In this document: one piece after another, positions 1 to 64,000 of the stretch
Layout: each line of letters starts with the position of its first letter
Position numbering within the stretch: the stretch's first letter is position 1
Assembly (NCBI GenBank): GCA_047495785.1
Contig: JBLDXI010000020.1
Span: 930,001-994,000 of the forward strand
DNA: 64,000 nt
Reading direction: 5' to 3'
DNA from: Lepidodermella squamata
Taxonomy: Eukaryota > Animalia > Gastrotricha
Position numbers and translations under genes: made by a program
The notes under the pieces: generated by a model
Databases searched by the model: none
What the model saw: the letters and a program-made list of their open reading frames with translations, nothing else
Told to the model about the DNA's origin: nothing

Positions 1-117
1 ATGCAATTAAACGCTGTCTTTTCCAGGTAAACAACGTGTCCGATACAGAATAAATAACGCTGTTGTTTTCTTTTTTAAATAATATATTATAGCACATGCG
101 GTATTTAGCCCTATGTT

Positions 118-417
118 ATGGTTCTAGTCATTATCGCCATGATAACCGCCGTCACCGTTCCCTTTTTCACCAACCCTGAACACCTAGTCCTCAGCACCGC
201 CGACCCTCAATACATCGTAGTCAAACCCGACAAGGCGTCCCACTCATCCGATTCCAACTGGGCCTCAAATGTGTTGTGGTTCACGATAGCAGCCGTGTCG
301 GCTTATGTTTTAGGCGGATTTCTAGCGCTGGTTTTCAAAGCGCTGTACGGCTACATTCGTTACCGATGCCGGAAATACTATCTAGAGCGATCTTTATCCC
401 AGGTAAGTCAGCAATAA
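118..417 (+). CDS. Small putative membrane protein, unknown function
   Basis: ATG-initiated 99-aa ORF with a hydrophobic N-terminus and a second hydrophobic stretch followed by a basic cluster (YIRYRCRK). No recognised family. Confidence 0.35.
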   Translation: MVLVIIAMITAVTVPFFTNPEHLVLSTADPQYIVVKPDKASHSSDSNWASNVLWFTIAAVSAYVLGGFLALVFKALYGYIRYRCRKYYLERSLSQVSQQ

Positions 418-940
418 TTTTGTTGAAACAATATTTGACCGTTATAACATGTGAAAAGTGGGGGTTTGACTAAATTTTTGATTTTGATGCCGCTTTCAAG
501 ATCAATGAAAAAAGGGGTCGAGCGATATCAAAATGACGTTGATAGTCATCATGGTTGCAAAGAAAATGGGCTTCAAAGTTTACGGGTAAAAATTTCTGAT
601 TTCAAAAAATGCGTGCTTAAAAAATTTAGTTTTTTTTATTGCATCAATTAATAATTCGTCGCGCAATTAATTCGAATGTTTTTTATGCGCAAAGGTGAGA
701 AATCTATCCAGATATTCAACGATTTTGAAGGATGGGAGCCTCCTAGGGGTCTGAATTTTGAAAATTCAAAATCCTCAAGAAAAACTGAGTAGGAACATCT
801 AGAATCCCAAGAATCGTCCTTCTTCAAGTCAACACACCTTTTGCCATTTGCTGGAAAATGAGAAAATACGCCAAACCACACTTTTCACTTGTTAACGGTC
901 ATTTTATTTAAGAATTTAGTGTAGTTTCTGATATAAAAAT

Positions 941-3268
941 TCAGATAGTCTCCGGGGTTATAGTGACTGCAATTTCCCTGCGATAGTAGACTGCCATTTT
1001 CTTCAGAACCTCGATTATCACGGGGAGCAGGAAACACAAGCAGAAATTCACCGAGAGTAGGACAAAGCCAATAGTTGCAATGATACCCTTCCAATAGACC
1101 ATTTCCAGATCCTCCGGGGTAGCAGCAAACACGATAGATATGACAACAAGAATCGCGAATGAGTTGATAGCTGACGCCGAAACAGCCCGCCGCCATAGGA
1201 CTAACCAATCCGGCACACCCTTATGCATTCTCGGAGTAAGTTCAAGGTGAAGAGCGATCAAAAACGCAGCGAACAGCAACGCCCCGTGAACAGCTGTAAT
1301 ACCAGCCAGCCATTTTTGTTGATGATCAGAGTAGCAGTACAAAGTTCTTTCGATGTAGTACTCGTCGCCAGTTGGGTCGTACTTCAAAGGCGAGTCGTAA
1401 TTAACGACTTTAAGACGGTCGTTTGTACCACTGAACCAAATGAGAAGCACAACTACAGTCGAGGCGACTGATACTGAAGATGGCACCCAGACTAACAATT
1501 TATCCGACAATCTTTCGATAGCCAAGTTACAGACCTCAATCGGCCAGATTCTCGGGGATAGGTGATCTTGTTTCAAAGCTACTAGCTGTTCCTTAGCCAT
1601 TCGCCTCATTCTTGTGATCACCACAAATACCAAGATCGATTGAGTTAAAATTTGGCTGGTGATGAAGCAAGGTCCAAGGGTCCCCTGAAACACCCTGACG
1701 TAGCAGAGAAAGTCCGGCAAAGTTCCGTCCCGGGTCAAAGCGTAAACAGAAGCAGCACACATTGTGACCAAACTTCCTATAGCCGTGTTGATCAAAGCTG
1801 GCATCATCGGCCACGACCGTGATCCTTCGAACGGCTTGTAATCACAATGGAAAGCTCCGACGATGAAGGTGATCACCATGAAGGCAAGGACAAACACTGC
1901 AGCGGCTACGACGATTGAATAGAACGCCAACGGGGGTTTGGTTAGGACCACATTTATCTTCGACAAATCATTCGGGGGAAGGTTCCTACAACCAGGGTTC
2001 CAGTCGATTTTCTGGCCAAGGTTTACGACTTCATAGCTAGCCATAGCGAAGATTTCTTGCGACTTCAGGGTAATCCTATACAGAGGCTTGATTTCAGATC
2101 CATTCGAAGTTATCTGAGCTACCCAAATCGGGGCCTGGTCGTTACTTTGCCGGTTGGAGTACTTAACCGGGCCTAATAGACCGAGGAAGTTACTCGAGGA
2201 AGCTGCTTTTATCATCGTCTCCATTGCCAATGTCGGTTTACTGCCGAAATCTGTGATGCTAGAATTCCACTGGCGATTCAATGCTTCTTCAGTTTTACTG
2301 AGAGAAACAATCGCTTGAAGCATAGAGTCGTGGCAAATCAACCGTTGATCGAAATCTTGGGTTGTAGTTCGATTGAGAGCCGCTGATAGATGAAAGCTGA
2401 ATTCTTCATATCCGTAGCCGAGTTCTGTTTGCTGAACAGCCAAGCTGTCCTGTTGAAGGCCATAACCTAACCAGAATGAATTCCTCATCTGCTCTGAAAC
2501 AACCGCCCTAGAACAGGGTAATGTGACTTTGTCCAGCTTGACCTTTGAAGCTGAAATCGGAATAAGGTAGACGAATTCAGGCCCATAGACGCCCTGGTTA
2601 TACGCTCGGCACCAAAACTCAACAACGCCAGCCAAGTCCAAGGTTGCGACTACCACGACCCTGACATTATTCGTGATGATAGCTTTGATTTGCTGATCTT
2701 CGAATTTCGCTAGATTTGAGTAGTAAGCAACAGTCATTATGCCGGAATCGACTAGTTTGGCTAGAATCTCAGCATTTTGCTGGGGTAGATTGCCGACAAT
2801 ACCAATTCGTCGCCACTGAATCACATCCCGAGCGAACTTGAAAACAGCCGCCATAGCTACGTCGATTGGAACGGAAGTTCGAAAGTTTGAAGTTCCAGGC
2901 TCGGCGATGAAATTGCTGTACATTGAAAACTGCGATAGCTTATAGGTCCGAATCAACCGCGAGAACGCTGGCTTCTCAATGTTCGGCCCAACAACAGCTG
3001 GAGCGATTTCGTTTTTAGGATATCGAGTCATTAAATCAATCAAGTAGTCGGTTTCGTTAGGCCCTTGCGTTCGGAAAATTGCCTCCAACTTGAAACCGGG
3101 TAGAATCGATGTATTTTTGTTAGCTTGCTCAATAACCAGCTGCATAGCCTTCGAGCAGGCATCTTGAGCTTCTTCGGCTTCAACATAAGCCAAAATATGC
3201 AGAATTTGCTCCGCTGCTAACGCTGCATGGAGGCAAATTCCGGCCAGAAAAAAGACTGAGATGGACAT
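941..3268 (-). CDS. Class C GPCR, GABA-B-receptor-like (Venus flytrap + 7TM, no cysteine-rich domain), intronless
   Basis: 775-aa ORF with signal peptide, VFT-type motifs (IEQANKNTSILPGFKL, WRRIG, CRAYNQGVYGPEFVY, FLGLLGPVKY), about seven hydrophobic helices with Cys at the top of TM3 and in ECL2 (YCYS), and a short C-tail. Confidence 0.85.
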   Translation of the reverse strand: MSISVFFLAGICLHAALAAEQILHILAYVEAEEAQDACSKAMQLVIEQANKNTSILPGFKLEAIFRTQGPNETDYLIDLMTRYPKNEIAPAVVGPNIEKPAFSRLIRTYKLSQFSMYSNFIAEPGTSNFRTSVPIDVAMAAVFKFARDVIQWRRIGIVGNLPQQNAEILAKLVDSGIMTVAYYSNLAKFEDQQIKAIITNNVRVVVVATLDLAGVVEFWCRAYNQGVYGPEFVYLIPISASKVKLDKVTLPCSRAVVSEQMRNSFWLGYGLQQDSLAVQQTELGYGYEEFSFHLSAALNRTTTQDFDQRLICHDSMLQAIVSLSKTEEALNRQWNSSITDFGSKPTLAMETMIKAASSSNFLGLLGPVKYSNRQSNDQAPIWVAQITSNGSEIKPLYRITLKSQEIFAMASYEVVNLGQKIDWNPGCRNLPPNDLSKINVVLTKPPLAFYSIVVAAAVFVLAFMVITFIVGAFHCDYKPFEGSRSWPMMPALINTAIGSLVTMCAASVYALTRDGTLPDFLCYVRVFQGTLGPCFITSQILTQSILVFVVITRMRRMAKEQLVALKQDHLSPRIWPIEVCNLAIERLSDKLLVWVPSSVSVASTVVVLLIWFSGTNDRLKVVNYDSPLKYDPTGDEYYIERTLYCYSDHQQKWLAGITAVHGALLFAAFLIALHLELTPRMHKGVPDWLVLWRRAVSASAINSFAILVVISIVFAATPEDLEMVYWKGIIATIGFVLLSVNFCLCFLLPVIIEVLKKMAVYYRREIAVTITPETI

Positions 3269-3766
3269 TTTTCGACAAATTATTGCCGCAAGGTTCGCAG
3301 ATTGGTCGAAATTATTAAGACGATAGGGATTTGATCGACCATTGATGTCAAGTTCAATAAAAATCTTCGCTTAATTGAGCGTGGAACGTGAAAAAACAAA
3401 CTTTTGGAATTTAACAAAAATAGCTCACTTTATGGGTTAATTTGAGCGCAAATGCGGGCATTTGGTGCGGACCTGCAGTCATCTAAATAAGTGCCATCCT
3501 AATCAAATCAAAATCAGGCAAGAGGAAGTCATTCTGGATCTAAGTAGTGGACATTATGGAAGTCTGATTTTTCTCTGACAATTAAAACAATTAAAGGATC
3601 AACGGTTTTAGATCCCTGGCAAGTTGGGAACCTGGGATCCATGTAGGTTAGACCTTATATGGGCAAATTTGAGAAGACACTTTTTCGGTCTAGTGGCTAA
3701 ATAAAGCGATTTAATGAAATTTATGAATATTTTTTGTCCGATTTCTAGGCTCGAAATCAGCCATCC

Positions 3767-4243
3767 GTGGTGCTATCACCTCTGTTGAGTCAGCCTTCCA
3801 ATATGGCGTCCCTGCATTATCATCCTCCCCTGGATGAACACCGGCGTTTCTCGCCAGTTTTCCCCGACCGTATACCCCCTTCAGCTAGCAACTGTGCAAT
3901 TTCAATGATGTCCGTTTCGATCTCAGGAGCGAAGTTGTCAAGCTCCGCGCCGTCTACGCCAACTGCGGCTAAACCTCTTATGCCCGACTATTCGCCACGC
4001 GTTGTCGTTCCATCGGCGGCTGTTGATCTTTCAGAGGCTAGAAATAGCAGCAGCACGACAGCCGCCAATAAGACGTGCCCAGCAGCTGTCAGGCAGTCGC
4101 CGGCTTTTGTTATGAAAAACAAGTCGAAACGCGGCGGCGTGTGCTCGCGCGTCATCGAGGAGGAAAATTCCGCCGAACACCTCGATCGCGTGACTGCTAT
4201 TTTGCTCGACGAAAAATGCGAAGAGATAGCAACAATAATTTGA
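3767..4243 (+). CDS. Ser/Pro-rich protein or terminal coding exon, unknown
   Basis: GC-richer open frame preceded by a ttctag acceptor (~3748). The true start is uncertain. Confidence 0.45.
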   Translation: MVLSPLLSQPSNMASLHYHPPLDEHRRFSPVFPDRIPPSASNCAISMMSVSISGAKLSSSAPSTPTAAKPLMPDYSPRVVVPSAAVDLSEARNSSSTTAANKTCPAAVRQSPAFVMKNKSKRGGVCSRVIEEENSAEHLDRVTAILLDEKCEEIATII

Positions 4244-4436
4244 CCAATATTTTTCTTTGTCGATCTCTCTATGTTTGTTTAACGATAAATCTATAGTACA
4301 TGATGATACTGAGATGAAAAAAGCTATGGAATAAATATATTTTATTATTTCGAGTGTCTGGTTTTTGGGTTGCAAATTTCGAATTATTAATTTCCAAAAA
4401 TCAAAAATCCATCGCAAAATGCGCGTGACCGGGAAA

Positions 4437-4838
4437 TTCGTTGTCCCTTAAGTTGGGCAACTACCATTTGGAATTTTGGAATTTTTTTAGGAATTCAAAC
4501 TATTTTTTTTTAATTTAGTCCACTGTGGGGAATCTTTTTCTACGATTTTACCGAAGACATTGAAAATTTACCAGAAAAACCCCTGAAATCCCTGAAAACT
4601 TCGATGGTAACTGGTTCGGTAATTTTCGGTTTTTACCTGGTTGGATCACATTTCTTCGGATTTTTTAATCCCGTTCACAAGAGACGTACTTGATTACTTT
4701 TTACTCTTGTTGTGGCATTTTATATTTTTCTAAGATTTTTCTTGCCACGAAATACGGCTTCCTGTCTCATTTTAGAGTTTCTGGCCCCTTTTCCCGTGTA
4801 TTTTCTTTGGTTGCGTATTTCTTATGGGACACGCTGTA
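4437..4838. mobile_element. MITE, degenerate copy (Tc1/mariner-like ends)
   Basis: Ends in TGGGACACGCTG-TA (4825-4838). Internal 29-mer cgatggtaactggttcggtaattttcggt is the exact reverse complement of sequence in the 59.7-60.1 kb element. The left TIR is decayed (ttgtcccttaagttgggcaacta). Confidence 0.7.
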
Positions 4839-5278
4839 CAACCATTTTAACCCCATTTTTTCTTCGAGAAAAGCTTGCTGGTCGATGAATCATAGTCCTA
4901 GTTTTTGTCCCACGCTGTTTAGTGGTGTTGTAGCATGAACCTTTATGGAACTAATCCAATTTCGAAAAAGGACTAATTGATATTTTCGGTTATTCGTGCG
5001 AGCTTTGACCTATCGATCAAGAACTAAACGCGGGCTTTGAGGTATAAAGTTGCGGGGAGAAATGAACTGTTGCTCATGATTACTCGCCAATTATTAAAGA
5101 CATAATTTTTATCAAACGGTTTATTCGCGTATTTTTCGTAATCACTGGTAATAATGCTAATAAGAGTGGCCGCTTCACCGACCTGCCGTGAGGATTTTTA
5201 GCCAGTTACCTCAGCTTTTGGAAGATGTGATTCGTAACACGGGTTTCGAAATAATGAAACACAAATAATATTATATTA

Positions 5279-5959
5279 TCATTCTTGCACCTCGGGTAAA
5301 TTTGGTTTATAACGGCCGGCTGTCATGCCGCCGAACGTGTTGGCCCGTTCGCGGGTCTGATGGTTCGGCGAGCCGTGGCTGGTAACTTGGACAATAATAT
5401 TCGAACCCTCGCCGATGAACAAGTTCGAGTTAGACGAGGATATCGAAGGCGGTGTGATAAGGACATTACTGCTGAGGCCGTAAGCTAGGGGCGACTCGCC
5501 TCGAGACTCCTGATTCAGCGGCGCCGAGTGGCTCTGGCCATCGTGAGCTAACACCGTCGGCACCTCTAACGACGAAGTTTTCCGAATGTGCCTATCCATC
5601 GAACCTCGGCGGCTATCATTCTAAAAAAGGAGGACGCTAATTAAAAAAACCCTCCTTAATTTTAATTGCGACATTACAGAGTCAGAATTTGGCGGGCTTT
5701 GCTGCTGTTTTAATATTAACTCGCTCGATCGATTTGCCAGTGAGTTTAGGGAACGGCTAGGGCTTCGCAGGCCTTTCCTCTCGAGCTGGGCCTGAAATTT
5801 CGTGTGTTCCATATTCAGCATCTTGAGCTTGGTGTTGTGTTCAAGGGCGATGTCATTGAGGCGTTTTTGCAGTTTCGACTCCTCGATTTGCAACCAACGG
5901 CAGTCTCGAGTTCTCTCATAGCGTTTTCTTTCCTTCAACTCCTGCTTCGATAAATTCAT
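5279..5959 (-). CDS. Two-exon coiled-coil / Ser-rich protein, unknown
   Basis: ORFs 5621-5959 and 5279-5599 join in frame through a 57-nt GT-AG intron (5621-5677), giving PPNSDS|NDSRRGSMDR. The N-terminal half is charged and heptad-like. Confidence 0.65.
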
Positions 5960-6640
5960 CGATAACAGGCCTGGTACTACTCTAGATATGAAATAATGTT
6001 GGATTTAAGGTCAAAAAAGGAAGCATTTAACGGCGGGTTCGAGTCTTCGAAGTAAAAAGGTCGTAATGGGTCGTTTTTCTTAATAGCTCACCTGTATCTC
6101 CTTCTGCGCTGCCTACTCTCTATTCTCTTTCACAGACTTCGGACTCGCTGTTGATATTGTAAGCAGTTTGAAGTGTATTTTAGCGATAAAAAAATGAATA
6201 GCACTGACTGCGTTATTAATGGCCGCGATGACTTTTGCGCGGCGTATAATGGCGCACATTCTCCGGTAGTTTCCCCCCGTTCTATTGACAGAACGAAGGA
6301 AACGAACTCGACTAAGCCGCGGGCGTCAATAGCGCCCGTCTCACATAGAAGGACGATGCGCCTTTTATACTATAGTTATCGGCTCGCAAGTACTCCAGTT
6401 TTCCAGGTGTATTCCGTTTTTTTTGTATCTGTGTTACGTGAAGAGGGCTATTTTAATATAAGAACGAAGCTTACGACAGCAAAGCGTCTCATTACGCGGC
6501 CAATTCTTTGACATGATTTATTGCACTACCATTTTTGGCAACAAAAACGGACCTGACGGAATGCGTCGTAGTTCTTATTCATTTTTTCGAACTGTTATAT
6601 AGCAGCTAATTTTAGTTATTTGGGCGTGAACGCGCACTTA

Positions 6641-6690
6641 CGTCATCAACGCGTGAGGTTTATAGAGCTGTCCGATTAAGTGGTGTTTAT
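6641..6690 (+). promoter_or_regulatory. Conserved upstream element shared by Cys-loop genes 1 and 2
   Basis: gcgtgaggttt...gagctgtccgattaagtg occurs ~200 nt upstream of both ATGs (18-mer at 6665-6682 and 9397-9414). Confidence 0.5.
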
Positions 6691-6886
6691 TTGCTTCGTT
6701 GATTTCGTCACTGAAAAATTCATTGCGTTGAGGCCAATTTTAAACCTGGGCAAAATGAGGGGAAACAAATTTTTCCGGTAAATCCCAGCGGAATTTCTAC
6801 CTGGGGAAAGTTTGGCTTGACGTGGGCTAAACGTGCACTTTGCAAGTGGTGGAATTATTTAATTATTTTAACATTAAACAAGCAAA

Positions 6887-8187
6887 ATGTTTTACTTATC
6901 AGGCGAGTTTTTGCTGTTAATGTTCATGCTTCAGGGCTGTAACGCTGTCGAGGATGTCCGGAAAGCAGTGTTCACAGAGTGTAATTTGATGCCAGAGTCA
7001 TCTAGCCCAAATGAGTTTGACCTTGATGGAGCCCCTATGCCGGTTTCGATATCCGTACAACTCGATCGGTTGATCGAGCTTGATGACCTCAAAGAGACAT
7101 TTTCGGTCAGCGGTGTCATCTTCTTGACATTTGGCATCGATTGCGTTAAGAATGCGTCGCTAAAGTACCATAATGAGGTCAAACGTATTCGTGATTACTG
7201 GGTTATTACCAATACCGATGACTATTGGCGGCCGCCCTTCATTCACTGGAACAGGTTTAAAGGCATAAAGAAATAACAATTAATTTGCTTTTAAAACTTT
7301 CAAACAGCCGTGGCGATTATGGCTTAACAAAGGATTGCTTTTCAATAATGAATGTTATCCCTTTCGAAGGTATGGTTCTATTCGGCTATGCCGGGGTTCT
7401 AACCAGCTCGTGTGCCCTCAAACTCGAGACGTATTGTGGCATGACCCAAATAGTGAAAAACATTATTGCTACTTAATTTTAACAGATTTCCTACCGATAC
7501 GCAAACTTGTACGATGGAATTCGCGTTGTGGATGACTGACTGGATGGTAAAGGTTCAAAGTTTTGATGTAAGCTTCATGTCAGATAACGGCGAGAGGTTT
7601 ATTACCGACAATCTTGGATGGACCTTCATATCGACCAATGCTAGCTGGAAAACTATGCCTTACGAGGCGAATACGTACCAGTATTTCAAAGTCGAGGTCC
7701 GCGTCAAACGCCTGGTTCACTACTACATTGTCAACATTGTATGGCCCTGTGCCTTGCTTACCATTGTTCAGTATGCGACATTCTTTATTCCGCCAGAAAT
7801 GGGAGATAGACCCAGGTTGGTTTGTTCATGATAATGGCCATTTCACACATCTTTCTTTTCAACAGCTTCGCAATGACCATTCTTTTGAGCTTCACGGTTA
7901 TCAGCTCTGGTCTTCAAAGCAACATTCCGAAAACTCCAGTCGAAGTTGCCATCAGCAACTTGATCACAGTGCTGACTGTTTCGGCTACCTTCATAACCTG
8001 CTACGCCGCACTCACCTGTGCATGGGTGGAATCCTACAACAAAACTGCGTATAAAACATATACTTTTCTGGGTTCAAACATTCGATTTTGCCGAATTATT
8101 GATGTCATCGTAATGGCAAGCATTTGCGTTGTCACTTTTATCGTTATGATTTCGATAAGTGCAGCCTCGGGATTTATGACTTACTAA
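6887..8187 (+). CDS. Cys-loop ligand-gated ion channel subunit 1 (divergent nAChR/5-HT3-like, non-alpha), 4 exons
   Basis: Signal peptide, loop A WRPP, spliced Cys-loop C-ALKLETFPTDTQT-C (13 aa), M1 YYIVNIVWPC, M2 GDRPSFAMTILLSFTV, IPKT, M3 and M4. Three short GT-AG introns. Confidence 0.9.
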
Positions 8188-8563
8188 CATTGCTGGCATA
8201 ATCAATTGAAGCATGAATGTAAAAAATGTGATTCGATTCGATAAATACCCAAATTAAACCGGCTGTCCATGGTGTCCATCAAACGCTGAAATTTAGTAAA
8301 GGTTAATTGAAGGTAAATGAATGTAAATATGGAAACTTGAAATATTGAGAAACTACTGCTGTCACCATAATTCACGCTAGAATCATTTTAACCAAAACCC
8401 TGCAGAGAGGCATACTCGGCTTGACTGCAGACCAGCGCAAACAGGATCCACGAACAGGACAGGCGAACAGCAGCCGCAGCAGTCTCATTGTGCGATAGAA
8501 TGTCGACCGAATTCGAGAGTGGGCACGTAGTAAGCGATTTCCATCGGGGTTCCACTGTAGATA

Positions 8564-9002
8564 TTGCTTAGGGTGTGCCAACTGCCAAGTGCACCTACTA
8601 AAAATAAGGTTCCAGCACTAAATTTGAAAGTCACTCGCACTGCAGCAAAGCTCAGCTTCGTAAGGCGCCGTAATAACGACTATCGCTCTGTGTCTAACTC
8701 GGAAGTTGAGGCAGCAATCGAAAAATTGTCGTACAAACAGACCACAGGGTTGATGGAATTCCTGAATGCGTCGTGAAGATGTCGAAGTCCACAATCGCCC
8801 CATACTGTTCAACATGGGAATTAAGGAAGGAAAGTTTGTTGATGATTGGAAGGTTTCAATCGTTACAACTCTTCACAAATCTGGGAGCAGAGCGGATGCT
8901 GGCAACTATCGACCCATCTCTATCACATCTGCAATCGCGCGCACTTTCGAACGATGGCGTAGCGCGGCGATGCTGACCTTCGTCGGGCAGTGGTGTTTCT
9001 AG
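8564..9002 (+). mobile_element. Non-LTR retrotransposon (LINE) reverse-transcriptase fragment, decayed
   Basis: GKFVDDWKVSIVTTLHKSGSRADAGNYRPISITSAIARTFER matches the WK..V.PI.K.G.....NYRPISL motif of LINE ORF2. It is frameshifted relative to the upstream EVEAAIEKL segment and truncated. Confidence 0.8.
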
Positions 9003-9579
9003 ATTTTAGCTAGATTTTAAATAGTATTGAGTCCTGATAAAAAAGTGTTTTTCGTGGTCATCATTTGATCTTGAATCGGCCGCGGTTTTTTATTATTATT
9101 ATTATTGACTGCTTGCCTCCAACTTGTCGCGCCCCAAACAGGTGATTTCCACCCTCGCGACGCGACACGCGACAAAATACATTGTTATTTCTGTCGCTAG
9201 CTGTAACGGAACGGTCGTCCAGCCTACCCAATTGTTCGGGGGCCTGTCGCGCCGCTGAGTCCGTGAAGATCATAGAACAAGTGCGCGATACCTTATTCGT
9301 CGTGCCGTTCACTTGTCGGTGTCGCCGGACAATATCGCGAGTCCGTGATACCAGCTATGCGTCATCAAAAGCAATGAGGTGCGTGAGGTTTCCATTGAGC
9401 TGTCCGATTAAGTGATGTCTGCACTATAAAATTCACCGCGTTGGTGCCATTTTTGAACTTGATAGAAAGGTAGTTTTTATGCCGCATCTCTGCGGACTTG
9501 ACACCTGGTAGAAAAATGTGGGGGATGGCAAAGTTTCAAGTAAAAAAAAATATTTCATTTTTTGCATTCTAAAAGCAAA

Positions 9580-10878
9580 ATGTTTTACTTGTCGTACATA
9601 TTCCCGCTGTTATTGCCCATGCTTCAAGGTCAAACCGCTGCGGATGACTTTCGCACAGCAGTGTTCACAGAGTGTAATCTACTGCCAGGGTCATCAAGCC
9701 CGAATGAGTTTGATCTTGATGCAGCTCCTATACCCGTTTCTGTATCCATACAGCTCGATCGATTGATTGAGCTTGATGACGTAAGGGAGAGATTTTCGGT
9801 TAGCGGCGTCATCTTCGTGACATTTAGCGTCGATTGCGTTAAGAATGCGTCGCTACGGTACCATAATGAGGTGAAGCATATTCGTGATTACTGGGTTTTA
9901 ACCAACACTGAAGACTATTGGCGGCCGCCCTTTGTTCACTGGAACAGGTATAGAGTAAAAGTACATTTGTATTGTTAATTATACAACTTTCTAACAGCGG
10001 AGGTGATTTCGGCTTGGACAAGGATTGCTATTCAATATTGAATGTTATCCCTTTCGAGGGCCTGGTATTATACGGGTATGCTGGGGTTCTAACCAGTATG
10101 TGTGCCCTAAAACTCGAAACGTATTGAAACGCCGCCAAATTAGTCACAACAAATGTTGACATTTGAATATTAACAGATTTCCCACTGATACGCAGACTTG
10201 CTCGATGGATTTTGTGCTATGGATGACTGACTGGATGGTTACGGTTCAAAATTTCGAAGTCGGCTTCATGACCGGAAAAGATGACAAATTCATTACCGAT
10301 AATCTTGGCTGGTCCTTCATATCTACCAACGCTAGCTGGAAAACCCTGTCTGACCAGGCGAATACATACAAGCTCTTCAAAGTTGAGATCAGCGTGAAAC
10401 GCCTGGTTCACTATTACATTGTCAACATCGTGTGGCCTTGTGCCTTGCTTACCATTGTTCAGTATGCGACATTCTTCATCCCGCCTGAAATGGGGGATAG
10501 ACCGAGGTTAGTTTTTTCATGAAAATAGCCATTTCACTCATCTTGCTTTTCAACAGCTTCGCAATGACAATTCTTTTGAGCTTCACGGTTATCAGTTCCG
10601 GTCTTCAAAGCAACATTCCGAAAACTCCTGTCGAAGTTGCTATCAGCAACCTAATCACAGTCCTGACTGTTTCGGCTACTTTCATAACCTGCTACGCTGC
10701 AATCACCTGTGCCTGGGTGGAATCCTACAACAAAACTGCGTATAAAACATATAATTTTCTGGGTTCAAACATTCGATTTTGCCGAATTATTGATGTCATC
10801 GTAATGGCAAGCATTTGCGTTGTCACTTTTATTGTTATGATTTCGATAAGTGCAGCCTCGGGATTTATGACATACTAG
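9580..10878 (+). CDS. Cys-loop ligand-gated ion channel subunit 2, 4 exons
   Basis: Close paralog of 6887-8187 with the same intron positions. Cys-loop C-ALKLETFPTDTQT-C and four TM helices. Confidence 0.9.
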
Positions 10879-10904
10879 CACATTACTTGTTAATCAATTA
10901 AAGC

Positions 10905-12210
10905 ATGAATTTAATAAATTTGATAATCGTTGTTACCATTTGCTCTACTGGAACGATTTCTCAGCTAGCTGACCTAGCTGACACTGATGTTCGAGATTAC
11001 GTGTTCAAGAAATGCAATTTCTTGCGTACGGCCACGAGCCCACTTGATTACCAGCTCAACCAACCCCCCATTCCCGTCGACATATCAGTGCAGCTGAATC
11101 AGCTTGTGGCAGTTGACGATGTAAGCGAGACATTTAAAACCACAGCCATTATCAGCGTCATCTTTGAAGTTGAATGCATTCGGAATGCATCGATTCTATA
11201 CAACAAAACTCGACCTTTCAGAGGCAACTGGAAGTTATTCGCCTCTCAAGACTACTGGCAAGCCCCGTTTGTTCATTGGAACAGGTTCAATGATTTCAAC
11301 AGATAATGACCAAGTAAAAAATCCATTTTTTTGCTCACTAGCCGGGGTGATTACGGACTGTCGAAAGACTGCTTTACAAGCCTAGCAATTGATCCTTTCC
11401 GTGGCGTTGTGGCTTACGTGTACTCTGGCCTGCTAACCAGCTCTTGCACTTTGCATCTTGAAAAGCAAGCTAAAACACTTCAGCGTTGGCGATAGGTTAT
11501 AGTTCGTTTTATTTCAGTTTTCCTACTGATACTCAGACTTGCTCTCTTGATTTTGCACTGTGGATGTCAGACAAAATCGTGTCAATCCGCAATTCAACTG
11601 TTTCGTTTTTAAGCGGAACGGATTACATCACTGCCAATCTTGGTTGGAAGTTTATCAGTGCTACAGCAAGCATGTACCCGATTGAGAACGACAATGAAAG
11701 GTTTAGGCTGACAAGGATCTCAATTTCGATAGCCAGACTGCAGAACTACTACACTATCAACATCATATGGCCATCAGCTCTGTTGATGACTGTTCAGTAC
11801 GCAGCTTTCCTCATTCCTCCGGATATGGGCGACCGCTCAAGGTGAAGTTTTTGCCATATATGTTTGAAACAAACATTTATTTACTAACTAAACCCTTCAT
11901 TTTATTTAGCTTCGCAATTACTGTCCTTTTGAGTTTTAGTGTCATCAGCGCAAACATTCAAGCAAACATTCCGAAGACACCTGTCCCTGTTTTTCTCAGT
12001 CAGGTAACCCTGGTGCAAACGATATCAGCAGCCTTTGTCTGCCTGTACTCTGCATTTTCATGTGGCTGGGTTGATTCATTTGAATCATCAGCCGGGAAAA
12101 CGTATTCATTTTGTGGCAGGAAGGTTCGGCTGGTCCGCATTGTCGATACAGTGGTCATGATTACGACTTTGGTGACCTCTATTTCCGCGATTTTGTTATA
12201 CTGGATGTAG
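10905..12210 (+). CDS. Cys-loop ligand-gated ion channel subunit 3, 4 exons (intron 2 is GC-AG)
   Basis: Signal peptide, WQAP, Cys-loop C-TLHLENFPTDTQT-C restored by a GC-AG intron at 11465-11517, M1 YYTINIIWPS, M2 GDRSSFAITVLLSFSV. Confidence 0.88.
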
Positions 12211-12655
12211 CGACATTCGACGGTAATTTTGAGCTGGAAAGTCACCTTCCATCATAGATCTTCTGGCATAGATTAGCCATACAAAATTATAACACATTGA
12301 GCTTGCTAATAATAAATACATCTTTGAAAGGAAGTTCGCCATGTTTTTTCACTGCATAATCACTTGCCGATCATAACAATGCCTAGTGTATTGCTTCGAG
12401 TAGCTGAAGTATCGACCACTTTTGCTGGGCGCACTAATTGATTTCTCGGCGGGTGCTCACCATGGAGCCGATCTACTTCAAGCGAATAAGGAGCCTAAGA
12501 ATAATTTAAGCACCATCTGTTTTTTTGTGTTTCCGTAGCCAGCAAGGTCTCTTTTTGCAACGGCTTAGAAACGGTATCATTCACTAAAATAGCAAGTATA
12601 ATGGACTGAATATTTTCACATCATATAACCCTATATTTGCCTGTAAAAGTCATCA

Positions 12656-13999
12656 ATGGAGAAGACGACAAGTTCCGGAACAGTTCATCGCAACAATATG
12701 TTGCGCCAGCTTTTGGACAGCCAACTTAAAGATATTTCCCAAAAGCGAGCTCGGGCTGCAGCGGACATTATGGATGAAGTCTTGTCGTGGCGGGCGACGC
12801 AGCGAGATCTGCCTCGAACGACGGGATATCACAGCAGTCGAAAAGCTAACACCAAGATTCATCACCTTATCCAAGACTTATCAGATTTCAGCTTTCTGGC
12901 GACCCCGGCCTCTGAGAGTCCCACTCTACAGCGGCGAAAGGAGCGGCAACGAAAGATTAGAGAACCAGGGCCTACAAAAGGCAAAACATTACTCGACATC
13001 GATCTCAGCCCGCGTGACAAAGAACCTGAGAACGAAGCCGAGAATAAATTACCACCAATAACTAGTGAAAAGTCTTCGATTCTTGTAGCGCGAAACTTGC
13101 AAAACGAAACGTCTTCTGTTAGTAAGGCCAACGGGCTGGAGACCATTGAAGAGGTCAAGGAATCAACGCCTTCATCCAGGAATCCAACTGAACCACCGGC
13201 CCTAGAGCGCGAAATGACAAGGCAAAGTACCTTTGTAACTCTGCCAGACGAGATTCCGGTCATCCTAGCAGCTAAAGGTGAATTTTCAGCATCAACGCGC
13301 AGGTCATCGGTCAAGCAAGTAAGTATCAAGATTCCGACAAATGAATCCCCGGAGAAAAGCTTTATTGCCGATGATTTCGAGCCGACTGTGATTGATGATG
13401 ACGGGGAAGAATCGGTGGATGAGCAGCAAATTTTGAACTCGGCTAAGCACAGCAACGCCCCTCGAGCTTCCTCGCTTTTCAAGGCACTAGCGGCTACCAA
13501 TTATGTCCCGAATTGCCAACACAAGAAAACCGGTCTCCATAAACGTATCTCTTGCCCGGTGACTTCAGCGGCTCTGCGCAATATTCGAAGACGTAGGATG
13601 ATGGCGGAAAATACTGGACTCTCCTTCATCAATATGACTCGCCGCGAACTGGATAAACTACCGCCTATCAACTATCTATCGGATGAAGAGGTTGATGGCG
13701 AGAATGGCGCCCCTGCTATCCAATACTCAGGCCTACATAGATCAAAGGCAAGCGTACAAGATCTGGCGCGAATTACTGGGCGAAAGCTGTGCATCGAATT
13801 CGGTAAGAGGAGCATCCGCGAAGACTTGGACATGCTAGTGCAACAGGCGGAGAAAGAAGAGATGCAGAAACGCCGGCCTAGAAGTCCACCTAAAAGTAAC
13901 AAATACGCGCAACGCATGGACGCAATTTTGCCAAACGTTGACACTAGGCGTGACCCATTATCACTATCGCTTCCCGCAATTCATATCAAATACTCGTGA
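12656..13999 (+). CDS. Intronless, largely disordered charged protein, unknown
   Basis: 447-aa ATG-initiated ORF with AATAAA downstream (~14072). No recognised domain. Confidence 0.7.
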   Translation: MEKTTSSGTVHRNNMLRQLLDSQLKDISQKRARAAADIMDEVLSWRATQRDLPRTTGYHSSRKANTKIHHLIQDLSDFSFLATPASESPTLQRRKERQRKIREPGPTKGKTLLDIDLSPRDKEPENEAENKLPPITSEKSSILVARNLQNETSSVSKANGLETIEEVKESTPSSRNPTEPPALEREMTRQSTFVTLPDEIPVILAAKGEFSASTRRSSVKQVSIKIPTNESPEKSFIADDFEPTVIDDDGEESVDEQQILNSAKHSNAPRASSLFKALAATNYVPNCQHKKTGLHKRISCPVTSAALRNIRRRRMMAENTGLSFINMTRRELDKLPPINYLSDEEVDGENGAPAIQYSGLHRSKASVQDLARITGRKLCIEFGKRSIREDLDMLVQQAEKEEMQKRRPRSPPKSNKYAQRMDAILPNVDTRRDPLSLSLPAIHIKYS

Positions 14000-14468
14000 A
14001 ACCCGGTGGCACAATTAGCCCGATAGATTTTCATTTAAATCTTCATGTTTACTTTGAATGGTGTTTGACTTAATAAATTATGCCATTGCTCAAAAAACGG
14101 TATGCGTTTTTTTATATCTGCTCATTAGCGCGTGAAATCAGCTGGTTGTTCGAATCGGCGATTGCGTCGATGATAGGCAGTATTATCAGTGAATTGCCAC
14201 CTTAGAAATTGCAGTGTAGACGCAGCACATCGCCTGACGCCTTTGAATAAAATATGAATGACGCACCGTAGAAGAAGACCGCATGGGTACACATGTAAGA
14301 CAATGCCTAGCAACCGGCATGCACAGTATCCCTTCACTGCATTATATTGGCGACTTTGCATAGCGCAGCGGCAAAACAAATTTCCTTCGCCTCGGAGCGC
14401 CGAAAAACGCGAGGCGCAAGGCATCTCGGCTAATATAATTAGTATTGCGGCGCAATTTTGTTCAAAAA

Positions 14469-15432
14469 ATGGCTGGTATGTATTACCGCAAGTCTAAAAT
14501 AAGCGATCAACTGCCGACGACCAAGTTGTATGGCTTTAACAAATTGAGCACAAATGAAGTTAAGCACATCTCCAGCCGATTGGCGGAAACGCCAACAGTC
14601 AACCACCGCGCGAGATCTGCTAGGACAAGCCGGTTCGATGTGCTGTTCCAGCAAGTCGTGGCTGAATGCCCGCATGTTGCCTGTGAGAGGGACGACGAGT
14701 GCACATGTGTGCGGTCGGTCGGAGGTCACGATGCTAAACGAATGCTTGCTAGGCGCTTTGAGAAAAACTTGTCCTGGGAGCGGCAAATGAAGATCATCCA
14801 GCGACTACAGCGACCTACAACAGCAACGAGCAGCAAATCGCGCCGGCCTAGAACGGGAACATCGGCGGATTTGAGCGACGATGAGGATTTAATGGCTGGC
14901 AATAACCAACAGGTCATCTCGGCTCAACTAGATCCTAACTCCAGGGAAGCAATCGCCAGGGAGGAGTCGGCAAGGAGACATCGGGAGAAACTCCTCTCAA
15001 GACTTCAAGCGCCCACGCAAACTTTCATGCACAAACGATGGAATGGTCGGTGCTGGTACTGTGATTCGTAAGTTTTGAAACTTCCCCTATATAACATTCA
15101 AATGTAAACTGTCATCTTTCAGTGTTCATCCGGTTGACATTCCTCCCGAATGGTGCAAAGCGAATGAGAAGTATGTCAAGCCGGAGGAATTGGTTGAGAT
15201 CTTGCATAGGCTCAAAACACCAATCAGCTCTAATGGAAGTGGCGCACCTACTAAGCCTCCCTGCGGCCGCTATCAAGACATTCGTCAATTCGAGCAGCAG
15301 CATCGCCAACACTGGCCTCTGTGGTGCGGACTTGAACGTTCAAAGACAGTCGACGAGATTTTCGGCAGACTTTACACGCCTGGCAACGGCAAAGATGCAG
15401 ATAGCAGCGACGACGAAGGCAGCCAACAATAA
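14469..15432 (+). CDS. Two-exon protein with repeated RL-x-x-PT / RL-x-TP helical motifs, unknown
   Basis: A GT-AG intron at 15068-15123 joins CWYCDS|VHPVDIPPEWC in frame. Five related motifs: ISSRLAETPT, IIQRLQRPT, LLSRLQAPT, ILHRLKTP, IFGRLYTP. Confidence 0.7.
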
Positions 15433-15540
15433 TTATTTAGATTCTCAAATTTAGATCCCTTTTGCTCCTTTCAAAGTAGTTTATTCTCTCTTGAACTATG
15501 TCTTTTTTCAAACGAATAACAATCGCTTCAATAAAAAGAT

Positions 15541-17301
15541 TCAATGATTGTTAGTTTTAGTTTCCTGGGAAATTTCTGACATGAGCCTGAGCACGATTTC
15601 TTCCTTGAATTGAGGTGCTGCGATCTGAATAGCCACAGGAAGGCCTTGACTATCAGCCATCAGACCATCTTTGATAACTCGATGGAAAACATCCCTATCA
15701 CCAGGGTAAGATGTCATTGCCGCTTCATCTTCCCGTGTAACTTTAGTCACTGGGCAAATACCAGCTGGCCAATTGACGAAATTGAACAGAGAAGTGTATG
15801 TCAGGGTAGCGAGGACATCCCGCGGCGAATCTAAGGGCAGAGCCGGGCACGGAAACGACGGCCAGAGTAGTGCATCTAAACCTGAGTTTCTGAAAGCTTT
15901 TGAAAATTCGTGTCGATAATTGAGTATTTCCCGATAGGCCGCATTCGCTTCTTTAGCGCGACTTCCGACGCGCAGAGCTTTAATCAAACTAGCCGGGAGG
16001 TCGCCGATAAATTTTTGCATCAAGTGACCGGCGATCCATCTCATCCAGAAGGGAAACTTCGCAGCATACCAAGAAAGCCGGTTCGGAAATGAAATTTCAA
16101 TGTCTTCCCCCATCGCCACCGCAGTAGAATCAGCACCATCAACTATGGTTGATTTGAGGTAGAGGAAAAAGGCTTCGCGAAGTCTTGGAGCTGACCAGAG
16201 CACAAGTCTATGGCCTCGTTTCTCCAATGCTTTTCTCGCTAAATTTACAGCTCGTTTAACAGCTGGGACAGTTTCAATTACACCATCGCTAAGGCAGTAT
16301 CCAATGGTCAGTGGTTGCTTTGATGAGAACAAATCCTCTCGAAAAGGGACTGGTGCCATTGACTGAAAGCTGAACCGGTCGAAAGTTGCTTGCGAGTATA
16401 GGTTGCGGTGAACTGCAACAATGGCTTCGGTATCCCGCGAGATGAAACCAATCGTGCAATAATCTCGTAGGATGGAACTTGGCGTCAGAATTTGTGAAGG
16501 AAACGACCTGCCTTGAAACATTCTCTCCGTCGTCGGCTTCAACGCAAAAGCGCCACACCATATTGCAGGAATTCTCAAACTACCACCACCATCAGTGCCT
16601 ACGCCTAAGATGGAACCACCGCCTCCTATTAGAGCTCCTTCCCCAGATGTTGACCCGCCGGGGGACCGGTTGAGGTTGTGAGGGTTCCTGGTCATTCCGA
16701 ACACGCCATTTCTCGAGTCGAATGAAAGCATGGCCTGCGGTACGTTGGTTTTGACGAATGGCACGCACCCTATAGATTTGAGGAATTCAACGACAGGCGC
16801 GGTTTCATGATCGACAAAGCGTCCTAAATGCTGAGCATGTCCTTCAGTAGCCTCGGTACCTTCGAGGAAAAAGCATTCTTTGATGCTGACTGGAATGCCG
16901 TGGAGAGGTAGTTTCTTCTTCGCCAAGTCAAGATTCTTCGCTGCTGATGTAGCACCCTCCACAAACTCGGTCACAGCATTGCTGCTTTCAGTCACCTGCA
17001 AGGCCTGCTTTTGATAAGCCAACAGAGCTTGTTGAGCAGATATCTCTCCGTGAAGCAGCTTCTTCTGGAGGTCTTCAAATGGCAGAGAGCAAATGGCCTC
17101 AGAAGGAAAAGTCTCATTTCGAATGCGATCTCGACGCGAGTTTTCGGCCCGATGAAATGACTGAATTTTACTCAGAAGAGAATATCGCCTTTTCTGAGCT
17201 TTGAAAATCTTCGAAAGTAGTATCGTGGTCAGGAGGCACAAAAATGCCACCAGAATAGGCGGCAGCCATTTAGTGAATGGGACAATGTATTGCTCTGGCA
17301 T
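15541..17301 (-). CDS. FAAH: Fatty-acid amide hydrolase-like amidase (FAAH1 type), intronless
   Basis: N-terminal TM anchor and amidase signature PLHGIPVSIKE (Lys), SPGGSTSGEGALIG (Ser), GTDGGGSLRIPA (nucleophile Ser). Also YTSLFN and GLPVAIQI. Confidence 0.92.
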   Translation of the reverse strand: MPEQYIVPFTKWLPPILVAFLCLLTTILLSKIFKAQKRRYSLLSKIQSFHRAENSRRDRIRNETFPSEAICSLPFEDLQKKLLHGEISAQQALLAYQKQALQVTESSNAVTEFVEGATSAAKNLDLAKKKLPLHGIPVSIKECFFLEGTEATEGHAQHLGRFVDHETAPVVEFLKSIGCVPFVKTNVPQAMLSFDSRNGVFGMTRNPHNLNRSPGGSTSGEGALIGGGGSILGVGTDGGGSLRIPAIWCGAFALKPTTERMFQGRSFPSQILTPSSILRDYCTIGFISRDTEAIVAVHRNLYSQATFDRFSFQSMAPVPFREDLFSSKQPLTIGYCLSDGVIETVPAVKRAVNLARKALEKRGHRLVLWSAPRLREAFFLYLKSTIVDGADSTAVAMGEDIEISFPNRLSWYAAKFPFWMRWIAGHLMQKFIGDLPASLIKALRVGSRAKEANAAYREILNYRHEFSKAFRNSGLDALLWPSFPCPALPLDSPRDVLATLTYTSLFNFVNWPAGICPVTKVTREDEAAMTSYPGDRDVFHRVIKDGLMADSQGLPVAIQIAAPQFKEEIVLRLMSEISQETKTNNH

Positions 17302-17904
17302 ATTTTAGTAAATCATGCGTGCATGAGAAATAGCGTAGCTGTGTAAAGAGGGGTATACGCTTTTGCAAGGCAGGAAAAAATAAAATCGATAAAAGAGACG
17401 AGTATACACAATTGCACTGAATGGGTGCATGAAAATAAACTCAGTTTGATTTCCCGAATTTGAGACGTCGCATCTAAAGCCGGCCCTTACTATTACGTCA
17501 AATGATAAATGGGTGTTGCGCAACAACGAGTATGTATCCTCATTTGGCAGAGCACTGTTTGATTCTCAAAAAAAGAAGGGCCCCAAATCACTTGCAACAT
17601 CTTATTTATTTGAATTTTTCCTTCAGAGTAATGACAGCGAAATTCGAAATCATTATTAATTATATTTGAAACGAGTCGGATGAAAAACAGTTGCCCAATT
17701 ACAATTCCCGGCAGCCAGAAAATTGGAATCAATCAAATTGCGTGGTACGGTAGAAAAATACCCAAATTATCAGACAATTAAAGAAAGTTTATGGAAAACA
17801 TGAATAATTTACTGCTAATTAGTTCCTCAGCATTTGGAGCCGATTACAAATGATGCGAACAGTCGTTCATTTTATTGTATCCTTTGAAGCCTTCTTGCTG
17901 AATC

Positions 17905-20900
17905 ATGAAGGTTTATCAGCTTTTCGTGCAACCTGAAGAGGATGTATCCCAGCCGATAAACGATGTAGATTTGAAAAACTACCTGCTAACGTTTTTTCGC
18001 GAGACTACTCTCGCTGGACCACCGATGATGGTGAAGCAGCCTGGGTTTTTGAAAAAGCTGCTCTGGTTCATAGCCATAGCAGCTTGTGGTGTCGGACTTT
18101 ATTGGCAACTCGATGTGCGATTGTAACTGTATTTCTCCATGAGTTTATGGATTTTTGTGATTTCAGATATTCCTGGACAATTTCTTGTCCTTTTCACCGA
18201 GTACCACGGTCACGATATCGACAGCTCGCCAACTACCCTTCCCAGCAGGTAATATCTCTAAAGCAGGAGCTATGTCATTGATAATCTCAACCGCTTACTC
18301 AGTCACCATTTGCAATAATAATCCCGTGACAACCGATTGGTATTACGAGGTCAATCCTACAACAGCGCCTCCTGCGGGTCCCAGTGGGAGCCCGTCATCA
18401 AGCGGTTCTGGACAATCCGGTGGGCAATCATCGGGTGGATCCGGCTCTTCATCGGGAACTTCAGGAGGAACTGCGCCTTCATCGGGTACCTCGGGGGGAA
18501 CGGCTCCTTCTTCCGGTGGCTCGGCTCCATCATCGGGAACATCAAGTGGGTCGTCTCCTTCTTCTGGTGGAACAGCCCCATCATCGAGTGGAACTGCTCC
18601 CTCAGGCGGCGGAAGTGCTCCCTCAGGCAGCGGCACAGCTCCATCGGGAGGTACGGCTCCAAGTGGTTCGGGAGGCGGTTCGGCACCAGCCGCTCCACCC
18701 GGCCGGCGTAGGCGCTCAGTTGAATTCGCTGGCGATCGTCTGCAAGACAGCGGTTATCATCGTGTTAAGCGACAACAGCCGCCAAGTTCGCAATCGCCGC
18801 CAACAGCTTCCCAAGGACCACCTACTTCTGGCTCTGGGTCCCCTCCCCCTCCGCAATCGGGCCCAGCTCCGCCTCAAAAGCAAGATTTTTCAGCGTCTGT
18901 TCAAGAGCGATTGGCGATGATGTCGCAGGCATGTCAGACCAAATACAGCAATCGATCATACACTGGTATAAGATAACGATCCGAAAACAAAATGAAATAT
19001 ATTAGCTTTTCCCTATTAGGTCATCAACTATGGTAAAATTGACCTTTCATGCGTGACGGTGCATAAATGACACACTCTTTTAGTGATATGATTTTGTCTT
19101 GCGAATACTACGGAGTTTCTTGTCATATTGGAACGTGGGTGATTTCCTAAAATAATCACATCCTTTTAAATGAGTTATCCTTTCAGCAACTTTTCCATAT
19201 GGCACTGGAACCCGTCATTTGGTGATTTTGAATGTTAAAAAGCTTCATTCTTTGACTAATATCTATCCAGGGAACTGCTACACCTTTAACTCCGGCTACT
19301 CTACATCAACCAGCCCAGTTAAAGGCACCACACAGGATCTATGGTCATTGAAATACGGCGGAGATTCCGGTGGCGGCATTCGCATTTCCACCATGCCTGG
19401 GGACACTTACGGGTTGTATGTAGTTCTCAACTCGGATGTTGGCCACTACATGCCAACTTCGACAACTGTTGGATGGCGAGTTATCATTCACAACCAGACC
19501 GAAATGCCATTCCCGGAAGAAAGTGGTATCTTCGTGGCGCCTGGAACATCGACCAGAGTGGGCTTATCACTGAAATACACTGAGCGACTAGGCTCAGTGG
19601 ACAAGTAAGCTTTTCCAATAATTATTTCAGAAATGAAGAGGTTTCTTTTCTAGCAAATTATATGTAGCAAAGTACAGCGATTGCGTGTCAGACGGGAACT
19701 TCTATTACGACGATGAGAAAAACGCCTACTCGAAATTCATGGAAGTATCATACACTTCAAGCGCCTGTTTGAAAACCTGTTATCAAAAACAGGTCATGAA
19801 AACTTGCGGGGTAACTTTTCAAATTGATACCTCCATTTCTAACTTTGGAACTTGCAGTGCTTCGATTTCTACATCCCGAATGAAGGCAATGCTTTCAAAA
19901 GCATCGACGGCTACGCAGCCATGCCTCCTTGGTCTGTTTACTGCTTTGTTACTGGCTTGTTCCACCTTAAACTTATTTGTTCCTCTTTTTACAGCATATA
20001 CGAAAATACCACGTTGTGTAAGCTCGAACATTTCAGCAGGTGTCTGTTTTAACTGTCGGTTTTCCTAGGGACTTGTCGCGATGGGGTATATACGGCTTAC
20101 ACCAATGGTAGCATGGTTTGCGACTGCCCCGACAATTGCAAGTATGATTTGGCGAGGGACATCGTTTCACCCTTAAAACTTTGCGTTAGGTCGTATTCTT
20201 TTGATATGACCCTGTCGACGCTCGCCTGGCCGAACACAGTGCAGGATCCTTTAATGACTAGCTGCTACACGTTGTACTCAGTTCTTCAAAAGCGTATCAA
20301 CTACAACGACTCGCAGTGTACCAACATGTCGTACATTGCGGCTGATGTCTCAGATGGGACGCCTTACAATTTATTGGATCAACTGAAGAAATGCGCATCG
20401 GGCGAATCTTTCCCGCCAATCGGAAGTTTGACAACTACTGATGTGGTAAAATTAATGATACACCAGTATGTTCACGTTGTTAAAATTATTCGAATAGGCA
20501 ACAACGTATATCTCCAACCAATTCGCCGAACTTTACGTTTTCTATCGCGACTTTAACTATCAGGTTAGGACATCACGTAATGTGTCTTTTCATCATTTTC
20601 CCTCTACTTTCAGACAATCATCGAAACGGAGTCAGTCACCATCGCTGATGTATTCGCTAATTTGGGTTCGATAGTTTATTCTTATGCCATTAGCAATCAA
20701 TTTTTTATATTAAGGTGGCATCGTTGGCTTATTTTTTGGATTTACCATTCTCACCTGCTTCGAGTATGTTCAGCTGGCAGTCGATCTCATTTTGATCGGA
20801 TGTGCCAGGCTTTGCTGCAAGAACCCGGAGAAGTCTGCAAAAGTCGCCCCCGATGGACAGCCAGTGCATGGTGCTCCAAATTATCAACCTGTCTACAAAC

Positions 20901-20998
20901 CGGAGCATGCTAACTGGAACGGGTCTGGCTATCACAGCCAGCTCTACCCTGTCGGGTATCCAACGCAAGCGCCAGCCTATCCCTCATATCCTGCTTGA
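17905..20998 (+). CDS. DEG/ENaC channel subunit 1 (about 14 introns)
   Basis: TM1, FPAVTICNNNP, GNCYTFN, GWRVIIHNQTEMPFPEESG, thumb YTSSACLKTCYQ, CDCPDNC, TM2 FANLGGIVGLFFGFTILTCFE. All exons join in frame through short GT-AG introns. Confidence 0.93.
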
Positions 20999-21438
20999 AT
21001 ACTCAAGTGATGGAAAACAATGTTGACCTAATTTTGCACTTCGTTAATTCAGAATATAGAGAGGAATAATATATTGAGACTAATGATGAATCGAACAATC
21101 TTACAAATAGTTGCTTAGCAATCTTATCAGTAATTGGAGTGTGTTTCTTTCTAGAGAATAAAAGTGTTTTCGATTGCATACCAGAGTTGGGCAAAATAAT
21201 AAATGAACTCACAATCGACGAGCTCAATTATTCAATGACGCAGGCGGCCTTGCTTCGAAGCGCCGCTTTACGAACAATGAACACAGTCAATGACAACAAT
21301 TGATTTGCGGCCGACATGTTTTCGCGCCCACTAATTTTCTTTTTATAAGCCTCGAGGCTTGCTTCTTGTACCGTTAATTGACCGTCTTTCTTGTATAACA
21401 GATTGCTGTACTGCAATTTCTAGACGGTTTCATCTGCA

Positions 21439-24400
21439 ATGGTAAAAGTTAAGATATATCAGATCTTCGTGACCGAACAGGAAGATGAGGCCCAGCCATT
21501 GGCTGATGCCAAAGTGCTGCCCTACCTTACGACTTTCTTCCGAGAGACCACGATGATGGGGCTGCCTAACTTGGTTAAACAGCCCGGAATACTCAAAAAG
21601 CTGTTCTGGCTCATTGCAATTGGAATATGCGCGTTTTTGCTATGGTGGCAGACCGATGTAAGTGATTTGTGACTATTCTGAAATTCTGTCAATCTAATGC
21701 TTTCAGAGCTACATGTCGAACGTCCTGTTATTCCAAGCCGCGACCAGTGTTTCCTACAAGGCAGTTACGAAGTTGGACTTTCCAGCAAGTAAGATCTCGA
21801 TGTCATTCGTTTTTTGCGACTATACTACTTTGATGATGTGCTTAGTAACGATTTGTAACAACAATCCAATCACCACCGATTGGTACTACACAGTGAATCC
21901 AACCTCAGCTCCTGCCACAGCAACTGCAGCTCCTTCTCCACCTTCCGGAAGTGGACCAGCCTCGTCATCGGGACCTGGTCCTGCTGCTCCGACTGCTGGC
22001 GCGGGAACGACGGTTGCAGGTGCAACCACTGCGGCAAGTGGCCCACTTCCCCCCGCACCCGCACCCTCAGGTCGCAGGCGCCGAGAAGCAGAGCAAATCT
22101 TCAATCGATTCAAGAGACAGGCTGTGTCGACTGTTCCCCCGGCTTCCGGTCCAGGCACTGCTACAGGCTCTGCTACAGGCGGAACGCAACAGAGTACACC
22201 CGCGGCTCCGACGCAGAACTCACCGAACTCACCTCCTACCAAGAAAGTTGAGTACGCTGATGAATACGCTGAAAAAATCAAAGTCCGAACGCAAGTATGT
22301 TCAAACTCAACCTACGCTAACCGAGGCTCAACCGGCCATCAACTTTGGTAAGCTATCCCCTCTGTTGTAACCTCCTTCCTATAAGAAACGTTTGAAGTGA
22401 TATGGTGCTATTGTGCGAATACGCTGGAGAATCCTGTAATATCGGAACGTAAGTACACCAAAACATCGGATGGCTTGCTTAAACACTAAAATATCGTAGC
22501 AACTTCACATGGCACTGGAACCCAACTTATGGTAGGAAAATTTTAAGATTTCAAAGTCCTTACTCCTAGCGTGCTTCTCTGAAAGGAAATTGCTACACAT
22601 TCAACGCCGGTTACTCGGTCTCTTCGAGCCCTGTTTATGGCAATGAGACTGACCTGTACACTCTCAAAAAGGGAGGATCCAATGGAGGGGGCATTCGAAG
22701 TACTTCAATTCCAGGCGACAGCAATGGTATGGATCCTTTTTCTTCTGAAGCTCGAAGCTGAAATTCCTAAATTTGATTTCAGGGCTATATGTACTGCTCC
22801 ACGCAGATATCATTCACTATTTGTCAACGACTTATGAAGTCGGTTGGCGCGTTGTGATTCACAACCAAACAGAAATGCCCTTCCCTGAAGAAAATGGCAT
22901 TTCGATAACACCAGGTCAGAGTTCTTAGCCATGATATTCGAAATGAAGTATCCTCCTTTTTCAATTCCAAGGCACATCCACCAGAGTAGGCATTTCGTTT
23001 GGTTATGGCTCGAGATTGAACGTTGTTGACAAGTTGGTGGAGAATTAATGATCGTCAATTTCATTTATAACTGTCTACTTTTCAGTATTCTCTACATGGC
23101 GAACTACAGCAGCTGCGTCACAGACACGGACTATGAATATGATGCCTCGGATAATGCCTACACTCGAATGATGGAAGTTGGTTACACGCCGAGTGCTTGC
23201 AAGAAAACCTGTTATCAGCGCCAAGTAAAAGATATCACACTTGTTTCGGAATATTTCGCTTACAAATGGATGTCTTTTTAGGTAATGTCGGTATGTAAAG
23301 TAAGTTGATATTGCACTTACTTTTCGATCTTGCAATGCGATATCGTGTTTCAAGTGTTACGACGTTTATTTTCCTAACGAGGGCAACGCGTTTTCTTCGG
23401 TTCCTAATTACGCAAATATGGGACCTTGGTAAGGTTTTCCCCATCGATACAAACAATTTCTCACCAAATTTGTTTAGTTCATATACCAACGATACTCAAT
23501 GTAAGAAGCAATGTGTTGAAGTTAAAGCTACAATAGGTTTGTTGAACCTGTAACAGGGATCTGCCGAGAAAATGCAATTTACAACTACACAAATGGTAAA
23601 CTCAACTGTTGGTGTCCGGACAATTGCGAGTAAGGACAATTTAGTTGAAAATCTGTGCTTTTGAAATTACACTTGATAAAGTTTTTACAACTACGATCTC
23701 ACAATTTCGGCATTTCGCTGGCCAAACAGCGAGAATGTATCGATGGTAAGATTTAATGATTTCACGGCCCATCGAAGCTATTTCTCGCCTGTGATATAGG
23801 CTACGGTTTGTTCAAATCTGTATTCGATCTTGACGAAACGCATAAACAGCAACGATTCGACGTGTACGAATACGTCATACCTGGCCCAGAAATACTACAA
23901 CAAAACCAGCCAGTATCAGCTTTATCAGCAGTTGTACGGCTGCTTGGATGGAAAATTTTCATATCCCATCGTTTCCTATGACGAAGTGGGCGTTCATGTT
24001 GTAGGCAAACAGTTTGCACAATTGTACATCTACTATCGCGACTTTAATGTCCAGGTAAAAATGCAGCAATCTCGGATTTTCGGAGTTATTACTGTATCAT
24101 TACTATAATTTAGGTTGTGCAAGAATACGAGTCGTATGCGATGTCAGATATTTTTTCAAACCTTGGTAATAAGGATTAAGGTTGCTCTTAGCGAATATCC
24201 CTTCCGATTTCTATTTCATCAGGTGGTCTAGTGGGGCTGTTTTTCGGATTCTCGATTCTGACACTGTTTGAGTACGTACAGCTGCCCATCGATCTGATCC
24301 TCATTGGTATAGCTAAACTCATCAATCGCAACAAACCGAAAAAAGGATCAGCGCTGACCTTGAGTAGCGAAAGCTCGATGGCGAAGATGGTGCCTCAGTC

Positions 24401-24638
24401 GGTTAGAAATGGTCGCATGCACAGTGTGTTGTCACATGAGCACCATCACTCAAATGCCGCGGTATACCCACAGCAAGGACCAGCCATGCAAGGCAACTTT
24501 CCACCTTATGGCACCCCACCGGCTTATCCAGCTGATTGGAACGCCTATTACGGCCAGTTCTACCCCCAGCCGCAGAAGGATCAGACCCTACCGGGGGCTC
24601 TTTACCCGAACCCTACAGGCGATAACACTCAAATGTGA
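21439..24638 (+). CDS. DEG/ENaC channel subunit 2 (about 16 introns)
   Basis: Same motif series. TM2 FSNLGGLVGLFFGFSILTLFE, C-tail with PPAY. Confidence 0.93.
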
Positions 24639-24856
24639 AAATGAAGTTTTTCTTCCCACGATGCAAGGGACAATTTAATTGGATTATCGATAATTCAAAA
24701 CTAATCAAATTGTTTTTCTCGTTAAGTGGAAACATCTATTGCTGTGACTGAGATGAATTATTAAAACAATCGATGTTAGAGAAATAACACATGGAGAGCA
24801 GCATTCATGATGATTCAACATGCGGAGTCTGCTATTGATCCCAGAGTTGTCGTGAT

Positions 24857-26023
24857 TCAGAACAATTTTGCGAAAAGCAGGACAGCGAGCGCAAATGAAA
24901 CTTCCAGTTTTGAAGCTGAATTCTGACAGTCGAGCTCGGTGATCATGAGGGACGTTTTAACGCTTTCTGTTAAGATTTTGATTTAAAAACTCTCATCCAA
25001 GAAAAAAACATGTCCTCCTTACTGCATTTTCCTGTAGTGCCAGAGGTATCGCCATCCGAAATACAAGCCGTACAAATGTTTCCAGCGGCACAAACAGTGA
25101 CATTGAGGTTGCCGTTATTGATAGGGTCGAGGGCACAGACATTATTCATTGAGCCGCTCTTGGTACCAGAAGGTACGCAAATCGTTTTTGTCACATAGCT
25201 CAGCCCCCAAGAATCTTGATAGCCAATAACGAAAGGGCCAAACCCGCTAACACAGCCGCATTTCTTCGTCGCTTGATCACAGGCACCAGCGCCGGTTCGA
25301 ACGTAGCCGATGAGATCCATTGTCTTAAACAGACCAGAACCGGGCCAATTGCACTCGGCATCTGAGGTACACGGGTCGCCGAATTCATTTGGGACACAAA
25401 CTTGCATGGTTGTGTTGAATTTCATTCCAGCCATGCATTTGCACTTCTTATCAGCCCCGCATGTCGACAATGCCGGGCAGGTCTTCGTTCCGTCGCAAGT
25501 CATGTCAGCTATACAGCTATTCAATGTGGCGTTGAACACTGTACCAGCTGCGCAAGTGACCTTTCCACCAACGCAGCTCGCAGCGGGAATTCGAATCCTC
25601 TCCTCTGCTGATTCAGTGCAGTTGGCTCCAACCGTCGTAATGTATCGTTCTATGGTTGGAACAAAATTAGTTGTTGGTCACAAAATATCGAAAATTACTT
25701 CGGACACATTTTCCATTGACATTGACGTAGCAATCTGTGCACTGGCAAGTCGCTTTGTTGCAGCCAGGCCACTATTAAAGGAGAAAGAATGGTGGAGCGT
25801 TTAGATTTATCTTCCGTTTTATTTACATACAAATTCAACTTTCGTATCGCACACTTCGTTGTTGCTAGAGCTGCAGGCCTTGTCGTCTTCACAAGCTTAA
25901 ACAAAACAAAAATCATCCAACTGAAATCTGCGCATGGAAAATCCAACCTGTTCCAATCGCAGCATCTGCCGCGCCAAGCAGCAAGCTGTTAACCAGGAAT
26001 AAGGCAATCAATCGAACAAACAT
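24857..26023 (-). CDS. Secreted cysteine-rich protein (EGF/EB-module-like) with probable GPI-anchor signal, 5 exons
   Basis: Signal peptide MFVRLIALFLVNSLLLGAADA, repeated C-x4-5-C...CxC modules, and a terminal hydrophobic tail CQNSASKLEVSFALAVLLFAKLF with no cytoplasmic domain. Confidence 0.75.
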
Positions 26024-26507
26024 GCTAGAAATTATAAATGCGCTTATTTGCAATACGGATGCTCTAGAATGTATAAGGTGCGGAATGTGTTTTAAAACGG
26101 CGCGCGGCCTTTCATACCGGCTATTGAATTCTTGAACTTTCCTTTCAAAACGAGACGTATTGCACTCGTAATTTTTTTATTATTTGCTTCATAGCGTAAG
26201 AATAAACAGTACATACATATTCTCGACTCCATATAATAATAATATATTTAAAATGGCGTGTCAGCTATTGACGGTGTTTTGTATCACGCTTCGTTCTATA
26301 TAACAAGTACGCATGAATGTATAAAAATGTGAGGCGTGCCAAGAAGCGCCTCTGTTTGACACACAGGTGTTATCCATAAAAATTACGAGTTATTACGCAC
26401 GATTTATGAAGCTCGCGAAACATGCAATTCGTGGCTCCTACCTTAATCATTCTCTAAGAATCAAGATTAATTTACAAAGCACAATTAGTAGTCTGAGCCT
26501 CGATATC

Positions 26508-29177
26508 TCACTTCGGGGGTAATGGAGGAAAGTTATTGTGGGCACTGACGCTTGATTTAGAGGTCAGGCTCTCATGGGCTTGAATCGGTGGCGTCGGTCG
26601 AGGGTGAGGCGAATTCGGTGGGCCATAGATTTCCTCAGGAAACTTTTTCCCGTTGGGGTCATGGAAAACAACTTTGACCCTAAAAAAAGTACACAATTAT
26701 ATTTGAAGATACACAGCATTAAAAGATAACTAACTCTTCTTTAGGAGTAGTTTTGTTTCGATTCGATAAATTTAACAGTTTGGCAATCGCGATTCCGGTC
26801 AAATCAATTAGAAGCATGACGTATTCCATTAGTGTCATGAAGGAAAAGCCGAAAAACAACCCCAAAATACCGCCGAGATAAGCGAGCAAATCGGCCAGTT
26901 CCAGCCATTCGCTTTCAATCACGGTCTGGTAGTTGAAATCTTTGTAGTAAATGTAGACCTCAGCAAACTGGTTGCCTATGATGTAGTCGGCAAGCTCGTA
27001 GTAAGAACTGATGGGCGCGGTGAATGTTTCTTTAGTGCATCCGTCAAGGTCATCGAGAAGGTGGTAAGGAATACCGCTACTAACCATCTTTGCAATGTTT
27101 GAGGTTTTTGTGCAAGTGCTATCATTCTTGGCGATTCTTTTGTCAAATACTTGTTTGATCGTTCGGCATAAGGGGGACTATCATATCGGATGAAACTTTT
27201 TCATTTATTCTATAAATTCTATAAATTTGCTTACGAGAGATTGGGAAGATGGGTTAGGCCAGCGCATCGAGCTGATTGTAGGAGTTATGGCATAATTTCT
27301 GCAGTTTTCGGTGCAATTTGCTGCACAGCCAAGCGTATCGGCCTGATACGCTTTCAAAACGCCCTCCCGGCACTTCCATTGGGTCGTGTTTTGGTACGAG
27401 CATGGAGGAACTGTAGTGGAACCGGTAGCGCTAAATGCATAACCATCTTTCGGAAACAGAAAGTCAAAACACTACAAAATGTTCATGTTAGAAAATATTC
27501 TCAAATTTTCAGTAGAAAATACCGAACAGGTGCTGATAACATTCAGCTGGTAGCAAGTCTTGTAGCACGCTGATGATGAGTAGGTCGTTTCCATGACTTT
27601 AGAATACGCATTTCGTGTATCATTTTCGTTTCGCGCGGTCTCATCTGTGCAATCACTGTAAGTGGCGGTGTATAGTTCATTCGTAACAGTGGAAAGGCGT
27701 TGAATGAAGCTCAGTTGTAGTCCAATGTGAGTAGAAGTGCCAGTTGTGACGAAAATGCCAGTCTCCTCGGGGAAAGGCATGTCAGTCTGGTTGTGAATGA
27801 CAATCCTCCATCCAATCTTTTATCAAGATCAACATATACAGACCAAAAATCGTATGCTACTCTAATACCTGCGTTGTCGTTGGGATGTAATGATCGGTAT
27901 CTGCGTTTAGCAACAAGTAAAGACCGTATTGATCTCCTGGTAACTTGGTGATTCGAATTCCAGTGTCATTGGCACCACCGCGTTTCAAAATAAATAAATC
28001 AGTCTCTAAGCCGTAAACCGGACTCTCCTTCTCGAAATAACCGCCGTTAAATGTGTAACAGTTTCCTGATTTATGTAGCGTTCAAAATTCGAGCAAAACT
28101 ACTTTATCCTAAACATACCGTACTGAGAATTCCAGTGCCAATGTCTAAAGGAGCTAGACGATAGAATATAAAAATTTCATACTCTCAATCGATGCGGTGG
28201 CCAATGGCTTACGCTTCGGGGCTGCAGGAAACGCCACTGAACTGGCAATCTAAAACCATGCTACAAACATAGTGAATGAATGTCCTAATGGTGCACATAT
28301 TTGATTGGGGAACTTACTCGCAAAGTTGGTGTCCTATTGCTTCACGTTCCTGAACAGGCACTTTTGAAGCCTTCTCTTGGATAGCCAGTTTTATCTGAGT
28401 GTCGTCAGAGAAAGCTGGGTATTCTCCAGGAGGAGGAGCGACTGCATTCTGGGGTTTAGGTCCCTGTATCACCTGTCGCTTTTTTCTGGAAAGAATTTCC
28501 CGTTTTTTCCGACCAGACGGAGGTGCCGGCGGTGTAGTTCCAGCTCCGCCAGTGCCAGCAGTGCCAGTAGCAGCACCGCCAGACGAAGCGGCAGGTGATG
28601 GCGCCGCAGTTACAGGATTGGTTCCAACTGAGCCCGCAATACTAGCCGCATTAGCTACTGTTGCACCACTGTTATCTGTAGGCACAGCTGCTCCACCACT
28701 TCCCCCTCCACCTTTAGCAGCTTGAAATCCACTTGGGTTGTACCAATCATATGAAACAGGGTTGTTGTTACAAACTGCAATCAGAATTTACCATCGAAAG
28801 TTGTAGATGAATATTTCTTACTTGTAATTGCTGGAAAATACAGCCGACGTGATGTTTCGATCGTTACGGATGTCGTTGCCTGGAATCGTGTAAATTTCAC
28901 GATAAAGATCTGGAAAAAAATGTTAAGATATCATATTTAAGAGATCTTTCAATCGAATTACGCTCAGCTCCCAGTAGAGAAGGAAAGACATTAAACCAAT
29001 GCACGCTAACCAGAAGAGTTTTTTCAGGATTCCCGGTTGCTTGACCAAAAAAGGGAATCCAGCCATGGTGGTCTCTTTGAAGAAAGTGACCAGGTATCGG
29101 ATGACGTGAACATCTCGGAAACTTTGCGCGCCGCCTTCGTTCTCCTCTTCAACGTATAAATCATATATTCTGACCAT
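26508..29177 (-). CDS. DEG/ENaC channel subunit 3 (about 9 introns)
   Basis: ETTMAGFP, FPAITICNNNP, GRKKREILSRKKRQ, GNCYTFN, TM2 LAYLGGILGLFFGFSFMTLME. Confidence 0.93.
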
Positions 29178-29536
29178 CTTCAAAACTCAGAAATTAGCAA
29201 TTTGCAAAACGTTTTTATGTGTCGAACGCTGACAATTTTTTAACCTTACGTAGGCCGTAGTGACGTTGTGACAACACAACACCGACATTGGTTAAGCATT
29301 CCCCAGGAGCTGGAAAATTATTCTCGATTGTTCGATTTCAGAGCCATTAACTGGAGGGATTGATGCATTCAGCGGCGTTGAGAGTTAGGTGCTCAAATTT
29401 TTGTGAAATAATCGATTGAACAGAAAAGCCAAAAAACTAGTTCTACGCAACGCAACCAACAATTTTATTGCAAAAATGATATGAAAATAATTGTAAATGC
29501 TAATGATGATCACAAAACAGTCGATTATTAGGAATT

Positions 29537-32413
29537 TCAATCTTTTTTCGAAGATATTATGACTGCTCGAACCGTAGCGCTCTTCTGCTGAGGGTGGATC
29601 GCTGATACAGGTTTCGTCAGGCCATGAGGTGGGCCGTATATTGCTGTGGTTTCGAGCGGCAGGTCAGCAGCGTCATGATGAGAATGATGTGAAAGAGAGG
29701 CCGATTTGCCTCTGCCATCTAAACTTTGATCACATGTTTCAGGCAAATGACCTTTCGGCGAGGTTTTGTTCTTCTCGCAGTGAACAATCAGCTTCCCAAT
29801 TGCGATTCCGATCAAGTCAAACAGCAGCATTACATACTCCATCAGAGTCATGAAGGAGAAGCCGAAAAACAGGCCGATGACACCACCAAGGTACGACAAC
29901 AGATCAGGTAAGGCTAGCCATTCACTTTCGATTACAGTTTGATAGTTGAAATCCTTGTAGTAGATGTAAAGCTCGGCGAACTGGTTCCCGATGATGTAAT
30001 CCGCTATTTGGTAGTAAGAAGTGATCGGGCAATGAAACGTTTCTTTGCTGCAACCATCTAAATCGTCGAGAAGCTTGTACGTATTTCCCGATTTAACCAT
30101 GTTCCTTATATTAGACGTATTCGTACAGGTTGAGTCTGTGCCATTAATTCTCTTATCCAGGATACTTTTGATTGAAGAGCAAACGGAGGACTAAAATAGA
30201 GCCAAATGATTCTTCGTAAGGTATCGTATAGGAAGAAAAAATTACCAGAGATTGTACGTTTGGATTAGGCCAGCGCATCGAGCTTATCGTTGTGCTCACA
30301 GTATAACTCCTAAGATTGAGATTAATTCAAGCTCCGGGGTGCATTTTCAGACAACTTACTCGCAGGATTCAGGGCATTCGCTACTGCAATTCAGGCCATC
30401 GGCAATGTAAGCTTTCAGAATTCCTTCCCGGCATGTCCATTGAGTTTGGTTGGTGTAAGAACATGCTGGTTCGGAAACATTACCGGTTGAGCTAAAAGCG
30501 TAACCTTGGTTCGGGTACAAGAAGTCGAAACACTAGAAACGGCACTTGAATAGACAATTACAAGATGAAGCTACTTAAACATACCCCGCAGTTTTTGAGA
30601 ACGTATCTATGTGGAAAAAAATCAATTATATTTTTGAAAATTCATGAAAGTCTCAAACCTCTGGTAACATGTTTTATAGCATGCTGATGACGTATAAGTG
30701 ATCTCCATGAGCTTTGAGTACGCATTTTTGGGGTCATCCGGATCTCGAATTTTCTTAGTGACGCAATTACTGTACTGTGCTGTGTAGAGTTCATTCGTTA
30801 CGGTAGAAAGCTGCTCAATGTAGCTGAGTTGCATGGCTATTCGAGTTGAGGTGCCAGTTGTGACAAAAATACCACTCTCCTCAGGAAAGGGCATTTCAGT
30901 TTGGTTGTGAATCACAACTCTCCAACCAATCTTGACACGAAGTTTTGTATACATTTTCTGAGTAATATCGGATTTTTACCTGTGTGGTATCGGGAATATA
31001 ATGGTCCGTATCTGATAATTGATAAGTTCATCGCGAAATCTTTCCAAATTATATGAACTCCTACCGGCATTTAATAAAAGATAAAGCCCGTACTGATCGC
31101 CGGGCAGCTTGGTGATTCTGATTCCTGTATCGTTATCACCACCTCGCTTCAGAACGAACAGTTCTTCCTCGTCCCCATAGACCGGGCTTTCCTTCTCAAA
31201 GTAACCGCCATTGAATGTGTAGCAGTTACCGTATTGATTATTCCAGTGCCAATGACGGAATTCTCTGTTGAAAAATCGATTGTACACATTTATTTTCATG
31301 ATTTGTTCGCTTCTTACGATCCCGGGTTGCATGAGACTCCGCTGAACTGGCACGACAGCACCATGTCACAGAGTTGATGTCCGATATTTTGTCTATCATT
31401 GTATGCTACTTTAGACGCTTTTTCTTGAACAGAAAGTGTCGTCTGCACAGAGGGTGAGTAGTTCGGATATTCTGCCGGTGGGACGTTGATACTCATAGTC
31501 GGCGGTGGGGCTGGAGCCTTTTGTTGAGTTGACGGCCCAGATGCTGCTTGGATAGGGGGCGGTGCTGCCTGTCTTTTCTCCCTGAGATGAGCCTCAATCT
31601 CGTCGCCCACTTCTCGTTTCTTACGACCGGGCACTGGAGCTGCAGGAGGACTTGCAACTTTTGCTGTTGTAGCCGCGGCTGCGGTCGTAGCTGCCGCGAC
31701 AGTCGGAGCTGCTGTTGCGACTGAAGGGGCTGATGTAGCAGCCACGGAGGGCGAAGGAGCTGCTGCTGATCCCGATGAGACGGTTCCGGTGCCTGTCCCG
31801 GTTGCAGTTCCAGTACCCGTTCCGGTTGGTGTACCCGATGAAGAGCTGGTACTACTGGTACATCCAGGTGAGGTGAGTGACTTCTCCAAAGCCGATTTGT
31901 ATCCACTCGCGTCATACCATTCGTAGTTGACTGGGTTATTGTTACAAACTAAAAGACGACATAGTCGTAATCTATGAGCAATTATTTCAAGGATTTGCCT
32001 TACTTGTGATAGCGGGGAAGTACAGGCGGCGAGAAGTTTGAATCGAAACAGCCGTTGATGTTTGCCATTGTAGAAAGTTGGTAAAAAAGAGCTGGTAAAG
32101 ATAATGACGTGTAAGTCAAATATTCAATTTTTCAGATTTCTTACATTCAACTGCCAGCCAAGGAGCCACGCCATTATGCCTATACTGGCTAGCCAGAAAA
32201 GTTTCTTCAGGATTCCTGGCTGCTTGACGAGAAATGGGAAGCCTAAATTGATCGAAGATCGAAGAATGATTCGAAAACTGTCAAGTCCTAGAGCAAACCT
32301 GCCATGGTGGTTTCCCGGAAGAATGTTTTAATATAGAGCCAAACATTCGCGTTTTTGAAATTCTGGGCTTCGCCGCCTTCTTCCTCGACATAAAGATCGT
32401 AGATTCGCCACAT
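29537..32413 (-). CDS. DEG/ENaC channel subunit 4 (about 10 introns)
   Basis: MWRIYDLYVEEE start, GNCYTFNGG, MPFPEESG, TM2 LSYLGGVIGLFFGFSFMTLME. Confidence 0.93.
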
Positions 32414-32699
32414 GTTTAGCCTAAGACTGTCTAATTTACAAAATTGGGCGTAGGTTGCAATGCGGAAAATTAAGTTGCGAACGCCAGCTTAATCGATCCA
32501 TCATTGTTTTCAGTATGCCGTCGGTTATTTCTGGTAATTAAACTTTAATCAAGCACCCACTTGGGGCAAAGAATGAAGAATGGCGAACAATAGTTTATTG
32601 TTTTATAAGAAGAAAAAACGATCGCGTGGCAACGAGGCATGCTTCTCGACTAAATAACAAACAGATCACAAACTGTCTAGCGTATACGCTTATCAAAGC

Positions 32700-33818
32700 A
32701 TTCAAGTTTCCAGTACGATCGAGAGAACCATTACGTGTTTGTGTTTTGTATTGGAGACAAACGGGAGGTATTGCGCATGGTACTGTTCCGCAGTTAGCCG
32801 AAGATACGCTGCATAGGCCTGAGTGGCTATGGGATCTGGCGGCTTTCCATAGTCATCAATTTGGGACTGAGGTATTGCCCGATTACCAGGGATATCGGTA
32901 GTTGCAAAGCTAGAGCCGTAATAGAGTGCAGAGCTCGAAATCGGTGGGCGGTGTCCAGGACTTCCGTATAGATCGTTCGAGCCTACAGGATACCCTGTTA
33001 AAACATGGGATGCAGAGTAAGGTTTTGTTGCACTTCTGATGCTGATGGTATCATTTCTCGGCCTAAAATTGAAAAGAGCTTATTAGAGTCAATTTTCTTA
33101 GCTATGCCCATCATTACTGTTCAAGAGTTGGCGTAGTCTTGGATGATTTGCAGCAGATTTGCACGCAGTTTGCCAATGCCAATTCCAAATAGGTCAATAA
33201 TCAGCATAACATGCTCCATCATCGTCATAAAGGAGAATCCGAAAAATAGCCCTGAAAAATTCCGAAATCGAGGTGCAACGGAATAATGGGAATGTTAGTT
33301 GGACGTAATCGTGCAAGTCGCATCTGATCCGTTGATTCTGCTATCAATTATTGCTTTGATATTGCGACAAAGCGGTGACTAATATGAAAAATAATTCAAT
33401 AACTAGGCATCAGGTAAACTAGACACCCACCAAAGCTTGGCTTGAAGTATTTGGCCACCGCATTACACTCGTTGTAGTCGAGATTGAATACCCTCTAAAA
33501 TCGAGGGTTCGAATCGTAGGTACATTGTGCTTCGAAAATAACCTGCAGTTATCAGGGAAAGCATCGCCGCACGCCACATCCAAGGGCATCAACCATGTAA
33601 GCCTGCAAGGAGGAGCTGTGACATTGCCACTATCACTAAAAGCTTTTCCTTGGCTTGGGAATACAAAGTAGAAGCACTGAAAGATGAACGGTGAAAGAAC
33701 AAGTCAACGGAATTCCTTTACCCCACATCCGTTGATCCCGTCCTTTTAACACATCTCGGAAGGTGGCTCCATCGGGCCCAGGTTCATCATCAACGTAGAG
33801 GCGATAAATCTGAACCAT
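32700..33818 (-). pseudogene. DEG/ENaC pseudogene (subunit 5-like) with multiple internal deletions
   Basis: Exon 1 start (MVQIYRLYVDDE) is fused out of frame to thumb exons (CFYFVFPSQGKAFSDSGNVT; YSISTTTSVMRWP; SPLCRNIKAIIDSRINGSDATC then stop), followed by GLFFGFSFMTMME. TM1, finger and most of the palm are absent. The left boundary is approximate. Confidence 0.85.
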
Positions 33819-34189
33819 ACTTTGTTCGAATAAAAAATCAAAACAAGAATATATCAGGACATTTCTTCTACCAGACGTTTTCTCAGTAATATATTATCCA
33901 TCACTGAGTGCAGAGACGAATGATTTAACAACTGCGACATCGATGATATCATGAGACGAAATGAATACTGAATGATTCCTATATAACGTTATATCATTTG
34001 TTCCGCGTGGGCACAGGTTCTTAAGAAAACAAATATAAACATTTTCTTCATTAAAAGACGTTGCCCAGCAATCGATCACGCCTGGGAAAGTAACGATACG
34101 GCAATATATAAAACATCTTGTAGTTTATTTTTTATAAAAATTGATTCATTTCGTCATGGTTTAAAACCTTGTCACAAGAAGTCTCAGTT

Positions 34190-37100
34190 TTACGAATAAC
34201 CTTGAAATGTTTGATTAGTAGAATATGGATCATACGCACCGCCGGTTGCTGCTGGGTAATGCGCTTGATACTGTTCGGCTGTCAGGCCCAGGTAAGCTGC
34301 ATAAGCGTCCACAACAGCTGTTGAACCTCGGCGTGACCCGTAATAGTCATAGCTCGGAGGGGTTGGATTACTCCCAGCAGGGTCGTTCCCGTAAACGGGG
34401 GCCAAACCTGCAGTTGTAGGTGGACGTTGCCCTGGAATTCCGTACAAGTTGTTTGAGTCCACCGGATAGCCTTTGGCAACATGCGAAAATCCAGAGCCAG
34501 GCTTATTCGTGGTAACGGCTACCGGGATTGCTTCAGATGTCGGCCTGGGGCATATCAAAAGCAATTCAGGCAGGTTTGATAAATGTTTTAAAGCTCACGC
34601 TTGTTTGTCAGGGTTGGTAGCGTTAGGCTTGCAACATAGAAGGGTCAATTTTCCGATGCCAATCGCAATAAGGTCGATGAACAGCATAACATATTCCATC
34701 ATAGTCATAAACGTAAATCCGAAGAACAATCCTAAGAGAATTCAGATCAAGCAATAGCCCAAAAAAATGATAAAGCTGGAATACCGAAAATACCGCCAAG
34801 GTAAGACAATAAATCCGGAAGATTCAGCCATTCACTTGCAACAACGGTCTTTAAAGAAGAAAAGACTCCACCTTAATATTCATAACAAGATTTATGAAAT
34901 TAAACCTGATAGTTGAAGTCCCTATAGTAGATATAGACTTCTGCGAATTGATTTCCAATGATGTAGTCAGCCAGCTCGTAGTAAGAAGAGATCGGGTCAT
35001 GGAATTCTTCATTCGAGCACCCGTCCAAGTCATCAAGGATTTTGTAGCCTCCGCCTTGCTTCACCAAGAATTCGGAGTAAGCTTTCACATTCGAAGTATT
35101 CGTACAAGTCGCGTCTGAGCCATTGATCCTTTTGTTTATGATCGCCTTGATACTTTTGCACAGAGGAGACTAATGCATGCAACAGGAAAAAATAAAATCA
35201 AGATGAGAGAAAGCGAGTCTCACCAATGATTGGCTACTCGGGTTGGGCCACCGCATAACGCTTGTAGTCGCTGATATGGAATAGCCCCTACGAATGATTC
35301 GATCATGCTTTCATAGCCTTATTTGCCGAAGATTATAAGTATACCTGCAACTGTCAGGGCAGTCATCTGCGCAGCCCAGTGTATCCGCCATGTACATCTG
35401 CAATATTGTTTCTCGACAAGTCCACTGCGTCTCGTTTGAGTAAGAACAAGGCGAGGCTGTTACGTTGCCGCTATCGCTGAATGCTTTCCCCTGACTCGGG
35501 AATAGGAAATCGAAGCACTAGAAAATAGAAGATCGTAGTTTTAGAGTACTTTATACTAAATGGGATTACGTTGCAATTCTTAAGGACCTGCTTTTGATAG
35601 CAGGTTTTGTAACAACCTGAAGATGAGTATGTTGTCTCTAGTAAACGTGAATAGGCGTTGCGAGGGTCGTCAGCAACCCGGGCTGTCTCATCGATGCAAT
35701 CGCTGTAAGTAGCCGTGTAAAGTTCGTTCGTGACGCTCGCCAGTTGCTCAATGTAACTCAGCTGTAGCCCAATGTGTGTTGAAGTTCCTGTTGTCACGAA
35801 AATGCCACTTTCCTCTGGGAAAGGCATGTCAGTTTGATTGTGAATCACGATGCGCCAGCCAATCTTGAGAGAAAGCGAAATGAAGTTCAACTCAATTTTA
35901 CCCAAATTTGCATACTTGGGTCGTTTGCGGTAGGTAATATTCAGTGTTAGCGTTCAGTAGTAGGTAAAGCCCGTAAGTATCCCCAGGAAGCTTCGAGATC
36001 CTAATTGCACTGTCGCTAGTATTTCCCACCTTCAATTCGAACAGTTTTGTTGTTGAACCAGACGCCGGGCTTTCCTTCTCCAAATATCCACCATTGAACG
36101 TAAAGCAGTTTCCTATAACAATAGCGCAATCCTTCAGTAGGCAAAAAATCAATGATGCGAGCTTTTTTACCGAATTGGTTGTTCCAATGCCATTGTTTGA
36201 ACGAACTGCAACGAATTTCAAGTGAATCAAAGTCAAGCCCATCTATTTTATACTTACGTGCCAGGATCGCAAGACTCTCCACCGTACTGGCATTCTAAAA
36301 CCATGCTGAAATAAGATATATTAATCAGAGAACACTTTTCATCCAAGAACGAACTCGCATAGCTGATGACCTTTAACAAATGGACATTAGGAAATGTTAT
36401 TAGGGAAGGATCATTAGTGATACCGATTGAAGCGCGTTGTTCATAGGGAATTTTCGACGCTTTCTCCATCACTGTTAGCTGTTTTTGCATGTTCGGTGAG
36501 TAGTTTGGATATTTAGCGGGTTGAATGTTTGCTGCCGCAGCTCGCTGCTGGGGGCTGGGACCACCCTGCGGTGGTGGTTGAGGGGCGCCAGGAGGCGCAG
36601 GTCCGGAAGCAGGCCCAGGAGCAACTCCAGGTGCTGGTGCAGGTGGCGGCGCTTGTTGCTGCCTTTTGATGCGTCTCAGCTTGGCTTTTCTGCTAGCGGA
36701 GGAATCACTTTCCGGTGCATCAGCAGATCTTTTCCTTCTACCGGTCGGTGATGCCGGCGGACTTGCAGGTGGGCTCGAAGGTGGGCTCGCAGCAGGACTT
36801 GACGGAGGACTGGACGGAGGGCTCGACGGAGGGCTCGACAGCGGGCTGGACGGAGGGCTCGACGGCGGGCTGGACGGTGGGCTCGCAGGCGGACTAGATG
36901 GAGGGCTTGACGGTGGGCTCGCAGGAGGACTTGACGGAGGACTAGAAGGAGGGCTTGAAGGTGGGCTTGACGGAGGACTAGAAGGGCTGGAGGCCGGACT
37001 AGATGCAGGGCCAGATGCAGGACTAGATGCTGGGCCTGAAGCAGGGCCTGATGCAGGACTAGATGCAGGACTAGATGCAGGGCCTGATGCAGGACTAGAT

Positions 37101-37799
37101 GCTGGGCCTGAAGCAGGGCTGGATGCAGGACTGGATGCAGGACTAGATGCTGGGCCTGAAGCAGGGCCTGATGCAGGAACCGGAGAGCCAGAAGGGGATG
37201 CCCCGCCCGCTGGGGGTGCCGGTGCCGGGCTTGGACTGGGCGGCTTATTTGCAGCTTTGAACCCATCTGGATCATACCAATCATATGATACTGGGTTGTT
37301 GTTGCATACTGAATCAAAACAAAATTAATTTTCAGATATTCTCAATCCATCAAATCTTCAAAATTACGTGTTATTGCTGGGAAATAGAGTCGACGGGATG
37401 TTTGAACGGTAACGCTCGTTGTCGTTTGCCACGCGAGGAAATTTGTGAAGAAGAGCTGTAATGAAAATAATGCTTGTGTTCGATACAGTGAACTAAATAA
37501 AAAGCAAAGTCATAACAACAAAACTTACGTTCAACTGCCAATAGAGCAGCCAAGCCATGACACCGATGCTTGCTAGCCAGTACATTTTCTTAATGATTCC
37601 TGGCTGTTTCATGAGATGAGGGAAGCCTATAAAACCAGCGCAGTTAATGTCTCGAACGAGGATTGAAAGTTAACAGAAACGAACCAGCGAGAGTTGTCTC
37701 AGAAAAGAAGCTTCGCAAGAAACCCAGCACTTCAACATTGCGTACAGTGGCTCCCTCTGCTTCAGGTTCTGATACAAACAATCTGTACACTTGAACCAT
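34190..37799 (-). CDS. DEG/ENaC channel subunit 5 (about 14 introns) with long Pro/Ala/Ser repeat
   Basis: ETTLAGFP, FPAITLCNNNP, GRRKR...RRIKRQ, GNCFTFN, TM2 LSYLGGIFGLFFGFTFMTMME, tail PPSY. Confidence 0.92.
36755..37180 (-). repeat. Coding 12-nt minisatellite (PASG/PASS, then PSSP/PASP tetrapeptides) in subunit 5
   Basis: Tandem gatgcagggcct/gatgcaggacta and gacggagggctc-type units, read in frame on the minus strand between the WY motif and the furin site. Confidence 0.9.
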
Positions 37800-38191
37800 T
37801 TTAAAACTCAAAATCGTCCGCCTTTGCCTGCAGTATGACGTTGTAACTCAGCTTTCTATTATTACGAAGTGTTACCAGTGATGACATTAATTATTCATGT
37901 GAACCTCGGTTTTCTTGAAATCAATAAGAGGCGCCGTTGCACCTTTGCGTATATTGTTCTAAGTGCAGCTTGATCACAGTCGGAATAACTTATGCTTCTT
38001 ATCAAAAAGTAATGTTTGCAACAATTGATCGATTGCGTAGCAACCATTCCGAAAATACTTGCAAAAACTGGATTATAAAAACCACTACGCATTAAAAGCT
38101 AAGCAAAAGCTGATAATAGTTCAAATATTCACAGCGAATTCAACTCAAACTGAGAGACAATATACAGCAATTACAGTGATGTTTTTCAAGC

Positions 38192-40710
38192 TTAAAATTT
38201 GAACTGTTGAGGAGCCAGCGGTGATTTGCTGTTTTCCTTAACGTGTGGATGGACAATGTTCTCAGAAGCTTTACGGCGTGGCGCTTTCTCGTCTTTGCTA
38301 ACAGAAACATGGATGGTACCTTCGTCAGTATCCCTACTTTAGTTTGCAAGTAACATTCATTGTGAAATCAAAGAATGACTCATACCTTAAATTATCGTCA
38401 GATGACGAGGTTGCTACTGATGAACCACGCTTGTTTTGTTCAGATTCTGAATGCCGCATTTTGACCGACATACAGCATTTGGCAATTGCAATTACAATCA
38501 GATCGATCACGAACAGCACGTACTCGCAGAGAGTTAACATGGTGAATCCGAAAAACAAGCCTGTGGGAAGCAAAATTAGATAGAAAGGGCAACAGATTTA
38601 GACGTTCCATGCGCCTACCAACAATGCCACCGAGATAAGCGATAAGATCGCCGATTTCAATCAATTCAGTCTCTATGATGGCTTGATGCTTAAAATCTAT
38701 ATCGATAGATTAATTAGTTCCATACAAAAAGAGAGAACTATTCCTACCGTTGTAGTACACAAAGACTTCGGCGAATTGATTGCTAATCATGTAAGCGATA
38801 TCGTCCTGGTTGTTCGACGCGATGGAGACTGAGCACTGTTTCAAGTCGTTAAACATCTGAAAACCAGGGGAGTGTCATATATTGCTAAGCACGAATGAAG
38901 GCTAGATACCTTGCTTGTGGATCCTTTCTTGTACTCTTGGGCGATTATCGATGCGGAGCAGTTAGTGCCATTTTGCGAGGCAATTGCTTTCAGTTTATCA
39001 TAGAGCTCACCGCAAACTTTGATCTGTTAGAGGACAAGTAAGTGGGAAACATTTCTGACGTGGATTCTTACCAGTGTTAGGCCTTCATCCGCAGGCCATT
39101 TAAGCATCGATACAGTTGTGTCGTATGAAAAGCTCCTACAACATAGAACAGGAAAAGTATAGCGAGATGCAACAAAGAAACTTCTCAGCCATACGTGCAC
39201 GTATCAGGACAACTGCAGGGCAGCTTGTTATCGATATAATCTTGCCAGATGCCCATTTTACACGTCCCTGTAGAAAATGGGACAATTAAATCATCTGTTT
39301 TAGGTGATTGTGCCACGTACACAGCGTTTCATTTTTGAAACTGCATAAAGGTAGGCTCCGATAGCCTGGGACGGATTTGAAGGCGCTGCCATTGTTCGGG
39401 AAGGAGTAATCGTAACATCCACAGCTTTTCATTACCGTCAGGCTGTAACACGTTTTGAGACACGCTTCTGGTGTATAGGCAACCTCTAGAAAGTTCGAAA
39501 ACGCGTTTATCGGATCGTCACTTTGCAGGCCATCGGAATCAACGCATTCGCTATAATTGGCCGTGTACAAACCATTGCTAACCAGCCCGAGCTTTTTCAT
39601 ATAACTCATTTTGATGCCAACGTTGGTCGAAGTCCCAGGCATTATGAAGATACCCTGTTCGTCAGGAAACGGCATCGCTGTTTGATTGTGAACGACTAGA
39701 CGCCAGCCAACTTGCGATGTGGTGTACAGCGAGTGATCCAAGTCGGCATGAAGAAGTAACCTCAATCCATACGAATTTCCAGTTTGTGTCGCCTTACGAA
39801 CGCCTGGTTTCGCAGCATTACTTCCGCCGGTTTTCATTTCCCAAGCTGATACATTCTCGTCCCTTAGTGGGCTATCTGCCTTCTTGTAGCCAGCGTTGAA
39901 CGTCCAGCAGCTTCCGTATTTCGGCGACCAAAACCATGTCGAAAATTCTCTGAAAAAACTATCTTTTGAGGACCGCCTTTGGCTAATAATTCTGACTTAC
40001 GAAGCCACGTCACAATCCTGTCCATTGTAGGTGCACTGCAAGACTATGTCGCAGAGTGAATGACCGGCGATTGATCTATTGCGATAAGGAACGACGGCGG
40101 CCAACTCCATGATTGAATACATGTTTGAGAACGACGAGTCGAAATTAGGCATTGTAATGATCTTGTTGTTGTTGTTATTATTGTTATTGTTATTGCTGTT
40201 CCCACCGCCCTTGTTTTTTGGGGTTGTAGTGACAGACTTGGCAGCCTGTCGTCTCTTTCGCCTGAACTGATCATCTGGAGGTGGCGGCATCGCTGAATTA
40301 TTTGCACTTGAGAACCAACCTCTTGTAACAGCATTGTTATTGCATAGTCTAAAAAGTTGACAGAATCTAAGAATATAGACATAAGGGCCTAGATCAAACT
40401 CTTACGTTATCGCTGGGAAGTCCAGCTGTCGAACAGATTCGATAGTCACAGCGGTCGTGGCCTGCCATCGAAGAAGTTTCGAGAAGAAGAGGTCCAGTTC
40501 CCAGATCAAACCCGCCAAAGAAAGTCCGATGCAAACAATCCAGAACAGCTTCCTCAGGATTCCCGCATGTTTTATGAGAGTTGGAAATCCCTGAAGCGTT
40601 GTCTCTCGAAAGAAGCTGCGAGCGTATTCCTTGAAATTCACATCTGTTATCCTGACAGGAATGTCATCTCTTTCAAGGTATTGCAAGCGGAACCAGTCTA
40701 GCTTGCGCAT
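38192..40710 (-). CDS. DEG/ENaC channel subunit 6 (about 9 introns)
   Basis: ETTLQGFP, FPAITLCNNN, RRKRRQ, poly-Asn, GSCWTFN, TM2 IAYLGGIVGLFFGFTMLTLCE. Confidence 0.92.
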
Positions 40711-41366
40711 TGAAGTCCTCTTGGAATTAGACCGAAAAAACGGAAACTGACCCAGCGGAAACGCGGAAAAACACGACTACAGACTTTTTGAATTTCCCTA
40801 GCGGTTCATAAAAGCTAACGATCGATTGGAAGCCCATACGTCAGCAAACACTTTTGGTCGCTTTGAAGCTTGGATGAGCACAGCTGACTCTGTTTTATAG
40901 TTCATAAAACGCCTTATCGATTAATGCAAAGCTTTTTAGGCGCTGTTCCAATCAGCAGTAGCTACGAACCTGGATTAAAAGTACCATGGAAGCACTGATC
41001 ATTGAAAATCTTCCATGCGCAATATTCAATCCCGAAATCATTTTGCGCTCATGTACCTCTTTCACTGAGTAAATTACAACAGAACGTTACCAATAATATT
41101 TCTTGAATGTTCATTATTGCAAGCCTGGAAAATTGTCCCAAAAGCAGGATGGCCAAAAGCTGGAAAAGCATATGTCACCTAACTTTTCATGAGTAATTCT
41201 GTATGAGTTTCCAGTTGTTCGAAACCGCTGGATTCAGGTCGTTAAAAAGGAACACGGCTGCCTACCCCATTGATCATAATTTACTCAAAAATTGAATGTC
41301 AAAATATTTTGAAAATCATTCGTGATTTTAAGTTATTCGTCAACCAAAGGGACAGGAAAATTCCGT

Positions 41367-43847
41367 TCAGCGATACATCTGGCTCTGCACCATAGACGGA
41401 TAAGGCTTGAACTCAAGGTTAGTCACGGGTCGCCCAAACGCAGTCGATCGATGATGAACCATTCCACTATCCGGTAAGGGCGGCTGGTTGTTGTAAGGTG
41501 GCTGCATTTGTTCTTGCCACATTGCTGCTCGCGACCTCGTCATAGGACCTTGCATTTCAAGAATCGGCTGCTTTGCCAAGCTGTTAGCACTAGACTTCCG
41601 TTTCTTGGAACATCGCCCAATTCCAATCAGAATGAAATCAATCAACAGTTGTACGTACTCGAAAAGAGTCATAAATGTGAACCCGAAAAATAGACCGACA
41701 GTGCCTCCGAAATAAGCAATCAAGTCGTGCAGGGCCATGTTTTCGTTTTCAACAATTGTTTGATAGTTGAACTCCTTGAAGAATACATATACCTCAGCGT
41801 ACTGCCCGCCGACACCAATCGCAGCCCATTGAGGTTCGGTGGTAAGCTCCCATTTAGTTGAATCCTGGTAAGGAGCTCCGGCTCGGCAAACTCCCATTTT
41901 CTTTGCAGCCGAGGGTATTCCGTCAGTTTCCTCAGCTGCTGACACCGTTAAATAGGTGTAGCCATCGCATTTCGAATCAGAACCGTTACCCCGAGCAGCC
42001 AGTATTTCGTAGATTTCGTCGCAAACCATCATAAGAGAATCTCCAGATGACACTGGCCATTTAAGACGAGAAACAGCTGTTTTGTAAGAATAGTCAGTAC
42101 ACGTATCAGGACAAGAGCACGGCAGCGTTCCTGCTTTAAAATCAGCAATGACGCCCTCTTTACATACCCACGATGACCCAGTCGTCACATTGTAATAACA
42201 AGGATCAAGATCAGCGTAGTCTTCGAATGCTTTGCCCATGTTTGGGTAGTAAAAGTCATAGCAACCACACGTATCCATCACGTATTTTTGATAACATGTC
42301 TTGATGCAAGCAGATTTGGTATACGAAACTTCCATGATACTAGTATAAGCATTTTTGGGGTCGTCCGGGATATATGTCGATGCGTCTATGCAGTCGCTGT
42401 ATGGAGCATCGTACAGGACAGTCGAGACTACGCCAAGTCGCTTGATGTAGCTCATCGAAACGCCAATGCGGGTAGAGGTTCCAGGCATTATTTCGATTCC
42501 GTTCTCCTCGGGGAAGGGCATCTCCGTCTGGTTGTGTACAATCAATCGCCAGCCAACAGTCTTGGTCGTATTCATGTAATGATCAATATCTGCAGCATAT
42601 ACTTAGATTCCCTCTCTCAATGATTGAGGATGAAACTTACCAGAGTTTAAGAGAAGATAAAGGCCGTACTGATCGCCAGGAATACCGGAGTAGCGAACAC
42701 CTGATCTATCCGCTCCGACCTTTATATCCCAGGTTTTGTCACTTTTCGAAGTTGTATCAGCTTTGGCGTAGCCTGAATTAAACGTGTAGCAGTTGCCATA
42801 ATGTGGGTTCCAGTGCCATGTGCTTAGGTTCCTGAGAATTCAGTAAGTCTACAACATAATTTCAATGGTGATGCTGAACACATACGTTGGTATGATGAGA
42901 TCGGAACCTTGCCACCTAGCTGTTAATACCATATCGCACAATTGGTGGCCGGCAAGTGAACGGTTTTGATACGGGACGGTGCATGCCTTTGCTTGAATTG
43001 CCATCATACTCTCCAAAGAAGAAGATAGGCTTTTTGCGACTGAGCTTTTTACAGAGTCCGCGAAAGCCGCACCACCACCACCACCGGCGGGTCCTTGCTG
43101 TGGGCCTGGTTGCTGCTGCTGGCTCGGCATCATTCCTGGCCCCACCGACGGCCCAGCTTGACGCTGAAAGGAGAAGTTTTGAGACCATTCAACTCAGATC
43201 ATTTGGCTGAAACACATACCTTACGCCTCCCTGGGTTGGGTGCAGGTGGCTGTCCTCCCATGCCTCCGGTAGAACCTATACCAGTCGCACCTCCCCCACC
43301 ACCTGAAGCACCCGAGACTCCATTTACTACCGCCTGGGCAGCGGGCTGCCCCGACTGAACACCGTTTCCCGCCGACTGAACTGCGGGCCCCACTGGACCA
43401 GCAGCACCTCCAGCCGGTCCTGGAGGTGGTGGTTGAAACATAGATGCGCTTGAACCTCCATCTTCATACCAGTCAGTAGTAACCTGTGATACAATCAATA
43501 TTGGAAATCAAGCACTAATTATCATTATCTACCGGATTATTATTGCAGATCGTCACTGCTGGGAAAGGAAGCTGTCGAGCAGTTTCAATCGAAATGGCTG
43601 TATTTGCTTGCCAGCTTAGAAATTTCGTTAGAAAAGCTTGCATCTGCCATTCCAGACCAAGGGTGCATAAAATTATAGCTGATATCCAGAAGCATTTTTT
43701 GAAAATTCCTGGTTGCTTTACTAGCGGAGCAACACCCTGAAGAGACGTTTCATAGAAGAACGTTTTCAACCAATGCTTCACGTGGACATCGTTATAGTGC
43801 TGCGGCTCGAATTCTTCGTCTGGCACGTAATATCTCCAAAATAACAT
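41367..43847 (-). CDS. DEG/ENaC channel subunit 7 (about 4 introns)
   Basis: ETSLQGVA, FPAVTICNNNP, GRRK|RQ across an intron, a 1.2-kb final exon, TM2 IAYFGGTVGLFFGFTFMTLFE. Confidence 0.93.
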
Positions 43848-44175
43848 GACTTTTTCTCAAAATTATCTGATGGTAAACTAAGTTTCGAACTACTATTAAA
43901 TTCGTTATTTTTCCAGGATTTACATTGATCGTCATTATTGATTGCTCCAAATGGATGTAAATTTTTTATGTCTAAGTGCTCGCTATTGGCACACAGGGAA
44001 TGTTGGGGGCGCGATTGAAACACACTGTTGTTTAGCAACACAAATGTTTTCAAAAATGTTTTTATTTGAAAAAAACTGCAAGATAAACGAGGTTAAAGAC
44101 ATTGATTTTCACCCAAACGAAACGGATTAAACAGTGAAGTCGGTTTCTGTGTGGTTTAGAGTGCGATGAACTGCG

Positions 44176-47157
44176 TTAATACCGATGGGAATACGGGTAG
44201 AGATTCGACGGCCCTGCTGCGTGAAATGTGTTGGCGGCCTGTTCAGCCAGAGTTTGCGTGATTGACCTTGAAAATTTTACATAAATTCCAGAAATTTCAA
44301 ATAAAATGATTCAGCATTACCTTCGACGAGGCTGATATTGAGCTTTCATGTTGTTGTAAGTGGAGTCTTCGGATTCCAGAGGTTTTTTCTCCGACGTGAA
44401 GCGGCCAACGAAAACTACAATTAAATCGATCAGGAGTTGAATGTATTCGAATAGAGTCATGAACGAAAAGCCGAAGAACAGGCCAAGGATGCCTCCGAAA
44501 TACGCAATAACATCAGTCAGCGCAACGTTTTGACTTTCGATGATAGTCTGATAGTTGAAGTCTTTATAGAAAATGTAAACCTCGCCGAACTGGCTGCCGA
44601 TTGCGAACTGGGAATAATCGGACGCTTTGTAGTAGAGCGGTGGATAGGGCGCAATTAAAACACAAGCCTCGCATTTTCTAACCAACGGTGCCATACCACT
44701 CGAAGCTTTCAACCGTTGCGTTACTAAATAGGATGTACTGTTACACGTCGTATCATTGCTCTTGGATCTTTTATCCAAAATATCGTAGAGCTCGGAACAG
44801 ATGAGTTGCAATGTTTTCTTATTCGACATCGGCCACTTCAGGTTGGCTATAGTTGTATCGAAAGAGTATGCTTTGCAGGTATCCGGGCAATCGCATTTAA
44901 CATCGGTGTCGCGAAAGATTTTCGCGTAAGTAGCCTTGCAGTTCCATAGTGTATTGTTAGTTTTATCGTAGGCACAAGGTGGAACGTCTTTATAGTCCTT
45001 AAAGGCTGTCCCGATGTTCGGATAATAGATGTCGTAGCACGAGCAGTATTTCATTATGTACTGCTGATAGCAGGTCTTCAAACACGCTGGTTTCGAGTAG
45101 GAAACTTCCAGCAAATTTGTGTAAGCGTTCTTTTCGTCGTCAATGTTCAGCTCGGTCGCATCGACGCAGTCGCTGTAAGGCGCGTTGTAAAGAACATTAT
45201 CGACGACGCCCAAACGTTCGATGTAGCTCATGGAGATGCCGATTCTGGACGAGGTGCCAGGAGCTATGAAGACGCCACTCTCTTCGGGAAACGGCATTTC
45301 AGTTTGATTGTGAATTACAACTCTCCAGCCTATTTGAGTCGTCGTATTGGTATAGTGATCCTTATCTAAAATAAATCGTATTAATTTGACATAGTTAAAG
45401 GGAAGCTCAATATACCTGAGTTAAGGAGTAGATAGAGGCCATACATATCGCCCGATTGTGCTGAAGTTTTGATGCCGTCGCCATTCGGGCCACCTTTTTT
45501 GATAGTCCATGTATCCTTGTAGTTCGAAGCAGGGCTTTCAGCTTTGGTGTATCCGGCGTTGAATGTGTAACAGTTTCCTAATAAAGAGAGTTTGAACGGT
45601 GCTTATTCTCACTTATTTCGGGAATTTACCATAGAATGGATTCCAATGCCAGGTCTTGAATGCTCTGATAGAAACAAAGCAATATTTTCATAAATGAGAA
45701 GGCGTTGAACTCACGTTCCAGGATCGATAGTTGCGCCCTGCCAAGTTGCCGAAAGAATCATATCACACAGCTAAGAAATCATACGAAATTTGAAACTGGG
45801 AGAATCACAAGTGAGTTTTCTAACCTGGTGTCCAGCCAGCGATCTATTTTGGTATGGGAGACTGCAGGCCGCTGTCTGAATGAGGACGCGGCTTTCGAAA
45901 GAAGCTGCCAAGTTCTGTTTGACGGCGGACGCATCGGTTCTAGTTCCTGGTGGGCCGGGCTGTGCTCCAGGTGGTGGTGGTCCTGGCAAAGCGCCAACAG
46001 GGCCGGTTGGAACTTGTCGCTAAGATACTATTTTGATGATCCGTGCTAAGATTTTACAGATCGCCTTACCTTCTTTCGACCTGACGGCGGCGGTGGAGGC
46101 ATCCCAGCCGGTCCCGCCGCGGCTGCTTTGGTAGTTGCACCTGGGCCGACCGGGTTAGTCGCTCCCCCACCAGCTGCAGGAGTGCCCGCTGGTGGTGCAG
46201 GAGTCGCTCCTCCTGATGCAGGTTGCGTTCCGCCAGTACCAGCAGGGGGGCCGGATGCCCCTTGCATTTGGCCACCGGGAGTTGTAGCACCTGCAGAAGG
46301 AGGGTTGCCTCCACTTGGGCCTGGAGCCATTGCTCCTGTGACAGCTCCGGATGCGGCTTGACTTTGACCACTCGCGGGACCACTGGTTGCCCCTGGACCA
46401 CTAGGTACCCCAGGGCCACTGGGTACACCAGGACCACTAGGAACACCAGGACCACTGGGCACACCAGGACTACTAGGTACCCCAGGACTACTAACACCAG
46501 GACCGCTAGGTACACCAGGACCACTAGGTACACCAGGACTACTCGGTACGCCAGGACCACTAGGTACCCCAGGACTACTAACACCAGGACCGCTAGGTAC
46601 ACTAGGACCACTAGGTACACCAGGACTACTCGGTACGCCAGGACCACTAGGTGCACCAGGACCACTGGGTACACCGGGACCACTAGGTGCACCAGGACCA
46701 CTTGCTGCGCCAGGACCAGATTGCTGGTTTGATGTCGAGAAAATGTCATAGTCAGCTGCGCCCCCATACCAATCTGTCGTAACCTGGGAAAAGGCCAAAT
46801 AATGAGTGATTGAAAACTTTAAACTCTTTGAAGACCGACTGGATTATTATTGCAGATTGTTATAGCCGGGAAAGGCAACTGCCGGGCAGTTTCCAACGAA
46901 ATTGCCGTGTTTGCTTGCCAAGTAAGGAAAGAGCCGAGGAACGCAGCCACCTCCCAGTAAAGGCCAAGAGCACACACGATTATTCCTGCAACCCAAAACA
47001 GTTTTTTGAAAAGACCAGGTTGTTTTGCAAGCATCGGCACTCCGGCCAAGGTTGACTCTCGAAAGAATGTATCGAGCCATCCGCCCACGTTTACCTCACG
47101 ATACTCCTGGAACTCAGGCTCCTCAGCCTTAACGAAATAACCCCACAGCATCGGCAT
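44176..47157 (-). CDS. DEG/ENaC channel subunit 8 (about 7 introns) with SGPGVP repeat
   Basis: ESTLAGVP, FPAITICNNNP, GRKK|RQ across an intron, TM2 IAYFGGILGLFFGFSFMTLFE. Confidence 0.93.
46375..46720 (-). repeat. Coding 18-nt minisatellite (SGPGVP/SSPGVP) with an 87-nt higher-order duplication
   Basis: Tandem ccaggaccactaggtaca-type units. 46473-46559 is repeated at 46560-46646 with about one mismatch. Confidence 0.9.
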
Positions 47158-47376
47158 GTTCACCACTATAAGATGAAAGAACTGCTTTCATCAAATTTCC
47201 GAAACCCAATGAAAAAATCACAGTTTTAATTATTAATATCTTTGAGTGCTTCTGATCACAACGCGACAATTATCGATCTGTTAATGGCGTATGGCCTATC
47301 AATATTTTACATGTCCAACTTCAATTCAAAAATTTACAGTTCACGCAAGTAATCGATGAGAAATAAGTTAAGGATG

Positions 47377-49870
47377 TCAAAACTTTGTTGGTATGCCGCC
47401 AGAATATGCAGGTGGTAGTGGCTGCTTACTAGGGCTGTTAGGGGCGAGCTGAAAGCCGTAGTTGAAGTTCGGAGGCGGAGCATTCAGCAGAGCACTGCCT
47501 CTGTTTGGTGGTACCAGCATTCCACCACGTTGGCTCATAGATCCGGGGCGAATCATGCTTCAAAAGGAAAGAAAATGTAGTGAAATGATTAAAAAGGATA
47601 GACTGATTACTTTTGAAGGTGCATTGAACGTCGCCTTGTCACGGGGCCCTTGTACCCATCGTTAACCTCAGCTGAAGTTATGTTGGATCGACAAGCCAGA
47701 CGGCCGATGACGATAACGATGAGATCAATCAGTAGTTGGACGTACTCGAACAATGTCATAAAGCTGAATCCGAAGAACAGGCCGACAATGCCACCGAAAT
47801 ATGCGACAAGATCAGTGAACGACATGTTCTCATTATCAATAACTGTCTGATAGTTGAAGTCCTTGAAAAAGATGTAGACCTCGGCAAAGTTGTTGCCAAC
47901 GCCGTAAGCAGCCATCTCTTCTTCATTGCCGTATTTCGCCTTCATTTCCGGTGCATATGGGGTGCCACTTACGCACTCATAGTAGGCTGCAGCTGACTTG
48001 GCTACTCCATCCTTGGTTTTTGCTTGGTCAACCAACGTGCTCGTCGTCATGCATGTTGGATCGCTCTGGTTGGTCCGTGCTTTCATTGTTTCGTAGATGC
48101 CATTGCAGACAAGTTGCAAGTTCGCTGTCGTCGCAACTGGCCATTGCAGCGTCGAGATAGAAGTCTCGTATTTGTGCGCCTTGCAAGTGTTCGGGCATTT
48201 GCAGGACAAAGCTCCCGTTTGGTACGAAACAGCAACCGTGTTTTTGCAGTTCCAATCAGTCATGTTAGCAGAGTTGTACATGCAGGGCGCTAGCTTGCCG
48301 CCGTAGTCGCCAAACGCCTTGCCGGTGCTAGGATAGTAAAAGTCGTAGCAGCTACAAACCCGCATTACTTCCTGAAGCATAATTTTGATTAAAACTCGAA
48401 AATTTCCGATAAGACAACCTTTTGGTAGCAAGTTTTCAAACAAGCCGATTCGGTGTAAGCGACCTCCATCATATTGGTATAAGCATTTCGCTCGTCGTCG
48501 GGTATGAAGTTTGGCTCGTCAACACAGTCCGAATATTGGGCTGAGAAGATGTAGTTGTCGAGAACACCCAGCTTTTCGATGTAGCTCATTGAAATGCCGA
48601 CACGGGTCGACGTGCCTGGAGACACGAAGAAGCCACTCTCTTCCGGGAACGGCATTTCAGTCTGGTTATGCACGACAATGCGCCATCCGACTTGCTTGGT
48701 CGTATTCATGTAATTGTCAATATCTGGTACGAAAAAGCTTCATCCTGTTCAAAATTTTATAGCTGAAAGCTGATACCTGCGTGCAAGAGTAGGTAAAGCC
48801 CGTATTGGTCCCCAGTCTGCCACGAAATTCGGACCCCGTTGCCATCATCGCCTGTTTTGATCTTCCAAGTATCCGTACTCTCTGTTTTCTGATCTGACAG
48901 CTTGTAACCGCCGTTGAACGTGTAACAGTTACCTTTTATTAAGGAAGATTAATTTGCTGAATGATACAGTATTATCAACAAACCGTAGTATGAGTTCCAA
49001 TGCCACATAGTAAAATTAGTGTCTGGATTCAGGCTTTCCCCTTGCCAAGTCATCGACATTACCATATCACATAGCTATCGATAAAAGTCGTTGAAATCGA
49101 ATTCATCTTCAATATCTAGCTAACCTGGTGCCCGGCAGATGTTCGATTTTCATAGGGCAGAGTGCAGGCCTTTGCTTGCAGCGTCATCGCCTGCTCCAAA
49201 GAAGCCGCTACATTGGCAATCGGCTTGCTTGCTGAGTTTGCTGTATTGGAGACCACATTCGTAGTAGGCGGAGTTGACACCGCCCCTAAAATGTTAGTTG
49301 GTCCCGGCGGAACTTGTCGCTTTAACAGGGGATAAAATCGTATAGCGAACATTTTTTTAAGATAGATCTAATAACTTTTTTTCGGCCTGGTGGTGCCGGT
49401 CCAGGTGCTGCAGGCGCTGGACCTGGGGCACCAACTATCCCCATTACCGGCGTAGTCCCAGCAGCTGGATCTGATATGGCATTAAGTTCGTCTAATGAAG
49501 TGACCTTAACGCAAATTCCTAATTATTGAAACTTCAAAACTCAGCATTTCCTTACTGGATTGTTATTACACAAAGTAATAGCAGGAAACGGCAGAAGTCG
49601 AGCGGTTTTCATTGAGACAGCTGTGTTAGCCTCCCACGACAGAAAGGTTCCGAGGAAAGTTAGAATTTCCCACATCAGTCCAAGGGTGCAAAACATAATT
49701 GCGATAATCCAGAAGAGCTTCTTCAAAACGCCTGGTTGCTTTATCAGCATAGGAACGCCCTGCAGCGTCGTCTCGAGGAAAAACGTCTTCAGCCATGTCC
49801 CGATTTTCAGGGTTTGCAACGGCTGCGGCTCAAAGTCTTCCTCGTCCACGTAAAATCGCCAGATATGCAT
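47377..49870 (-). CDS. DEG/ENaC channel subunit 9 (about 7 introns)
   Basis: MHIWRFYVDEE start, ETTLQGVP, FPAITLCNNNP, GRKK|RQ across an intron, TM2 VAYFGGIVGLFFGFSFMTLFE, tail LPPAY. Confidence 0.93.
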
Positions 49871-50824
49871 TTTTTGAATGTTATTAACACGGATTTCGTG
49901 AAAAACCAAAAAAAATTTAAGAGCCAAGCATGTTTGATTTTTCTGTTCAATAATTCATTCGCGTCACGAGATTTGAAAAAGCTTTCAGGTTCGATTGGTG
50001 CATGTTTTGCAAACACAACTCGCCGACACCAGGAAACAATCACTCAAAGCTGTAAATTCATGCAATTGAATAGGGTAGTAGCAAATTTTTTACGAGGGGA
50101 CTTAAAAACAGGTCAAAGTAATAAAAAGTGAGCATTCGGCGTTATTAGCGCTGCTCGAAAAAGTGGGTCAATGACCCTTGCGGAGGCTGAAAAATGTCAC
50201 GAAGCCTTACAAGCACAGGAAAGGTCAGTGTCGAAAGACTTGCCTTATCTTGGGCAACTCGGTAATTCATCAACAGACGAAGACAGTTAAACTGGAATTA
50301 AGCTAAAAAAACGTTGAAAAAAATTGTTTCCAAAACAGGTCAACAATTAGTCTATTCACGTGTTTGCCCGGGTTTGATCAAAATTTCAAGAAAATTTTCC
50401 AAATTTTCCCATAATGCTACCATATTTAAAAGATGCATTGCATTTTAAAATCCGACGTTTATCTTGATGGTACCCAACTTCTCCCTTTTTTAGCCGAAGT
50501 TGCTTCAAATCATCCCAAATGGCGGCACATAGTGGGAAAAACAATGAAATCCATTCTTCACGGACTTCACCACCTTGTTATTCAATTAACAGAAGAGATG
50601 CAAATACACCGACTGATCGAATTCTTACGTGCCCAATTTGTCAAGTGTCAGGAATAATCAAATTTCCGATTCTTGGGAATGCACACGTCATATGATTTGC
50701 TTTAGACGGAAGGTGTTGACCAGTAAAATTCAACCTTTTAATCACTCCTGTGAAATCTAATAGAGCGAAAATTTATCTTATTCTTCATTTTCATCAGTTT
50801 TGATCGTGCCTGCGTTCGCTAAAC

Positions 50825-52469
50825 ATGCCGCAATGCTTGGTAAGCCTGGGCCCACCTACGTGCCCAATAATAAATGCCAAAATAAGATATGCCATATTCA
50901 GAATAGTACTTAATTTATCGCTGGATTGATGATGAAAGCTGATTTTTCAGGTGTGTGCATTACCTACCCTCGGCATTCGCTGCGGCGTCATCGCGTGTGA
51001 CTCGTGCAAGAAGTTTTTCCTGCGACACCGGCATAAAAATCTCGCATCTTACCTGTGCGCATCAGGCAGTGGTGATTGCATTTCAGCGAATCGTCCCGAT
51101 GCGATTCACTTGAATAACTCGCAGCGAGACAAGTACTGCGTCCGATGCCGGCTCGCTCGCTGCTTCGAAGTTGGCATGCGGGTTAAAGCTGATGGGAATA
51201 GATCGATTGAAAGCCCTACGCCTGAAAGCAGTCAAAGCAGTTCCCGCCAGGGTGTTGAAGCTTCCAGCTCGCAGAGCAGCCAACTTTCCCCAATCCTTCG
51301 AATGCCTGTTCTTCATTTTCACCAGCCTGAAAAAATTACTCCTGCTGGCTCAACCCTGAAAATGGCGATGATAGCCGTTGCTGAGCTGGCATCGGCCTTC
51401 CAATCCGTGAAAAACGACTGATTTTTATTCAATCCTAAATTAATATTTTCCTTTAATAAGATGCCATGGACTTTGAATGCAGCGTTGAATGTTCCGAATG
51501 ATACCTTCATGTGGCAATACACGATGGATAATTTTGGCTATCTCGTAAAATCAGCTGTAGATTACGTGAAACGGCTTCAAGGTAATTCAGATTTGGTCCT
51601 GGAAATAAGAAATAATTTCGAAAAAAATAAGATTATCTGCGGTTGCCAATGGCGGATCGATGCCGATTATTTTCTCAAGCTCTGGTGCCCATGTTGGCAA
51701 TTCAAGGTTATACTGAATTTGAATTTGATTTAAACATAATTTATGAATTTTTTTATTAAATAGTTACCATGCCTGGAATCGATCCATCGATGAGATTTTT
51801 CTTCATGCCACCAACACTACGTCGCCAATTTCTGAGATATTTCCCAAGTTACGAGGTCAGCCTTTCAATTCCTAGAATAACTTATCCCATTAAATGGAAA
51901 TGTCAGGTATTGGAAAACGAGCTTGAAGAGTTGGCAATCGTTATGGATAAATGGAAACCGAATTTCGCTGAATATTCACTACTTCAAGCGATGATATTTT
52001 TCCGAAGTTTGTAATTGAAATTTCGGATTTTTGTTGTTGCAAACTTTGATTTTTGAGATCAGGCGATTGTTTGTCGAAGCTTTCATGCCCTCATATTGTC
52101 AGCAACGCGAATCGGCAGCTGCAAATGGCCTTGGACACTTACCAATCAGCGACATACGGCGAATCAGCGATTTTGCGGGTTAGCCTCGAGGAAAAAAGTA
52201 TAATTTTAGCTAATTTAGCAAATTTAATTTTACAGAGACACTATTTTTACCGCGTCTACAATTCAGTGCTATCAACATTTCAAGGCAATTACGAGTCGAT
52301 AATTCGCCAACTTTCCTTCAATCGGCCGGACTTGATTCACGCGAATCGACTGTTTGCCGATATGTACCAATTGATGGACGCTCGAGAGTGCGAAGCCCAA
52401 TACCGCGTTTTAGGCGGACCAGATCTTGCCGTTCAAGCCGATCTCTCAAATTCCAGTTCCCTTGAATAA
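50825..52469 (+). CDS. Divergent nuclear receptor A (C4 zinc-finger DBD + LBD)
   Basis: MPQCL|VCALPTLGIRCGVIACDSCKKFF...CASGSGDC...CVRCRLARCFEVGM. LBD-like YVKRL...ADRCRLF and WKPNFAEYSLLQAMIFF. Confidence 0.85.
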
Positions 52470-52507
52470 ATAAAATTTAATTGAAACAAATAAATATTCA
52501 AATTTAT

Positions 52508-53444
52508 TTAATTGATTAATTTTGCAATTATTATAATAACAAGGTATGAAAGAAATAGCGGCTTAATGACAGTTCTTGCTATCTCGAACGCCCTTTGCCG
52601 TAGAAGTAAGCCTTCGACCTCTCCATGGGCCTTCAAACAAGCCCGCCAGTAAGCTGTTGCTCCCGTTTGATTCCTATCGTGGATTGAAGCTCCATTTTCC
52701 AGCAGCAATTCGACAATTTTCGAATGCCCGTTTTCACTCGCGGCAATCAACGGCGTGGTACCGACTTGATTCCGGGCGTTTAACTTAGCTCCTCTAGCAA
52801 TTAAATCTGAAGCAATTGATAACCAACCCCTTTCACTCGCAACTATCAGCGCCGTATTGCCGTACTGATCGCTAATCTCAAGATCAATCGGTGTGCTAGA
52901 TAAATCGAATAAAATTCGAAATATATCGTAACGGCCGAAATAGCAGGTGGTGATAAGAGCCGTTTCGCCAATTTCATTTTGAGTGTTAAGATCGGCGCCA
53001 TTTCTAACAAGAATCTCGGCTACTTCCGCATGATTTTCCAAGCAGGCGCTAATTAGTGGTGTATCGCCGAAGCGGCCTCGAGATTCAATATCAGACCCAG
53101 CCGCTAACAGAGTTCGAACAATATGGGCATGACCTATTAAAAAAGTTTCAATTTTTGGAAATTTTGCGGAATTTTGATAAAATACCTGCCTGGCAAGCTG
53201 TAATGAGTGCGGTTTCACGTAGGTGATTTCGCGTTTCCAACGCTTCTCGTGGCCAAATTTTCAGTAGGTCTTCAACGACTCGCAATCGACCGGCTGCTGC
53301 TGCAACTGTCAGGGCCGTATCTCCGATTTGGCTTCGCTCGAACCCGCCTTCACCTGCTCGATGGGAGTATATATTCACATTGGATGAAAATATAATACTG
53401 CGGTCTTCATCCTCGGAGAAAGCGTCCTCCTCGGGTGTCATCAT
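52508..53444 (-). CDS. Ankyrin-repeat protein with C-terminal hydrophobic anchor, 2 exons
   Basis: About seven GxTAL/TPL...G repeats (GDTALTVAA, GDTPLISAC, GNTALIVAS, GTTPLIAAS) and tail LFLSYLVIIIIAKLIN. Confidence 0.88.
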
Positions 53445-53675
53445 TGAAATTCCAGTCGATTTTTTAGGGCATTAAAACTAACTGCCCTTACTCTCATAAT
53501 CGTCCCATGAGCATCGTAATTTTACTGCCGTTCTTATTCACACGCAAATTTTATTTTTCAAAGGCTCAAAGGCTAATTCAGTGATTTTACAATCAAGCGT
53601 TTATTTGAGCAGAAAAAAATGATGAAAAGGTGCGCACTCAAATTATTAAATAAAAATAACAACGTAAAATAATAT

Positions 53676-55181
53676 TCAAGGCTCGAAATTCAGGCCCAAA
53701 TAGCCAGCCCGTTGATTACGATCGGCAATAGACAGGTAGAACATCTCACAGAATAAACGGTTGTTATGAACGAGGTCGGGACATTCGCGGCATAACGCGG
53801 ACACAACTTCTTCGTATCGCCGCTCAATATTTCGCAGCAAATCATAAGCTCGGCGAAAGTAAAGCATCTAAAATTTGAAAAAATTAACAAAATAAATTAG
53901 TCATTTCAGCGGAAATTACTTGGTTTTGATCCACTCGCGACCTTGGCAGAGATGTCAACGCAACTGACAGGCGTCGATTCGCCTCAAGGACGCTTTCAGG
54001 GTTTTCGAGCATTGACAGCGTATCAACTGGAAAAATAATGTTAATTCGAAAAAAATTGGAAATAATAATTACTTCGGAAGAAAATTAGAGCCTGTAGTAA
54101 AGATAGCTGGTTTGCGTCTGGCCTCCACGCCGATAAAACATCAACAATTGCGTCAATATCAGGCTCAATCATCTATCGATCGAAATTTGAGCGTTAATTT
54201 AAAACAATTACCGCAATTTTACCTTGTAAATTGGGAAGAAATTCAGGAACATCGATTTTGTCGCGGGATTCATGCCAAGAAAGCTGGAGTCATAGGACTT
54301 GCTCAAGGCGACCTGAGTCATCACCAGAGGAATGAAACCTCCGGAGAATAGATGGCACTTGTCCCCAGGACTAAGTGGTACAATGCCTAATTAATTATGC
54401 TTAATTAAACACGAAATATGTTAATAGCAAAATATTGATCACCTGTCAACATGCGGATATAACGAAGCCCAGCTTCTACTGCGGATGTGAAATTAACCAT
54501 GGCATGTTGCCACATGTCATGATAGCTCGGAACTTCCTCGTATTTCAGCGTCCAGGGTAGCTGAAATCTAAACGTGAATGTTCAGAAAAAAAATCGACAA
54601 AAAATGCCAACCTGCTGTATCGGGCTGAGCTCAAACCCGGCCTTAATCGCAACACTCAGCGTTGTTTCAGCGACGGCGTTTTCCGGGCTTGGAGGGGCTA
54701 TCATCAACGGCGCTTGTTTCTGGTCGAATGATGCTGGTGGCGTTTGAACGGGGCTGCCTGATTGACTTCGATCTCTCAGAACGCGCATTCCAATTGCGAG
54801 GCATTTATCAAGGCGGCATTTAGGGCAGTACAGCGTCCGTTTGCTGTACTGAAGGTGAGCGGCGACGTGGTGATTTTTCGTCAAGCAATCGTGCGAACCG
54901 GAGACGCACCTCAATTGAGCCGTATTATTTCTGTTCCGCAGGAAAAATTTCTAGAAATAAATTTTTTAATTATTTTCAAATTATTTTTAAGAAAGGTTTA
55001 CTTTGCAAGAATCGCATGCCAAAACTCCGCATCGTATGCCAGTCGCAGGTAGGTCACAAACCTGATTCGGAAAAAGAAGGGTATTGAAACTTTGCGAAGA
55101 ATTCTACTGTCAAACCCCGCATTGCCGATCGCGCAGTTTCGCGTTAGTTTTCAGTCCGTCGTAGGCTAGGTTAAAATCCAT
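53676..55181 (-). CDS. Divergent nuclear receptor B
   Basis: Spliced RQCG|VCDLPATGIRCGVLACDSCK|KFFLR...CVSGSHDC...CPKCRLDKCLAIGM. LBD paralogous to receptor A (PDLVHNNRLFCEMF). Confidence 0.85.
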
Positions 55182-56468
55182 AGATATTTCGAATTACCAG
55201 GTAGTTATTCTGAAAAAGAGTATAAGTCTGCAATGACACAGGGTGGGTGATGAGAAGTGAACTGTCAATTTGAATTAATGTCTTCATTGTATCTGACACG
55301 TGGTTGAGTGTTGATGAGTTGAAAAAGGAGACTGGCCTTAAAAAAAAGCAACGCGAGAACACCCACAACTGAGTGTTGCGCAACAATCGGCAAAAAATGT
55401 TCGGTTTAGCAAGGACAAGCTGAGCTATTAGCTATCTGAGGACATTGCAGTTTCATCCGCACCCGCTATAACCAGTTGTATCGCTGAGTGCGATTTTACT
55501 TCACCCTGGCAGCTAACTACATACATATAGTTCATTGGCGTGATCAACCTTTCAGGCTCCGCAAGGCAGAGAATCTAAGATTATACTAATAAGCGTCGAT
55601 CTGACAGAGCTCAGAGGAAACAGGGATTATTTCGCAGGCTCATTAGATTCCAAAGACTTTCAATACTTAATAAATATTTGAATAAAATCTGCCACCTAAT
55701 TTACTATTTTTGAAGGAGAAGGTCTCAGCCATCAACCATTGGAAAATCTGAGGCGCTGGGCTACAAGCTAAAAATTTGCTTAAAAAATCTTCGAGCATAG
55801 CAAAATATTTTTTTGCTTCACATTTGTTGCTTGAACAGAAAATTCAATAATTTTAAAAATTGACCTTGACATTTTTTTAAACTCCATATCTCATAAGCTG
55901 CGTTGGAATTTGGAATTCGCTATCAAGGGTTCAAATCCATCAACATGCATTTTTTATTTTTTATTTTGTTTTTTATTCCTTTAAATCTGCTCGCAAATTT
56001 CATCTCGCTTAATAATGTGAACTTCGAACCCAGTCTAAATATTCACACTGAGCTGTCCGAAATTACCCCAGTTGTGTCCGAAATTAGCCGAGTCAGTTAC
56101 CCAAGAATATACCTGTTCAAGTTTAGGTATATTTTTACCGTCATTAACACTAGAATATGCAGTTTTTCAAAGCGCATCTTTTGGCGAAACCGCGTGAATA
56201 AATTCGTTCTCTCGAAAAACGAAGCACGAAAAACTCGTTTTTGTCCGAAATAAAACCAGCTTACGGTACGTTATTTATAGGTATACGGCTCGCTTTAATA
56301 AGGCAAAATACCCATTTATGACGTTAATATAAATTTTGCCGTTTTATTTTGCTCTTTATTGACAATACTTTCAGTAATATATAATATTGATATTCATCGC
56401 AAATACAGGCTATAATATTGATGTAATACGCGAAATTATCTTAAGCGACAGTCTTCCGCAGTGTTATT

Positions 56469-58451
56469 TCAGGAGTTCGGCGAAGTTATTGCGCCGAGTC
56501 GTGCAATGATCGCATTCCATTGAGCGACGTTGCCGTAACCATTCGAAAACTGGAAGAGTTCGGCGAGCAGTCGATTGCGGAAGAAAAGCTCACCACGAGT
56601 CTGAGCTAACTCGTTCAAAATTGTACGGCACCGCTTGCCAATGTCGACCAGTTTATCGAGAGTTTGACGGAAGTAATGAAGCTGAAAGAGAAAGTTAAAA
56701 CAATTTAAGATTGAATTACAGCGTTTTTCAATGTTAAAATGCAAAAAGGCTCTGACTTGAAGTTGAGGCGATTCGTGCTGATTTTCGGTAAAAATTAACG
56801 CTTGTGACAGCCTTCTATTCGCCTCCAGCACATCAATGGGCTGCTCGAGTTTGTTCAACGAATCAACTTATAGCAGAAAAATCAAAATTGGGAATAAAAA
56901 AAAATATAAAATTTCAAAAAATTACTTCGGAAAAACAGCAACGAAGCCAATAACGAAAATTCTGGCAGAGTAGGGTTCCAGGTATCGAAAAGGCCAGCTA
57001 TCTCATCAATGCCAGTTACAATCGACTTGAGAGAAACGCAAAAAAATCAGAAATATTTTGTTATTTTAAAAAATTGTTATTATATATTTTTATAAACTCA
57101 CATTGAACAGTGGAAAAATGTTCAAAAAGTAGGTTTTGACATGAATGGGCATGCCAAAAAACTGGCGAGACGGGGATGCGTGAGCGAATTGGGCGATGAC
57201 CAGTGAAGCGTAACTGCCTACCAATAAGCGACATCGGTCAGCATGAGATCGCAACGGCGTGATTTCTGAGATAAGTTTATTTATTGAAAAACTGTACAGC
57301 AGATATCAAAATAACGGTTGAAAAGTGCCAGAAGCAACTTTTCACATGTCATAAAATTATTATCCGACCCAAAAATAAAAATTAAATATTAGGCGTTCTT
57401 TTATACTGGCCAGCGTTTCATCTAAAAAATAAAGCAAAATAATTTTGCAAAATGGGAAGGAATAGCACAAGCTTCACGCTCGCATCGCAGGCAGAATAGC
57501 GGTGATGGATGATCGAATCGGATTGTTCAACATCTATGCAAAATGGTTACACAAACGATTTCAACCGATGCGATGGCTGCGAACCCAAAGGTTTTCGATT
57601 TCGGATTGTAAAAGGAAAAAAAATTGAATTTTTTTTATGAAATGCTCCGTACCTGAGCTGTATTTCACGAAGTCGCATATCACAGCCATTGAGAATTCAA
57701 ATTTATCCATTAGCTCCGTCCACATTTCGCCGTCACTTTTCGGCAGATCGTGCCGCCACGAAATCTGAAAAATTCAAGGCTCAGCTATTGAAGTAATCCC
57801 ATTCGATTTGTATACGCTTTGAAGCTGACTGAGCGATGCGCTTGATCGAACAGCAGCCCTCAGAACTGAAATGACTTGTGCCTGCGGATTAGAGCCCGAT
57901 GGCGAGTTTGAGCCGTTCGGTTGAGGAATAATAGCTGGCTGCGGTAACCTCAATATTGGCGGCTCGCTCGAGTGGGGTAAATAAACTGCTGTCTGCGAGG
58001 CGGCCAAGTTTTCTTCGCTGGTACTGCGAACCGGCATACCGACCTCAAAACACCGGGCCAGGCGGCAGGCCGGGCACATTTGGCGCCGAGAACGGTGGGC
58101 CACATTGAAAACGACGCAATCACCTCGGCCGGAAACGCAAACGAGTTCGTACGGGTGGATTCGATGTCGCCAGAAAAATCGCTAAATCACAAAGAAAATA
58201 GTTTAGAAAAAAAGAAAATTGGTAATTGATCTATACTTCCGAAAATATTTAATTTAAAAAATAATTTGATTTTCACTTTGCAAGCGTCGCACGTCGGAAT
58301 GACGCTGCGGTGGTAATTTGGACCGCGGTCGATTGTTGCAGCGCAAACCTGTTGAGTTAATTACAATAAACGACTGCTATCAGGTACAAATAGGGACACT
58401 TGCCACACAAACTGTATCGTCAGGCAGTGGTATTCCGCCGATTGGTATCAT
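56469..58451 (-). CDS. Divergent nuclear receptor C (first intron GC-AG)
   Basis: TVCV|VCAATIDRGPNYHRSVIPTCDACK|RFFWR...CVSGRGDC...CPACRLARCFEVGM. LBD with ADRCRLL, WNP and NRLLAELF. Confidence 0.82.
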
Positions 58452-58782
58452 GGTGGTCGAAAAGGGTCATAACGAAGTCTAGTGAGTCTCAATTCGGGAC
58501 GAATTCCAAGTTCTCGCATTGTTGAATAACACGGAGTACGACCTTGGTTTAAATTACTCAGTATTAATAACCTCACCCATTGTGAACAGCCACATCATCG
58601 AGAAATTTTTTTGTCTTAAAATCCCAGACATTGCGTTGTCCCCAGAGTGGACGTTAGAACAATAAGAAAAATCGGTGACCATTTATTTCGGATTACAAAG
58701 TAAAATTGACTGGCGATTATAAAACACGCATTAATATAGAGATTTACAAAATAGCCCAGCTAAATATATCAATTTAAGGAAA

Positions 58783-60836
58783 TCAATAACCGTTGATAGT
58801 AAAAACTTCACAGTAAAGAGGGTCAAGTTGAAATAGTTCCGGAAAAGTTTCGGAAAATTCCTTGATGAGAGCTCTCAGCAAATCAGCCAGTGAAAGAAGC
58901 ATGCGTTGAGCGTTCTCGAAACATTCGACCTTTAATTGCGTAGAAAAAAAATATAAAAAATTCAAGAAAAATTACATAAAAATGGTCTTACTTTGGCAGC
59001 AACATTTTGCCCGCTTGGAATGGTAGCTACAAGTGCTTGGGACAACCTCCGCCTCGCCTCGCTCACCAAATCAGGCCTTGATAAATTTACGTCGTCCTCA
59101 TCTAAAAAATCAACAAAAATGATTCGAGCTAATTTCGATTACCTAGCATCCTAGCTTCCAAAATTCCGAAAGCCTAAGCTATAGCTTTTATGAGTGAGTA
59201 CCTTACGGGCAAAAAAGACGGAGGCTTGGAACAGGCAGAACTCAACGAAGCATGGGTTCCAGCTGGCCATGAGCGGGAGAAACTCCTCGTGAATGCGCTT
59301 CGCCAACGGTCTGAATTGCTCGAAATTGTCCAGAAATATTTGCTCATTTGTCTGGTTCATGCCGAAAAATCCCAATTGGCCGCTATTCGACGGGAGGCCA
59401 CCTTGAGCCAGCATCAGAGCCGCATGCGCTTTCGACATCAGCAAACATCGATCGGCTAGAGGCAGCATGGCGAATTCTAATAACCAGTTCGAAAATAATT
59501 AATCTCACTTCTAAGGTTTTTTCCAGCTTAATTCTCATCTTAATTGATTGATTCGATTCATTGCAAAAGAATTTAATGACTTGGGACTTGGGTATGTCTT
59601 GATGAATAAGTTAATTTAATCTTTCTGAAGTCTCAGTGAGTCCGTCTTAAATTTTGCAGAATATCTTATATCGGAACCAATCGGTGATTGGAACCTAATT
59701 TGATGTAGCGGAACCAAACTCGTAATACAGCGTGTCCCATAAGTAGCGCAAACAAAGAATATACACGGAAACGGGTTCAGAAACTCTAAAATAAGACACG
59801 AAGTCACATCTCATGGCCAAAAATTCAAAAAATCACGAGAAAAGCAATAAAGTATGTCCCTTATTAATGGGTTTGAAAAAATTCGGAGAAATTTTGTCAA
59901 ACCGCGTAAAATACCGAAAATTACCGAACCAGTTACCATCGGGGATTTCCAGGTTTTCTCCGGTAAATTTTGCATTTTTTTTAGGTTAAATCGCGGATAA
60001 AAGATTGAATATTCTCTCGGTAGGTTTAATTTAATAAAATTAGTTGAATTTACAAAAAATTTCCAAATTAAAAAATAGTTGCGCTACGTCTGGGACACGC
60101 TGTTTATGAAAAGAGTCACTTTCCAAATTATTTCAGGAATTCGGGACAAACCATGGTTTCAGAATTGAACACTACGTCTTACCCAGAATTATACGCTGAA
60201 TTTAATGGCTATTTATTTAGAATTATATTGGTCAACCATGAAATTCTTTAAAGTTCCGAAAAGTGAACGGCCCTTTAAAAATTCCAGAATTAGGTTCCGC
60301 TCACCGTAAATTTTGTTCCAGTAAAAGGAGGACCCTTAATTGTTATTGCTTTTTAGTACGTAAAGCAAAATGACGCGTGTCGCGCGCTTTTTGAACCAAC
60401 CAATTAGGTTTCAAACCTTTTACGACAAATCAGAAAATTAAAGATTCGCTAGTTCCACTACGGTAAAGCAACAAATATTTAAAAAAATGGTTTTAAGGTA
60501 TTCACCTGACAGCTGCTTCGCGAATTCGATAGACGTGTGAATGGCAGCTGCAGCCGGTATCATAGTGATCCGCCAGCATTCCTCCCGCGACATTTCCGGC
60601 GTGAAACACGGCGAATTCGACCATGGCAGGGCCTCGAATGCCGACAAGCCAACAGCGGCTGAAACAACTGTTTTGATGACAGTTTCTTCTTTCGACATGC
60701 CGCCATTGCCGTCTGACTGCTTCGGTTGATCGCTGATGTCGGTTTCAGCTTCGCTGGGAAACGCCTCTTCAACGCCCGATGAGTGGCGAGTCCGGCTCGA
60801 CTCGCTTGAAATTTCCATTTCTTCGGGGAAGTCCAT
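58783..60836 (-). CDS. Nuclear receptor D, LBD only (no DBD found)
   Basis: LBD segments paralogous to A-C (LPW, EFAKQLS, LPLADRCLLM, WNPCFVEFCLFQASVFF, PELFQLDPLYCEVF). The N-terminus is acidic and Ser-rich with no zinc fingers. Confidence 0.7.
59726..60104. mobile_element. MITE (~375 bp) with ~24-bp imperfect TIRs, inside a nuclear receptor D intron
   Basis: Left end TA-cagcgtgtcccataagtagcgcaa (from 59728). Right end reverse complement cagcgtgtcccagacgtagcgcaa (to 60102), 22/24 match. AT-rich non-coding interior; second copy at 4.4-4.8 kb. Confidence 0.82.
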
Positions 60837-61720
60837 GTTGATATTGTAAGTTGGTTTAAGTAGTCTCAAAATTGTGATTAAAACGTTCGATGCCCGGCAA
60901 CGTAATGATGATTTTGCATTGTTACTTGAGGCGGTTGTTGCCAATACGTCTCTTTTAGGCTCCTAATTCTTAATCCATGACCCGTTCTCTGTTATTGTTG
61001 CATACGACATGGCCGAATTTCCGTCAATCCTCGGCTTTTCAGAAGACAAATCGAAAGGGACCCGGGTGTTTAATCATAAACACGTGACTCCCGTCCGCTA
61101 AATGAACTTAATTAGTCCGTTGTATTGAGCTGCGTTCAGCGATGAACGTAATTGAAGCCGCAATTGTCCCAACACTGGACATTGGACTAATTGTAGACAA
61201 TTGTTTGTCTATGAAATGACTCAGTTCTGTCTCAGCATTCAATGTCCGATTATTCAATGAGTTAAGGATTGTCGGCTATTCTCACATGAAATTCTTCTTC
61301 ATCGCGGACTTGGTGATTTTTTTTGCAATGGACTCAAAAGGTGTGAGTAATTAGTGCCGCCCCAGACATGTTGATATTATCTACGCACGTAATCCGCGTG
61401 TTTTTGTCACATTTTTGTGACCGATTATTCGAGGCTTAGCTCGGACTTAGTTGTTTCAAAGTCACGTTTTCAATCATCAGGGCCAACTTTCAGCGCTAGC
61501 TAGATGCGGAAGCCAATGAATAGATTAATATGCGTTTTTTTCCCACATTGGCGAGCTCGTTCTGTTTGTGATAAGTAGATTAAGGCCTGATTACGCCTGC
61601 CAATATAAGTCGCTTGATTGAATTTTTCCACGCAGTCATCGTTTTATCAGTTGACAGAAGCACTTAAAGGGCAGTGCTTTATCTCGCCTAAAGAGTTCTC
61701 ATTTTTATTATTCGCAAAAA

Positions 61721-62089
61721 ATGGCAAGTTTTAATTTGCTCATCCTAGCCGCTATCGGCCTTGTTGTCCTCGCGTCAGAGTTTGACTCAGTATCAGCCGG
61801 TGGAAATTTCGGAATGATTCGAAATCGAAATGGGAAACGCAGCTCGATGGATACATTCATGGACTGCGGGCCGAACCCGATGACCCTGTTCACGATTTTT
61901 ATTGAGGATTCATCATCATCTGAAGGTAAAATAGAGAGATTTCGGGCTTCAATTTTACGAAATAATGATTTTACAGTGACTATCGACGACGTTGAACGAG
62001 CTCTATTTGACAAGCCCGACCTTCTGAATTACGCGCGTGAGCTCAATGCTGAGCATGAGAAATGCCAAGAAGCCCTCTTAAAGCTGTGA
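61721..62089 (+). CDS. Small secreted protein / possible peptide precursor
   Basis: Signal peptide, then GGNFGMIRNRN-GKR (amidation plus dibasic signal) and a two-Cys C-terminal domain (DCGPNP...EKC). AATAAA downstream. Confidence 0.7.
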   Translation: MASFNLLILAAIGLVVLASEFDSVSAGGNFGMIRNRNGKRSSMDTFMDCGPNPMTLFTIFIEDSSSSEGKIERFRASILRNNDFTVTIDDVERALFDKPDLLNYARELNAEHEKCQEALLKL

Positions 62090-62492
62090 ACTCTTCAAAA
62101 TTTAAACACAGCGGTTAGACTTTCTATGGAAAATCAGGATTTTATTCTCTAGCCTCGGTTTTAATATATGGCCCATGTGAGAAGCGTTTTAAATAATAAA
62201 CGAAATAAAATCCAGGAAGTGCCCTGGAACTTATAAAATAAAGTCAAATTATTTTATTGCTCCTCGTGCCAATATCGATTTTTCCAGGGTATATCATTGG
62301 CATATCGATGGTTAGCCAGGCATCGGAAATTCAATATCGAAGTAGGAATAAAAAAGCGCCCCACATGCCCCACGCGTTCAAGTGGAAAAAATCTGCTTAT
62401 GTCAAGTATAAAAAAACCGACGAGTTTCTATAACACTGCGGTTTTTATCGAGGTCGTTAAAAAAAATAATGCTGAAATATTTAGACGGCGAA

Positions 62493-62759
62493 ATGTCGCG
62501 GATTTTAGTCGTTCTACCAGTTGGACTCATGGCGCTGTCAATTCTTGTTGCTTGTCCGATTCACGCAAGACGGCGCTCTTTCTCGTCAGATTGCGGCGAG
62601 AGTCCTATCAAAGTTCTCAGTCGGCTAGTCGACGCTGGGCAGCAGCATCGGTCGATGAGCGATGTTATAAGCGACTTCGAACGGCAGGTTCCCGGGTTCC
62701 AGCGAAAGTTCAACTTTCGCCTGATCTACTGGAAAAGTTGCATGCTCAGTTTTGTGTGA
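62493..62759 (+). CDS. Small secreted protein, probable paralog of 61721-62089 (3' end uncertain)
   Basis: Signal peptide MSRILVVLPVGLMALSILVA, basic site RRRS, then DCGESPIKVL aligning with DCGPNPMTLF. Confidence 0.45.
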   Translation: MSRILVVLPVGLMALSILVACPIHARRRSFSSDCGESPIKVLSRLVDAGQQHRSMSDVISDFERQVPGFQRKFNFRLIYWKSCMLSFV

Positions 62760-64000
62760 AAGGACAAGCCGAGAAACCACTACCTGATAGTTTTAGAATT
62801 TTTTTTTCGCTTATGCATGTATCTCAGGCATGTTTTTATTTTGTTGAATTAGAAATTCCGTATATCCTGCAAGGATAGAAAATTCGTTTCAAATAAAGTG
62901 TAAACACTGCGTTATTATGAAAAGGTGTTCCAAGTCGATAACCTGGAAAAACGGTATAAGAAACTTTGCGGCATGGTATTGTCATTGCGAAGGTGAAAGG
63001 TAATGCAATAGATGGTAGATGAGTAATCGAAATTAAATTTTTGAAACTTGAAAAACCTGATCCGAATGAAGCGCGAAAGCATCTAAATTTCAATTTCGAA
63101 AAGACATTCTAGTTAGGTTTTATCAATATATTTCAGCAAATAATCCACACCTTAATAAGATATTTTTAATGTGATACCGTATTTGTTCCTATAGCAGCCC
63201 GGGCTACTAAAATTTCAACCTCGAAAATTTGAAAATTTCAAAAAATAATATTTGTTGAATCGTTTATTTTTGATGTTTTCAAACCGACTTGACCCTTCAA
63301 CCCTGGGCGATTAGTGATGGGCGATTATTAGTGGATGAGCTACTATTGGAACAAATACGGTATGCTAGCTGCCATTTAGTGTCCCAGACACCAGTTGAGT
63401 ACCCTGAATGACGCCTCAGATTGAGTGATGCCAGAATGAGTTTGCCATACCGATCGAGCCATAATGTGGCACTCCCGTTTTGCGCGCGGCAGCCAACAAT
63501 GTCGCGCTTTGTCATGACCTCGCGCAATTGTTTTTGTACTCACGCAGTTTTATTACCTACCGATAGTTTAATTTGCTGCTACTTAATTATCATTTCATCA
63601 TTTGATTTGCTGCTATCGGCTCACACGTACTCCGGCCGCGGGAGATCTACGAGACGGAGCGAGCTAAGTTTTGTGTGGAAAATCCTCGGGACAACTCTAG
63701 ACTCATAACTTTGATCGCTCTCTATAGGCTCCATATTATAAATCAGTGTTCGGTTGCCATACGTGTGCCGGAATCAATGAAATATCGTATAACAGTAGCC
63801 GGCACTATTTTAGATATAGCGCAAAGTGTGAATTATTCGCTTGCTCGCACTCGCAATCAACATCTCTAGGAACAGCCGTCCGTCGTTCCCCATCTCTGGT
63901 TGCCATCCCGATAGGGACAGTGTCCAGCCAATTATGAAGATCCGCGCAAATCCGCGTAATAATGAATCCCTCGGGTAATACCGCGGCACGGCAGCATATC

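What the first reader, a model, noticed from the sequence alone, without database searches (positions are those of the whole stretch)
17905..49870. Ten-copy DEG/ENaC array defining an atypical channel family with hypervariable, furin-opened extracellular tails
Seen: nine intact genes and one pseudogene in 32 kb (two on +, eight on -). In each, the finger region carries a low-complexity Pro/Ser/Gly/Ala/Thr insert between NNN(P)V..WY and a furin-type R-x-K/R-R site. Its length runs from ~15 aa (gene 6) to ~230 aa (gene 8), built from a different repeat in each paralog. The last basic site is always followed by Gln and a second low-complexity, mostly Pro-rich arm. Known: vertebrate ENaC is activated by furin cleavage in the finger/GRIP region, and N-terminal Gln cyclises to pyroglutamate. 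Inference: cleavage leaves each subunit with two free, disordered, probably O-glycosylated arms of paralog-specific length on a conserved pore, giving a tunable tether repertoire for flow, touch or chemical sensing, possibly as heterotrimers.
Basis: partly seen in the sequence, partly recalled or inferred. Interest (0 to 1): 0.9.

Follow-up and report, generated by a model that had tools for sequence, protein, structure and literature searches.

The report
Sodium-channel gene cluster with cleavable floppy loops
Nine working copies and one wreck of an ENaC-like sodium-channel gene sit side by side, each with a fast-changing floppy outer loop around a strictly kept protease-cutting motif, a feature that many unstudied invertebrate relatives turn out to share.

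Summary
The window carries nine intact DEG/ENaC genes and one gutted pseudogene (two on +, eight on -). In every intact copy, low-complexity sequence of 16 to 229 residues follows CNNNP-V..WY. It ends in R-x-K/R-R, and the last basic site is always followed by Gln and a second low-complexity arm.

The inserts are coding:
- all 90 modelled introns are 47-73 nt and AT-rich, whereas the inserts are up to 705 nt at 57-64% GC (47% in the short g7 insert);
- RNA contigs join exon 1 to the insert exon of gene 8;
- repeat units in gene 6 differ almost only at third codon positions.

The genes and some metagenome fragments form a well-separated family. Among solved structures it is closest to ENaC subunits. 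The disordered loop sits between the first two finger helices, where ENaC has its GRIP domain.

The features do not define this family alone. Of the 82 nearest outside relatives (echinoderms, hemichordates, Intoshia and others), 36 carry such a site in the same segment, against about 3 expected.

Cleavage, glycosylation and any tether role remain untested. I rate this a new variant of a known kind, of moderate interest.

The parts
17905..20998 (+). g1, intact DEG/ENaC gene, 790 aa, 15 exons
   Evidence: spliced model; all junctions GT..AG
18326..18868 (+). g1 finger loop: arm 1 (126 aa, Ser/Gly-rich), two sites (RRRR, then RVKR 15 residues on), then Gln and a Pro-rich arm 2
   Evidence: tandem repeats of 30 and 51 nt
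21439..24638 (+). g2, intact gene, ~772-820 aa; 3' end uncertain (24638 as a continuous ORF, or 24678 in the spliced model)
21869..22237 (+). g2 finger loop: arm 1 of 68 aa, two sites (RRRR, then RFKR 7 residues on), Gln, arm 2
26659..29177 (-). g3, intact gene, ~660-679 aa; last small exon uncertain
28431..28757 (-). g3 finger loop: arm 1 of 82 aa (Gly/Ala-rich), two RKKR sites 4 residues apart, Gln, arm 2
29537..32413 (-). g4, intact gene, 782 aa, 11 exons
31479..31931 (-). g4 finger loop: arm 1 of 102 aa (Ala/Thr/Ser), two sites (RKKR, then REKR 10 residues on), Gln, arm 2
32768..33818 (-). g5, pseudogene: remnant of a g6-like copy that lacks TM1, finger, beta-ball and most of the palm
   Evidence: tblastn with the g6 model
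34154..37799 (-). g6, intact gene, ~930 aa, 16 exons; tail end uncertain; PPSY in tail
36521..37291 (-). g6 finger loop: arm 1 of 184 aa ((SPAS)n then (SPPS)n), two sites (RRKR, then RIKR 18 residues on), Gln, arm 2 of 47 aa
   Evidence: third-codon-position divergence among units
38334..40710 (-). g7, intact gene, ~640-692 aa; a further upstream exon (to 40905) is doubtful
40162..40329 (-). g7 finger loop: shortest arm 1 (22 aa), one site RRKRR, Gln, Asn-rich arm 2
41367..43847 (-). g8, intact gene, 756 aa, 5 exons, transcribed
   Evidence: RNA contigs and joints
43220..43483 (-). g8 insert exon (88 codons, phase 0-0): VTTDWY, Gly/Ala/Pro arm, ends GRRK; the next exon starts RQ
   Evidence: RNA joint 43481->43531 (+2) links it to exon 1
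44317..47151 (-). g9, intact gene, 840 aa, 7 exons
   Evidence: RNA joint 45576->45629
46070..46783 (-). g9 insert exon (238 codons, phase 0-0), (PGVPSG)n, ends GRKK; the next exon starts RQ
   Evidence: no RNA contig over 45700-46499
47607..49870 (-). g10, intact gene, 651 aa, 7 exons
49376..49504 (-). g10 insert exon (43 codons, phase 0-0), no WY motif, ends GRKK; the next exon starts RQ

Best explanation
This is a lineage-specific, tandemly expanded family of ENaC-type (clade B) DEG/ENaC cation-channel subunits.

Its finger domain is reduced to a short first helix (VTTDWY...), a long disordered loop and one or two further helices. The loop is translated, evolves fast by repeat slippage, and keeps a Pro/Ser/Thr/Gly/Ala make-up. 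It probably carries O-linked sugars.

In the middle of the loop sit one or two strictly conserved proprotein-convertase (furin-type) sites. Most likely a convertase in the secretory pathway cuts each subunit there. The channel then reaches the surface as two chains held together by the palm beta-sheet.

In the five two-site paralogs a peptide of 8-22 residues would be released, as in ENaC alpha and gamma.

Shown here: gene structure, coding status of the loop, conservation of the motifs, position in the fold, and transcription of g8.

Inferred: cleavage, glycosylation, and any effect on gating.
For: Family and fold. Pfam ASC hits. The best solved relatives are ENaC beta, alpha, delta and gamma (3e-22 to 4e-14), with no ASIC chain reaching 1e-8 (for the homologue P0001). 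The AlphaFold model of P0001 (48% identical to g8) has pLDDT 82 and matches FaNaC, ASIC and ENaC structures.

Loop position. Residues ~147-219 lie between helices 134-146 and 220-232; most are modelled with pLDDT under 50 (151-156 and 163-206). ENaC's GRIP domain lies between alpha1 and alpha2 (PMC6197857).

The loop is coding:
- 90 introns are 47-73 nt with GC 0.34, against loop arms of 66-705 nt, GC 0.57-0.64 in eight genes and 0.47 in g7.
- In 6 of 6 genes where the loop and its flanks share one exon, the frame is kept.
- In g8 an RNA joint links exon 1 to the insert exon, and the exon is covered by RNA contigs.
- The homologue P0001 is intronless and keeps the loop.
- DNA-defined repeat units in g6 differ at codon positions 1/2/3 by 58/16/319 and 49/0/174.

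Site conservation against loop divergence. The core is 53-74% identical and arm 1 only 8-30%. Yet R.[KR]R is present in 9 of 9 genes, Gly precedes the first basic run in 8 of 9, and Gln follows the last site in 9 of 9. Gln also follows in the metagenome members P0001, P0002, P0005 and P0047.

Selection for such sites in relatives. 36 of 82 have one, against 3.0 +/- 1.7 in shuffles. Density is 3.66 against 0.12 per 1000 residues in the rest of the ectodomain. The residue after the site is mostly Ala, Ser, Gln, Asp or Gly, as in furin substrates.
Against: - No protein data: cleavage is inferred from motif conservation only.
- Human delta-ENaC has a polybasic tract in the same region that is not cut (PMC8791634), so a motif alone is not proof.
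- The loop has none of GRIP's beta-strands or its disulfide, so an ENaC-like 'inhibitory wedge' has no visible docking element.
- The inter-site peptides are short and not conserved.
- RNA support covers g8 only. The RRK|RQ junction itself was not among the joints listed, and g9's insert had no RNA contig.
- The structural model is of a metagenome homologue, not of a window protein.
Confidence: 0.55

Rival explanations
1. The loops are uncut mucin-like spacers. The basic cluster has another role, for example binding sulfated matrix sugars or acidic partners, and the subunit stays a single chain.
For: A polybasic tract at the same place in human delta-ENaC is not cleaved (PMC8791634). No cleavage data exist here. 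Outside the family the residue after the site varies.
Against: The motif is the strict convertase consensus R-x-K/R-R in 9 of 9 genes, and it lies in a disordered, exposed loop. Tandem sites occur in five paralogs. Conservation of Gly before and Gln after the site is hard to explain unless new chain ends are made. A mere charge patch would not need the exact spacing.
Confidence: 0.2
2. After cleavage the two arms act as paralog-specific, glycosylated tethers or gating springs. Their length tunes the response to flow, touch or chemicals, possibly in mixed trimers.
For: Arm length spans 16-229 residues on a conserved core. Arm sequence is under purifying selection in g6. The g9 arm is an elastin-like (PGVPSG)n. 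Orthologue pairs keep the arm type (g7 and P0002 are both Asn-rich). Tether models and sugar tethers are discussed for MEC-4 and ENaC (PMC10148893).
Against: There is no functional, expression-pattern or binding-partner evidence. Once cut, the arms are free ends and have no identifiable anchoring motif. Comparable loops occur in many relatives with unknown roles. Length variation is what repeat slippage produces in any tolerant loop.
Confidence: 0.12
3. The inserts are not part of the mature protein: they are spliced out as introns or exitrons, or the insert exon of g8-g10 is usually skipped.
For: In g8-g10 the insert is a symmetric phase 0-0 exon, so skipping would keep the frame. No RNA contig covers g9's insert. 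GC-rich repeats are open in several frames.
Against: The g8 RNA joint goes from exon 1 into the insert exon. Intron size and GC are sharply different from the inserts. Wobble-position divergence is seen in g6. An intronless homologue keeps the loop.
Confidence: 0.05

Closest known systems
Vertebrate ENaC alpha and gamma subunits with the GRIP domain (furin-activated epithelial Na+ channel)
   Same: - Same superfamily, and the best match among solved structures.
- Polybasic R-x-K/R-R sites lie between the first two finger helices.
- Five paralogs have tandem sites that would free a short peptide.
- PPxY motifs occur in two C-terminal tails (g2, g6).
   Different: - No folded GRIP beta-sheet or disulfide; the region is a low-complexity, disordered loop of very variable length.
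- The inter-site peptides are 4-18 residues and not conserved.
- Gln always follows the last site.
- The N-terminal HG motif reads A/M/Q-G.
- The family forms a separate, long-stemmed clade.
'ENaC subunit-like' predicted proteins of echinoderms and hemichordates (Patiria, Diadema, Antedon, Saccoglossus, Ptychodera, Glandiceps), plus Intoshia, Plakobranchus and one Nematostella protein
   Same: They are the nearest named relatives (26-34% identity). Many have a Pro/Ser/Thr/Gly-rich insert ending in a (G)-RKRR-type site in the same segment, some followed by Gln.
   Different: They are uncharacterised predictions. They lack the VTTDWY start and the GFS/T pore motif of this family. Their second arm is often acidic and aromatic rather than Pro-rich. 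They are separated from the family by a branch with 100% support.
FaNaC/WaNaC peptide-gated channels and ASICs
   Same: Same fold. FaNaC also belongs to clade B (PMC9822975).
   Different: Weaker sequence match. They have a folded finger domain, and I found no report of convertase sites in them.

Membership tests
DEG/ENaC superfamily (Pfam ASC, PF00858) | Significant match to the ASC profile | tested here: met
   E-values of 5e-45 to 4.5e-17 on exons of g7-g10, above the gathering score; all nine genes align along their whole length to P0001
DEG/ENaC superfamily (Pfam ASC, PF00858) | Two transmembrane helices around a Cys-rich ectodomain with the hand-like fold | tested here: met
   Model of the homologue P0001 has pLDDT 82; Foldseek E-values of 3e-26 to 2e-21 against FaNaC, ASIC and ENaC; 16-21 Cys in each window ectodomain core
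DEG/ENaC superfamily (Pfam ASC, PF00858) | Post-TM1 FPA(V/I)T-x-CN motif and a TM2 G-x-S filter region | tested here: met
   FPA[IV]T[IL]CNNN and GLFFGF[ST] in 9 of 9 genes; the middle residue is Phe, which is unusual
DEG/ENaC superfamily (Pfam ASC, PF00858) | N-terminal His-Gly gating motif | tested here: not met
   ETT[LM][AQM]G in all nine: Gly is kept, His is replaced. Relatives mostly have HG (consensus)
DEG/ENaC superfamily (Pfam ASC, PF00858) | Amiloride-sensitive cation current from trimers | not testable with these tools
   needs electrophysiology
ENaC-type clade B | Groups with ENaC rather than ASIC in a phylogeny with characterised anchors | tested here: inconclusive
   phmmer ranks ENaC subunits first and the named neighbours are 'ENaC-like'. 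My tree held no characterised anchor sequences
ENaC GRIP domain | Insert between finger helices alpha1 and alpha2 | tested here: met
   Loop between H134-146 and H220-232 of the model, compared with PMC6197857
ENaC GRIP domain | Folded core of antiparallel beta-strands stapled by a disulfide | tested here: not met
   The segment has pLDDT below 50 and no strands. No Cys in the arms except one in g4
ENaC GRIP domain | Two polybasic sites flanking an excisable tract | tested here: met
   Met in g1, g2, g3, g4 and g6; there is a single site in g7-g10
ENaC GRIP domain | The released tract inhibits the channel | not testable with these tools
   needs expression and recording
Mucin-like (Pro/Thr/Ser) domain | Long Pro/Ser/Thr-rich repeats carrying dense O-glycans | tested here: inconclusive
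   Ser+Thr+Pro make up 47-72% of arm 1 in g1, g2, g4 and g6, while g3, g8 and g9 are Gly/Ala/Pro-rich. Glycosylation cannot be tested here

The most novel reading that the evidence does not exclude
Convertase cutting of a disordered finger loop may be an old and widespread trait of ENaC-type channels across echinoderms, hemichordates and spiralians, and perhaps cnidarians. On this reading ENaC's proteolytic activation is a specialised descendant of that trait rather than a tetrapod-era invention. In this family the cut ends would be capped like neuropeptides: a Gly before the basic run could yield an amidated C-terminus, and a Gln after it a pyroglutamate N-terminus. In g8-g10 a symmetric cassette exon could switch the cleavable loop on or off.
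Probability: 0.3. Interest if true: 0.75.

Novelty: new variant of a known kind. Interest (0 to 1): 0.55.

Why it matters
Proteolytic activation is treated as a hallmark unique to ENaC. Its GRIP domain is called unique (PMC6197857), and its tandem sites are tied to the move of vertebrates onto land (PMC8791634).

Here an invertebrate family keeps furin-type sites, partly in tandem, at the same place in the fold but inside a disordered loop. The same kind of site is about 30 times denser in that segment than in the rest of the ectodomain among its nearest relatives.

If these sites are cut, convertase processing would be a general maturation step of ENaC-type channels, and it could be tested directly in oocytes.

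The array also offers a natural series of loop lengths (16 to 229 residues) on one conserved core. That series could show whether such loops affect gating, trafficking or anchoring.

Tried and rejected
- **First gene modeller.** It rewarded each gene with its own hits, so it kept open introns and broke the RRK|RQ junction. I replaced it with a protein-to-genome alignment against the intronless homologue P0001. A 28-nt minimum intron still misplaced one g8 junction; raising it to 38 nt reproduced all three RNA joints. The C-terminal tails of g2, g3 and g6 and the 5' end of g7 remain uncertain.
- **Word-indexed protein search.** It found only three hits, so the source genome's own proteins are not in that collection. 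I could not name the organism and did not spend a search on it.
- **Structure prediction.** I used a smaller 82-row alignment instead.
- **Repeat-unit test.** Defining units by a peptide pattern was circular. I redid it with DNA-defined units.
- **Literature.** One search on low-complexity finger inserts returned nothing relevant. Searches for convertase sites in non-vertebrate DEG/ENaC channels found none. This covers only the held library.


Full report
**What is there**

The window comes from an animal genome with very small introns. Four landmark motifs of DEG/ENaC channels recur nine times in register between 17.9 and 49.9 kb: the post-TM1 CNNNP, GNCYTFN, (I/V)HNQ and the TM2 LFFGF(S/T). 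One extra TM2 lies at about 33.25 kb. Exons of these genes match Pfam ASC (PF00858) with E-values from 5e-45 to 4.5e-17.

I built spliced models by aligning an intronless full-length homologue (P0001; 693 aa; from a metagenome contig) to each locus with my own protein-to-genome alignment script. This gave nine complete ORFs of 651-930 aa:
- g1 17905-20998 (+)
- g2 21439-24638/24678 (+)
- g3 26659-29177 (-)
- g4 29537-32413 (-)
- g6 34154-37799 (-)
- g7 38334-40710 (-)
- g8 41367-43847 (-)
- g9 44317-47151 (-)
- g10 47607-49870 (-)

All junctions are GT..AG. The tenth copy, g5 (32768-33818, -), is a gutted relative of g6. It keeps an N-terminal scrap, about 105 residues of the thumb/palm, TM2 and the tail. 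It lacks TM1, the finger and most of the ectodomain.

**The loop**

In every intact gene the segment from CNNNP to the conserved GHQLCD motif has four parts:
1. A short conserved start, V-x-x-(D/E/G)-W-(Y/F). It is absent in g10.
2. A low-complexity arm of 16 to 229 residues.
3. One or two R-x-K/R-R sites.
4. Gln, then a second low-complexity arm of 15-47 residues, followed by a conserved helix.

The two-site genes are g1, g2, g3, g4 and g6, with 4-18 residues between the sites. The one-site genes are g7-g10. Gly directly precedes the first basic run in 8 of 9 genes, and Gln follows the last site in 9 of 9.

Each arm is built from its own tandem repeat. Examples are (SPAS)n then (SPPS)n in g6, (PGVPSG)n in g9 and (SGTSGGTAPS)-like units in g1. 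Between paralogs the core is 53-74% identical, while arm 1 is only 8-30% identical, which is about what shared composition alone gives.

**Are the inserts coding?**

Five lines of evidence say yes.

1. *Intron statistics.* The 90 modelled introns are 47-73 nt (median 53) with GC 0.34. The first arms are 66-705 nt, with GC 0.57-0.64 in eight genes and 0.47 in the short g7 arm.
2. *Reading frame.* In g1, g2, g3, g4, g6 and g7 the loop lies in one exon with conserved sequence on both sides. The frame is kept in 6 of 6.
3. *RNA.* Run X1 is RNA. It carries a SMART-type adapter at a loose end, shows CT..AC joints that remove exactly my predicted introns, and has no depth over the 43.9-44.3 kb spacer that the DNA run X2 covers. 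In X1 one joint links g8 exon 1 to the insert exon (43481->43531, cut +2, which equals my 43483|43533 junction), and the insert exon is covered. The g8 junction 42886|42831 and the g9 junction 45577|45630 are confirmed as well.
4. *Intronless homologue.* P0001 keeps a Gly/Pro-rich loop ending in MRKRRQ.
5. *Wobble divergence.* I cut g6's two 12-nt arrays purely by DNA period. The units differ at codon positions 1/2/3 by 58/16/319 and 49/0/174. The copies have drifted at wobble positions while the peptide was kept. That means the loop is translated in this frame and under purifying selection.

Limits: the RRK|RQ joint itself was not among the joints listed, and g9's insert had no RNA contig. 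g9 has low depth overall and its insert is a hard repeat.

**Where the loop sits**

P0001 is 48% identical to g8 over the aligned part. Folded with an 82-row alignment that included window exons, it gives a confident model (pLDDT 82, pTM 0.77). The model matches FaNaC, ASIC and ENaC structures.

Residues 134-146 (the TDWY... start) form a helix. Between it and the next helices (220-232 and 237-243) lies the loop, mostly modelled with pLDDT under 50 (residues 151-156 and 163-206). ENaC's GRIP domain is defined as the stretch between alpha1 and alpha2 of the finger (PMC6197857).

So the loop and its sites occupy the GRIP position. However, they have none of GRIP's beta-strands or its disulfide.

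**Which family**

- By phmmer, the last exon of g8 hits ENaC beta (3e-22), alpha, delta and gamma. FaNaC reaches 7e-10 and no ASIC chain reaches 1e-8. P0001 gives the same order.
- An exhaustive HMMER search of 1.84 billion cluster representatives found 3365 relatives. Only about a dozen are 39% identical or more, and every one whose source I looked up comes from ENA metagenome assemblies, with the three contigs I fetched all from one sample series. The rest are 36% identical or less.
- In a maximum-likelihood tree, the nine window proteins and seven of these fragments form one clade (SH-aLRT 100, stem length 0.68), apart from 55 other relatives.
- Metagenome sequences interleave with the window paralogs, so the subfamilies are older than the split between the two organisms.
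- The two-site genes plus P0006 and P0047 form one subclade (support 91). P0047 has the same tandem arrangement, with sites RRRR and RVKR and then Gln.
- g7 and its neighbour P0002 share a short first arm and an Asn-rich second arm.

The tree has no characterised anchor sequences. Placement in clade B (PMC9822975) therefore rests on similarity ranks and on the names of neighbours.

**Not unique to this family**

The nearest named relatives are predicted 'ENaC subunit-like' proteins of Saccoglossus, Ptychodera, Glandiceps, Patiria, Diadema and Antedon. Intoshia, Plakobranchus, Owenia and one Nematostella protein also appear.

Many of them have a Pro/Ser/Thr/Gly-rich insert ending in a polybasic site in the same segment. 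Examples are ...PPPPQG-RKRR-A...GKGAG-RRKR-Q and ...TQT-RKRR-Q followed by (TEPAPDGG)n.

Among 82 such proteins outside the family:
- 36 carry R.[KR]R in the finger segment, against 3.0 +/- 1.7 (maximum 9) in 1000 composition-preserving shuffles.
- The motif density is 3.66 per 1000 residues there, against 0.12 in the rest of the ectodomain.
- The residue after the site is mostly Ala, Ser, Gln, Asp or Gly.

The Patiria protein is clearly ENaC-like (1e-48 to gamma-ENaC). The Nematostella protein is ambiguous between ASIC and ENaC.

The phylogeny papers I checked do not mention furin at all, and a broad review does not either. The ENaC literature calls GRIP unique to ENaC and ties tandem sites to terrestrial vertebrates.

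**Mechanism**

Most likely (0.55), a proprotein convertase cuts the exposed loop in the secretory pathway. Each subunit then becomes two chains. In the two-site subclade a short peptide is also released.

The strict conservation of the site in an otherwise hypervariable loop supports real cleavage. So does the flanking Gly and Gln, which make sense mainly if new chain ends are created. Gly before basic residues is the classic amidation signal, and Gln after them the classic pyroglutamate signal. That link is my inference from established knowledge of peptide processing and is not shown here.

Against an ENaC-like inhibitory wedge: the inter-site peptides are short and not conserved, and no folded docking element exists.

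But length variation is also what slippage produces in any tolerant loop. I give the tether model 0.12.

**Related notes from the scan**

I confirm the intron positions and add two points. The insert exon is symmetric (phase 0-0), so skipping it would remove arm 1 and the site in frame. On the tree the single-site state looks ancestral.
- Another note (s1-421464) reports furin-type motifs in a sugar-rich loop of this genome's TRPN channels. I did not test it. It hints that such loops may be a habit of this organism's surface channels.

**Verdict**

- Novelty: a new variant of a known kind.
- The cluster itself is an ordinary tandem expansion.
- The interest lies in the conserved convertase sites at the GRIP position and in their wide, undescribed spread among ENaC-like channels.

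Noticed in passing
window 24973-25677 (-): A 235-aa Cys-rich ORF sits between g2 and g3. It has no Pfam match and may be a secreted protein unrelated to the channels.
   Followed up: partly
window 15544-17304 (-): An apparently intronless 586-aa FAAH-type amidase gene (PF01425, E 6.7e-80) lies just upstream of the array.
   Followed up: partly
window 50936-51418 (+): An exon encoding a C4 zinc-finger (nuclear receptor) DNA-binding domain lies just beyond g10.
   Followed up: no
window 17905-49870, all nine genes: Introns are remarkably uniform: 90 introns of 47-73 nt, median 53, GC 0.34. There are micro-exons of 13-22 nt, for example 19020-19032, 36355-36370, 23282-23299 and 30585-30606.
   Followed up: yes
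window 41367-49870 (g8-g10): These three genes have a single 0.8-1.2 kb terminal exon where g1 and g2 have 7-10 exons. Yet they carry two private phase-0 introns that bracket the insert exon, which makes it a symmetric cassette. Skipping it would delete arm 1 and the cleavage site in frame.
   Followed up: partly
window ~34400 (g6 tail) and ~24560 (g2 tail): PPxY motifs (PPSY, PPAY) occur in two C-terminal tails. They resemble the Nedd4-binding PY motif of ENaC subunits. The g2 case depends on reading the tail as one ORF to 24638.
   Followed up: no
N-terminal exons of all nine genes (e.g. 17992, 43760): The family-wide His-Gly gating motif reads Ala/Met/Gln-Gly in all nine, and the TM2 G-x-S triplet has Phe in the middle (GFS/GFT).
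   Followed up: partly
L001 5449-7530; L002 6947-9253; L003 2063-3160: The only close relatives come from one metagenome sample series and are intronless or nearly so, unlike the intron-rich window genes. Several paralogs exist in that unknown organism as well.
   Followed up: partly
window 41300-47299: The DNA run X2 shows clusters of half-depth alternative bases (for example 41576-41676, 41912-41975 and 44884-44950). These are consistent with heterozygous haplotypes. None of them, and no indel, falls in the g8 or g9 inserts.
   Followed up: no

What the first reader, a model, noticed from the sequence alone, without database searches (positions are those of the whole stretch)
43164..49375. 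An intron sits where paralogs have an excisable inter-furin peptide (splicing versus proteolysis)
Seen: genes 1-5 have two basic sites flanking a short peptide: GRRRR-SVEFAGDRLQDSGYHRVKR-Q (19 aa), GRRRR-EAEQIFNRFKR-Q (11), GRKKR-EILSRKKR-Q (8), GRKKR-EVGDEIEAHLREKR-Q (14), GRRKR-SADAPESDSSASRKAKLRRIKR-Q (22). Genes 7, 8 and 9 instead have a phase-0 GT-AG intron (43164-43219, 56 nt; 46020-46069, 50 nt; 49320-49375, 56 nt) splitting one site, GR(R/K)K|RQ, so the furin motif exists only after splicing. The gene 8 intron starts gta agg cga tct gta (VRRSV; gene 1 has RRSV). The gene 9 intron ends ctg tta aag|cga caa (gene 1 coding has gtt aag cga caa). Known: double furin cleavage releases an inhibitory tract from alpha-ENaC. 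Inference: the spacer peptide was intronised in one clade (or the intron was exonised in the other), moving its removal from the protein level to the RNA level.
Basis: partly seen in the sequence, partly recalled or inferred. Interest (0 to 1): 0.88.

Follow-up and report, generated by a model that had tools for sequence, protein, structure and literature searches.

The report
Short intron splitting a protease-cleavage site
In three of nine neighbouring ion-channel genes a small intron interrupts a predicted protease-cutting site exactly where five sister genes carry a short peptide between two such sites. This is real, but I found no evidence that intron and peptide are the same ancestral DNA, and two separate events look somewhat more likely.

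Summary
Nine tandem DEG/ENaC (Pfam ASC) genes lie at about 17.9-49.9 kb. Genes 1-5 read GR(R/K)(R/K)R-spacer(8-22 aa)-Q with two R-x-K/R-R motifs. Gene 6 has one site. Genes 7-9 have 56/50/56-nt GT-AG phase-0 intervals between GR(R/K)K and RQ.

These intervals behave like the array's other 86 introns in length, AT-richness and splice-site scores, and all have in-frame stops. The junctions themselves were not seen in RNA. Three other gene 9 introns were confirmed in a diverged strain's spliced contigs.

- Relatives from metagenomes, gene 6 and an Intoshia homolog show that one uninterrupted site is ancestral.
- The two-site state is old, because a two-site gene exists in another species.
- The tree cannot say whether the two-site clade is sister to the intron clade (AU p=0.52).
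- Intron and spacer are no more alike than any other intron is to the spacer.
- A second new intron on the same branch is a clean insertion with no peptide counterpart.

My odds are about 0.5 for independent events and 0.3 for shared origin (intronisation or exonisation).

The parts
43164..43219 (-). gene 7 intron E (56 nt, phase 0, GTATGT..TTTCAG) between GRRK and RQ
   Evidence: in-frame stop after 6 codons; GC 0.39 against flanks 0.62/0.68; donor score at the 80th and acceptor at the 63rd percentile
46020..46069 (-). gene 8 intron E (50 nt, phase 0, GTAAGG..TCTTAG) between GRKK and RQ
   Evidence: stop after 7 codons; GC 0.36 against flanks 0.70/0.63; a second in-frame donor GTAAAA at 46057 would leave a 38-nt intron
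49320..49375 (-). gene 9 intron E (56 nt, phase 0, GTTATT..TTAAAG) between GRKK and RQ; the weakest splice sites of the three
   Evidence: stop after 17 codons; GC 0.29; donor at the 21st and acceptor at the 17th percentile; the codons CGA CAA GTT CC that follow are shared with gene 8
43220..43483 (-). gene 7 exon 2 (264 nt, phase 0-0): TTDWY, low-complexity tail, GRRK
46070..46783 (-). gene 8 exon 2 (714 nt, phase 0-0): low-complexity PGVPSG-type repeats ending in GRKK
49376..49504 (-). gene 9 exon 2 (129 nt, phase 0-0) ending in GRKK
   Evidence: its upstream junction is confirmed by the X1 loose end at 49504
43484..43532 (-). gene 7 intron D (NNNP|VTTDWY, phase 0), specific to genes 7-9
46784..46839 (-). 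gene 8 intron D
49505..49555 (-). gene 9 intron D, seen spliced in run X1
   Evidence: the loose end at 49504 continues with the letters of 49556-49579
18701..18775 (+). gene 1 paired polybasic sites and 19-aa spacer (GRRRR...RVKR-Q)
22070..22120 (+). gene 2 paired sites and 11-aa spacer
28473..28514 (-). gene 3 paired sites and 8-aa spacer
31569..31628 (-). gene 4 paired sites and 14-aa spacer
36659..36742 (-). gene 5 paired sites and 22-aa spacer
40246..40263 (-). gene 6 single uninterrupted site RRKRR-Q
41382..43856 (-). gene 7 (DEG/ENaC, 5 exons in my model)
   Evidence: Pfam ASC 8.6e-43
44328..47187 (-). gene 8 (DEG/ENaC)
47643..49876 (-). gene 9 (DEG/ENaC), transcribed and spliced in run X1

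Best explanation
The three intervals are ordinary short U2-type introns, inherited from the common ancestor of genes 7-9. They happen to interrupt the family's conserved polybasic (furin-type, R-x-K/R-R|Q) site.

Splicing joins GR(R/K)K to RQ. The mRNA then encodes the same single site that gene 6 and all foreign relatives encode without interruption. A proprotein convertase would presumably cut it in the secretory pathway. That would leave a two-chain channel subunit:
- an N-terminal piece with TM1, beta1 and the low-complexity tail;
- a C-terminal piece starting with Gln and carrying the rest of the ectodomain and TM2.

The paired sites with spacer in genes 1-5 are a separate and older elaboration of that same site. 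It was most simply produced by a local duplication or insertion that repeated the basic motif. It is kept in another species, and it would release an 8-22-aa peptide.

On this reading intron and spacer share a place but not an origin.

Shown: the sequences, the gene models, the intron-like properties, the ancestral state and the age of the two-site state. Inferred: cleavage by a convertase, splicing at exactly these junctions, and the independence of the two events.
For: The intervals resemble the other 86 introns and are needed to keep the reading frame.

A single uninterrupted site is found in every lineage outside the two clades:
- L004 ERKRRKR|Q;
- L007 KKRRKR|G;
- L003 ARKKR|Q;
- gene 6 RRKRR|Q;
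- Intoshia P0004 TRKRR|Q, with no intron at the site;
- L001, the closest relative of genes 7-9.

L011/L012 from another species carries GRRRR-SAEVSEEPHDRVKR-Q and groups with genes 3-5 (99/96). The two-site state therefore predates both that speciation and the split of genes 1-2 from genes 3-5.

Intron D (NNNP|VTTDWY) was gained on the same branch as E. It is a clean insertion, since every other paralog reads straight through with no extra residues. So insertion-type gain was operating there.

E introns score no higher against the spacers than control introns do.

In two of the three possible resolutions of the clade trichotomy, independent events need fewer steps.
Against: The intron lies within one codon of where the spacer is inserted. 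With 15-16 intron positions in genes 6-9 over about 2100 nt, I estimate about 1.5-3% for this by chance (my estimate).

The first tree placed the two-site clade as sister to the intron clade (86/85). Holding them together is even slightly better in likelihood in the richer data set (+0.29 lnL, AU 0.52). Under that topology one shared insertion is as parsimonious as two events.

The insert lengths in genes 1 and 5 (57 and 66 nt) match intron size.

L001 has no introns, so it says nothing about E.

The upstream P-x-G-R context is shared by genes 1-5, L011 and genes 7-9, but not by L001, gene 6 or the outgroups.
Confidence: 0.5

Rival explanations
1. Intronisation. The common ancestor of genes 1-5 and genes 7-9 already had two sites and a spacer of about 57-66 nt. 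On the branch leading to genes 7-9, and perhaps L001, a GT arose just after GR(R/K)K. The AAG Lys codon of the second site served as the acceptor AG. The spacer then came to be removed from the RNA, leaving one perfect site. L001 would be a processed copy of the spliced mRNA.
For: The position matches to within a codon.

Three of the five spacers end in AAG|CGA CA, which is a ready-made acceptor.

Purine-rich basic codons lie one or two changes from AAG|GTAAG. The spacer of L011 even contains a perfect GTAAGT.

Spacer lengths of 57 and 66 nt fit this genome's intron size.

L001 is entirely intronless, as a retrocopy would be.

Sisterhood of the two clades is not rejected.
Against: It needs that sisterhood, which is unresolved (the alternative grouping was recovered at 55/44). 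Otherwise it needs an extra precise loss in the gene 6/L003 clade.

There is no residual similarity to the spacers, although none is expected at this divergence.

Intron D on the same branch cannot be explained this way.
Confidence: 0.22
2. Exonisation. Intron E existed in the ancestor of both clades. In the ancestor of genes 1-5 it lost its splice sites, was retained in frame, and then evolved a basic motif at each end.
For: The same positional match applies. In this array some introns are multiples of three without stops, and my permissive aligner read them through (genes 1, 2 and 5). Retention in frame is therefore feasible.
Against: Retention would first destroy the site, giving GRKK-V...x-RQ. 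It would then require two new R-x-K-R motifs to evolve.

All three present E introns have stops and lengths of the form 3n+2.

The spacer is conserved in outline between gene 1 and L011 (S-[AV]-E...H-x-RVKR-Q). That points to an old, constrained peptide.

It has the same topological requirement as intronisation.
Confidence: 0.08
3. Intron E is ancient in the family and was lost by reverse-transcriptase-mediated intron loss in gene 6, in the foreign relatives and in the ancestor of genes 1-5. The spacer arose afterwards and is unrelated to it.
For: Intron loss is rampant here. About 36 distinct positions are spread over 9 genes with patchy distribution, genes 7-9 have large intron-free 3' exons, and L001 has no introns.
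Against: It requires at least four independent losses. L004 and gene 6 keep other old introns yet lack E. The Intoshia homolog has none at the site; its nearest is a phase-1 intron 6 codons downstream.
Confidence: 0.1
4. One or more of the three intervals is not spliced as proposed. Another junction may be used, the intron may be retained, or the gene may be decaying.
For: The junctions were not displayed in the only read-laying run (15). Gene 9 has weak sites (GTTATT, TTAAAG). Gene 8 has an alternative in-frame donor at 46057.
Against: All other exons of genes 7-9 are intact. Three other gene 9 junctions were confirmed exactly. Coding conservation begins immediately after the proposed acceptor in genes 8 and 9 (RQVP-GP). 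Splice scores lie within the normal range.
Confidence: 0.05

Closest known systems
Vertebrate ENaC alpha and gamma subunits: paired polybasic (furin) sites in the GRIP domain that release an inhibitory tract
   Same: It is the same channel superfamily (Pfam ASC). The sites lie in the same part of the ectodomain, between the first and second finger helices. That placement comes from the AF2 model of P0001 (site 183-187 inside disordered 148-210, between H134-146 and H218-233) and from the sequence match to beta-ENaC. Genes 1-5 and L011 have two R-x-K/R-R motifs flanking a short peptide, as ENaC alpha does.
   Different: There is no GRIP-like beta-sheet. The region is low-complexity and predicted disordered. 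The spacer is 8-22 aa and poorly conserved. Cleavage, inhibition and release are untested. In ENaC the site pairs evolved within vertebrates (PMC8791634), and proteolytic activation is called unique to ENaC (PMC13488063). Any likeness here would therefore be convergent.
Intronisation and de-intronisation of coding sequence
   Same: It is the proposed way of turning a dispensable coding stretch into an intron, or the reverse. It is documented in primate and rodent retrogenes (PMC3002245, PMC3565874) and fission yeasts (PMC3629103), reviewed in PMC3443670, and invoked for snake-venom metalloprotease genes (Kini 2018, as cited in PMC12390062).
   Different: In those cases the homology of intron and exon is shown by alignable sequence between close species. 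Here the paralogs are saturated and only position speaks. The process is rare where it has been measured (PMC2740785, PMC3629103). I found no paper in which the intronised segment is a peptide otherwise excised by a protease. The MsrB1 paper that pairs the two terms concerns a 3'-UTR intron.
Ordinary lineage-specific intron gain by insertion at an AAG| context
   Same: Introns D and E both appear on one branch, both in phase 0, and both as clean additions relative to the uninterrupted ancestral reading.
   Different: No donor element, target-site duplication or similarity between D and E was detectable. The mechanism of gain is therefore unknown.
Proprotein-convertase processing of peptide precursors (G-K/R-K/R amidation signal, Gln after the cut)
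   Same: Gly precedes the basic run in genes 1-5, genes 7-9 and L011. Gln follows the last site in all nine genes and in L001, L003, L004 and L011.
   Different: The substrate is a membrane channel's ectodomain loop, not a secreted precursor. Amidation and pyroglutamate formation are only my reading of the motif.

Membership tests
DEG/ENaC channels (Pfam PF00858 ASC) | Significant match to the ASC profile over both the TM1-proximal and the C-terminal parts | tested here: met
   gene 7 8.6e-43, gene 8 1.4e-37, gene 9 3.5e-27, gene 7 exon 1 4.2e-17, all above the 23.6-bit cut-off.: best solved relatives are ENaC beta, gamma and alpha, FaNaC and ASIC.
DEG/ENaC channels (Pfam PF00858 ASC) | Two transmembrane helices flanking a large Cys-rich ectodomain with the FPAVT-CN and GNCYTFN motifs | tested here: met
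   Gene models. AF2 model of relative P0001 with pTM 0.70, helices 74-103 and 616-657.
U2-type spliceosomal intron | GT..AG ends, length and composition typical for the genome, needed to keep the frame | tested here: met
U2-type spliceosomal intron | Junction observed in RNA | tested here: inconclusive
   gene 9 is spliced at three other introns in run X1, but the E junction was not among the joints listed. A search for junction peptides was blank.
ENaC-type activation by release of an inhibitory tract (GRIP domain) | Two polybasic convertase motifs flanking a tract in the finger region | tested here: met
   Genes 1-5 and L011 only: R-x-K/R-R at both ends in 6 of 6. Genes 6-9 have one site.
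ENaC-type activation by release of an inhibitory tract (GRIP domain) | A structured GRIP beta-sheet covering finger helix alpha2, with a binding pocket for the tract | tested here: not met
   in P0001 the 63 residues around the site have pLDDT below 50 and no strands. The region is Gly/Pro/Ser/Ala low complexity in all paralogs. GRIP is described in PMC13488063.
ENaC-type activation by release of an inhibitory tract (GRIP domain) | Cleavage occurs and raises open probability | not testable with these tools
   Needs expression, western blots and electrophysiology.
Intronisation or exonisation event | Intron and coding segment occupy the same position in homologous genes | tested here: met
   the match is within the one-codon ambiguity of the repeated Arg.
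Intronisation or exonisation event | Residual sequence homology between the intron and the coding segment | tested here: not met
   E introns against the spacers fall anywhere from the 0th to the 98th percentile of 86 control introns. Even E against E is at random level, so the test has little power.
Intronisation or exonisation event | Phylogeny places the two states on adjacent branches with a polarised ancestor | tested here: inconclusive
   the ancestor of the family has one uninterrupted site. The three-clade split is unresolved (AU 0.52 and 0.125).

The most novel reading that the evidence does not exclude
The spacer peptide of genes 1-5 and intron E of genes 7-9 descend from one roughly 55-65-nt DNA segment that entered the polybasic site in their common ancestor. 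One clade removes it from the protein with two convertase cuts. The other removes it from the RNA by splicing. Both reach the same mature two-chain channel. This would be a natural case of swapping proteolytic for spliceosomal excision, made easy because basic codons (AAG/AGG/AGA) lie next to splice-site consensus.
Probability: 0.3. Interest if true: 0.75.

Novelty: new variant of a known kind. Interest (0 to 1): 0.45.

Why it matters
If intron and spacer share an origin, this would be a clear example of a dispensable protein segment moving between post-translational and RNA-level removal. It would also suggest that polybasic cleavage sites are natural seeds for splice sites. I found no paper describing this.

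Even on the ordinary reading, the array documents a lineage-restricted DEG/ENaC subfamily. Its closest annotated relatives are about 25-40% identical over the conserved parts. It has a conserved furin-type site in the finger region, and one clade has paired sites flanking a peptide. That arrangement is so far tied to vertebrate ENaC. It gives an independent system for testing whether proteolysis gates these channels.

Tried and rejected
1. RNA proof of the three junctions. The one read-laying run had to be 6000 nt or less, so gene 7's intron was left out. The E joint of gene 9 was not in the truncated joint table, and gene 8's exon 2-3 region had no X1 coverage.

2. Junction peptides or exon-3 ORFs in the protein collection: blank.

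3. More relatives.
- The word-indexed searches gave only P0001, P0008 and P0006.
- The exhaustive search gave fragments. Looking up the contigs of seven of them (P0008, P0054, P0006, P0003, P0002, P0039, P0004) and of three more (P0126, P0138, P0005) brought L002-L016.
- L008, L013, L014 and L015 start downstream of the site and say nothing about it.

4. Anchored and global similarity of E introns to the spacers, E against E, D against E, and E against all introns: all at random level.

5. An R-S-[AVI] motif at intron codons 3-5 and a shared GATCT looked striking: 0 of 258 control frames for the motif, 8 of 86 control introns for GATCT. I defined both after seeing the data. The three introns are not independent, and gene 7 fits only a loosened pattern. 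I give them no weight.

6. Splicing out of the spacers in genes 1 and 5 by the GT/AG pairs present there would shift the frame. This is my own reading.

7. A tandem-duplication (AGGT) origin of E: the downstream exons start with CG, not GT.

8. My first permissive aligner run read several true introns through as coding. I corrected this by splitting each gene at the site and raising the insertion cost, then fixed gene 7's third intron and the first exons of genes 1 and 9 by hand.

Full report
**What is in the window.** Between about 17.9 and 49.9 kb lie nine intact tandem genes of the DEG/ENaC channel family. Genes 1-2 are on the plus strand and genes 3-9 on the minus strand. There is also a truncated tenth copy at 32933-33818. 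Exons of genes 7-9 match Pfam ASC far above the cut-off. Introns are tiny: 89 in my models, 40-73 nt, median 53, mean GC 0.34 against about 0.49 for exons.

**Check of the observation.**
- Genes 1-5 read G-R-(R/K)-(R/K)-R, then a spacer of 8-22 residues that itself ends in R-x-K-R, then Gln.
- Gene 6 has a single RRKRR-Q.
- In genes 7-9 the upstream reading frame ends GR(R/K)K. It then runs into GT...AG intervals of 56, 50 and 56 nt, and the downstream frame resumes with RQ.
- Read-through hits a stop after 6, 7 and 17 codons, and the lengths are not multiples of three.

These intervals are AT-rich islands (GC 0.29-0.39) inside GC-rich low-complexity coding sequence (0.57-0.70). Their donor and acceptor scores lie at the 17th-80th percentile of the other 86 introns. 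Genes 8 and 9 share the codons CGA CAA GTT CC immediately after the proposed acceptor. I take them as real introns and call them E.

**RNA evidence.** Only two runs hold this DNA. X2 holds 0.89 of the sampled words and is probably the source genome. X1 holds 0.21 and shows spliced joints.
- I had one read-laying run of at most 6000 nt, so I covered genes 8 and 9.
- X1 contigs differ from the window by several percent and show GT-AG joints in gene 9 at 49075-49124 and 48933-48983.
- A loose end at 49504 continues with the letters of 49556 onward.
- All three agree to the base with my gene model, so gene 9 is transcribed and spliced.
- The E joint itself was not among the 15 joints printed (11 were withheld), and gene 8's exon 2-3 region was uncovered.
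- A search for junction peptides was blank.

The junctions therefore remain predicted, not observed.

**Gene models and intron map.** I wrote a spliced protein-to-DNA aligner and guided it with the one close database homolog, P0001. I then corrected the models. About 36 intron positions are spread patchily over the nine genes. Some are old and shared, for example 526 phase 2 in genes 1-8 and 712 phase 0 in genes 1-5 plus two foreign relatives.

Two positions are exclusive to genes 7-9:
- E;
- D, at NNNP|VTTDWY.

Genes 1-6 instead have an intron 6-8 codons upstream of D. D and E are both phase 0 and bracket exon 2, which is exactly the low-complexity tail (264, 714 and 129 nt). All other paralogs read straight through position D with no extra residues. 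D is therefore a clean insertion-type gain.

**Relatives and the ancestral state.** The subfamily is almost absent from databases. The exhaustive search gave 1803 hits, but only a handful exceed 40% identity, and all of those come from metagenome or Logan contigs. I recovered their genes from the DNA:
- L001 (P0001) has no introns and reads SMRKRR-Q.
- L003 reads ARKKR-Q.
- L004 reads ERKRRKR-Q.
- L007 reads KKRRKR-G.

All four have one site and no intron there. The more distant Intoshia linei gene (P0004, GCA_001642005.1) reads TRKRR-Q. It has no intron at the site; a phase-1 intron lies 6 codons downstream. One uninterrupted site is therefore ancestral.

L011/L012, from the same kind of metagenome, encodes GRRRR-SAEVSEEPHDRVKR-Q. 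This is a two-site gene in another species. Its spacer resembles that of gene 1 in outline (S-[AV]-E...H-x-RVKR-Q).

**Phylogeny.** With 13 family members the tree was (L007, L004, ((g6, L003), ((L001, g7-9), g1-5))). The two-site clade was sister to the intron clade at 86/85. After adding L011, L008, L014 and L015, three groups stand:
- A: g1, g2, L015 plus L011, g3-5 (92/95);
- B: L001 plus g7-9 (96/96);
- C: L003 plus g6, L008 (72/73).

Their order collapses. B+C is recovered at 55/44. A+B held together is 0.29 lnL better (AU 0.52). A+C gives AU 0.125.

Two conclusions follow. The two-site state predates the A-internal split and the speciation. And the data cannot say whether A and B are sisters.
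- If they are sisters, one shared insertion followed by a switch costs two events, the same as two independent events.
- If they are not, the shared-origin reading costs three.
- L001 has no introns, so it is silent on E. It would even fit as a retrocopy of a spliced message.

**Sequence tests.** I anchored the intron ends on the spacer ends and compared with the 86 control introns. The E introns scatter from the 0th to the 98th percentile. Global scores are unremarkable. E against E, D against E, and E against every other intron sit at the random mean. At 52-57% protein identity among genes 7-9, neutral sequence is saturated. Two patterns I noticed afterwards are post hoc and not independent, and I set them aside. 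They are R-S-[AVI] at intron codons 3-5, and GATCT in all three introns.

**How surprising is the position?** Genes 6-9 hold 15-16 distinct intron positions in about 2100 nt. Two to four nucleotide positions would count as "in the site". Random placement therefore gives roughly 1.5-3% (my estimate). A preference for AAG| contexts would raise it. That is low but not compelling for a pattern picked out after the fact. There is also a mechanistic reason for a hotspot: basic codons (AAG, AGG, AGA) are one or two changes from AAG|GTAAG and supply AG. The spacer of L011 even contains a perfect GTAAGT. The same fact makes intronisation of a two-site spacer easy, so it cuts both ways.

**Where the site sits.** P0001 aligns to beta-ENaC over TM1/beta1 and again from the GNCYTFN strand. 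Its AlphaFold model (pLDDT 73.5, pTM 0.70) puts the site (183-187) in a 63-residue disordered stretch between finger helices 134-146 and 218-233. That is the region where ENaC carries its GRIP domain, a beta-sheet over helix alpha2 (PMC13488063). No such sheet is predicted here. The resemblance to ENaC's paired sites is therefore one of logic and location, not of domain. ENaC's pairs arose within vertebrates (PMC8791634).

**Verdict.** The evidence available here favours an ordinary clade-specific intron that splits an ancestral single cleavage site, plus a separate and older duplication-type origin of the two-site spacer (about 0.5). Shared origin by intronisation (0.22) or exonisation (0.08) stays open. 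Intronisation and de-intronisation are known but rare processes (PMC3002245, PMC3565874, PMC3629103, PMC2740785). I found no described case in which the segment is otherwise excised by a protease. RNA-seq of this animal and genomes of its sister species would settle both the junctions and the polarity.

Noticed in passing
window 32933-33818 (-): A truncated tenth DEG/ENaC copy lies between genes 4 and 5. An N-terminal exon-like ORF (33636-33818, MVQIYRLYVDDE...) is followed directly by pieces matching only the C-terminal half of gene 5 (residues about 606-711 and 800-883). The middle, including the cleavage site, is missing. It is probably a deletion pseudogene.
   Followed up: partly
window 43220-43483, 46070-46783, 49376-49504 (-): Exon 2 of genes 7-9 is exactly the low-complexity tail. 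It is bounded by the two clade-specific introns D and E, and both ends are phase 0 (264/714/129 nt). Skipping it would keep the frame and delete both the tail and half of the cleavage site. It is a possible cassette exon.
   Followed up: no
window 46057 (-), inside gene 8 intron E: A second in-frame donor (GTAAAA) 12 nt into the intron would leave a 38-nt intron and insert VRRS. The protein would read GRKKVRRS-RQ, with a minimal R-R-S-R motif.
   Followed up: no
all nine genes at the site; L011:3-424: Gly always precedes the basic run in genes 1-5, genes 7-9 and L011. Gln follows the final cut in all nine genes and in L001, L003, L004 and L011. These are the classic signals for C-terminal amidation and N-terminal pyroglutamate in peptide precursors, which is odd in a channel ectodomain. 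In L015 the neighbouring gene (1496-2302, -) is a Cu2_monooxygenase (PHM/DBH-type) gene.
   Followed up: no
window 22085-22117 (+): After trimming of the basic residues, the gene 2 spacer would be EAEQIFNRF, which ends in -RF. It has no Gly for amidation. This is curious because FMRFamide-gated channels belong to this superfamily, and it is probably chance.
   Followed up: no
genes 7-9 and L001, motif after AGHQLCDM: The L001 + gene 7-9 clade has lost both cysteines of the otherwise conserved C-x6-C (LCDMVLSCQFSGVSC becomes LCDMVLTARWQGSDL and similar). One ectodomain disulfide is probably absent in this clade.
   Followed up: no
window 36700-37300 and 46100-46700 (-): The tails before the site are hypervariable tandem low-complexity repeats: SSPA/SSPP units in gene 5 and PGVPSG units in gene 8. 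Their length ranges from 43 to about 350 codons among paralogs.
   Followed up: no
L016 (Intoshia linei, GCA_001642005.1): The nearest annotated relatives of this subfamily are orthonectid (Intoshia) and annelid (Owenia) proteins, at 25-40% identity over the conserved parts. The closer relatives exist only as unannotated metagenome or Logan contigs (samples ERZ23486764/787, ERZ27332993/047, SRR23086389) from an intron-poor animal.
   Followed up: partly
window 50951-51421 (+): An ORF with a nuclear-receptor-type zinc-finger motif (C-x2-C...KKFF...CRLARC) lies just beyond gene 9.
   Followed up: no
window 47392-49504, run X1: X1 contigs differ from the window at many third-codon-like positions and carry a 3-nt insertion at 48016. 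The RNA-like run therefore comes from a diverged strain or sibling species, not the sequenced individual.
   Followed up: no
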